Shown here: positions 1 to 56,909 of the stretch, piece by piece
How the letters are laid out: every line of letters starts with the position of its first letter
How positions within the stretch are numbered: the first letter of the stretch is position 1
Assembly: GCF_002571385.2 (NCBI RefSeq)
Contig: NW_019218150.1
Location: 111,151-168,059 of the forward strand
Source of the DNA: Stylophora pistillata
Lineage: Eukaryota
Direction of reading: 5' to 3'
DNA: 56,909 nucleotides
Made by a program: the position numbers and the translations under genes
Notes under the pieces: generated by a model
What the model saw: the letters and a program-made list of their open reading frames with translations, nothing else
Told to the model about the DNA's origin: nothing
Databases searched by the model: none

Positions 1-394
1 ACGGGGTCGGGCTTTGCACTAACTGCAATCTCAAAAACGGCGTCCTCTCCTTCTAGTAATTCCAGATCATTCATCAGTTTTTTGAACTCCGGTTTATTCG
101 TCGATTCGCTTACAACAAGACGCGTACTACACGACGCAGTTCCACTTTTGTTCTTAACAACACACTGGTAATCTCCGCTATCTTCTGGCCTGGCGTCCGA
201 GATGACAAGTGAGATGAGGTCACCCTCCAACCCTGTTTTAACCCGTCGGTTTTCACTTACAGGCTGACCATTCTTTGTCCACTCAATATTGGGTTTAGCA
301 GTGGCATTAAGGCGACATTTTAGTCTCGCTGTGCTTCCAATGGTAGCTTGAGTTTCTTCTAACGGTTGAGTGAACCTGGGTGCAGGTTTCTTCC
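1..394 (-). CDS. Ig exon (partial, continues past window edge)
   Basis: Acceptor ATGCAG|GG; reads KKPAPRFTQPLEE...KCRLNATAKPNIEW...DARPEDSGDYQC. Confidence 0.85.
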
Positions 395-3300
395 CTGCAT
401 AAGACATAAACACTTCGATTAAAAAACAAAATGAACACAACTAAGACAAATCCAGCATAATTTGTTATACGACTTTACTACGGAACTACCACTGATGGAT
501 AACACTACAGGGTATAAGACAACATTATGTTGTGTTACCAGCAAAATAACTGAGATTGTTTTGTGAATAATATAATAAGTGTCACACTTCATGCTGTACC
601 ACGCACATTGACTTACCTTCAATATCAACCTGGAAGGTCTTAGTCGTTGTACCTGCAGCACTCTTCGCCACGCATTTATACACTCCAGAGTCTTCGGGAG
701 TAACAGTGAAGATTCTTATACCATATTTGTTTCCTCGCACTGATATGTTGCCGCGACTAGTTCTTTTAAATGGCCTGTCATCTCTAAACCACTCTACGTC
801 TGGCCTTGGATTGCCTCGAATGGTCACGTTTATCTTAAGTTCATCGCCCTCCTTTACTTTTATCGGTGAATCGCCGCCTTCATCGGAGAACTCCGGCGCA
901 ATCTGTCTCTCTTTTACGTCAAGTCGTGCAGAACATTGCATTCTTCCAGCCTCGTTCGACGCAACGCATTTGTAGCTTCCAAAGTCATCTAATGACACAT
1001 TCTCAATAAATATGGAGTGTACCTCGCTGTCCTCGGATTGCTCAATTTTAAATCTTCCCCCATTGGCGATAACTTTTCCACCCTTTGACCATTCAGTAAC
1101 AGGCTTAGGATTGCCAACCACGCGGACGTCAAATCGCGCCGTATCACCCTCGATAACGTCAGTGTGCTTCATTTTCTCTTTAAACTCTGGCATTATAATA
1201 GCTTTATTGACAAGAAGCTCTGCGGAGCAAGACACTTTGCCAAGATCATTTGTTGCTACACATTTATATTTCCCTTCGTCTTCAGCAACAGTATCAGAAA
1301 TTGTCAATCTGCAAACTTCAGAATCGAAGTAGGTGTTCACTCGTATACTTGATGTGATAAGTTCATCGTCTTTATACCATTCAATGCTTGGTTCTGGTTT
1401 TCCATGAACCCAGCACTCTAACTTAGCACCACTGCCTTCTACAACTTCTACTTTCTTTAGAGGCTTGAAAAACTCCGGCGCTGAGCCTTTGGGTTTTTTG
1501 GCTGGTTAAGAAATAAATAGAGTTCATAATGTTGAGGTTTTAATTGAAATTATCAGCATTTAATTTTTCCAGACTGGTGTCGATGTTACAACAATTCTAA
1601 CGTTTACCATCAGCGGAGAAAAAAAAATAAAGCCTAAAAAAAAAAAAAACCAAAGCACAAGGGATGAATGTAATAGGTTTGAGTCCTTAACTGGAGTAAG
1701 AGGAATAATATGACATGAGCTATGTTTGTATACCTCATTTTTATCTAAAAATAGCTAACCTTCTACGGTGACGTTAAAAGTCCGCATTGCTGTTCCCAAT
1801 TTACTCTTCGCTACGCACTTGTACACCCCAGAATCAGCAGGCTTAGCGCTGTTTAGAAGAAGTGTGTGTTTCTCTCCTTTCACCAGAGTGGTCATATTCG
1901 ATGACTTTCTGAGACTAAGTTCATCTTTATACCACTCAACATCAGGAGCAGGTTTTCCTCGTATTGTAATTTCCAACGAAACTTCTTCACCTTCTTTGAA
2001 GATCACAGGGGCATCACTGAACTCGCCTGCAAATTCTGGAGGCGTAAGTCTTTCATTAACTTCTAATTCCCCACGACATGTGGCTTTTCCTACCTCGTTA
2101 GACGCAACACATTTGTAAATACCACTGTCCTCCAAAGTTGTTTCATCAATTATGAGAGAATACAATTCATCCCCGTCGTCTACTTTAACAATATATCGTC
2201 CTTCGTTAATGATAGCTTGAGATCCACGGAACCATAAAACATTCGGCTTAGGATTTCCGCTGACCCGTACATCAAGCTGAACTTGTTCACCTTCATTCAC
2301 TTGTAAACCTTTTAGCTTTTCCTTAAATACAGGCGCTACTATAGGTTTGGTGACGACAAGTTCTGCTTCAGAAAAAGCCGATCCCAGATCATTTGTAACA
2401 ATACATTTGTAAGATCCACTATCAGCTTCTTGTGTTTCAGCGAAGGACAATTGACACATATCGCCTATAATATCAGCTTTGATCCTTTGACTAAGTTCGA
2501 CCTGCTCTCCATTTTTGCACCATTCAGCCGTGGGTTCTGGTGTACCAATCATACGAACTTTCAGTCTTAAAGGATTTCCCTCTACAGTCTGCATTGCTTT
2601 TAAGGGCTGCGTAACCTGTGGTGCCTCTCCTTTAGGTTTCTTTGCTTTTTTACCTGAAAGGAAAACTTCCGCATATTTTATCACTGACGGGATGCTTTGA
2701 ATGCTTTTTTCTTGACTCTTGCCTGAAAGCCATAGTTTGTATCCCTCCCCCCCATCCCCATAGAAACCAATCTAGGTCAATTTCAGTGAACTCTAATTTC
2801 GTTAAATAGTGTTTCAAATGCTCTCCAACCACTGATAAACTATTTACTTTATAAATTCTCTCCAACCACTTGCAAACTATTTAATTTATAACACTGCGAT
2901 TAATGAAGTATAAAGAAAAAATAGTCACCTTCGATATTTACTTGGAAAGTTCTGGTAACGCGTCCGGCCTTGCTACTAGCTACACACTTGTATAGGCCAG
3001 AGTTCTCTGGTGAGACATTCCTAACAACTAAAGAAAATTTGTCGTCTCGGGATTTTATGTCTAAACGACTTGTCTTTCTCAATGGCTTGTCATCTTTGAG
3101 CCACTCGACATCAGGGCGAGGCTTGCCTCTAACGGTAACAGATAATGTCACCTCGCCACCTTCAACTGCAGTGATTGGGCCTGTCTCCTCCTCGTCAGCA
3201 AATTCAGGAGCCGCCATATTCTCCTTTAGTTTAAGTTCAGCTTTGCAGGCGGCCACTCCAACGTTATTTGTTGCTTTGCAGGTGTAAGTACCGGCCTCAT

Positions 3301-6300
3301 CTGGGGAAACATCATCAATTACAAGAGAGAAGAGATTATCTTCCTCATCGTCAATCAAAATATATTTTCCAGCATCTTCAATCTTGTCAGTTTCTTTAAG
3401 CCATTGTACAGCTGGTTTGGGAGATCCTGTCAAACGCACATCAAACCTTCCTTCTTCGTTTTCTGCCACTTCAATGTCCTTCATAACTTCGGTAAATTCT
3501 GGTTTCCTATCAGCTTCGTTTACGAGAAGTTCTGCAGAACAGGATGCAGTACCCAGCTCATTTTGAGCAATACATTTGTAATCACCTTCATCGTCAATTT
3601 CTGCTGCGCGAAATGACAAAGACGCAACGTCTCCGTCAAAGTCAGCTTTAACTCGTTTACTGGTCTCTAGTGGTTCTCCATCTTTAAGCCACCGGATGAT
3701 AGGTTGTGGAGTCCCCGTCAGTGTACAGGAAAGTTTTACTTTTGTTTCTTCAGAGACTTCAACTGATTGCAAAGGAAAGGTAAACACTGGGGCACTTCCT
3801 TTTGGCTTCCCAGCTGAGGATGTAAACAAAAATACTTAATTCCTGAATCCTGAAGTACATATCAAATATGATAAAACTTCTTTCGTAAAGACACAGGTGA
3901 TGCATTTAATAATTGTAGTATGCGAGCCCGAAATATCTGTCTAGTTGCTACTCACAGTGAAAATTTAGAGAATGTTGAAATACTGGGCCGCTTATTTCGA
4001 CAAAGTTTACCCGTTGTAAACAAAACCATAATTCTAGCACTTAGCAGTTAAGGCATACAACAGAATTACATTTTAAAATTCTTTCATTGTACATTCACGA
4101 AATGCGTTAAAAGAGAAAGCTACGAGGCGAGTGTTCTCTTGTTTAAAAAGAAGCTTCACCAAAAAACGTTCAAACAACTTTTAATCACGGCCAGAAAAAT
4201 TACGTCAGTAAGTTTAATAGATTCCTACCTTGTACCATAACATCAAAAGTTCTGGTGGCAGTTCCCATCTTGCTCTTAGCTTCACACTTGTAAACACCAG
4301 AGTCATCCGCCCTAGCGCCGAGAATCACCACGGAGTGTTTATCTCCTCGAGCTCTGATATCTAGCCTTATGCTCTCGCGAAGGGGTTTGTCGTCTTTGTA
4401 CCATTTCACATCAGGTTTTGGTTTTCCGTTGATTAAGACATCCAAACTTACTTCTCCACCTTCAGTCGCAGTGAAGGGGGCCTCAGGTTGGTCTCCTGAA
4501 ATTTCAGGGGCGAAAAGCCTCTCCTTCACAATGAGGTCAGCTCGGCATGTGGTTTTACCTGGGTCAGAACTAACTATTAGCAAGTTGATGGGCCTATATT
4601 GGTCCCTAATAATTCAGGAAAAAAGGGCGAATATAGGTGCATGTGCATACATAGCAAAGCATACACACCTACGTCACCAGAATAAAAGTGCGGAATTCCT
4701 GACGCCAATCTTTCAAAAAAGACGGATTTTATTACTAGGGAGCACAGATGTGCGTGCAGCTTTACAGCCGAAATTAACAACAAAACGAAAGGCAAAACTC
4801 CCTTACCCCCTTGGTTTGAGGCTTCACACTTGTACATTCCAGCATCCTCAAGCAGAGTATCACAGATTTCAAGTGAAAACAGATTCTCATCAGGATTCTC
4901 TTTAAACTCAATTCGACCATCGCTCTTCAGCTTACTTATCCCTTTAAACCACTGCACCGCAGGCACAGGGTAACCATCTACTCGAGCATCGAATTGGACA
5001 GCGTCTCCTTCGGTCACTTCGACTGTTTTAAGTTTATCCTTGAATTCTGGCTTAGTTACGACACGAACTTTTAGAGTGGCCGCACAAGATGCTGAGTCAA
5101 TCTCATTGGTAGCCACGCACTTGTATTCTCCTTCATCAAAAGATCTGGCTTCCTTGATTGTTAAAGCAATGGACTCCCCATCATTTTCTAACTTGACCCG
5201 TCTGTTTTCTTTTATCTGCACTCCCTTTTTAAACCACTCGATGTTAGGTTTGGGTTTAGCAGTCACAGTACACTGTAGTTTGGCATCGTTTCCTTCCTTT
5301 ACTTCCACAGGTTGAAGAGTTTCAAAAAATACCGGTGCTTTTCCTTCCGGTTTCTTAGCTATAATTTACAGCAACAAAAAACAGGACAGATGACTAGCAA
5401 AATAAAAATATCCCTTCATCGATGCGAACGATGGTTTTAAGAATGATACTCACGGTAAGCACGCGTTGATTTGCAGAATTAAAAGAGACCAACCACTACT
5501 AAAAGTACAATGGAATACACGCACAAAGAAAAACCAAGAAAAACAACAACAGTAAATACATGCAGAGAATATGCCGATGCTGAATGGAAATATCTTTTCC
5601 CCTTCAAAAGTTTTTGTTGGGAAAAAAGCCTTCCAATTGGTTATCTTCTTTTCTTCCAATGGATCCTCGACAGAAATAGTTAATGTATTGCAATGGCAAG
5701 ACTACAAGACAGGGTCTCTAATACACATGCACAACAATTCAGATCATTTAAACTCCCATTATAGTATATTCAATGTTTGTTTGGAAGGGATAACTTTTAA
5801 CGAATGAAAGCAAACAGAAAAAAAGATCGTTAAAATGCTGTGAGTTACCGGAAAGCTAACTACCTTTCACACCGTCTATTTCCTGTCCAGTGACAAGAGC
5901 GCTCTCAACCTCGGCAGCTGAGTCGGGTACAGTGATGGCTTCATCAATCGCAGGCAGCGCACTTTCAGCTTGCTCAGCATCTTCTGGTGCGATCGTCGTT
6001 TCTTCAACAACCAAGTTACTTTGGCATGACACTTCACCGACTTCATTGAATGCAACACACTCATATTCACCGCTGTCAGTTGGCCTTGCCTCTTCAATCA
6101 CCAGAGAAAACAGGTCGTGTTCTTCGTCATCAATCAAAATAAAACGACCCTCATCTTCTATCTTTTGTTTTCCCTTAAACCAGTCAACCTCTGGTGGCGG
6201 TACACCCACAACACGCACATCAAACCTTGCTTCGGCCCCAGGCAAGACACTGATATTCTTCAGCTTTTCTTTAAAATTTGGTTTGGTTTCAGCTTCTTCC

Positions 6301-9300
6301 ACTAGAAGCTCTGCTTCGCTTGATGCACTACCGAGCTCATTACGAGCCACGCATTTGTATTCGCCCTCATCGTCAAGCTCAGCTAGTCTGAACGATAAAG
6401 AAGCAAAATTGCCATCAAAGTTCAAGTTGATGCGCTTCGATTGTTTTACCGGCTCGCCATCTCTAAACCATTCAATGTTGGGTTGCGGTTCTCCTTTTAC
6501 CTCACACTCCAAGTTTGCTGGTTTACCTTCCACAACTGTAAGGTCTTGGAGGGGTTTGGCGATTTCTGGTGCTATTCCTTTCGGTTTCTTAGCTGTCAGG
6601 AAAAAAACACAGAAAAAGAATAATGCGTTATAATACTACGATCCTTAATTTAGTAAAAATTTATGAATGGTGCCACCATTTCAGTCCGGAGTTTGTTAAC
6701 ACATGGTACTCGAGAAGCTAAGGGGACAATTAAGAAAACACTTGATCAAACTCTCTAGCAACCCTATATACCTTATATGGTCATAGCTTCGGTGACAAGG
6801 TTTTCCGGAGGGAATATAGTCAAAGATCCCAGGAATAAAGGTAACATACCTTGTACCATTACATCAAACGTTCTGGTGGCAGTTCCCATCTTACTCTTGG
6901 CTTCACACTTATAAACACCAGAGTCATCCGCCCTGATGCCGAGAATCACCGCAGAATGTTTATCTCCACTTGCTTTAATGCCTAGCCTTGTACTCTGGCG
7001 AAGGGGTTTGTCGGCTTTGTACCATTTCACATCAGGTTTCGGCTTCCCAATGATTGTTACATTCAATTTACAGTCATCGCCTTCTATAACTGTAACTGGG
7101 GCCTCTTCCTGTCCTTCAGGAAATTCAGGAGCAAACAGCCTCTCCTTCACAGAGAGCTCACCACGTATTGTGGTCTTTCCAGCTTCATTGTAAGCGACAC
7201 ATTTATACATTCCAGCATCATCACGATTGACATCCTTAATGGTAAGAGAAAAATGCCCATTTTCCTGATCTTCTTTTATTTCAGTGCACTCGTCATTCTG
7301 GAGCCTAGCCGTCCCTCTCTACCACTCCACAAACGGTTCAGGATAACCGACGACAACAGCATCAAAGCTGGCAAAATCACCCTCAACTACTTCAACCCTT
7401 TTCAATTTCTCTTTAAAGTCTGGTTTAGATAGAACCCTCACTTTCAACGCTGCTGTGCACGAAGCAGAACCGAGTGCATTTGAGGCAACACATTTGTACT
7501 CTCCTTTGTCATCTGGCCTCGCATCTTTAAAAGAGAGAGAGGATGCCATCCCATCACTATCCAGCTTGATTCTTCCGCTCTCTTTCACTCGAACTCCATT
7601 TTTAAGCCACTCAAAGGTCGGAGGTGGTTCAGCGGTTGCTTTACAATGAAGCTTAGTTGTATCGCCCTCTTTCACTTCTATTGGTAGTAAGGGCTCTGTA
7701 AATTGTGGTGCACTGCCTTCTGGCTTCCTGGCTATTAAGGTTAAGTAGAAGGGTTTATAAGGTTTTTAATGAAAAAGCAAGCCCTAACCGTCTGTTAGTC
7801 AGTCGGCCTGTCTGTTAGTGGTGTGCAGGTCTAACTCAAACTTAATCCTTGGCTCAAACTTCATTTTACAATAACCTAAACTACACTCCCAGACACAACG
7901 GATGGGACAAAGAAGATGGACATTGGAAAGGAAAGAACAACAAACAAAGTTGTTCTGGAGAAGCGTGGATTGGGTATGTTAAGATAATAAGGACAGAGCT
8001 AATGGATAGACTAATGATTTTGGTGGAGTGCCAGTGAATGCACACTACGGCTACACACACATCCTCGGAAACCCAGGGGCAGTGAGTCGATTTCAAGTTA
8101 AGGGCAGAAGAGCCCCTGGGGACATTGTCTTACAAGACTACTTCCAAACGGTCGCAGTCGTTCTGGCATCTGATTGGTGCCAGAAAATCTTTGTTTTTTT
8201 TTTTGTTTTTTTTTTGTTTTTTTGTTTTTTTTTGCTAACAGTNNNNNNNNNNNNGCTAACAGTGGTGGAGTGCCAGTGAATGCACACTACGGCTACACAC
8301 ATTACCTGAAACTTGTACATCAAACTCCCTCTCCACAGAGCCTGCCTTGCTAGTGGCCTTAAACTTGTACAATCCAGAATCTTCTGGGACAACTTCCGTA
8401 ATTTTCAGCATATGCGTGTCCTCTCTGACAGAAACATGCAAATGCTCATCCTCTTTGACTTTTTTGTCATCTTTCAGCCATTCGACTTTCAGTTCTGGTT
8501 CGCTTTTTCTCAGCTCTGCACTCAAACTGACGTCACCTCCCTCTTCAGCGAAAATTGGGGCACTTTCAACTTCGTCAACAAACGCAAGGGCAGTCAGGGT
8601 CTCTTGCACAAAAATGTTGGCCTCACAGAATACCTCACCTTCTTCATTATATGCCAAACATTCGTATTTTCCAGCATCTTCTAGTTTTACGTCCTCAATG
8701 ATCAGTGAGGAGCGCCCTTCGTCTTCCTCATATTCATCATCCAAAAAAGTAAATCGCTCCGCTGGTTCTTCCAATATCTTACCGTCTTTCGTCCAATCAA
8801 CTTGTGGCCTGGGTACTCCAGTAATAAGCACATCAAACCTGGCTTGCTGCCCAGCCTGAACACTGACATTCTTCATTCTCTCTTTGAACTCCGGTTTTGC
8901 AGCTGGTTTGTTTACAAGAAGTTCAGCCCAGCAAGACACACTGCCAAACGCATTCTGAGCAACACATTTGTAGTCACCTTCATCATCAAGTTTAGTCTCT
9001 TTGAAATTCAAAGAGAAGGTTTCATTATCGCTTAAAAACTGTGCGCGCTCGCACTCCTTCACCTTTTCGTTGTCTCTAAGCCACTCTACCTCTGGCTTGG
9101 GCTGTCCGCTTATTTGACATTCTAACTTGGCAGGGAAACCTTCAAGAACCTGAACAGATTTTGAAGGTTCCACAACTTCGGGTGCTTTTCCTTCCAGGCT
9201 CTTTTCTGCAAAACAATGAGAAATGAAGCTCAGTTTGTTGAGAGTAAGAGAAGAGAAAACAAGTCTGCCTAAAATCACTGTCATCTTGCATCTGTTCGAT

Positions 9301-12300
9301 TTCCAAAAACTAAAAGTCAAAGTCATCAAACCACATAACACTTTGTTAATGTTATGAGCGCCAAATAAACAATTATTGACCACTTTTCTCTAGTATAGCT
9401 TAACACCTTCAACCTTATTTCACGGCACGTTTAGATTAAATGTCGAGTAATAATATGCACGTCAATGAAGCACAACCTTACCTGCCACATTAACATCAAA
9501 TGTACGAGTTACAGTGCCTGCCTTGCTTGAAGCTTCACATTTGTAGGTTCCCCTGTCTTCGGAAGTAACATCTGAAATTACCAAAGAGAACTTGCCATCC
9601 TTTTCGTCCATCCTTACTCGGCTGGTTTTTCTCAACTTTTTGTCATCTTTGTACCACTCCACAGTTGGCGCAGGCTTCCCTTTAATACCTACCATTAAGC
9701 GTACCTCATCTCCTTCCATAACGTTAAATGGAGCACTTTGTTCTTCATTCGTGAACTCTGGTGTTATCATTTGTTCTTTGACGGCAAGAGCAGCTTTACA
9801 ACTTGCCTGTCCCTCCTCGTTAGCAGCTATGCATTTGTATGTTCCTGCATCTTCAAGAACAGTGTCCTCGATGATCAATGTGTAGATGCCTGCCTCTTCG
9901 TCATCCATCACGACGAAACGACCATCGTCTTCCAGTTTGTTTTTGCCATGGAACCAATCCACCACTGGAATTGGATTTCCTTCCACAGTGGCATCAAACC
10001 GTGCTGCTTCTCCTTCAATGACATTAATGGGCTTCAATTTTTGTGTAAACTCTGGTTTCTTGTACGGTTCGTTAACTAAAAGTTCCGACGCGCAGGAAAC
10101 AGATCCAAATTCATTCTTGGCAAAGCATTTGTAAGCGCCCTCATCCTCAAGTTCAGTTTCTAAGATCTTCAAAGTACACAATTCGCCATCAAAACGGATC
10201 TTGACCCTCTTGTCTTCCGTCAGCGGTTCGCTGTCTCTGAACCACTCGATAGTTGGTTCTGGTGTGCCAGTCACTCTACACTGTAGCTTAGCGGGTGACC
10301 CTTGCACTACCTCTACTGGCAGTAGGGACTCTATGAACACTGGTGCAATACCTTCTGGCGGCGCGGCTAAAGTAAACAATGAAAAACCAAATCTGAGTGC
10401 AATAGCAGCTCTAAGCTAATTATTTAAAATTGAGTGCAAATCTTGTTCTTGACATACGTAAGAAAAGTAGAAGACGCGTCATGTCGCCCCGAACGCCACT
10501 AGTAACGCACTCCTTAAGAGGCTTACGTTTGAAATAGGGGTTCGTTCGCTTTATGTCAAAAACCGCCATCAGGAGTCTTTTCACATGTAAGCCCCAATAC
10601 ATCGTCAGAAAAGTATGTTATGGCGTTTCATATGCTATTCTCATGCCATTGAAATGCTTTTCCAGAGCAAATTTCTCATGCCTATGAAATTTTCACGTAC
10701 AATAACAGCGCAAACCGTATAAAGACTGCCTGTGCCATAACGACCACTGAAGTGCTAGTAGATACGTCTGTACTCGTCTAAAATCTAACAGGAAGTCACG
10801 CACCTTTTATGTTGACATCATACGTTTTTTCCACTTTACCACCCTTGCTCTTTGCCTGACACTTATATACCCCAGAGTCCTTTGGTTTGGCCTCCAGAAT
10901 AACAAGAGAGTGTTCGCTATCTTTGGCATCTATCTTCACACGGCTTGTTTCACGCAGTTTCTCGTCATCCTTGTACCAGACGACTGTGGGAACAGGCTTC
11001 CCTTTCACGATCGCACTAAGACAAACAACATCACCCTCTCCTATGTTCAATGGAGCAGCTTCTGGTTCAACATCTATTTCAGGCTTAGTGATGGCTTCCT
11101 TCACTGCCAAGGCAGCTTTACATGATACCTGGCCTTCCTCATTCATAGCTATACATTTGTATGTCCCAGCATCCTCTATGAGCGTGTCATTGATTCTAAG
11201 TGTGTAAGTATCACTGTCTTCGTCGTCAATGATTTTAATTCGCCCTTCGTCCTCCAATTTTTCCTTTCCTTTAAACCAGTCTATAACAGGAGGGGGATTA
11301 CCAGCCACTTTAACAGAAAATTTTGCAGGTTCTCCTTCAGTGACATCAACCGGCTTCATTTTTTCTTCAAACTCAGGTTTAGCGTTTGGTTCGTTAACAA
11401 GGAGTTCAGCGGAACAGGAGGCTGAGCCAAGGTCGTTTTCAGCCACGCACTTGTATTCACCTTCGTCATCCAATTCTGCATTCTGGATTTCTAAAGTGGC
11501 TTGCTCTCCATCATATCGAGTTTTGTATCTTTTCACGTCTGCCACAGTGACGCCATCTTTGAACCAAGCTATGTTAGGCTCTGGACTACCTGCGACCATG
11601 CACATCAGAGTGGCTTCACTTCCTTCTATGACCTCAACTGTCTGCAATGGCTGTGAGAAGTTAGGGGCTTCTCCTCGTGGTTTATCTATGCAATATATAA
11701 ATGAACTCCAGTTTTCATCTATCATTAAATTTCGGCAAATGTTAAAAACATATTTCAGTTTATAAAGTACCCCTCGATTCAACTTAATCACTACCATCAC
11801 CATTCTAATCAAGGTCATTATTATTGTAACTATCTTTGTAATTGTCGTAAAAAAAATATAATTTCTTGTCATTATCGTCCGTTGTATCTATTAGAAGCTT
11901 AGTGGTTGCGATTGGGAGAGATTTTAATCAACACACTAGTTTGTTCGAGTAAACTCCTTGCACTCGAAGCGGGAATACATGTAACTACTCCATTGGACAC
12001 CTCAAAATGCATACAACTAATATAAGGGGTTCATCCTTTAATTCCAATGCGGCACTGAGTCTGAATCAACTCATAAGAGAGTCAGATGAATGATTTATCC
12101 AGCTTGATCCAACTCATTATGGTAAGTATATACACATTTTAAGTCCTCGACAATGTTAACTTTTATACCTTCAACTTTGTCATAAAGAGATTTTTCCTCC
12201 ACTTCCTTTTCAAGCACAATCAACTTAGCTTCACATGACGTTTGACCAGCCTTGTTGGAAGCAACGCACTTGTAGTTACCAGCATCTCCTGATTCGCTGC

Positions 12301-15300
12301 CTTCAATAACCAATGTGAACAGATCTTCTTCAATGGCATCAATGTGCACAAATCGTCCTTTATCTTTAACCTCAATTGACTCCCAGTGCCACACAACTTG
12401 GGGTTCTGGAACGCCAGAAACTCTAACATCAAATCGGGCCTCTTCCCCAGCATTAACTACAACATCATCCATATTCTTTATAAACACTGGTGCGGCAATA
12501 TCTCTTACAGGTCTTGCTTGCACGTCGGAAGTACTTACTGTCTGTTCTACTGTAGGTTCTGATCCTGAATGAAAAAGAACGCACTTTACAAACATTGACG
12601 TCCAGAGCTATAACAATAAATACCATCTTCTCATGAGGAAAATTTAGAAAGATGGGACTTAGAAAAATTTGGGTAGAAGAAAAGCACGATGCAGTCCTTC
12701 GAGACAATTACAGAAACTTCCTACAGCGGTTGCTGTATTTCATTTTGATCACAATTTATCTGTCCCGTATCGAACAAAAAGCACTCTCTTAGTAAACGAT
12801 ATCAATCAGTGTTTCCCCAGGAGGATTTTATTTAGGAATGTATATTACATAAACCAAATCAATAACCTCGCTATCTAATCAAAAACTGTCAAAATAATTT
12901 AAGATCAAATTACCTTCTATATTAAGAAGAAACTTTTTGGTAATTGTCCCTATTACACTGGTTGCAACACACTTGTATGTACCCGAGTCTGCTGGGGTCA
13001 CGTGAAGAACCATTAGCTTAGAGTGCTCAGGGTCCTGTGAGATCTCAAGTTGAGAATTAGACATGATTGGCTCTTCGTCCTTGAACCATGCAATAACTGG
13101 TGAGGGCAGCCGGCCGGTATTGACAACCATAGACACATTGTCCCCTTGAGAGCCTTCCATAGGCACCTAGCAGTAACATAATTTTTCGGTTAAGCATGAC
13201 TCGTGGATACGAAATAAAACTTCAAATGGTAAACGGAGCATGAGCAAATCCCCTGCCACCATAGAGGTTATGACAGAGGACTGGATAAGGAACATTAAAA
13301 AAAAAAAAACAATACCCCAGTAGGATGCTAAGGACAGTCGCCCAGAGGCGGAGAAGGGGGAGGGGGTTAAGAGGACTGCAGACTGCTCTCAGTGTACCAT
13401 TTCTTTTCACAAGTCATAGGTGGCTAGATGAGTTGACGGTTTGATTCATTTCCAAGCCTGTTGTACCATCTGCTTTTACTTCAAGCAAAATATAATGTGA
13501 TAAATATGAAGAAAACTAATAAACATGACACCTATGAAGGAACTGTATATAAATTCAAGCACTAACCTCTTCCATTTCATCTTTGAACTCTGCTGGGACC
13601 TGAGTACGAGTAACATTCAGGCTACACTCACAATTGGCAGTTCCAGCCTCACTCATTGCCACGACCTTGTAAGTCCCAGAATCACCAACTTCACAATCCT
13701 CGATTACCAGACAAAACAGCTCTTCGTCATTGTCATCAGCATCGTCAACAATGATCACACGTCCCTCGTCTTGCAACTGACTCCCATTCTTGAACCATTC
13801 CACTACTGGTTCAGGGTTACCTGTGATGCGAACCTCAAATTTAACCACATCACCCTCACTGGCATCAAGGTTCTTCAGCGGTTCCTTAATCAGTGGCATA
13901 CTAACACCTTCCTCCACTATCAGCTCAGTCTGACACACAGTTTTGCCAAACTCGTTTTGCGCAACACATTTGTAGTATCCTTCATCGTCTAATTCTGTGC
14001 AGGAGATGACAACTGCACAAACATGACTCTCGTTTTTAATGGTGATGCGATCGTCCTCCTCCAAAGGTTCGTCATCTTTGAACCAGGAAACTTCTGCCTC
14101 TAGTCCTATTCGACACTCAAGCCGTGTTGAGTCACCCTCAAGAACCTCAATCTCCTCTGGTAAACGTGAGATAAACTGAGGAGCTTTGTCTGGGTCAAAA
14201 AAAACACACCAAGTCAAAGATCGCTTACTTGAAATGGATTTGAACATGGAGAAAGAGGCACCTAAAGCACCGAGGTTAGAGTTCACGCTCACGTTTGTAG
14301 AAGCCAACTAAAATTGCTTCCTTCAGTTCAAGTTTCTTATATTGCTCTGGAGTAACATTTCTAGGCCGATTTGCTCTGCCCCACTTCTGTGGGAAAATAA
14401 AGCCTATTTCCTTTTTGTTCCATTTCATATATTTTTTTCAGAAGTTGCACGTTGTTGAGTGCGTCATTACAACGGTCAAGGTAAGAATTTACAGCAACGA
14501 TAGTTACAAAGATAAAAGACTATACGTAACAGTAAAACAAACAGTGCAACTTAAACGTTAGACTCTATTTGATAAGCCATTTCTAAAATTACCAACATCA
14601 CATACCACTAGATCCTGTATCTACACATTCCACAGCATCACTCTTTTCTGTAAATAACGAAGTAAGCAAGTTGAAAACTACAAACAAGTCCTTTCAGTCT
14701 TAGCAAAAACATCATAAGCTAAAAACACTATAGTACCTTGAACCAGGATTTGTGCCTCACACTGATCTTGTCCTGCAGGATTCTTCACTACACACTTGTA
14801 TATGGCCTCGTCGTCAATTTCAACTTGGTTCACTCTGAGCAGATGAATCTCGTCGTCTGAGAGTAATTTGCAGCGATCGTCTGGTTCTATCTTTTCGTCG
14901 TCTCTGTACCACGTGACTGTGATAGGTTTGGAGCCAATCACTTTGATTTGCAGTTCAAGCTTGTCTCCCTCCACAATGTCCTCATCAGAAAATTTTTGAA
15001 CCAGAACAGGCTTTCTGAGTCTGATTGAAAACATTACGAACATTCATTTTGAAATAAAATGCTATTAGGATCCTGAACGTTGTAAACAATTTGAAATAGT
15101 TTCAGCTGACAAAGAAATGCCTCTGTTAAGCAGAGGATATCAAAATTTCTCCCAACTTCCCATGAGGTCCTGGTCTCCTTAAGTCTATGATAAAATGTAA
15201 ACATTTGACGATAAAAACTTGCGACAAAACGTTGCTTGATAACATTGTAAAATTTAAAAACGATAAAAAGCTATAGAAAGCTAAAATCGAGGACGTTTCA

Positions 15301-18300
15301 ACGCTAACATAAGGTCATTATCAAGTCAAGAATGTATAAAAATAAGTTCTAAAAAGACTAAAAACGAACAATAAGAGAAAAAAATTTGCGGGTTAAACAA
15401 AAAGTTTAGCCCGTATGGAGTCCGTTTGCACGTTCAGATTAGGTTATAATCTGAACGTGCAAACGGACTCCATACGTGATAAACATTTTGGTTAACCCGC
15501 AAACTATTTTCTCTTATTGTTCGTTTTTAGTATTTATAGAACTTATTTTTATACATTCTTGACTTGATAATGACGTTATGTTAACGTCGAAACGTCGTCG
15601 ATTTTAGCTTTCTATAGATTTTTATCGTTTTAAATTTTACAATGTTATCAAGCAACGTTTTGTCGCACGTTTTTATCTTCAAATGTCATTCCAAGTCACT
15701 TCTTCTACGAAAATGTAAACAGTACGTAAAACTACTTACATCACTTTCTCATCGTCACTTGGTTCTGAAATGAAAGAGAAGGTTTTCAATAAAATCATCG
15801 GGTAATGTAAAACGTACAAAAATTAAACTTAACTTCAAACAACACTCGTACGGTATCGACACTAAATTAGGAGGTTATTAATGTTCAGCTCCAAGAAACA
15901 GTTCATCTCAAGTACTGCAAACGATCCTATTGAGGTACGTCATCTGTGTGCAGGTTTCCAAGTCAAATTACATCGTGAAGTACAAAGTACTTCTTTATTT
16001 GAGTTTGCGTAATTCACAAACCTTCAACTATTAGTTCAGCAGAAGAATTCAGTTCCCAAGTCCCACTCTTAACTGAACACTTGTAAAGTCCCTCATCTTC
16101 ACCGACGGTCTTTTTAATAACCAGCTTACTGCTTTGTTCATCTGTTATAATTTTGACTCTCTTGTTCGGTTCTACAGGCTTCATTCCCTTGGACCATGAC
16201 ACAGTTGGTTTGACTAGACTCACAAAACAAATCTCCAAAGCCGCTGGTTCTCCTTCATCAACTTCGACATCTTGCAGTTCCTTTGTGATTTGAACTTCAA
16301 GGGATTCCTCTGTTTTTGGTTCTCTTGCTTCTGTAAATTTAGTTAAAAGCCACTCTACTGAACTTTTTTCAACTGTAAAAAATAACTTCGGGAGCAGCAA
16401 GAGATCTGATGTGTTGTAATGAGCTTTAACTTGCAATACGCCTAATAAATGTTTGAAAACGTTACATTGAAAGCATCGTTACATGCGAAATACCATTGAC
16501 CACTTTCATAAATGGCTGCCGAATTAATATTCTTTTGTTTAAATTTAAATTAGCCTTTCTGGCCTTGCTTGAGATGATGTAATGTAATAATGTAATAATG
16601 TAATAATGTAATAATGTAATGTAATATAATAATGTATTCTCTTGAATTTTGTACTGGAGAAAACGAGGCCAGAAAGGCTAATTTCAATTTAAACAAAAAA
16701 ATATTAATCTGGCGGCCATTTATGAAAGTGGTCTATGACAATAAAAATTAACAGTAGGAAATATAAATGGTTCATATAAAGATCTCAAAACCAACTAAGT
16801 TAGTTAACTGATGTGTTCTCAAATTATATCAATTTTGCTGAGGATTTTTACACCATATGGTGTCGCCTGGGTCCAGATTTTGAACGGGCGGATAACGCCA
16901 TCCAACGTACTCATTATCCAATAGATATAGGGTTGTAGCGTTATTCATCCTTCGAAACCGGAGGGCTGGTCTCTACCAGTCTACAAAAATTACCTTCTAC
17001 GAGCAATTCCACTTCACAGATAGCTTTCCCTGCCTCACTTTTTGCCACACATTTGTACATTCCTTCATCATCCACCTCTGCCTCATGTATAATAAGCTCA
17101 TATTTATCTCCATCAGAACGAATAGAAATCTTGTCACTTGGTTGTACTGGCTCGTCATCTACAAACCACGTAACTTCAGGCACAGGCTGCCCAATCACCC
17201 TGACCTTGAGGACCACTCTGGCACCTTCATTTACCTTTAAGTCATTAGGAACATCAATAAAGTCAGGCAGAATAGGTTCATCCGCACCTGGCACGCTCAG
17301 TTGGACTGGCTCGTATTCCAAGGCTGAAATAGTGTCAGGTATCAGAGGAACATCTCCTTGTCCAGGTAAAACAAGCTAAAAAAGATAAAAGAAAAGCTAG
17401 ACACACTTATTACAATCTTCTTTATTCATAACAGCATACAAAACCCCAAAACATTGAAACAATACATTGATTGCATTTTGAGCCAGGTTCAGAGACTCAG
17501 GACAGTTACAACTTGAACTGCTTATTTTACCCCTCTTGTATTTGACTGATAGTCTCTGTGCGGGAAGAGAATTTTGGGATACCTGAACAGCCTCAAATGA
17601 AGGTCTATTTTGTGGAAACTCTTTCTCTGACACTTCACGTTTCTCCTTGTAAGATGAAGGAAGGTTCTCCTCTTTAACAGGCAGTGCAACCTCTGCAGGT
17701 CCAAACGGTACTGAACTTACTGGTAAACTTAGTTCCACTGTTACTAAGCTTTCTGGAGGCTCCACTTCATCTTCATCGTCTCCTACAGAAGAAAAGAAGA
17801 GTACACAAGAGTGACTAATTAATAACTGGCCCTACGTCAACCTGGGTCAATGAAGCACGCGTCAACTTCAGAGAACACAAAGTATGTTGGAGACTTGCCG
17901 GAAGTGCAGCTGTGAGCAACTCGAGTAACTCAAGCTGTTCAAACGTCTTAAGTGCTCGCACTACGATAAACGCACAGCTGACACATGAAATTATAATTTA
18001 AATCAAATTTTCATCGCGCTTGTTTAAGGATGTACCCTCCACGCGTTCAAACATTTCATTAGCCTGCACAGTGGAAATATCAAGCAAGCCTGTCCAATGA
18101 ATTTACTGGTAATTTTTAAAATGAAATGAGAAGAATGCCGTCCCAAACATCAACATGTACAGGCTTACTTAGTATTCTGGGCATAAAAATTCAAATTCCT
18201 CTCAGAAAATCTGATTTATCCCTTTTCTCACACTCCCAAAAGAGAATGTCACCTTTCATTGCGACGAAAAGCCTCAAGGCAAACACGTACCTGTAACTAG

Positions 18301-21300
18301 TAACTCTGCCTCAGAGATTGCTTTACCAAATGAATTTGAAGCCACGCACTTGTACAGACCTTCATAATTCGACTTAGCAGAATTGATGACGAGCGCACAG
18401 CCATCAGCGTCGTCAAATTCAATTCTGAAGTTGCCACCTTCTTCTATTGGTTGTTCATCTTTAAACCACTCAACTTCGGGCTCTGGCTCACCTGATATGC
18501 GGACGTCAAGCTTTGCGGCACTACCTTCAAACACTTCCTGGGACTTCAAGGGCTGGATGAACTTGGGAGACTCACCCTCAGGTTGTTTTGCTGTTAAAGC
18601 AATTAGCTTACCCGTTAGAGTAGTTAGTTTACCAACAAAGTGGTTTCTCGTGCTTACTCTGCGATATCTTTTATCACAAAAAAACTCGAGGAGTATGACC
18701 CATCGCAATTGATAAGATGGACTTCTATTAAAGTACTTTACACTTAAAATAAAAGTTTGAAATTTCGATAATAGAAAATAAATTACTACTCCAAACAAGT
18801 CACACGAAACGATGGTGACAACTCCAACCTCTCACTCAGAAAATTTAAAGGAAAACCTAACATTTATTTTTTGGTAATTCTTTGCGGCTGAAACACGTCT
18901 GCAATCTTCTTACTCCAATAATCAATCATCCTCTGGAAAAAATTGTTTTAGACTATGACACTGACCTTCTATATTAACATCGAAGTTTCTTGTTATTGTC
19001 CCAGACGGGCTGGTAGCTCTACACTGGTACGCCCCGGAGTCTTCTGGTATTGCAGCGACAATAGTCAGAGACTGCTTATCTCCTTGCACCTCAGTCTTGT
19101 ACTTGCTACTGCTTCGACTAATTGGTTGGTCGTCTTTGTACCACTTAATGGAGGGCTTTGGCTTCCCAATTACTTCAACTTGCAGTGTAACATCGCCTCC
19201 TTCATCAATCAACATCGGAGTTCCACTGTCTTGGTCTGAAAATTGGGGAGGGATTAACTTTTCCTTAACTGTCAACCCAGCCGAACACACAGCCTTTCCA
19301 AATACGTTGGATGCAACACATTTGTATCTTCCTTTGTCTTTAGTCACACAGTTACTAATAGTAAGCGTGTGGCAACCATCTTCGGTAGACTCTGTAGCAA
19401 ATCGCCCATCTGTTAAAATCTCCCGTTCAGACGAGCACCACTGAACGTCAGGTTGCGGAAGGCCTTGAACCTTTACGCTGAAGACAGCACTATCACCTTC
19501 AAATGTGCTGACATCTTTCAACTTCTCTAAAAATTCTGGTTTACTCTGATCTTCAAGATCATCGACTTCATTAACTAGAAGTTCCAAAGTACAGATTGCT
19601 GATCCAATCTCGTTCTGTACTTTGCACTGATACTCTCCTTCGTCATCTAGCTCAGTGCTTCGAAAGTGAAGTGAGGTAAACACTCCATCACAATCAACGG
19701 TGACACGCTCGCTTGTCTCGACAGGGCTCTCATCTATCAGCCAAGTAACTTCTGGATATGGTTTTCCTTTGATCTCACAGTTTAGTTTGACTGCACTTCC
19801 TTCCAGTACTTCCACAGGAGTGGTAACTGCTGTGACCTCCGGTGCGACGCCATCTGAAGAATCTTTTCCTTCAAGGTAAATTACAATGAGATTTAAGTTG
19901 AGAGCTTAGAGGTATAAATGGGACAATGTCTGATATTTATTATCCACACCCAATTCACGGTCTCATTACGCAATTCTATCAAAACCTCGCCTCAACAAGG
20001 ACTATAATTAAGTGAAAACACGGTTTAACAAAATGAGAAAGGGACAAACAAGCAAACACAGTTTGTGCGAATATTTCAGTAAAAGAAAACAACAAATTAC
20101 AACTGGAACGGCCAAGAGAAAGTATGATTGCGAAGCTACCAAACAGCGAGAACCGATACAGTATTCGTTTCGTGTTCGCAATGAGGAGCAAAACCCCTTT
20201 TCACAATTTTTAATCAACTGGCTTTTTTTCTATGCATATCAAATTTGCAAGTATTACCTTTAATGGTGAGCTTGAAGGTGCTGGTGCTCTCATCTTTGGT
20301 ATCAAACTTGTAAATTCCAGAGTCCTCTGGGGAGGCATTTCTTATTGTTAGAGTATGGATGCCTTGTTTAGCATCAATATCATAGTGGGTACTCTGTCTC
20401 ACAGGTTCATCATCCTTAAGCCAAGTAACTATGGGAAGTTGGGCGCTGGTCAAAGCCTTCAGTGTTACATCTTGGCCCTCTATGAAATCCACTGGAATCT
20501 CAGCAAAACCTGGACTTTTGTGTGGAACTGATGGAGGGGTGACTAAAAGTTGAGCACTACACGAATCTTTGCCAGCTTCGTTCATAGCTATACATTTGTA
20601 CAGACCGGCATCGAATGGTTCACACTTTTCAATTACAAGCGAGAAGAGTTCTGGCTGATCATCATCCACATCATCAATTATCATAATACGGCCCTCATCT
20701 TCAAGCTGCACACCATCTTTAAACCATTCCACGACTGGTTCTGGATTTCCAATAACACGGATATCAAAGCAAACATTTTCGCCTTCTGTCATACTTGTGT
20801 TTTTCAGCGGCGCTTTAAAAATTGGTAATGCCATTCCTTCGTCCACAATCACTTCAGCAGAGCTTGACACGACACCTTGGTCATTCTCTATCTGACAAAG
20901 ATAGTCCCCTTCATCATCTAGAGTTGAGCGATGGATTGTCAAGGCACAAACTACACCATCGAACGAGGTGGTTAATCGCTCACAGTCAGTCAGAACAACA
21001 TTGTCATGAAACCACTTCACGTGAGCGTCAGAAGCTCCAAAGACATGACACTCCAATGTGATTGGTTGTCCTCGAAGTACCTCTACCTCGACGAGTTCTT
21101 TGGTGATTTCTGGCAACGAAGTGATTGGCTTTGCACCTGTGACATGTATGTTGATCAACATTCATTTTACTTCAATTGATAAACAAAGCTTATTTCAGCA
21201 AATTAGTGGCTAAGAAAATAAAAGTAACTGTCCATCTGCTATAGAAGAATGCATTTTGTAATAATTACACAAAATCATTGCGTATTAAACATGTTTCATC

Positions 21301-24300
21301 AATAACTACAATCAGACAACTATAAAAAGCAGCTATAAGGCTCACTTGAACTGCAAATTAACCTCGTGGTTTCCCTTAGGCAAACAAACATCGATCGATG
21401 GATTCTAACGAGTTTATCTATTTGTAAATCAAACTCTACCAGGAATTCTAGATAATGGATTTGGGGGAAATTGGACAAATCAGGCAAATGAATAGTCAAT
21501 GACAATTAATAATATTTTGATAGGAGAACTATCTGTGAGGGGAAGTTGATGATCAGAGGAGCATCATTCTCTGTCTACTGTTTGTCTACTGGCGAACAAC
21601 GTGGCTAATCTGTATGAGAAAACCAGAATCGCGGCTAAAGTAAGGCCAGTTAAAGGGATCCCAGTTATAAATTAGGGTAACTCTTATCAGCCAACAAAAA
21701 AAACTGAGATATGTGAAAACTAGAGAAAATCAAGAAGAATAGAAAAGAAACCTCTCACTTTATAACCTCAAGATTAAGAGCTACCTTTAATCTCAACATT
21801 GAAAGCACGTGTACCAACTCCAGCTTCATTTGTAGCAGTAAGAGTGTACGTTCCTTTGTCATAAACACTTGGATTGGAAATCAGTATGGTGTGAAGGTCA
21901 TCTTTTGAAGTAATAGCAATATGCTCGCTGTTTTGTAGAAGAATATCATCCTTATCCCACTCAACTTGTGGTGTGGGACTACCCTGAACTCTTGCTGCAA
22001 GCTTAACATCTCCATTGACAGTCAGTTGAAATGGAACAACACTGTCATCTTCAACAAAGGAAGGCCTTTCCAGTTCCGATGGTTGTTCTGGATGAACGTT
22101 CTCCTCCGGTTCACAATCAACTGTAAAAGTTTTCCACGAGGCGCCAGCGTTATTAGAAGCCGTGCATTTGCATACACCTTTGTCCTCCTGAGTGGCACCT
22201 TTAATAACAAGCTTCTGCACTCCATCTTCTGAGTCGATCTGAAAATGGCTACTTTCCCGTAAGACTTTTCCATTCTTTGTCCACTCTGCGTCTGGATTTC
22301 CACTAAACATAACCTCCAATTTAACATCACCATCCTCCGAAACCCTTACTGGTGCCTCTTGCTCTGTCTGTTTCACAATTGTTGGAGGTATTACTGTTTC
22401 GTCTACACCTACCTGGCCTCTTCTGCCTACTTCAGGCTCCACACCACCAATCTCTAGAGCGTATGCTCTGGTCGACTTTCCAGCGGGGTTAGTTGCCGTG
22501 CACGTGTAATTCCCTTCGTCTTCTGGCGAAGCTCCTTTGATTAAAAGTCTGTGGGTGCCTTCTGATGAAAATAATTTAACATGTCCATTCTCCGAAATGG
22601 CTTGACCGTCTTTTCTCCACTCAACGCTTGGTGTGGGGTTTCCCGCTACTTTAACTTCCATGGTCACATCGCCATTATCTGATATTATAAAGGGGTTTGC
22701 TGTATGTTCTTCAAATGAAGGCATAACCCAGTCTTCATAGCCTTCTATGTTCACTTCAAAACTTCTCGTGGTAGTTCCAGTAGTATTTGATGCTAGACAG
22801 ACATAAGTTCCTTTATCTCTTGGCGTGGGTCCACGGATCACTAACGTATGTATATCAGTATCACCGTTCCATAGGAACTTGTTAGTTTCCACCAGGGGCT
22901 TGTCATCTTTCAGCCACTTTACGTCCGGGAGAGGTTTACCACTCACTCTCACTTTCAGAGTGACATCTTCATCTGCATTCACTTCAAAAGGACTGAGACC
23001 TTCCGGCAAGGCAATGAAGTGAGGAGGTTCAAGATCAATTTCTGTGGTCTCTCTTGAAGCTGTAAGCTCCTTGTTCGTGCGTCGAGGTCTATCCTCGGTT
23101 GCATCTTGTTCTCCCGATGTTACTACAACCTTTGGCTCCGCGAATAAGCTCGAAGGTGTGGCTGACTCTGCATTAACTGAGATTTCAAAAGGCACCTCAA
23201 CGGTGGGTTCACTTCTCTTTCCGAGTGGAATAACACTTAGTCTTGCCTCGTGTGACTCCTCTCCAATTTCATTAAAAGCGACACACTTGTATGTGCCAGC
23301 ATCCTCAACAAAAGTCTCCCCAATAGTTAGGGAAAACTTCCCCTTGTCGAGATCGTCTTTTATAACAAATCTCCCTTTATCTTCAATTGCCCTTTCATCT
23401 TTAAACCAATCAACTTCAGGTGCTGGAGTTCCTCCGATAATAGCACTAAACGTTGTATGTTGACCTTCTGATACAGTTTGATTGCGTGGCTTCTTTTTGA
23501 AAAAAGGAGGACTATGACTTTCACTGAGATCTTCCTCCACTAGCAGTTCGCAATATGTTGATGCAATGCCAAACGCATTTCTGGCAACACACTTGTAATC
23601 TGCTTCATCATCTAGCTCTGTGCGTAACAAGATTAAGCGGCAGTTTTTCCCATCGAATTCGGTACGAACACGTGTCGTCTGCCTAACTCGAGAATCGCCT
23701 TTAATCCACTCGATGGATATTTCAGGAGAACCAACAACTTCGCATTCCAAAGTTACTGGAGAGTTCTCAATGGCAGTTGGTGACTCCAAATATTTTGTAA
23801 ACGCGGGTGCAGTTCCATGCGGCTTTGAGGCTATACAATAAAAAAGGTATTGTTTCTTCACGTTTACGTCAGAGGAGACCGTCTGTATCACGTAGCTCGT
23901 CTGCGAGACGTCATGACAGAGGCACGAACGAGGTATGATCATCGGAATCAAAAGTGTTAGAAGAGTTGGAGAAAGCTAGTTAACCTACACAAAAGACCAA
24001 CTTCAACATAGCCATAGCTCGTCCACAGATAATAAATGAGGAGGAAACACTGCAGCAAGGCAGTATGTATAAAGTACAGTTAGCAGAATAGTAAGCATTA
24101 GTTGAGGTGATGAATGTGTCCTTCATTGATAAAAATTCGGTTGAGATCATTATTATTGTGATAGTGTACCACTAATTCCTATTTCAATAACTGCCTTCTG
24201 TTTGCTTTGAATTGCCAGATTACTTAGAAATGTATTACAGCGTGCAAGCGGAGCAATGTTTGAGTAATATAATGATCCTTTTAACCTTTGATATATGTAT

Positions 24301-27300
24301 TGTGTGATGCACTTCGATAATTACATAGCTTTAGTTTATTCCTCAGATGGTTACAACTAAAAGCCACCTTGAAGCCAAATTTGAGAAGCGTGCTAAGGGA
24401 AGAAGATTAAAAGCAGTAGCTAAGAAATGCTGGGCTGGATAATTAATGCCAAGGTTAAGAAGTATTTTACAACATTTAACTCCATTCTATTTGCAGTTAC
24501 GTTGACAAGGTATACCTTCAGTGGTCTACCACTGCTCTTACAAAGTTACACAGAGAACCTTACATGTAAATCAATCGATATCATTTAAATAAGCAGCCCC
24601 TTGAATATCCGAGGAAGAGCGTTCTCGGCATCCTGATTGCAGCTCACTATGTTAGCTAGCCAAAGTCTAATTACTTTATAGCAACCTAGTGCAAGCTTCT
24701 CTGAAATTTAACTTCGAAAAAAAGAGCACCTTTTTAAAAAAATAGGTCAAGTCATAAGCACCCCTTCAGAGCAATATGATTGGTCAATATTCTATGTATT
24801 GTCAGACTCGTAATGATTAGAAATATATCTGTTCTCATACGCTTCTGCCATCATTAGTTAGAGAAATGCATATAAAATACACAACTTAATCTTAGGATAA
24901 CATAGCACATTGAAAAATCTGTGCCACATGTACACAGAAACTGCTACAAAAGATAAACATTGAAAAAAACATCCTTACCTTTAATATTGACGTGAAAAGT
25001 CCTTGTGGACGTTCCTGAAGTATTATGTGCGATGCACTTATAAGCTCCAGAATCAGCAGGGCCAGCACTGGAAACAGTCAATGTATGTTTATCATCTTTA
25101 GCTTTGATGTCAAAATGGTTGCTGTTCTTTAGAGATGTATCATCTTTGACCCACTCTACGGTTGGTGTAGGCTTGCCACTCACCGTTACCTCTAGCACAA
25201 CGTCACCTCCAGCTTCAATGAAATTTGGAAAAGAGGGCCCATCTGTAAACACTGGAGGGGATGGTTTTTCTGTAACAGTGAGCTCACTAGTACAGGACAT
25301 TTGTCCTGCTTCATTTGAAGCGATACAGCGGTATGTTCCAGCATCAGATAATAAGCAATTAGACAACTCCAAGGAATGCATGTTATCATCGGAGAGAAAT
25401 TCATACCGTGATTCCCCCTCCAAAGGCTCGTCATTCTTCAGCCATTTCACATCTGGCTGAGGCGTGCCAGACACTCGAACGTTAAATCGTGCCAAGTCAC
25501 CTTCAAATAACTCAATACTCGCCATTTTCTTGACAAATTCAGGAGCAACAACTGCCTCGTCAACAACAAGTTCGATAGAACAAGAAACCCTCCCCACCTG
25601 GTTGGTAGCTGAGCACGTGAACTCTCCATCGTCCGTTTGTTTTGCTCCTTTCACAGTAAGAGCAGATCGATTTCCGTCGAACTCCAGATCAAAGCGGTGG
25701 CTGTCTCGTACAAGTTTTCCATCTTTAAACCACTCAATTTCGGGTTCTGGTAGACCAGAAACAATTGCCTCAAATCTGGCCTCACTTCCCTCGACAATGC
25801 GTGCTCCTTCAGGTCGGACAACAAATTCTGGGGCGTGCATCTCCTTCTCGACTTCCAGTTTAGCAGAGCAATTATCAGTGCCTCCACTATTAGAAGCAGT
25901 ACAGGTGTATTTCCCTCCATCTGAAAGCCTGCAGTGAGTTATTTGCAATGTATGAATGCGGCCCTCGGTGTCTATTTGAATACGATCATTTGAAACAACA
26001 GCTCTCCCATCTTTCAGCCACTTCAAAGCTGGTCTGGGTCTCCCACTGACTTCAACCTCCAAGTCAACATCACCTCCCTCAACAACTTTGTTGTCTTCGA
26101 GGCGCTGGAGAAACCTAGGAGGAATGACGTTTTCTCTCACCGTCAGCTGTCCTTCGCACGACACTTGGCCCGCCTCATTTACCGCCGTACAACGATAGGT
26201 GCCCTGATCCTTTGATATGGCACCATAGATGAGATAAGCATAAGTTCCTCTCTCTCCATTCTCAACAAATTCAGTTCTTGACGTTACTTCCTCGATCAAA
26301 ACGCCATTCTTGTACCAATCAATATCAGGTTCCGTACCTTGCACACGAACTTCCAGACGCACATCAGTATTTTCAGTTACGTCAACATTTCTCAGTGCGT
26401 CCAAGAAAGAGGGCTTTTTTATCTTCTCTGCGACAGAGAGTTTCCCGATAGATGACACCATTCCAAATTTGTTTGTGGCTGTGACTGTATACTCTCCATC
26501 ATCGTCTGGAAGAACATCCATCAAAATAAGTTTGTAAATGTCACCTTCACATTCCATAAGGGTTTCCTCGTTTTCTTCTATTTTCCCACCACTGCTGGAC
26601 CACTCAATATCAGGTATAGGGTCGCTCGTAATGTGCGCTTCAAAACGTGCTGTATCTCCCTCTGATACATTAAGATCTTTTAACCCTTTCACGATTTGTG
26701 GTGGTAATGGCGATTCTGCCTCCTTTGGAACCCCGAGCACACCTTCAAGGGGTACTTCACGTTCCACAACCACATTATTTGATGGTGATATATCTTCAGT
26801 TTCTTGGCAAGCATTTCCTTGATCAACCAAAAGCTCCACTTGACATGACGCTTCTCCAGCTTCATTGACAGCAACACATTTATAGATTCCTTGGTCTTCA
26901 AGAGTCACAGAACTGACTGTCAATTTACCAGTTGGCGAGGAAACAGTACGACCAGTTGTGGGAATCTCTTGACCCTCTTCACGAAACCAGTTAATGGTGG
27001 GCGTTGGCGTTCCTTCAACTTTCACCTCGAAGGAAACAACGTCGCCCACCAAAACATTTGTATTTTGAGGTTTCTGCAAGAAGGTTGGGGGTTTCCCGTG
27101 AGGTCTTCCTGGTTTAACAATGAGGGGTGCAACACTCCGAACAAAACCAACTTCATTCCTTGCTTGACACGCGAATTCTCCTGAATCACCAAGAACAGTT
27201 TTATGAATATTCAGTTTGTGGACGTTTTCAGTTCTATGTGGTCCGTATTTTTCACTAGGTTCAATAAGAACATTGTTTCTAAACCATGCAATGTCTGGTT

Positions 27301-30300
27301 CCGGATTCCCTTGAATCTTCACTTCAAATTGTGCATTGTGACCCTCCACAACTTCGATAGGCTTTAGTTCTTTAAGAAATTCAGGTTTGACAGCTATCTC
27401 ATCCACAAAAAGTTCAGCTGTACATTCTACTATTCCGTGAGAATTCTTGGCAACACACTTGTACTCAGCCTCGTCGTCCAATACTGTTCCATCGATAACC
27501 AAGGCATACTTATTTCCCTCTTGGACTACATGTGTATGCTCATCTTCTTCTACAAGGTCACTTTCAACAAACCACTGCACAACTGGTCTAGGTGAGCCAT
27601 CAACTATTACTTCCAATCGGACTGCATCTCCCTCAGTGACATGAAAAGTTGACAGTTCCTTCATGAAGAGAGGCGCTTTACCACTGGGCCTTTTTTCTGC
27701 CGGGGGAGGCACAGCCTCCACAATCTGTTGAATGCTAGTTAGGACTGTTTCTTTACCTTCATCAACCACTTTCAGGTGTGCACTTGTCACTGCTTTGCCT
27801 GCTATATTAGATATGATGCATTTGTACTGTCCAGAGTCATTTGGTGCTATGTCTTCAAGTACTAGCAAAGATGAACCTGGTTCTGTCTCAATGTCCATAC
27901 CTTCGTCGTCTTCAGAAACCTCCTCATCATCCAAATACCACTTGACTTTTGGCTCTGGACTACCAATGTACTTGACAGAAAATTCAACGGTGTTACCAGA
28001 ATCTGCTGTAGAGTCATAGAGTTTCTTCGTAAATCTTGGTGGTACAGTATCCTCTGCAACAACCAGCACTGCTTCACAAGAGGCTGTCCCGAACTTGTTC
28101 CTTGCTTTGCATGCATAAGTACCACCATCGTCATCTCTACAATTTGTAATTAGAAATGTATGTGTATTTCCTCTTGTTTGGGTATCAAAGCGCGGCCCAG
28201 ATTTTAAAAGCTTCGTGTCCTTAAGCCATTCTACAAATGGTGTTGGTTTCCCATGAACCCTAACTTCCAAACAAACTGAATCACCGTCTGATACTTCAGT
28301 ATTTTGCAGAGCTTTGGTAAACTCCGGAGCACTCCCATCACCATTTACTGTCACTGTGGCAGAGGTGATGTCCTCTCCAGCAGTATTTGTTGCAGCGCAT
28401 GTGTAAATTCCTTCGTCATCCATGTCCGTCTTGAGAATGTTTAATACGCAGATGTTGTCAGATGATACTTTCATTTTTACCCTATTACTTTCGTTAACTA
28501 ATTGTTGGTCCTTGAACCAACTTATATTGGGATCTGGTTTTCCAACCACTGAGCACTTAAGCTTGATTAGTTCTCCCTCAGACACCTCGACACTTTCTAG
28601 CTGTGACGTAAATTTGGCAGGTATTTGTAAAGGTGATATGTATAAATGCGCACATGATTCAGCATTCCCAGCCTCGCTACTGGCTTTACAAGTATAGTCA
28701 CCTGCGTCTTCTAGTGTACCATACATAAGAATCAAAGCAGATGTGTCTTCATCGTGAATAATTTCCAAATGCTTGTCTTGTTTAACCGGCTCTCCGTCTT
28801 TAAACCAGGTTACCTCAGGCTCTGGCATTCCTGTAACTTTCACATCGAAACGAGTGCAAGAGCCTTCCACAATATGCACATCCTTTAAAAGTTTAACAAA
28901 AGCAGGAGGGCTTGTTGGAGTGACTTGCTTCACGGTTAGTTTACAGGATTTTGTGACTACACCAGCACTGTTCTTAGCTCGGCATATATAGTTTCCTTGA
29001 TCACTGCATCTCGCATCCTTGATTTCTAGGCTACAGATGTCATTTTCTCTGGTTGCATGGAAGCGCCTGTGAGGATAAATTGTGATTGGTTGATCATCTT
29101 TGTACCAAATCACTTCAGGTGGAGGTGTGCCAGTTACAAAGATCTGCATTTCTACAGAGTCCCCTTCCTCAATTGTTTTGTCTGTTAGTTCTGTGGTGAA
29201 TTCAGGGGGAATAGACCTTCGACGAGATGTTGGCCTACTCTCTGTCATCAAATGGATGTCAGAAGCACTTATATCACCGGGTTTGGGAAGTTGAACCTCA
29301 AGGGGTGCAAATTCAGTTCCATCTTGCCCATGAACAGTTAATGTCACTGACTGGGGTGGTTGATTTTGATTTCTGTGAGAGTGCAAAATAACGGATTCTT
29401 AAAATTAATGTCTTTAAATAATTTTTAAAATAGTGTCTAAGATATTATACTAAAGTGTTCAGTATCAAACTCACCTTTACTGAATTCTCTGTTTTTTAAT
29501 TGTACACCTCTATCTAATCATATTCTTAGCTCACTACCTTGACTGGCCTGAATATTTCACAAAATCGTCTTCAGCATTAAACTACTAAAAGTGTATTATA
29601 GTACAGTACAGATGTAGTTTGGTCCATGCCTGATAAGAAAATAGAGATAGATTTTGAATGGTTTGCCCTTTTGCAAATTGAAAAGGCCCAAGTTTTGACA
29701 AAATTACCGATTCCACTGTTTACTCGTGTACATTACTGGAACTGGATTGAGAATAATTTTGTAGAGAAAATCGTAATAATACTCTTACATTGCTAAATTA
29801 GAGCTGTCAGTTTCATCATTCACGTCAAGTTCGCCCTCTGATTCACCGGCTGTAAAAAATCATTTTTAAACATTTAAACAATGTGTCAGCTTTCAATAAA
29901 ATATTTTTAAAAAGACCACGACAACAATCACATGACACAGCCAAGACTCCCCCTACATTACTTTAAAACAATACAAATGCGTTAATACATCATGTCAAAA
30001 TCAAAATTAACCGATTCAATTCCAATGGACGCGTCACTTCAGAATTAGTTAATAGCAGAAACGTTTAGGAAACTATGCATTAGTAATTAGTTGTCAAGGC
30101 CTTATACTTGACTGGCAGCGAAGCAACTTGCTTTTGTGTTTTGATCATCATCATCATCATCATCATCGCCATCATCATCATAATAATAATAATAATAAAC
30201 GAATATTTAAACAGAATATTAAAAAAAAAAAAAACTTTGTCGACCAAACTCCAGTTTTATTTTCGGAAGTTCAACTGATAAAAATCAGTTCCTCGTGTGA

Positions 30301-33300
30301 AAATCGTCATCTGTCCTTGTAAAATAGTTTTTAAAAGGCATACATACATTACCAAGCAAGCAATCAAAAACCTGCAGACAGACTTTCCGTTTCAAATAAG
30401 TGTCAGTTGATGGAATACTAATGTACATATTTTCCAGTCCTTCTTACATTCAACATTTAGGTCTGCCGTGGAAGTTGCTGATCCTGCTACGTTTTTGGCG
30501 CGGCATGTATAGACTCCCTCATCCTCAATATCAACTTCAGAAATTTTTAAGCTGTACAAATTGCCATCCTTCTCGGTATGGATGCGCTCTCCAGATCTGA
30601 CGGGAAGGTCGTCTTTAAGCCATACCACTTGAGGCTCTGGAGTACCAGTAACGCGAACCTCCAGCTGTGTTGGCTGGCCCTCAGCTGCCTTAAGATTTTC
30701 CAAGGGCAAGGTAAATGCTGGAGCAACTGGAGCTATGAAAATGAAGAGCATATATAAATATAAGCTTTAGACCAAACAGGAAACAACTATGGTGAGACGG
30801 GAAACAGCTGAGATTTGGGCCACGTGGCAGGTAAAAAGAAAATAATAGAAAGCAAGACTGATTTAAAACCGGTCGACTTTTATGTCATCTTCAAACAAGG
30901 AGGCATACCTTTTTGACCCGCAAATGGACATGATTACTCATAATTTGGATATATCAACAAAGTTGAAATGGTAAATTGGCCACCGTAACGATTACAAAAG
31001 CTGATGTTTCGAGCGTTAGCCCTTCGTCGGAGCGAAGGGTTAACGCTCGAAACGTCAGCTTTTGTAATCGTTACTGTGGCCAATTTACCATTTCAACTTT
31101 GTTGATATATCCAAATTATNNNNNNNNNNNNNNNNNNNNNNNNNNNNNNNNNNNNNNNNNNNNNNNNNNNNNNNNNNNNNNNNNNNNNNNNNNNNNNNNN
31201 NNNNNNNNNNNNNNNNNNNNNNNNNNNNNNNNNNNNNNNNNNNNNNNNNNNNNNNNNNNNNNNNNNNNNNNNNNNNNNNNNNNNNNNNNNNNNNNNNNNN
31301 NNNNNNNNNNNNNNNNNNNNNNNNNNNNNNNNNNNNNNNNNNNNNNNNNNNNNNNNNNNNNNNNNNNNNNNNNNNNNNNNNNNNNNNNNNNNNNNNNNNN
31401 NNNNNNNNNNNNNNNNNNNNNNNNNNNNNNNNNNNNNNNNNNNNNNNNNNNNNNNNNNNNNNNNNNNNNNNNNNNNNNNNNNNNNNNNNNNNNNNNNNNN
31501 NNNNNNNNNNNNNNNNNNNNNNNNNNNNNNNNNNNNNNNNNNNNNNNNNNNNNNNNNNNNNNNNNNNNNNNNNNNNNNNNNNNNNNNNNNNNNNNNNNNN
31601 NNNNNNNNNNNNNNNNNNNNNNNNNNNNNNNNNNNNNNNNNNNNNNNNNNNNNNNNNNNNNNNNNNNNNNNNNNNNNNNNNNNNNNNNNNNNNNNNNNNN
31701 NNNNNNNNNNNNNNNNNNNNNNNNNNNNNNNNNNNNNNNNNNNNNNNNNNNNNNNNNNNNNNNNNNNNNNNNNNNNNNNNNNNNNNNNNNNNNNNNNNNN
31801 NNNNNNNNNNNNNNNNNNNNNNNNNNNNNNNNNNNNNNNNNNNNNNNNNNNNNNNNNNNNNNNNNNNNNNNNNNNNNNNNNNNAGTTTCTATTTCTTTCC
31901 CTTCTCTTAAGATTGCCGATTACTTTTTTCTCTTCGTACTGCAGCAAATATCCAGGTGCATTAGGAGTTGTGTAATCTAACCTATGTGCAATTTTTTACT
32001 TGATTTATTAACGTACCTGATACGAACTCTACCGGTGCCACTTCTGCAACTTTCCTTTCCGAAGCCTTTTCGAAGAACAAAAAAGAAAAATGGACATTAG
32101 GAGTCAAATATGGCGATGTCACTACTAACAAAAACAACTGTATTTTCTCGATTAAATGTCTCTCTCAACGTCGCATTCAACCAGAATAATGCGGCATTAA
32201 AAAAGGATATAAGGAAGGAAAAATAATAAAATCGACAACAAAAATAACGATCACGCACCACAAAATTCTCAGTACGATTTTATCGAAGCCAAACAGGAGA
32301 CAAGGAAATTTTGTTTTACGTAATATGTAAAATCTATGTATTACAATTGCCGTCTGTGCTTTAAGAAATACGGTTTTGAAAATAATACCGCCTTTAAATG
32401 ACCGCCGTATCAGAAACGCACAAATCTTTTAGAGGCCGCGGCTTTTCATCGTGTTAAAATGGATACGCACTTTATGTTCGTTCCTACCTCATCTGGAAAT
32501 TTAGATCCGGGCTTGGACTTGAGATTCACGGTGTATTCTACGAAAAGAGAGAGAAAGAGAAATTGATTACAGCCTACATTCTTGCCTCTGAAATGTGGTA
32601 AATACCAGAGACACTGTAAAGATACGGCACTCGGTTGCTTTCAGTTGAATCGTCATTCCAGCTACTGCCCACAAGAAGTAAAGCTTAACGAGTTGTTTTT
32701 CAAGCAGGTTGCAGTTTAATTATTCACACTTGCATATTACCTGCAGGCATCATGATTTCTGCTGTAGACTTCTTCCGCTGAAGGACTGTCACTGGAACCC
32801 AAATTTCATTGCCTCGGGAACCATCTGCAAGAAGTTTGACTACTTTGTACATTCCAGGATGTGACACCCGATCCAAAACCACCACAGTCTCTTCTTTGCG
32901 GATGCAAATGTTGTTAGGGTCATCTCTGTAGTCTTCTAATGCTATACAGAACTCAACTTCTTTGGGAGTAGGAGCGAAGGGGATCTCAAACCTAAGATTT
33001 AGAAGTACATTCTTTAAATTCATTCTACTCCATTCGACCCAGTGCTCACGCTGATAGTCCAAAGAGAGACCCCAAAGTAGGTGTTTCAGAGATCCGCACT
33101 GATAAGCGGGCTCTGAAGCAGATGCTTCAATTATTGTCTAATATTGACCAAAATAACAAATACTTACCGAGTCTTTTGATTAATTTCAGCACAAAGACGA
33201 TCAACTACTTCTTTACCAGCCTAAACAGATAAAATTTGTAAAGGGTTCAATGGGTGAACGACCACAAGGACTAAACTAAATATACATGTACAGCTTTAGA

Positions 33301-36300
33301 AGGAGCGGTAAAAGGAATGAATATTCAAAATACAACAAAAACAGAATGTGTGTCATACCTCAATGTCAGCTGTATCCACATGAGCCTTTTCCCCACACTC
33401 CAACATATCATCAAGAAAGGTTTTATATTCCAGAACACGTTCAACTGGCCGATCTAAGAGTTCCTTTATGGGACGAGAAGGCGCTTCATTTTCACATTTC
33501 TGTAAAATTTAAAATAAAATTTGAAAACACTGACAAGACTTGCCCAGCATACTTTGAATGGTGAGAATTGAAAGTGGAGTAGAACAATTCTATGTCCACT
33601 ATACATTGTGTAAGATTTACACGTATGTAGGTTACCTCGAAAAAATCTTTTGGCTGTGATTCCAAAAACCTGTCTGAGTCACTCTTTCCAACACAAAAGG
33701 TTATATATCTGTCAAGTTCATGTTCCTAAGTAGAAAGGAAATTAAAGATCCTCATCCATACTAAGTTAGCAGACTCTTCTTTTCACAACTTTATCAGAAG
33801 ATAACTATCAAAAAATACGAAAAGATGGTAAAACCTACTCTTACCCTCTTCTTGAACACTTTGCCAACCTCTGACGGATTTCCTTTGCACTTTGCCAACT
33901 CGTCACAAAAGATCCTAAAAATGAAATAAAATTGAATGTTGCATATACAGTCTCTTCTACATACACTGTGTTTGTTGCAATGTCGCCAACAACATCAGTC
34001 AAATATACCCGTTTACAAATCAAGAGCATCTGCTTGGTAAATAAAAGATGACCACGAAAAACCAAATATAGGTTTTCATATTCCTCGTCACACGAGCAGC
34101 TATCTACCCTAAACACTTTTCTATTGTTTTAACAAACTAAAACGTACACGTTGGCATAGCAACTTCTGTAAATGACCAGAGCCTTATAGTAGAAACGACC
34201 AGTTAATCAAAAACATTTAACAACATACACTTTGTGGAAGAAGAAGATATCTTCTGAGTTGATAAAAATGGTGTCCTTATTCTCAGCCAATTCAGATGGT
34301 GCGTTGGGAAGTTGATAGATGTAGTCCTGAAAAATAAATAACCGTACATTACTCTCACAACTGAAAAATATAGAGTCGTGTAATCTCAACTATTTCTTCC
34401 TTTTGAAATTGATTTCAAAACGAAAAGCAATACCTCTGCAAGCGACCTCAAGTCATCCACATATTTGCCCTCACTTTCAATTAACTTATCAGTGATGGCA
34501 TTCATCCTATGCAGCTTGGCCTCTTTATCTGAGTCAGGGCCTTCCCCATTCACAAAGGGGTACGGAAGAGTTAACTCTACAGCATCAAAGTTGAAGTCAC
34601 TGGGTGTGGTCATGAGATGCACTTCAGACTCAAACCTTGGTTGATCTTCGTCAGCTGAGTGGCCATTTGCTAGCTTGCTTGAATCAACGTAAGGAGCTGA
34701 CCCTCTTCTTGGGGTGTCTGGTGGTGTGAAGATCAGAACTGAACCAGCATGCTGAGGTATGAGAAGCTCAGCATGTTTAGTATGCTGCAATCTGCGGGAA
34801 AAAGAAACAATTATTGCAACGTAACGATGTAGCCATGATTGATAAGCAGAACAAGAGTTTACTGTGTACACGTCACAAACTTTCTATCGTTGTGGACTTA
34901 CGGTTTGTGGGTACTTGCTACGGAATCTTCAATTTTCCTACAGATGTTCTCGTTAGCTCTTTTCATCTCTCCTTCCACCCTGTTTATTTCCTCTGGGCTG
35001 GTCTTTTCCACGGTGTCTGGTGTACTTTCCACAGTTTTCTTGGACCGCACTTCAACGCTCAGATTCTCAGAGCTTGGCAAACAACCAAATACATAGAGAT
35101 TTGACATCATTTCTGGTTTTTCTGGAACCAGCACCTCTACTTCAGTTCTTGTCTCTTGTTTTATACTTGTAGTAGTCTCCCTTGTTGTTGTTTTCCATAC
35201 ACGTTTTCTCGTAAGCTGAGCTTGGTCTGCTGAAGATGGTGGAAATGTTTGTGTGTGGAGGGCTGTTTCAACTTCAATGTCTGTGTTGACATAAGGCCCT
35301 AAGGAGGTCACTGTAACATCTTTCTTTACCACTTCTACACCCCAAGGAGCTAGATCCATCTGATTAGGTTCTCGCTTCGTATCTTCACTGATGTGAACCA
35401 GAATCTCATGTTCTGGGATTTCCACTGGCTTCAGAGCTTTTCCACCTTCAAACCAACCCTGGATCTCTGACTTGATGATAGGCTCTATCTTTTGCTCAGT
35501 TTCTGTACTAACTGGTGTGTCTGACCTCACTCGCACTGAGACCTGCGGACGCTTGGCTGGTCCGGCCTCTTCAAATACTACCTGGTCACCAGGTCTTTTG
35601 CTGCCCAAGACTCCATCAACAAATGATGACAACACATTTACACGCACTGGTTTTTCATAGCCTGATGAGTCAGGAGTGGTCTCCAGCAATTCTTTCTCGT
35701 AAGCCTCTACACTTTCTCCTGTTATTTCTTCTGCCTGAAAGTAAAAGTAGAAATCACACATTCATATGACCTTGATTTCATGACTGGCTGAAAAAAATCG
35801 AGCAATCATCAGGTAAAAACTTTCCAGAAAAATATTACACGTGTCAACAAACACAATGTGAATCACAATCTCAATGCAGAGTAAAGATTTCACTGGTTGA
35901 TTTCATAGTTGTAATCCATGCACCTAACATGATAAATGAAATTGAACAATCCTTTGAAAAATGAATCGCTATATCTAAATTTTAGTATTGAGAACTTTTT
36001 TTAAAAAGTTGTGTGATACTAAACAAAGGAGTGCACAGCTGGTCTTTGTACCTTGGGAGGAAGTCCTCGCTGCTTTCTCTCTCTGAGTCTCTCTGCTAAA
36101 CGGAAAAGGTCATTATCCATGAAATCAAACTTAGTGGTTATCTGCTTCTGTTTGGTCATAAGATCCTTTGCTTGGTAGCGAGGTTCATCCATAGTAAGCT
36201 TAGCTGAAAGTTCAGCCAACTTCTTCAGTCGTGCCTCTTGCTTATTAAGCCCAGGCTTCACAAACCCTTCCAACATGTCTAGAAGGTCTATGACTTCCTC

Positions 36301-39300
36301 CTCTGTCTTGCACCTTTTTGCTTCATCCTGGGTGGTTTTCAAGAAGTGCTCACTATCACTGATCCATACTGATGCCTAATAAACAACAACAAAAAAAAAC
36401 ATACTTTAAATGGCCACAATGAAACAAAGACAAGTTCTGAGATAGCGGCCAAGTTCACCAAACTTATCTGCATAATCAGACTGGGAGACCCCAACACTGT
36501 CATAAGTGGCGGATCCAGGGGGAGGGTCCAGGGGGGTCTGGGGGGTTCTGGACCCCCCTAACAGACCTGGCGCTTACAACTTTGAAATTGAAATTCTTAC
36601 ATCGAAAGGATCGTATATCACTTTTTAACTGGCTGATCTTTTTAATGAATCGAGTAAACGGTAAGCGACCAAGGAACTATAACGTGCAACCGCGACTGGT
36701 GGGAGGGGGTGTGGGGGAGAAGTAATTTGCCTCAAAAGAGTCCTACAGTCCTTTCTGAACCAAAGTAAAAATTACTGGATCCGCCCCTGGTCACGTACTT
36801 CTATTGGAACATTCATTACCTGAAGAGGGAATTCCACGTTAAGTACAACCTAGCGCAGAATCTAACGTGGAATTCACACGCTGTGTAATGGACTTTCCTT
36901 AATTGCTTAATTGAATAAAAATAATGAAAAAAAAAAAAAGGAAACTGAGCATGAAACAAGAGATGCAAAACAATATCACTTCGCCTTGTTTTCAAATCGC
37001 AATTCCATGCTGAATACCTTGCTTCGTTAGATCCTATTACGAATAAACACCTTAATATATATAATTATCTTATTAACCAAGAGCGAGGGCCGTGCTGGGA
37101 GAATATCGGCCCGAGATCTTGACAGTACGGACCGAGCACAGCGAGGTCTGTACAAAAAAGACCGAGGGTCGATATTCTTCCAGTACGGTCCCGAGCAAGC
37201 TTGGTTAATAAGAGNTTTATTATACGACTGAAGTTCAAAGGGACAAAGTGCGGTATCATTCGGGACCATTCGGGACAGTGCCCGGTCCAATACTGAGAGA
37301 ATATTGACCGGCAATAGAGCATTTTGATTGGTTGATTTTAGTTATTGGCCCTCTGACTTCCCGAGTCGTGTAATAAATCTTACTACTAACAAACCTGTTC
37401 ATAAATCTGATGGAACTCTATTGATGCTTCAAGCATGGCCCTGTGGTCTTCCATCCTGGACAAAAATCTCTGCCAGCGGGCTTCCATTGCAGAAACTTGT
37501 CGCATAATGGCAGGTGCATCGTGATGATTTAATTGCTTCAACTTCCCTGCTTCTTCAACCAGTCTTACTACTTCCACATCAGCTGGCTGTCAAAATATTT
37601 TAATCGCCCTTATGTACCACAAATAGAGTCAACCAAACAATGCATTCAATAAAAACATCAGACAAGATGGGGAAGATGAACAATCAGCTCTCAAACAGTT
37701 TTAAAACCAGGATATTGAGAAACCCTCTTGAAATTAATCTTAATCTCCTATAAATAGCAACTTGGGAGACAAGCAAGTTATTATCATTCTCATTCTCGTC
37801 ATTATCATTAAAATTACAGTTACCTTAACAGACTCCAGAAATGAATCTGACTCTTGAAGCAAAGTAACAGCATCAAGTAGAGTGACTCCAAACTTTCTGT
37901 TTAGAGCAAGCAGTTCTCTGGTGTGCTCCTCTATGGTCAAGTTGACCTAATAAAAATAATTATTAATGGAAACCTGTGTAAAAACTTTCTTTCAACAGAA
38001 TCACAATGACTGAAACCAGTCCAAAAATTGTACACCAAACCTTTTTAAGCCTCATGTTTTACACTGAATATTCGTTTTAAAATATACGATACGATTATTA
38101 CACTACAGTACAGATAAAAGGCTCTATAATAAGTCCCATGGAATCAAAACCAAAACATTTCAAAACATTTAAGCCCTATACACAAAGGAATTTGACAGAA
38201 AAAAATGGAATGATGGAAATATCTCCCCCCCCCCAAAAAAAAACAAACTAATTCTGTTGTCTCCTTAACTTTGAAAAAATTGAAATTATTTCCAAAGGTG
38301 ATTAAGACATTTCAGCCTAAACATCCTTCTAGCAGTGTTTACAAACTTACTGCACTGATAGCCTGCTCAAATTCACACAATCGCACACTTTCTAACAATT
38401 TGTCCCTATGGTGTTCCCAAAGAGACCTCCACTCCTCATGTCTTCCTTCTGATCTCTCAAGGAAGCCCTTGATTTCATCACGAGATACAGAGACAGCTGC
38501 TGAAGTGGAAGCACGGCTTAAGACATCCTGTGCACTAACAGTGGTGAAGCTGTACAGGTCTTGAACTGTCTGGTAGTTGGCGAGATGGTCCTGTAGAAGG
38601 AGCTGGGAGTTGTTGATGTCTCTGGGGAGGGGTTGGCTTTGAAGGCCATATGTCATATCATCCATCATTTGGAGAAGCTGAAATGAAATTCAGTCAAGAA
38701 AAAAGTTAATTTTCTGATATTGCAATTCTCTGGGAATCATAGTGTACAAACCATCCCCAAGATGAAGTTGAAGTTAATTTATTTGTTTAAGCAGGTTGAT
38801 TAATTTGGCAGCTGTAATAGCTGATGTGGACCTGCTGTCCTAACCCACTCATCCCACCCCAGGGGAGGACATCCATCACCCAGTAATCTCGTGTGTGGGA
38901 AATTAACGTCTCCTGCCCCAACCCTGCAGGAAACAGGACCTCCATTTATTCGTCCCTATCTGAGAAGACTAGAATATCTAACCATTTCTTGATGTTATAG
39001 AAAGGTAGCAAATTCTTCTCAATTATTTTAAGACCTTGAGTGTTGGTCCGGCTGAGGCTCGAACCCTCAACCTCCCGCACTACAGTCCAGCGCTCTATCC
39101 ATTGAGCTAACTGGGATGCCACACAATAAGTTTCACCAAAACAATTAATGTGGCAATTTGAACTTTGCCTGGGTGCGCAGGGAGTTGGAACTAGAACTGT
39201 CATTTCTTCCCAGTAGAATACATTGTAGAGGTGTTAAAAGGTAAGTACACCTAGTTCACTTTTGTGAACAGATGGCCTAGAAGAAAAGGTCTAAAAGAAA

Positions 39301-42300
39301 GACACAGATGTTCAAATCTGGCACTTGGGATGGAGGGCATACAATTTTGGCCTAAGGGTGAGGAAGAAGGTGGAAATTTGAACAAAATAATTTTCAAATG
39401 CCAAGGAGTTTGCCAGAGAGGGGGATCATTTTAGCTATCAACTGATCGATGCATAACCATGACATGTTCCAGTCTGTTTTCAATGACTGCATTAAGAAAC
39501 AGAAGAAAGGCAGTATCTTAGTAAAAGTAAAAATATTTTTACTTTAAAGCATAGAAAAGAAACAATGCCTCAACAAAAGCTGTAGGTAAAAATTAATGGT
39601 TACATTTTCATACTACTCTGAGTTTTATTTGAAAATCTTTTTTCCTTGAGTAACTATGAAGTAATTATTTTCTCCTAACATTATCATGATTATATATCAA
39701 GCAAACATGCTGAGAATAAAGAAAAGACAACTTAGAGGATGTCATATGATTCAATGGAAATTCTCAGAAAAAAATTGAAAAACAATGTATAAAAGAATTA
39801 AAAAGAATAACTATGGCAAGATGAAAGGGGCTGATTGCACAACTTACTTTTTCAACGCTTGAGTAAAATGTTGCTGACATTGACAGCAAAACCTCATAAT
39901 CTGCTAGCAGTGTCTTAAACCTTTGATAAGCAATCTGAAGTTCATCTGTAATGACTCTGATGGCTGCTTTGTAGCTACCCTCTGCCTCTGACAGCTCCTC
40001 TGCTGCACGTAGATGTGCTTGAACATCTTCATCAGTGCGCTGAGGAAGAGACCAAGAAAAACTTAGAACTACATGTGTAAGAAAAACAACTTACACCAGA
40101 AGTCTTTACTTTGTACTATGTATATTTTACATGGACATTGACACACCAACTTACACTGCATTTCTCTAACCAGTTTTACCACCGAGGCTACATAATGAGG
40201 AAAGGTGAACTGTGAGTTTTGGAAAAAACTGGTGTCCACATTGGAAAGAACTAGAGGCTCTATAATGATGATAGAAGGTAGTATTGCAGAATATTTGTCT
40301 CACATCAAAAACAGAAAACCTGCCACGTTCCACATATTTAGAAGTACCCTGTTCCACAAGCAAAGGATGATTCAAGAATATAAATTAATGTAGTGACCAT
40401 TTGACATTCAACCAATAATTAAATGGTAACAAATAATCATATTAACAATAACAATAATGACACCAATACGTATGATGCACGATCTTCGCAGTAGAGAGCC
40501 CTATTTATGCAATAGCGAAATCAAACCTGAAAAAAATCAGGCCTGTACGGGATTCGAACTACTGACCTCTGCGATACTAGTGCAACGCTCTACCAATTGA
40601 GCTAACAAGCCAACTGGGAGCAGGCCATTAAGTTGATTCGTAATAAACCCGTGATGATAAATCAGATATGATGAATATATGAAGTTCATATATTTTGAAC
40701 TGCAGTTACAGATACGTATGATACAGGCCTGATTTTTTTTAGAGCGCTGCACTAGTATCGCAGAGGTCAGTGGTTCGAATCTCATACAGGCCTGATTTTT
40801 TTCAGGTCTGATTTTTGCTATTGCATAAATAGCGCTCTCTACTGCAAGGATCATGCATCATACGTATCTATAACCGCAGTTCAAAATATATGAACTTCAT
40901 ATATTCATTGTAAATGACAACAATAGTAATAATTTATAATAATAATTTGAAGGGGCTAGCTTAGGAACCTCACTATTCCTCTATTGGTCTACGCTCTAGG
41001 CTCCAATAATGATTAATCAATACTAATTTTAGTTTTGCCTGTTAATTTTAAATTATTTTTTTATTTTATAGCAATTCCATTTGATGACATTATGGCTTTG
41101 CCTCCATAGAGGCAGTAGTCATAAAAAGGCAGTTTTTACTACTGGGCAGAATAGTATTTCTTTCCAGTTGCTCATTGAGCAAAGCCTCCCATCTTCTTAC
41201 ACTACCATTTCAATCTTATGTAGAACCTGCATTTTACTTGTTTTTCTTGTCCTCTCTTTCTTACCCTTGCAGCATCTTTGAACTTTTGCAACTTGTCTTC
41301 TAACTCTCTTGGGTCAATGGGAAGGGAACTGTAGTCTACTTTGACAGGGAAAAATGTATCACTCTGTTCTTTAATCCATAGTATGACCTAAAACGATGAG
41401 AACAGAACCCCGGTTAGGAAAAAAAGGAATTAGAAAATGATAGCTTACATGGTTAATTAATTCCAATGCCCCTACTGCTTAGACTGTTACAACAGTCAAT
41501 ATTCCACATAGAAAAATGTAGATTTGTTGGATTACAACTTCAAGTCAATTTAACTGTCTTTCCAAATCTGGAGATACTGCTGAGTTAAGAAACTTGAAGG
41601 CTCACTTTAGTCCTCTGGAAAATCAGTTTGGCCCTACTGAGAGCAAATCAAATAAGCTCAGTTTCACTTGATTTGAAGGTGATAACTTTTGGAACAGTCC
41701 ATGTTACTACTTAATAACTACTACATTTGCAGTTTACACCTAGATCATTGTGAGGTTATAGAGAGCCTCCCTTGGCAGGTACAGTGTGTTCAAATAAAGT
41801 ATTAAAACAAAAGACTACTTACCTCCCTGGTGTCTTTTTCAAACTGCACAAACTCAGCACTCAGCTGTCTGTTCTTGTTTTGTTGTTCTTCTCTTAGGTT
41901 CCAAAGCTGGCCAAGCTTGTGAACCCTTGCCTCTAGAGTTGCCAGGAACTTCTGTATGCAATCAGCAGCTGCCCCTCTGTCCAAACACTCCTCTCTGGGT
42001 TCCTACAGAAAAATAAAATAATGGATGCTTTCCTCTTTAAACTACAAGAACTTGTTGGGGGTCTGCAAAATCTGTGAGCAATGCAAGTCATGTGAGCCAT
42101 GTGAGTCATACGAGCCATTTTTGCGAGTATTTCTTTTTCTTCGATTAGTCCAGGGTCTGGGAGATCGTAGATCATTTCACTCCCCACTATCACTAAACTA
42201 TCACTGTAAACCGCCCACCCGCCCGCCATCTTGAAAGCGGAGATGATCCTGGGGACGAGTACAAACAGTACAACCTCGCTGCCAGGGTACTCTCTCTTTC

Positions 42301-45300
42301 CCTGGGAAATTAATTTTAAATTTAGCTACAAAAGTGCTTAAAATTGAAATATTCCCAGAAAAAAATCCTAATCTTGCTTCAGTTGCTAGAACAATCGCTG
42401 GTGCCTCAAATATGAAAAATGCTCTAAACATCTGTACATCCTGCCAAGTCTTGCTCTTAGTAATGGTTGTCCTGAGTTGGAGGAATTTTTTTCTTTGTTT
42501 CATATTTTGTCATTTAGAGAAAATTTTATCAATTCAAATTGCTCATGATCAGCTAAAAATAAAAACAATGCGACAAAAATTAATTAAGGTTCAACTTAAG
42601 TAAAAAAATTTTCTGAGAAAAAGGCATGGCTCCACTGCCCTACCACTACTTGAATGGGTAGTTGAATGGTATTCATTGACTCTTGTCATTCATTTATATC
42701 CATGTGGAAAATCATTCAGGAGAAAAGAGAACAATACTTCCAGGGCAACTCCGTGTATTGGCATCAAGAATGGTGAGGAAATCACATAATTTTAACAGCT
42801 TCGCTCTTAAGTGAATCAGAGTTATCAAAACTCTGTTGGTTGACTGACTGCTCTAGGTGGTTGTCTCTTCACTCAGACAAGTCTTTCTCCAAAACTCACC
42901 ACCAGAATAGCAGAAGCTGGTTTGAAGATAGCTTTCGACCCACCAGCTGATGGCAAATGCTTCTACTACAATGCTTCTTCTCAAATCAGATTTAGTCCGT
43001 CAACATTGAATGCTGTCATCTTTCACTACTTGAAAAATCATCACTTCGATGTAAGTAATTGATTTTTTATGGACATTTTTGGTTGATTTCATTCAGGATA
43101 CGCGCAGAGATGCAAAAAGATTGCTTAGGATTTCATCAGTTTGAAACAATTGCCTTGTTGCCATGTTTTTCTATGAATTTGTTCTTTGAAGAATAAATGT
43201 AACAAATAAATGTAAATGTAACAAATAAAATTCTTAACATTTTGATTGTGGCTTGCATGGTTCACATGGCTCATCCTTGGCTCGCATGGCTCGCTGGCTC
43301 GCACGTTTATAACACTCACTTGTTGGGGGCTACTTACTTTTTGCAACTCATCAAGAAGTGCTTGTGACTCTCTCTGCATTTGTCCAGAGGCTGAAAGAAT
43401 GGCATCCTGCAGTTGTTCTTGCTGTACAAGTAATGCAGGTGATGCATCAACATTCTCTTTAGGCTCATCACTTGTCAGCTGATTGAAGAGCTCATCCAAT
43501 TTCCCAAACAGCTATCAAGAAAGCAAATCATTGATCAGGCAACTAAAACTTGCATTGAACCTTATTATCTGCACTAAAAGCATTTGGCACCTACCAGTTG
43601 TCTATGGCGATGGAAATCAAAGTACATTTTCCCCAGCTTAAGCCTGTATTCAAGTCGAGAAGAAAACCTCATCCACAAATCTTGTATATCTTTCACTTTT
43701 ACAATATCTTTTTTTGATTGCACATTCGACACATCAATCGCTTTGGCCATTTGATCTGCAAAAGCCTGCAAACAAACAAAAATTTGGTGAATACTGTAAA
43801 AGTTTAGTCCTGTACTAATTGCGTTCTTAATTGTTGTAACAAATTTGTGTCTTTCTTGACCCACTTTTATGGAAAAACAAACACCATCTTTTTCTATTAT
43901 TTTTTTTTTACTCATTCTTCTGAAAGCACTGTTTGGTGCAACCCCTATTGGTAATATTATCACACTAGAAAAGGCATTCATGAATATTTGGTCAAGTTAC
44001 AGGTAAAACAATAAAACTAGACTAAAAATACTCTTTTATGAAGCAGTTCTAAAGATGCTGACTGTCTAAAGAATCAGTAAATGGTTGCTAAATTACACTT
44101 AGTGCATTTACTGGCTGGAATGAATGTGTTAACAGCTGTACATGCAACTCCAAACAAGGGCCTGATCAAAATCTGGTGCATAACTTTGCCTAACACAGAT
44201 GTGCAATTACCAAATATTGATACAAGTAGAATTAATAAGCAGGTAATTTGCCAGCTACAGTTTCTAACCTGTCTCTCAGAATCCAGTTCTTGATGTGAAT
44301 ACAGAAATTCCTGTGATGTTTTGACAGAATCACCCATTACTGTGTTGCTATCAAGAAAGTCTTCACCAACATTCCTAATCCAACCACAGAGCTAAGTAGA
44401 AAAAAAAAAAACTTAAACAGCAAGTACTGGTATACTAATCAGTGACACTTAGAAGATAGTTTAAGAAAAATAAGATGACCATCTCAACCAACCAAATACA
44501 AAACTAATAATCAGTCACTACTTAATCACTTGCATTTCCCTTCACTTGTGCTCATTAATGTGTTAATAGCCAGTCCCCTCCTTGGTTCCTTGCAGAATTA
44601 CCTTTTTCTGATACAAAAGACTACCTGACCGTCTGCTTAATGCTGGTTTCACAAAACTCAGGATAAAGATGAGAATCTTACATCTTCAAATTCCTTGTCA
44701 GCAAGATCAGGTTCAACATTAACAAGCATAGCTGTACTTCTCTCCTGCAATTCTTCATACATTCTCACAATCACAGGTTGGTGTTTCCCATCTGCCATTT
44801 TCTCTTGCAATATCTTTCCGTCTCGCAGTTGAGCTGCAGATGCTGCATTGATTGCTCCATACAGCTCCTTTTGATCTTCAATGGTCAGCTTTTCTTCTGT
44901 AATTTTGTCTCTTATTTCATCAAGCTTATCATGTGCCTTAAAAGAAAAAAAATAAAATAAAATAACCAGGAAAGTTTGGAAATTTCAGTATGAAACTAAT
45001 GGTTAGGAAATGCCAACAACTTCAGACAAATCAAACATCACTAATACTGTGACTTACTCTGCTGTTTTTCTTGTAAAAGGTTAGTGTATCTGTCAGTAGT
45101 TTCCTTCTATCTTCCAAACGTTCTTTGAATAACTGCAGGTTTGTTAGTAGCAGGGTAATTTTTTGCTGTGTTTCCTGTATGTCACTGAAGTTTCCATGCA
45201 TAAGCTTTTCTGTTTCTCGTGCAAGCCTCTGGCCAGCCTCTTCCTTTTCCTGATAGTAAAAAGGAACTATTGCTTACAATTTTTAACCAAATTTTATTAT

Positions 45301-48300
45301 TTATCAAATCCTATAAATTTCTTATCAGACGCTCAACAGCTCATCTTGTAAATGCAATGACACTCTCCAATAGTCACTTCTTTAAAATTATTATTCACTA
45401 ACCTTTCACTTAAACAAGCAATAACTCTGAGAACTGATTACACAGTATAAATAAGAATCATATACATAGAGAGGCTAGCAACTGGCACTCAATTCTTGCA
45501 CCCACGAGTTATGAAAAGCCAAGGATATGTTGGCCAGTGAATCAACAACAATTCATAAACATACCTTTGCCACTTCCTCAAATTTGAAGTGTTCATCGAG
45601 GAGAACTTGAGTTGAGGGTGCCGAGTCTCCATAGTCTTGATAGCTAAGATAATCCTCTCCTTCCTCATTTAGCCATTTTGTGATCTGTTGGATTGTTGTT
45701 ACAAAAGTTACTCTTAAGGATCACAAATATCACCTTCTTTGGCTAACCCTAAGAATACTGTGTTGTAGTTATACAAGCCTGTGGTCTAATGGCACCCGGT
45801 TGCCAGAGACCACTAACTTTTGGCTTCCAAGACAACTGATTAAAAAAATGCCAGTCGCCCAGCCGGTCATTCTTGTCCCTCCGTTCAGTTCCATAGTATA
45901 CAAGAATGCAAAAATATGTGACATGCTGTTTTCCATTTATTGTGTAAATAATGCCTCGTGGAAATTTCCTTTGATGCCAGATAAGCTCACCTGTTTACTC
46001 TCATACGTTCAGATCTTAAGTTTTGTTCCACATGATTTGACAAATATCTAACACTACGATCTCAGACAAAAGACATGAACCTGCTGAATATCAGTACCAT
46101 TTCTCAAAATATTATCTAAATTTTCCCTTAGGCTGTTTTATCATTGTTTACTTTATTGTTACAAATACTTTCCAAACCGCAAAGTGTGAATTGCCATGTT
46201 AAAAGTCTTTGTTTATGCAAATGTATACGTTTTCTGGTCAGCATAATTTGATAACTTGTTTGCACAGGGTTACCTAGCTTTTGAAGGTTAGTTTTATTTC
46301 TTTGGAATAAATATCTTGACGATGAAATGATCAATGCTAGATAGCTGCAAGAATGAATTCACTTAATTGGTAGGAATACAGTAGCACAGTTGTATTGATC
46401 TAGTATAAATTTCTCTATTACTTCTTGACACTTTCCATCCATTTGCTACTGTAATAGCTAATTTTAGCTTTTGCAGCAAATACATGTATTACAGTAACTG
46501 TATCCACGTAAATGCAAAAAAAATTAATAAAAAGCAAGGTTTCACAAACATGATTCCCTCCAAAATAATTGAAAAGAAACCAGATTTACAAATAAAGGAA
46601 CAACATGGATCCAAACATGGGACAGGTATATTCTGTAAACAAACGATTGCAAAGCATTTGTATTTGTAGTTGATGGCAACAACAAAAAGTGCAGACATTC
46701 ATCGAGAATAAAATAACAGGGTTAATTATTGATTAATCAAAACATTTGTGGAATTAATTAAATAATTAATTAATTATCAATTATTTAATTGATTAATCAA
46801 TTTAATTTTGGGGGAGGACACTAACTTCAAGGGCTGGGCACCTTATTTAGCTGGCATGGCTGGGGGTCCAAAGGGCACCCTAGAATTTTCCTTACACCAC
46901 AGCCATAATATAATTATGTTATCTTAAAAAATATGAGTACACCATTATAAGAGGATATAATACCCAAAAACATATCACAAATGACTCAGCCAGAGAATGA
47001 TCCAGAAACTCAAGATCAAGAATCCAGTTCACATATCATTTAGCTTCAACATCTATTGCTAAACAAAGATTAGGAACAATTCAATATCCTAGAAATTTTT
47101 TAGATAAGTAACTTTTAATGGTCCAAAGCCTCCTGATACCTGTCTTATTTCTTCATCAATCTTGCATCTTTTCATACACTGCTCCAAAACTTTTTTTCGC
47201 TCTTTCCACTGTTCATCAAGTTGCTTTCGCCTGTGTTGCAGGGCTTCCAGAATACGTTCCACACTGTAACATGCTGCTTTTGTGGCATGATGGTTGTTTA
47301 TGTCAGCATGTGAACTAGCCTCTCGTAATTTGTCCAAGAGAGCTTGTCCTTTAGATAAAGTCTGCATGGATAATTCCAATACACTTTTTCTTAGTTCCTG
47401 ATGTTGATGAAGCAATGATGATGATGATGTCACATCTTCCACTAAAAGAGTTCGGCTGATTTCATCTTCTGAGGTATTGATTTTATCAGAAAACTGTACA
47501 AAGTCAATTCAAAACAAAATATACATTATTAATTGCAAATTCACCACTCAGGTCATGGTAAAATAATTATTATCTAAAAAGCTAAGCTGTAAAAAACTTT
47601 CACATTCTGGTATACTTAAGGAATACAAAATTTAGGTCATTACTTTAATTGATTCTACCTGATTTGAACAAATTATAAGGAAACAAAATTAATCCATCAA
47701 ATTGAAGATTAGGAGTTTTATTGTTAATTAATAAATTTGTAGTTTCATTGACAGTTTTGGAAAATTCTCAAGATTATGTCAGGGTTTGCCTTTATTTAAG
47801 CCGAGCAGTGCTTTGTGGCCTGTTGTTATGGAAGACATCCCACCCTAAGTATAAGCATTAAATGAAAAATCCATGATGCTACCTTACGCTTTTATACTTA
47901 AGAGATCTGTCATTATGAAAAAGAAGAAATGAAAAGCACTGCCAAAAATCAAACTGTAACTGCAGGAAAGAACCTGCCAAATATTAAGTTATAACTAAAA
48001 AGTAAGAAACTGTTAGTGTAGATAGTGACCAGCAATATTTTCCAAACAGGATAAAACCATTCATCTTACAATAAAAAAGGGGATCTTCTGTTCATTAATT
48101 TCTTTCTTAAAGAATTGTTTTAATTAGAATCATTTATATCTCAATCAACATGACCTAAGGATATTTTTAGCCAAGCATGAAAAAATTAGCATTCCTCAAT
48201 TTTGAACATTGTCAATGAAGAAAAGTGATTAAAGCAATCCATCAAAATGTTGACTGGTTATATATACCACTTAAATCATAACTATTAGCAACTCTTAACT

Positions 48301-51300
48301 CCATAAAAGTGAGCTTTGGTTACATTACATCTTTAAAAACATAAAAGGCAAGTTGACATCATGCTTGACTGACCACGATCAACAAAACCTTTAAGAGTGA
48401 AATTACAGGAGATCATGTAAAACCAAGAATATCGACCTATGGCTATCACTAATGAAATATGGATAACATTTTTTCATTAACAAAGCATCCAAATTACTAT
48501 CTGAGATAAAAGATGTCCACACAGATTGTTTGGTGTATCTATCTGTTGTGATTAAAATTCCAATCACCAATTTACCAATTAAATTCTCAAAACCCAAAAT
48601 AAAAATTCCTAAATTAACAACTTCACAAATCAGACATCATAAATCCTTGGATAAATTCCATGGATTATACCTTAGCTACAGATATGAAGGCTTTAAAGGA
48701 TCAACTTTTAAGATCTACAAAACAGACTGCACAAAGAAAGGTATATTTAGCATTCAACAGATCATATACTCACAGTCTGTAGCGGGGTCACAAGAAAAGC
48801 GACAAGAATTTTACGGTAAAATGGACAGATGGAACAACTAGATCAAAAGCTTGGCCATGCAAGTGTAGAGGAGCCAATAAAAATCATTATCCCATAAAAG
48901 GTATCATTTTCATAAATCTTAACATTAAATACCAGTTACCATGCATTCTACAGATTTTTTAGGGCAAGATTTTTTCTTACATACAGGGCCACACTTTTAA
49001 ATTTTTTTAACAAGTAGACATTCATTTTATTCAAAAACTACAAAATGAACCATAATATACATGTATACTGGTACTGAAAGCTACAACAGCCTATAGAAAT
49101 TAGTAATTCTCTCAAGCAATCAAAATTCTGGTAATAATTAAGAAACTCAAATCATTACATTTCATAAAAATAATTTGAAAAAGAATAGGATTGTAAATTG
49201 TGACAAATTGTAAATAATAATAAAAAATAGAAAAATAAACAGCTTTGTTCTAAAAAAAAAAATTATAATACTAGTAATTGCAAGTAACTACTTGTAATCA
49301 CCACAATGTATTTTGCACAAAACCAACCATAATTTCATTAAAAATTAAAACAAGTAATAATTATGGTCTTCTAAGTGAAATAACTGATATCTTAATCAAC
49401 CACATGTTATTCTAAAAGCAACAGCAAAGTTTAACTAATCAAAAACCTTGACAGTTGTAAACCCTCTTTCAGAGCATTACACCTCACTTTAATAAGAGTT
49501 ACATACAATTTAGAACTGCATATCAGGGGTAGCCAGCATGTCACTCAAAAAAACAGAATACAAGTCAGGGGCGAAACTGTAATGATGGGCCTCCTCATTA
49601 TCTGGGTTTTCACCTAAATGACATTAAGGTTTTTCTCATTGCTTTCTTAATAGAAAAATAAAATGTGATATGAAGTATGGGTATTTTCAGTTTAGGATCC
49701 ATTGTGAGTTGTGTATTTCTTTGTAGAGTATAGTATTAGTAAATGGTGATAGCATGGGGTGAAGTGTTTTAAGATCATAATAAGGTTGTAGAGAAAATAT
49801 TTCTAAAAGAAACATAAAAATTGTAACTATTATGGAAAATAGATATCAACACACCAAGAGTCAGGCATGACTAATATCAATGAAGGTTTCAGTATAACAA
49901 ATACTTAATCCATGAACCAAACTCAATACAACTGTGTTGGAGGTCATCCACATCTAATTCCATCATACACTGTACCTTCTCTACACTGTGATGAAAAGCA
50001 ACTGAGGTGTCAAGAAGTATCCTCCTTCCCTCTAATTGAACATTAAGGTCATTCCAGGCCTCTTCTAGAGAATCTGCCATCCTTCCATAGGGTCTGTTAC
50101 TTTGATCTTCTGCTGAAGCTACATGTATTGACTTGATAATCTGAATGAGCTCAGCAACTTCTCTTTCTTTTTCCTGGAAATGAACATTTAAGGAAAATGT
50201 CATAAACAAATCATGATAAGTAAGAGTAAGAACAAAGTGTACAAATAACAACTAATGATAAAATAAGTATCCAATGAAAAGATTGTGGCCAACAAAAAAC
50301 ATCTGAAGGTTATAAAAAGATAATCATTTCAAGTGTTACTTAGACAGTGATATGACCTGACTGCACATGCTTTTTTATAATTGTTTTTGCTTCTAAAAAT
50401 TCCCAATAAATAGATACAGAGCCCTTTATCTGAGTAGCAAATAATCTGTGTATTTCGGGCAGTATATTGAACCTGTAAAGTACCTTATTAGTGTAAAAGT
50501 CCTTCACGTAATCTATTCAAGGCCTCTTCAACTACAAATAACTCATAAATTTAAGCTTATTGCATATTGTAGACAATCAGTGATATTTTATTTGACCTTT
50601 TGACCTTGTTTACCGCAACAGAGTTGTTCCTAAAATCGTCTTGAAGAGATTTCAGGAATAAGGCGAGAATGTTTTATTCATAACCAGTATGCCACTTCAA
50701 AGGACAAAAAAATATGCGAAACAAAATATACACATGGATTGTGGGCCAAGCAAAAAACAAAGTCTCTTTAGTACATGCAGCTATAAATGGATACCGACGT
50801 AAAGACATAAGAAGTTTTGATTAATCTCGTCAAAACAATTTAGAAGAACTAAACAGACGGTCACCTTCGGTATTTTGAAGAAATTGAATTACTCAGGAAT
50901 GCTCTCGGTGGCTGATCTCTTATCGCTCCGAAAGGCTCGTCTTCGATGTTAAATTGCGATTTGTTAACAAGAAATCGACTCTTAAATTCCATCTCCTTGA
51001 GTCCATTAACATATAACAAAGAATTCTTTCGTTTTGCTCGATCAATCTCAAGAGTTAATTAGAGAGGTTTTACATCCCGCAACCATGTTCATAGGAAATT
51101 ACATTATCGCCATTGCCTCTGGCGTTATAATTAACACGAAATGTCCATTTCATCGACTATCAATATGTCGATCTACAGCCAGAGATATAATTCACTGGGT
51201 TTAAAATGAAATCTGCCTTTCGTGTTTAACGTTTGTGACTAAAGTCCTTAAATACTTTCTCTTCTTAAGAATCCATGTATTTTGTAAACACTGACCCGTA

Positions 51301-54300
51301 ATTCCCGCACAGAAATAGCAATGACGAAGCCAAATATCTAAGTAATGTTCATGATTATTAAGAATCTTCCTAGCCAAGGAAGTATACCAAATCAGGTCCC
51401 TGTGATATTGTATTCGACTCGAATGTTTCAGTGGTTGTATACAAATTGGCAATTAGTACTTATACACAATAACAATGATTCACTGCTCTTTTGCCAGCAT
51501 GGATTCGCACTATCTTTCAAAACGCATGATAGTTGTAAAGTCTCTGAGCTGTTTAAAACTCGGAAAGGAAATTATATTATAATCGAACGCCAAACTGAGT
51601 GCGATAGAACACCTGATCGAATGAACAGAAACTACAAGGATGTGTTACTATTCACTTTAGGCGAGTCTTGACGAGCAATTGTGACAATAAAATGGCTCAG
51701 TTCTTCCTTTGCATCGTCCGGGATGAGAATATGGCTTCAACGAAAATAAACATCGTGAGTGCTTTCATTATCTTACCTCCTCTCAGGATTTATAAACTCA
51801 AAATCCAACAATTGCGAATTAAATTGATGCAGCAATATTCAGCCAAAAGCTCAGGTCGCCAGTCAAGGCTGATTATTTATGCAAACTTAAAATGCCGAAA
51901 CATGCCAACCCACTTAAGTTCAACCACATTCCAATGCGCTCTCCACGCCCCAGTGAACAAATACTTTTCATGCTTGAGGCAAATGTGTACGCTCATTCGA
52001 CCAGAACTCGCTCGGCCGCAGACACAACGAAAGGTGTCACATTACATGTCTGTTAAATAAAAACATCACTTATTAAACGAGCTGCCAGCAAAGACGATTT
52101 ACAATCCAAGCCATGTCACCTCGTCGAGTTGCCGTATCTATAGGTAACTGAATGTAAACTGCGTGTTTACAAAGGTCGATTAATATACTTTTCGATTTAC
52201 ACTCATGGGACGACAAAACAGTTGGCGCACTTTGATAACTTGGCGTGACAGAGAGACAATCTATCGCATTAAGAACATCTTTTTTTTTAGTCTTTACTTC
52301 AAACCTGTGTTATTAAAGATAATTTTTATTGCAACGGAAACGGTTCTAGTTTGTACTAATTTTATAAAAAGTAACTTACGAATTCTGACAACTTATCATG
52401 CCGGGATAAGGGTTTTTCTTGGAAAAACAGGTTAAATTTCTCGGAAATTTGGATGACCTTTTTTGCTCTCACTGTCCGCTAAGAATCGTCACCATTTTAA
52501 ACTGATTAATATCATGTTCATTGTTCTCATTTCCTTGTAACTTCGAACGTAACTTAGTAAAAAACCTCGAGGCACAAATCCCTTCGTATGCCGGTTTTAA
52601 AAGAGAGGAAACTGCCCGGAGTTTTGAGACTCTCAAGGAAGATTACAGTGACGAACCCGAGAAAACGAGAAGTACAGCTGCCGGGAGTAAAGCCATTGCT
52701 CTCTAAGAAGAAGTTCAATGCTCCGAAAAATCTTATCGATAATCGTCATATTTTTAAAGCCTCTGTTGAAATGTCACCTTTGTCGGAAGAAATGCCCTGA
52801 GCGATCATGTCCTCATTTTACACAGGTGCTGAAAACTAATATTGATTGATGCAAATATGGCTCCTTAGATAAGTTGAAAAACATTCTTCAAACGTGGGGA
52901 AGGCGTTAGACGAACAAGAATACTACCCGGGGCCAACTTAAGGTGAAAGTTAACCTTAAATTTGTTCGAAATCTCGCATGTCTTGAGACGCTTCGAGCTA
53001 ACAGACAGTTCAAAAGCAGTTACAGTCTAAATTACATCTTTCAATCAATTGTTCTCCCTTAGTAAAAAAGCTGGTTCCCCTTAAAACTTTTTAAACAGCA
53101 TGAGTACATTCTTTCGACCAATCCGCAACACACGAACGCATCACGTGATACAAACCTTGAGTCTTTCTTCCAGTCCCTGTAGGTCAGCACTAAGCGCTTC
53201 AGCTTCGGTCAGGTTTTCACCAATCATGTGTTTGTTCTCTTCTGTTTCGCTGGTTCTGTCTTTAACCCACTGAAGAAGCTTTAAAGTAACAACGAAGAGA
53301 GACTTAATCATCTCCAAAACTGATAAAGGATAGGCGTCTAGTTTAAGCCCTTAGGCTCTATTTAGATCGCAAACGACTAACCTCACAGTCGTAACAAAGT
53401 TGTTAAAACTGCATTACCAAGATTTTAAAGGGTAAAGTAATTAGACCTGTCGATCAAATCTACTGTATGAGGTTATTTTTTTTAAACATATGGTTCACCT
53501 CTCGCATCTGTTGTTCATAGTCTCCGAGTTTCAACCAATGGCGGAGTCGCTCGTCCCTGTCTTGCCACACTCTTTCCCAGGCCATTTTTCTCTCCTCCAA
53601 GTCGGCCAGAGATTCCTCTAAGAGATGAGGAGGCCGATTTGGTGTCCCGTTCTCTCCATACAGTGGAGGTAATTGCATTCTGTCAATCAAGGTTTTCCCC
53701 ATGGCAACCGTCTCAGCGTATTCTTTGTCGATAGAGTGTCTTGTTTCAGAGTGTCGGCGAATTTCTTCCTCGATGAACTCAGCTGTGAGGTCTTCCAGGA
53801 GGTCCTCTCTCATGTATCTTCCTCTGTGCCCCTCAATATCTTGGACAAGCTATATAATATAAGAATAGTTCTTAGAGTTTGTCAAAGTAGCGGCTAAAGG
53901 GTATTCTGTGTATGATTATTTAAAACAAGTTGAACTGTAGGTATGACTTTTGCCTCTAATTGTAAAGTTGACTAACGAGACGTGTAAAGATTCCTTAGAA
54001 TTCCTGTCAGCCAGTACCTCATGTCGAGAGACACATTACAACGGCTGTGCTGGTCTGGGCATGAACCCTTAAAGCTCCAACGGAAGTCGAATGCATTTGC
54101 TATTCAGTTATTAAACCATTACACTTACGCTACTTCCTTAAATGACTTTGGTAGTTTCTGCTATTTTACCTTCTCCGCGCTCCGACGAAACATGAGCGCC
54201 ACAGAGAGTCTCGCTCCTCGTTCAGCCATAGCCGATGAAAATTCACTCCAAGCGCTGTTTAACTTTTCCTCCATTTGATAGTTTGGGGTCAGTTCATAGC

Positions 54301-55980
54301 GACACGTGCGACGGAGAACTAATGAGGCCTGGAGAAATTGTCGACCATAATCATATGTACTCTACAAAAAAAATAAATAAATAATCTAATTAAAATTCTC
54401 ATTCAGATGAAATTACTTTTCAGAATATTTAAGATGTCTCTCCTAAACAACTGTTCCTCGCGAGTTGGAGCGGCATTCGGAGTTTTCTTTTCTGATCACG
54501 GCTGTGTCATGGACTGAAAAGTCCACGTTTCTCGACAATTCCAAATAAGTTTTAATAATGTTTAACTTCTAACCTCAAAACCTATTCGAGATGTAAGTTC
54601 ATATCTCGTTCAAGGACTGACGACAACTACACTGATCTCAAGCGGCATCTTACTTTAGCTGTAGTTTCAAGCTTCTCATGTTCCTGTTGCAGAGCCTCGA
54701 TATCCTCAGAGTTCCTTCCCACATCTCCCAGGTTATGCTCCGTTGCGTCACGCAGTTGACTTATCCACACAGTTGCCTGATTAATTCAAAGTCAGACATG
54801 AGTTGTCGTTTTTACTTATTTCACATTTGAAGATACCCTCCCCCCTCTCTCCCGTCGGAGAACTATTCCGTGATTGCTAAAAAGATATATCATTAGCAAA
54901 AAAGGATTTATTCCTTCTCACCTATTTCTAGATCATTTGTGTACTTTTTCTTTACCTGCTCAGCATCTCGTTCGCTCTGTTTGAGCTGCAACAGTTGCTG
55001 CAGTTTGATTCTGCGCACATCACACAACTCGTCTGTGCGAAGTTTCCGCTCTCTTAGTTCGTCCAAAGTGAGCCGCACATGCGCAATGCCCTTTTCATAA
55101 TCCTGAGTGACGTCATCACCCCGCATATTGGACATTGGGCTTGTCATCAATTCTTGAACAGCCAATGCATCTCGCAAGGTGTCCTCAGACGAAACGGAAA
55201 CGGCTGAGTGTAAAAGGGAAATATTACATCATGCGTTACAATGAAATGCATGGCCTAACGAAGGGACCCTGTTAGGTAAAATACTCATTAGCACACATTT
55301 CACTCACCCTCAGCCTTCTCTTCCAGTGTTCTGAGCATGCTCTCTGCGGACTCATAGTCGTACATAAGAACAGAATCCGAACACAGCAGTTCAAATAAGT
55401 CATCCAAATTAACTGAGCACTGAAATAAAAAAAGAAAAAAAAGAAAAAAAAGAATATAACTTCAGTTGAAGTTCATAAGAAGCGTACAATTTAACTAAAC
55501 AGTTTCTTACTCAATTCTCTCACTTGATTCTTTCCCTAAACCCGACCAATCAGAATTAATTAATCTGGGAGGTGGAGACATCAACTGGACAGAAGACAAA
55601 TAATTCATTGATTGGTTGCCAATTCACAAAGTTTATCATTCAAATCTAGAAATGGTAAACAACAAGCTGTTTTCAAAGACGTCAGGTCACTGACTGGCAA
55701 GAATAAAGTTTATTACATCTTATCTGGGAATTGTAGCACTAGACTCCAATGATTGTAGAAAAATATGAGATTTAAACGCTCTCCTCACCTCTCCGGCACT
55801 TTTGTGAAATTTAAGTGATGTGAGTATGATATCTCTCCTTCTGTTCATCCGCAAGGCAAAGTTACGACAACCTCTGTCTAGGAATTCCTTGCGACTCTTA
55901 ATATCTCTGGAGGCATAGTGATTTTCCTGGAGCATTTTCTTGGCAAGTTCACGCACCTGAGCGAAGTGGTTTATCACTTC
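1..55980 (-). CDS. Giant multi-exon gene (partial at both ends): spectrin repeats (SESTD1/CCDC141-like) + DH + SH3 + ~62 I-set Ig; titin/sallimus/obscurin/Trio-family giant protein
   Basis: 58 GT-AG-bounded exons with compatible phases join into one reading frame (one internal TAG at 7319-7321). Ig I-set motifs (P.F...L, C...G.P.P...W.K, D.G.Y.C.A.N), spectrin W/L heptads, DH CR1/CR3 and SH3 motifs. Confidence 0.9.
617..1501 (-). CDS. 3-Ig exon (885 bp, phase 1-1)
   Basis: CAG acceptor, G|GTAAG donor; ORF 582-1340 extends upstream in frame. Confidence 0.9.
1760..2653 (-). CDS. 3-Ig exon (894 bp, phase 1-1)
   Basis: TTTCAG acceptor, G|GTTAG donor; ORF 1755-2684. Confidence 0.9.
2929..3813 (-). 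CDS. 3-Ig exon (885 bp, phase 1-1)
   Basis: CAG acceptor, G|GTGAC donor; ORF 2900-3829. Confidence 0.9.
4229..4558 (-). CDS. 3' part of split 3-Ig unit (end of Ig2 + Ig3)
   Basis: CCAG|GT AAA ACC acceptor, G|GTAGG donor; with 4807-5358 totals 882 bp. Confidence 0.85.
4807..5358 (-). CDS. 5' part of split 3-Ig unit (Ig1 + most of Ig2)
   Basis: TAG acceptor; G|GTAAGG donor after YKCEASNQG. Confidence 0.85.
5864..6592 (-). CDS. 2-Ig exon + acidic linker (729 bp, phase 1-1)
   Basis: ORF 5856-6533; CAG acceptor, G|GTAGT donor. Confidence 0.85.
6850..7731 (-). CDS. 3-Ig exon (882 bp, phase 1-1) with in-frame TAG at 7319-7321
   Basis: ORFs 7319-7675 and 6773-7210 share a frame; reads VEW*RGTARLQND; intact splice sites. 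Confidence 0.75.
8061..8242. repeat. Interspersed repeat fragment (atcctcggaaacccaggggcag...) ending in T-rich run next to a small N gap
   Basis: GC-richer block between two copies of a 39-bp sequence; resembles a repeat family I recall from coral genomes. Confidence 0.4.
8306..9205 (-). CDS. 3-Ig exon (900 bp, phase 1-1)
   Basis: ORF 8256-9383; TTGCAG acceptor, G|GTAAT donor. Confidence 0.9.
9482..10366 (-). CDS. 3-Ig exon (885 bp, phase 1-1)
   Basis: ORF 9462-10379; TTTAG acceptor, G|GTAAG donor. Confidence 0.9.
10804..11685 (-). CDS. 3-Ig exon (882 bp, phase 1-1)
   Basis: ORF 10796-11872; TAG acceptor, G|GTGCG donor. Confidence 0.9.
12169..12564 (-). CDS. linker + 1-Ig exon (396 bp, phase 1-1)
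   Basis: ORF 12095-12595; TTCAG acceptor, G|GTATA donor. Confidence 0.8.
12914..13166 (-). CDS. 1-Ig exon (phase 0-1)
   Basis: ORF 12879-13166; CTAG|GTG acceptor, G|GTAAT donor. Confidence 0.85.
13567..14189 (-). CDS. 2-Ig exon (phase 1-0)
   Basis: ORF 13555-14307; CCAG acceptor, GAG|GTTAG donor. Confidence 0.85.
14737..15020 (-). CDS. 1-Ig exon (phase 2-1)
   Basis: ORF 14678-15043; phase-2 start matched by microexon 15740-15764. Confidence 0.8.
15201..15686. mobile_element. Fold-back relic of a Penelope-like retroelement 3' end
   Basis: ~240-bp inverted arms; left arm (minus) encodes PNLNVQTDSIRAKLFV*, resembling PLE GIY-YIG endonuclease C-termini; each arm has a hammerhead-like motif. 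Confidence 0.75.
15559..15601 (+). ncRNA. Minimal type I hammerhead ribozyme motif (U3-A8 variant)
   Basis: ttgac-TTGATAA-t-gacgtta(tgt)taacgtc-GAAA-cGTC-gtcga: stems I and II pair, palindromic ACGT stem III. Confidence 0.6.
15740..15764 (-). CDS. 25-bp microexon (EPSDDEKVI), phase 1-2
   Basis: TTTCAG|AA...AT|GTAAG; needed to keep frame between flanking Ig exons. Confidence 0.8.
16022..16330 (-). CDS. 1-Ig exon (309 bp)
   Basis: ORF 16014-16436; TACAG acceptor, G|GTTTG donor. Confidence 0.85.
16495..16736. mobile_element. MITE with ~70-bp TIRs and internal TAATGTAA microsatellite
   Basis: gaccactttcataaatggc...gccatttatgaaagtggtc; inner arms aaattagcctttctggcc/ggccagaaaggctaattt. Confidence 0.8.
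16994..17375 (-). CDS. linker + 1-Ig exon (phase 0-1)
   Basis: ORF 16941-17321 extended to TTTAG acceptor. Confidence 0.85.
17583..17782 (-). CDS. P/E/V/S-rich linker exon (phase 1-0)
   Basis: GTAG|GA...CAG|GTATC; phases match neighbours. Confidence 0.75.
18291..18590 (-). CDS. 1-Ig exon (300 bp)
   Basis: ORF 18274-18798; ACAG acceptor, G|GTACG donor. Confidence 0.85.
18966..19853 (-). CDS. 3-Ig exon (acceptor at 19853 or 19868)
   Basis: ORF 18922-19815; G|GTCAG donor; two in-phase AG options. Confidence 0.85.
20258..21136 (-). CDS. 3-Ig exon (879 bp; third Ig divergent)
   Basis: ORF 20214-21161; CACAG acceptor, G|GTAAT donor. Confidence 0.85.
21785..23830 (-). CDS. 6-Ig exon with linkers (2046 bp)
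   Basis: ORF 21774-23951; TATAG acceptor, G|GTAGC donor. Confidence 0.9.
24979..29372 (-). CDS. 14-Ig giant exon (4394 bp, phase 2-1)
   Basis: ORF 24944-29386; CACAG acceptor, G|GTAAG donor. Confidence 0.92.
29789..29849 (-). CDS. 61-bp acidic mini-exon (GESEGELDVNDETDSSNLA), phase 1-2
   Basis: TTTACAG|CC...AT|GTAAG; supplies the needed phase change. Confidence 0.8.
30144..30198. repeat. (CAT)n/(AAT)n microsatellite
   Basis: Visible trinucleotide runs. Confidence 0.9.
30448..30732 (-). CDS. first 1-Ig exon (285 bp)
   Basis: ORF 30392-30751; CATAG acceptor, T|GTAAG donor. Confidence 0.85.
30940..31119. mobile_element. Palindromic Penelope/retrozyme-type relic with hammerhead-like core
   Basis: ~85-bp near-perfect inverted arms centred on cgaaggg(c/t)taacgctcgaaac(g/a)tcagct. 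Confidence 0.7.
31120..31883. other. Assembly gap (N run)
   Basis: Ns; could hide symmetric phase-1 exons. Confidence 0.99.
32017..32065 (-). CDS. 49-bp microexon (ASERKVAEVAPVEFVS), phase 0-1
   Basis: AAG acceptor after pyrimidine tract, G|GTACG donor; phases fit. Confidence 0.65.
32488..32537 (-). CDS. 50-bp microexon (EYTVNLKSKPGSKFPDE), phase 1-0
   Basis: TTTCGTAG acceptor, GAG|GTAGG donor. Confidence 0.7.
32741..32991 (-). CDS. Degenerate SH3 exon
   Basis: CIALEDY...ICIRKEETVVVL...IWVPVTVL resembles ALYDY...G.VP motifs. Confidence 0.75.
33168..33220 (-). CDS. DH domain C-terminal helix exon
   Basis: AGKEVVDRLCAEINQKTR; phase 0-2. Confidence 0.75.
33359..33499 (-). CDS. DH domain CR3 exon
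   Basis: IKELLDRPVERVLEYKTFLDDML ~ L..YLIKPVQRITKY.LLL..L. Confidence 0.8.
33636..33725 (-). CDS. DH domain exon
   Basis: EHELDRYITFCVGKSDSDRFLESQPKDFFE. Confidence 0.8.
33845..33914 (-). CDS. DH domain exon
   Basis: IFCDELAKCKGNPSEVGKVFKKR; phase 2-0. Confidence 0.8.
34229..34326 (-). CDS. DH domain exon
   Basis: DYIYQL...KDTIFINSEDIFFFHK ~ IF.N.E.IY.FH. Confidence 0.8.
34434..34791 (-). CDS. linker + DH CR1 exon
   Basis: RMNAITDKLIESEGKYVDDLRSL ~ R..I..EL..TE..YV.DL. Confidence 0.8.
34902..35734 (-). CDS. E/T/V/K/P-rich disordered linker exon (833 bp, phase 0-2)
   Basis: ORF 34898-35761; TTTCAG acceptor, CC|GTAAG donor. Confidence 0.8.
36052..36375 (-). CDS. last spectrin-repeat exon (324 bp)
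   Basis: ASVWISDSEHFL...; phase 0-0. Confidence 0.8.
36505..36789. mobile_element. MITE with short TIRs (agtggcggatccag...ctggatccgcccctg), hAT-like ends
   Basis: Terminal inverted repeats, G-rich subterminal; no clear TSD. Confidence 0.65.
37068..37377. mobile_element. Bipartite hairpin repeat/MITE
   Basis: Arms tcttattaaccaag/cttggttaataaga (37068-37213) followed by tttattatacgact/agtcgtgtaataaa (37216-37377). Confidence 0.6.
37395..37586 (-). CDS. spectrin exon (192 bp)
   Basis: MEARWQRFLSRMEDHRAMLEASIEFH. Confidence 0.85.
37824..37946 (-). CDS. spectrin exon (123 bp)
   Basis: TTAG acceptor, AAG|GTAAC donor. Confidence 0.75.
38351..38677 (-). CDS. spectrin exon (327 bp)
   Basis: ORF 38339-38668; phase 0-0. 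Confidence 0.85.
38835..39115 (-). mobile_element. tRNA-derived SINE
   Basis: A box TAGCTCAATGG, B box GGTTCGAGCC, then SINE-like body; 3' end approximate. Confidence 0.7.
39848..40039 (-). CDS. spectrin exon (192 bp)
   Basis: RTDEDVQAHL...LLSMSATFYSSVEK. Confidence 0.8.
40466..40908. mobile_element. tRNA-containing repeat, one full and one partial copy in inverted orientation
   Basis: tRNA-like A/B boxes on minus ~40540-40612; 40466-40582 pairs with 40741-40867. Confidence 0.7.
41265..41387 (-). CDS. spectrin exon (123 bp)
   Basis: VILWIKEQSDTFF...KFKDAAR. Confidence 0.8.
41823..42002 (-). CDS. spectrin exon (180 bp)
   Basis: ORF 41802-41984; GAG|GTAAG donor. Confidence 0.8.
42059..43317. 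mobile_element. Non-autonomous Mutator-like DNA transposon, 9-bp TSD
   Basis: TSD acttgttgg at 42050-42058 and 43318-43326; degenerate TIRs with tandem tgcgagcca-type subrepeats. Confidence 0.7.
42844..43050 (+). pseudogene. OTU-like cysteine protease N-terminal fragment inside transposon
   Basis: Open frame RIAEAGLKIAFDPPADGKCFYYNASSQI...VIFHYLKNH, followed by GTAAGT; matches D-G-N-C-F OTU Cys loop. Confidence 0.55.
43338..43511 (-). CDS. spectrin exon (174 bp; alternative donor at 43320)
   Basis: ORF 43125-43499; AAA|GTAAGT donor. Confidence 0.8.
43595..43765 (-). CDS. spectrin exon (171 bp)
   Basis: DLWMRFSSRLEYRLKLGKMYFDFH. Confidence 0.8.
44269..44391 (-). CDS. spectrin exon (123 bp)
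   Basis: LCGWIRNVGEDFL...MGDSVKTSQEFLYSH. Confidence 0.85.
44682..44936 (-). CDS. shortened spectrin exon (255 bp)
   Basis: Open frame between TTAAG and GAT|GTAAG. Confidence 0.75.
45058..45249 (-). CDS. spectrin exon (192 bp)
   Basis: FKERLEDRRKLLTDTLTFY. Confidence 0.85.
45565..45684 (-). CDS. spectrin exon (120 bp)
   Basis: ITKWLNEEGEDYL...GDS...LLDEHFKFE. Confidence 0.85.
47140..47493 (-). CDS. spectrin exon (354 bp), CCDC141-like
   Basis: ORF 47089-47442; ACYSVERILEALQHRRKQLD. Confidence 0.85.
49976..50173 (-). CDS. spectrin exon (198 bp), CCDC141-like
   Basis: YGRMADSLEEAWNDLNVQLEGRRILL. Confidence 0.85.
50605..50992 (-). CDS. Candidate alternative first coding exons (50865-50992 + 50605-50629)
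   Basis: GAGATGG start, AG|GTGAC donor, 25-bp phase 2-0 exon joining 50173 in frame; no homology support. Confidence 0.35.
53156..53278 (-). CDS. spectrin exon (123 bp)
   Basis: LLQWVKDR...IGENLTEAEAL. Confidence 0.85.
53499..53849 (-). CDS. spectrin exon (351 bp)
   Basis: ORF 53460-53813. Confidence 0.85.
54170..54361 (-). CDS. spectrin exon (192 bp), SESTD1-like
   Basis: STYDYGRQFLQASLVLRRTCR...LNSAWSEF...ERGARL. Confidence 0.85.
54654..54776 (-). CDS. spectrin exon (123 bp)
   Basis: ATVWISQL...VGRNSEDIEALQQEHEKL. Confidence 0.85.
54956..55203 (-). CDS. spectrin exon (248 bp, phase 1-0), SESTD1-like
   Basis: DVRRIKLQQLLQLKQSERDAEQ. Confidence 0.85.
55308..55419 (-). CDS. spectrin exon (112 bp, phase 0-1)
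   Basis: LDDLFELLCSD...LRTLEEK; G|GTGAG donor. Confidence 0.8.
55789..55980 (-). CDS. spectrin exon (192 bp), most upstream exon found in window
   Basis: ORF 55720-55977; NHYAS.DI...FALRMNRRRDII. Confidence 0.85.
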
Positions 55981-56605
55981 CTATGATAAAGAACATTTCT
56001 CAGAATTGATTATTATTGTCACTTAGTATTGGACTTGAGCTTCCTATTTATAACACGCGCTCTGATTGGCTAAGAGCTAAGATTGGCGACCAGCTGATTA
56101 CGGATTATGCAAATTAGGAAGAGCAATTTAGACCGCAACCTCTTTTCGAAAAGTCGCGCCGATGAAAACGATGAAGGCCGACTGAAATTCAGAGAGTGTA
56201 AGTTCCATTACCTGCAGCTAAAGTCTCAGGAGTGACATGGTAAGAACGTAATTTTTGGTCGATAAATATGGCAAGGTGACAGTTTTTGACTCACCAACCG
56301 GTAACCTTGGGCACCAGCAAAAGTTTTTCAATGACAACCCCGAGTTGTTCAGACGGCAAATCCTTCTTTAAAAACTAAATGAACATTTTTTTATTCCAAA
56401 GATTACTATTTTTCGTCAGGTAAATATGCTGGACGCCAACACACCAAAACACAGAAGAGGGCACAACTAAAGAACATTCAAAGTTCGCCGAGTTAGTTCT
56501 AAAACATCAATCACTGGGTGAAAATCACCCCTGGTACACTAAATTTGGTCATTGCGGAAAAATCTCAAACCTCATCAGCCTTGCCNTTGTCTTTTTCCTC
56601 CCACA

Positions 56606-56638
56606 ATATATATATATATATATATACATATATACATA
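56606..56638. repeat. (TA)n microsatellite
   Basis: Visible dinucleotide run. Confidence 0.85.
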
Positions 56639-56909
56639 GTTAAAGGTTAAAACTAGATCTACAAGCGCAAACTATTAAAATATGGAATTAGAAATCTTAT
56701 GCCTTAACTGCATTTGAAACAATGAAACTTTTACGAAATCTGTCAGTCTTAAAAACCGGGTTGAACATGCGTGACTTCCTGAGGTTATAACACTTGTTAT
56801 TTTGTGGGGGGAGTAAATTCTTAAGCTTACTGTTTTTGTTTTCCAAAATGTTTTTAAAAACTTTATCCGTCAGGGCTTGTCTTCTACCTGACAGAGTTAC
56901 AAGTCCTCC

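What the first reader, a model, noticed from the sequence alone, without database searches (positions are those of the whole stretch)
1..55980. One continuous reading frame joins SESTD1-like, CCDC141-like, RhoGEF/SH3 and titin-like Ig modules (>8,600 aa)
Seen: splice phases are compatible across all 58 exons, including microexons that fix frame. Recalled similarity: 54-56 kb peptides (STYDYGRQFLQA, DVRRIKLQQLLQL) resemble SESTD1; 47-50 kb peptides (MADSLEEAW..L...LE.RR.LL) resemble CCDC141. Known: SESTD1, CCDC141 and TTN are neighbours on human 2q31, and Drosophila zormin/sallimus links spectrin and Ig arrays. Inference: an ancestral unsplit Trio-related titin-like gene in a probable cnidarian. 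I recall a fused arrangement being proposed for cnidarians, so check novelty; the retained DH-SH3 bridge is the informative part.
Basis: partly seen in the sequence, partly recalled or inferred. Interest (0 to 1): 0.85.

Follow-up and report, generated by a model that had tools for sequence, protein, structure and literature searches.

The report
Coral giant titin-like "connectitin" gene
The window holds the middle of one very large coral muscle/cytoskeleton gene in which parts that are three separate human genes (SESTD1, CCDC141, titin) are still joined. The join is real and seen in RNA, but this fused gene ("connectitin") was already described for cnidarians, including a coral, in 2025.

Summary
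On the minus strand, SESTD1-type spectrin exons (56-54 kb) and CCDC141-type spectrin exons (50-36 kb) lead into a disordered linker, a split DH (RhoGEF) domain and an SH3-like exon. At least 57 I-set Ig domains follow (30.7 kb to base 1).

- **RNA support:** contigs from two independent studies join 12 exons from 36375 to 30448 through GT..AG introns. These exons form one open frame of 867 codons.
- **Large N gap (31120-31883):** it lies inside an intron that the RNA splices across.
- **12-N gap (8243-8254):** it sits 52 nt into an intron. This is inferred, not seen in RNA.
- **Flanks:** Sec14-like exons lie upstream. Downstream lie a second SH3-DH(-PH?) module and at least two kinase domains.
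- **Organism:** a coral.

Hanashima et al. 2025 (PMC12198301) named this fused gene "connectitin" and reported it in Acropora, Nematostella, Hydra, Aurelia and Trichoplax.

One detail may add something. A PH-less DH-SH3 module sits exactly at the spectrin/Ig boundary, separate from the downstream SH3-DH module. I could not see the paper's figure to check whether this is already shown.

I searched no joined spliced protein; all searches were exon by exon.

The parts
54956..55980 (-). SESTD1-type spectrin exons (55980-55789, 55419-55308, 55203-54956)
   Evidence: Pfam Spectrin_SESTD1 E 6e-11 and a weak Spectrin hit. A whole-genome scan puts the two best PF24915 matches of this genome here. The crinoid protein P0040 aligns colinearly.
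52203..54776 (-). Further spectrin-like exons, including 54361-54170 (STYDYGRQFLQA)
   Evidence: tblastn P0040 aa599-662, 41% identity, E 6e-11. The peptide was located. Exon borders come from the DP model only.
49905..50173 (-). First CCDC141-like exon (contains MADSLEEAW, internal to the exon)
   Evidence: tblastn P0040 aa936-981 and amphioxus P0013 aa108-142, 63% identity; peptide located.
47140..47493 (-). DUF7799/Spectrin_7 exon, CCDC141-type
   Evidence: Pfam DUF7799 E 7.5e-13. Best long relatives are titin-like and CCDC141-like proteins, not kalirin.
36799..45684 (-). Remaining spectrin-like exons, all phase 0, often in 192 + 123 nt pairs
   Evidence: DP model. Homology support exists for 45684-45565, 44391-44269, 40039-39848, 38677-38351 and 37586-37395. 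Exons placed at 42.2-43.8 kb are doubtful.
36052..36375 (-). Last spectrin-like exon
   Evidence: RNA contigs X3 and X6; borders and frame.
34902..35734 (-). Linker exon (277 codons, no Pfam match, acidic/Thr-rich)
   Evidence: RNA contigs; no Pfam match; translation.
33168..34791 (-). DH (RhoGEF) domain split over exons 34791-34434 (last ~30 codons), 34326-34229, 33914-33845, 33725-33636, 33499-33359 and 33220-33168
   Evidence: RNA-defined exons. Pfam RhoGEF E 9.6e-5 on exon 33359-33499, profile positions 124-165 of 180. All nine PDB hits are Trio/Kalirin/p63RhoGEF DH domains. Five successive exons have colinear top hits in the kalirin DH domains.
32741..32991 (-). SH3-like exon
   Evidence: SH3_KALRN E 0.019 and SH3_2 E 0.07. 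PDB sequence hits are only SH3 domains. The AF2 model is all-beta with pLDDT 57, and the top Foldseek rows are SH3 at E >= 0.25. The exon is 75-98% conserved in other corals.
32017..32537 (-). Two micro-exons (32537-32488, 32065-32017) linking SH3 to Ig
   Evidence: RNA contigs. The same order is seen in the spliced protein P0173 of another coral.
31120..31883 (.). Assembly gap, intronic
   Evidence: The joint 32017>30732 is present in X3 and X6, and the contig coordinates leave no room for an exon in the gap.
30448..30732 (-). First Ig (I-set) exon, phase 1-1
   Evidence: Pfam I-set E 3e-27; RNA contigs.
29789..29849 (-). Predicted 61-nt exon that carries phase 1 to phase 2
   Evidence: DP model and strong splice sites. 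Not seen in RNA here.
24979..29372 (-). Single 4.4-kb exon with 14 I-set domains
   Evidence: Pfam I-set, 14 stretches, E 0.
1..23830 (-). About 28 further Ig exons, mostly phase 1-1. They run off the window's start
   Evidence: Pfam I-set in all long open segments; DP model.
8243..8254 (.). 12-N gap, inferred to be intronic
   Evidence: The Ig domain ends at ..FDVQVS. The donor CAG|gtaatg lies at 8306 in phase 1. The gap is flanked by a duplicated 9-mer and a poly-A run.

Best explanation
The window is the central ~57 kb of a single minus-strand gene of roughly 100 kb. It is the coral orthologue of 'connectitin', the unsplit SESTD1-CCDC141-titin gene that is a paralogue of Trio/Kalirin.

Order along the protein:
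1. Sec14 (upstream flank).
2. SESTD1-type spectrin repeats.
3. CCDC141-type spectrin repeats.
4. A disordered linker.
5. DH without PH, then SH3.
6. About 60 or more I-set Ig domains in the window.
7. In the downstream flank: more Ig, an SH3-DH(-PH?) module, and Ig-kinase units.

Inferred mechanism, from the titin, obscurin and Trio families and not tested here: the protein is a giant filament-associated scaffold. The Ig chain would give length and elasticity. The Sec14/spectrin end would anchor to membrane or cytoskeleton. The GEF modules and kinases would couple the scaffold to Rho and phosphorylation signalling in coral myoepithelial or other contractile cells.
For: Shown:
- Domain content by Pfam.
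- Twelve RNA-joined exons in one open frame across spectrin > linker > DH > SH3 > Ig.
- The X3 contig is 12,208 nt and extends 5,146 nt 5' of 36377. My model places only about 4.8 kb of exon between there and the window's end. The contig should therefore cover the CCDC141-like exons, which need 2.7 kb, and very probably the SESTD1-like exons.
- A fused crinoid Sec14/SESTD1/DUF7799 protein aligns colinearly from 63.3 to 44.3 kb.
- Colinear Sec14 hits lie at 67.5-63.2 kb.
- Ig+Pkinase (E 1e-74) and a second kinase exon lie 23-33 kb downstream on the same strand.
- A second module, SH3 then DH, lies 11-15 kb downstream.
- This genome's best Spectrin_SESTD1 matches are in this gene.
- The published cnidarian connectitin architecture matches.
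Against: - Only 6 kb of the window was laid with RNA.
- The SESTD1-to-CCDC141 link and most Ig-Ig links rest on homology, phase regularity and a self-trained gene model.
- The Sec14 domain was not found by the Pfam family scan of the genome or by Pfam on upstream open segments. It was found only by weak colinear tblastn hits, and 3.7 kb of N lies between it and the window.
- DH and SH3 are below Pfam's curated cut-offs at exon level.
- Internal promoters and shorter isoforms are not excluded.
- The function is wholly inferred.
Confidence: 0.85

Rival explanations
1. There are two or more neighbouring genes: a SESTD1/CCDC141-like spectrin gene and a titin/obscurin-like Ig gene with its own promoter. 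The apparent continuity would come from read-through or chimeric contigs.
For: In bilaterians these are separate neighbouring genes. KALRN uses internal promoters. Only contigs, not single molecules, were seen, and the tool warns that a contig across two genes shows no single transcript.
Against: Two studies give the same 11 canonical in-phase junctions from the last spectrin exon into the first Ig exon, with an unbroken 867-codon frame. A related coral has a spliced SH3 > micro-exon > Ig product. No stop or terminal exon is seen at the boundary.
Confidence: 0.07
2. The gene is the coral Trio/Kalirin orthologue with an expanded Ig region, not a connectitin.
For: It has Sec14, spectrin, DH, SH3, Ig and kinase in Trio-like order. 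The DH and SH3 exons hit Trio/Kalirin structures best.
Against: The CCDC141-type exon scores far better with titin-like and CCDC141 proteins than with kalirin. Stronger CRAL_TRIO_2 loci exist elsewhere in the genome, for example C3 at 58 bits. That locus is a candidate true Trio but was not examined. There is no PH after the first DH. The published trees separate cnidarian connectitin from cnidarian Trio.
Confidence: 0.04
3. The continuity is an assembly artefact, with unrelated pieces joined at the N gaps.
For: There are two N runs inside the window, a 3.7-kb N block just upstream and a duplicated 9-mer at the small gap.
Against: RNA splices across the large gap. The same Ig exon type and phase occur on both sides of the small gap. 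Strand and domain order are consistent over about 105 kb.
Confidence: 0.03

Closest known systems
Connectitin (Hanashima et al. 2025, J Mol Evol 93:306; PMC12198301): cnidarian/placozoan SESTD1-CCDC141-titin connected gene
   Same: The architecture matches: Sec14 (flank), many spectrin repeats, numerous Ig, RhoGEF and SH3, and kinases at the C-terminal end (flank). It is found in a coral, and SESTD1-type comes before CCDC141-type before Ig.
   Different: The paper's text places RhoGEF/PH/SH3 'in the central region'. Here one PH-less DH-SH3 module sits exactly at the spectrin/Ig junction, and a second module, SH3-DH(-PH?), lies about 40 kb further on. I could not view their Fig. 7 to see whether both modules are drawn. 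The species may differ from their Acropora millepora.
Trio/Kalirin
   Same: The order Sec14-spectrin-DH...SH3...Ig-kinase is shared. The DH and SH3 exons are most like Trio/Kalirin/p63RhoGEF DH and the Kalirin SH3.
   Different: There is no PH after the first DH. There are dozens of Ig domains instead of one. The spectrin repeats are of SESTD1/CCDC141 type. The genome holds other, stronger CRAL_TRIO_2 loci.
Titin (TTN) / Drosophila sallimus-zormin
   Same: Long tandem I-set Ig arrays in large phase-1 exons, giant size, and a kinase near the C-terminal end.
   Different: No FN3 super-repeats, PEVK or Z-repeats were seen in the window. It carries spectrin, DH and SH3 parts that bilaterian titin lacks.
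Obscurin / UNC-89
   Same: Ig arrays plus an SH3-DH(-PH) module and two kinases, both in the downstream flank.
   Different: Obscurin has no Sec14/spectrin N-terminus. The paper reports no separate OBSCN in cnidarians.
SESTD1 and CCDC141 (human 2q31 neighbours of TTN)
   Same: There are Spectrin_SESTD1 and DUF7799/Spectrin_7 matches in the same order as the human genes.
   Different: Here they are exons of one transcript that continues into DH, SH3 and Ig.

Membership tests
Connectitin | SESTD1-type then CCDC141-type spectrin repeats in one gene | tested here: met
   Pfam PF24915 at 55 kb and PF25075/PF25101 at 47 kb. A fused crinoid protein aligns colinearly.
Connectitin | Spectrin part and Ig array on one transcript | tested here: met
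   The X3 12.2-kb and X6 4.1-kb spliced contigs, with an 867-codon open frame.
Connectitin | N-terminal Sec14 domain | tested here: inconclusive
   There are four colinear tblastn hits to kalirin/crinoid Sec14 at 67.5-63.2 kb, with E from 6e-6 to 0.025. There is no Pfam hit, and N blocks lie upstream.
Connectitin | Numerous Ig domains | tested here: met
   At least 57 I-set stretches in the window.
Connectitin | RhoGEF, PH and SH3 domains | tested here: inconclusive
   DH is supported in the window and in the flank. SH3 is weak in the window and E 1.7e-4 in the flank. PH is absent after the first DH and only weakly hinted after the second.
Connectitin | Two or three C-terminal kinase domains | tested here: met
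   Pkinase E 1e-74 (L009) and Pkinase N-lobe exon E 2e-11 (L008) on the same strand downstream. A possible third is seen only by tblastn.
Trio/Kalirin orthologue | DH-PH tandem after the spectrin repeats; spectrin repeats of Kalirin type | tested here: not met
   Only about 30 codons lie between the DH end and the SH3 core in the RNA-defined exons. The DUF7799 exon is 24% identical to kalirin but 35% to titin-like.
Titin sensu stricto | Ig/FN3 super-repeats and PEVK | tested here: not met
   No fn3 family appears in any Pfam scan of the window's long segments. The downstream flank was only partly scanned.
Obscurin/UNC-89 | SH3-DH-PH module with Ig arrays and two kinases, no Sec14/spectrin head | tested here: not met
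   The module and the kinases are present in the flank, but the gene has a Sec14/spectrin head.

The most novel reading that the evidence does not exclude
Cnidarian connectitin keeps two distinct GEF modules. One is a PH-less DH-SH3 placed exactly at the spectrin/Ig boundary. The other is an obscurin-like SH3-DH(-PH) deep in the Ig array. They share intron positions, for example the donor right after the '...VEV' of the first DH helix. If this has not been described, it fixes where the Ig array expanded relative to Trio's GEF1-SH3-GEF2 layout, and it puts titin-like and obscurin-like hallmarks in one transcript.
Probability: 0.3. Interest if true: 0.45.

Novelty: already known. Interest (0 to 1): 0.27.

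Why it matters
The gene bears on the origin of titin and of muscle. A single cnidarian gene that joins the SESTD1, CCDC141 and titin parts supports descent from a Trio/Kalirin-like ancestor and a later split in bilaterians. That argument is already in print.

This window adds three things:
- Genome-level exon structure. Spectrin repeats are phase 0, often as 192 + 123 nt exon pairs. Ig exons are phase 1, including one exon with 14 Ig domains.
- Direct RNA evidence for the spectrin-DH-SH3-Ig junction in a coral.
- The position and PH-less nature of the first GEF module.

Tried and rejected
- **Pfam on whole open segments of the bridge:** it gave nothing. DH and SH3 only appeared when the RNA-defined exons were scanned singly at loose thresholds.
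- **Natural spliced proteins from databases:** the big-exon search returned only single-exon Ig ORFs of 1,300-1,500 aa. The DH-start search returned only genomic ORFs that read into the intron after '...LAEV'. Only P0173 was spliced, covering SH3 to Ig.
- **SH3 fold:** the AF2 model was of low confidence (pLDDT 57). Foldseek gave no match at E <= 0.001, and the top rows were SH3 domains at E >= 0.25.
- **Sec14:** the genome scan with CRAL_TRIO_2 found no hit on this contig, and Pfam on ten upstream open segments found nothing.
- **Paper supplements:** they gave no domain table.
- **First gene-model pass:** it over-extended exons and placed a false exon in a tRNA-like element. Retraining fixed the RNA-defined set.
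- **Joined spliced protein:** none was sent to any search, fold or alignment tool. The only joined operation was a local count of stops and phases, and nothing joined was printed.

Full report
**What is in the window.** All long stop-free segments lie on the minus strand. Pfam on those segments, given by reference, shows the following:
- Immunoglobulin I-set arrays in every long segment from 30.7 kb down to base 1. One 1,484-codon open segment carries 14 I-set domains, and the total is at least 57.
- A SESTD1-type spectrin repeat at 54911-55228 (PF24915, E 6e-11).
- A DUF7799/Spectrin_7 repeat at 47092-47508 (E 7.5e-13).

No FN3 family appeared in any scan.

**Organism and prior art.** Sequencing runs that hold the stretch are labelled coral or 'organism A'. 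The genome is 397.6 Mb, and the window is contig C366:111151-168059. A full-text search found Hanashima et al. 2025 (PMC12198301). That paper proposes that SESTD1, CCDC141 and titin descend from one gene, 'connectitin', a paralogue of Trio/Kalirin. It reports the connected form in Aurelia, Hydra, Acropora millepora, Nematostella and Trichoplax. The architecture it gives is Sec14, more than 10 spectrin repeats, many Ig, RhoGEF/PH/SH3 'in the central region', and two or three kinases.

**Gaps first.** I laid RNA contigs and reads on 30380-36379.
- A 12,208-nt polyA contig (X3) and a 4,120-nt contig from another study (X6) show the same eleven junctions.
- After applying the tool's 'cut +1' notes, all introns are GT..AG on the minus strand.
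- The exons are 36375-36052, 35734-34902, 34791-34434, 34326-34229, 33914-33845, 33725-33636, 33499-33359, 33220-33168, 32991-32741, 32537-32488, 32065-32017 and 30732-30448.
- A local count gives 0 stops in 867 codons in one frame, against 51 and 82 in the others. By my arithmetic, a random 867-codon frame would be open with probability about 1e-18.
- The 764-N gap lies inside the intron 32016-30733. The 99 nt of contig between the SH3 exon and the Ig exon equal the two micro-exons, so no exon is hidden in the gap.
- The 12-N gap at 8243-8254 lies 52 nt past a consensus donor (CAG|gtaatg, exon end 8306, phase 1). That donor follows a complete Ig domain. The gap is flanked by a duplicated 9-mer and a poly-A run. 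This second gap was not checked with RNA.

**The bridge.** The linker exon (277 codons) has no family match.

The DH domain is split over six small exons, and the evidence for it is concordant:
- The 47-codon exon 33359-33499 matches Pfam RhoGEF (E 9.6e-5, profile positions 124-165 of 180). This is below the curated cut-off, as expected for a fragment.
- All nine of its PDB sequence hits are Trio, Kalirin or p63RhoGEF DH domains.
- Compared exon by exon with a shark kalirin, five successive exons each have their best hit inside a DH domain. In DH1 numbering the hits are colinear: 1234-1292, 1306-1327, 1330-1349, 1359-1382, 1412-1441.

The SH3 reading is weaker but consistent:
- SH3_KALRN scores E 0.019 and SH3_2 scores E 0.07.
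- All four PDB sequence hits are SH3 domains, led by Kalirin-9a SH3.
- The low-confidence AF2 model is an all-beta barrel. Its top Foldseek rows are SH3 domains but not significant.
- The exon is 75-98% identical in other corals. One database protein from another coral (P0173) is spliced SH3 > micro-exons > Ig.

Only about 30 codons separate the DH end from the SH3 core, so there is no PH domain there.

**Rest of the window.** I built a splice-aware model. It uses a three-periodic Markov coding score and retrained splice matrices, and it allows only stop-free exons between AG and GT.
- It recovers all 12 RNA-defined exons exactly.
- It gives an unbroken chain from 56597 to base 1, with 74 exons and 26,765 nt.
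- Spectrin-part exons are all phase 0, often in 192 + 123 nt pairs, which together make about one repeat.
- Ig exons are phase 1-1, or pairs that sum to a multiple of three.
- Several 18-27 nt exons, and those placed at 42.2-43.8 kb, are doubtful.
- The step from 30448 to the 14-Ig exon needs either a 61-nt exon with strong sites (29849-29789) or the acceptor at 29397. Either keeps the frame.

**One gene or several.**
- The X3 contig extends 5,146 nt 5' of 36377, while my model places about 4.8 kb of exon between there and the window's end. The DUF7799 exon is reached after 2.7 kb. The contig should therefore include the CCDC141-like exons and very probably the SESTD1-like ones. This is an inference.
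- A crinoid protein that Pfam shows to be CRAL_TRIO_2 + Spectrin_SESTD1 + DUF7799 aligns colinearly from 63.35 kb to 44.3 kb.
- The DUF7799 exon's best long relatives are Saccoglossus titin-like (35% identity, E 3e-27), an amphioxus spectrin+Ig protein and lungfish CCDC141. Kalirin reaches only 24% identity and E 1e-10.
- The genome's two best Spectrin_SESTD1 matches are in this gene.

**Flanks.**
- Upstream, kalirin's Sec14 residues 48-189 hit four colinear exons at 67.5-63.2 kb, with E from 6e-6 to 0.025. Pfam found nothing there, and 3.7 kb of N separates them from the window.
- Downstream on the same strand, Ig exons continue.
- At about -10.9 to -14.8 kb there is an SH3 (SH3_1, E 1.7e-4) followed by a second DH. 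RhoGEF profile positions 1-22 score E 1.5e-4, and positions 116-149 score E 3e-3. A weak PH hint follows.
- At about -23 to -26 kb there is a kinase N-lobe exon (E 2e-11).
- At about -32 kb there is an Ig+Pkinase exon (E 1e-74). A possible third kinase lies near -37 kb.
- The two DH modules resemble each other and share at least the intron after the first helix.

**Verdict.** I rate it 'already known'. The one detail worth checking against the paper's figure is the PH-less DH-SH3 module at the spectrin/Ig boundary, which is distinct from the downstream SH3-DH module.

All searches were by exon or open-segment reference.

Noticed in passing
window 30940-31119 (next to the N gap at 31120): A near-perfect hairpin of about 180 nt with arms of about 88 nt. 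It shows enormous summed depth in all RNA runs (about 1e5), many loose ends and many reads that fit two places. It looks like a multi-copy fold-back (MITE-like) repeat inside the intron and is probably why the assembly broke here.
   Followed up: partly
window 40539-40611, minus strand: Rfam tRNA match (40.8 bits, full length) inside an intron of the spectrin part. It could be a tRNA gene or a tRNA-derived SINE. The first gene-model pass wrongly put a 39-nt exon in it.
   Followed up: no
L007:5146-9040 (C366, about 11-15 kb downstream of the window start): A second GEF module in the order SH3 > DH > weak PH. Its first DH exon is 46% identical to the DH start in the window and has the same donor position after '...VEV'. 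This suggests that the two modules are paralogous.
   Followed up: partly
window 36-56 kb: Spectrin-part exons are all phase 0 and recur as 192-nt and 123-nt exons. The 192-nt exons are 55980-55789, 54361-54170, 45249-45058, 40039-39848 and 37586-37395. The 123-nt exons are 54776-54654, 53278-53156, 44391-44269 and 37946-37824. That is about one spectrin repeat per exon pair.
   Followed up: no
window 33168 (exon 33220-33168): Both RNA contigs carry T where the genome's plus strand has C, at the last base of this exon. That made the joint look non-canonical (CT..CC). With the border at 33168 the intron is GT..AG. It is probably a strain or allele difference.
   Followed up: partly
G000:C3:590292-590815 and G000:C48:292654-292899: C3 holds the genome's strongest CRAL_TRIO_2 match (58 bits), a candidate true Trio/Kalirin. 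C48 holds a Spectrin_SESTD1-like match inside a 2,476-codon open frame. Neither locus was examined.
   Followed up: no
It was not searched at looser thresholds.
   Followed up: no
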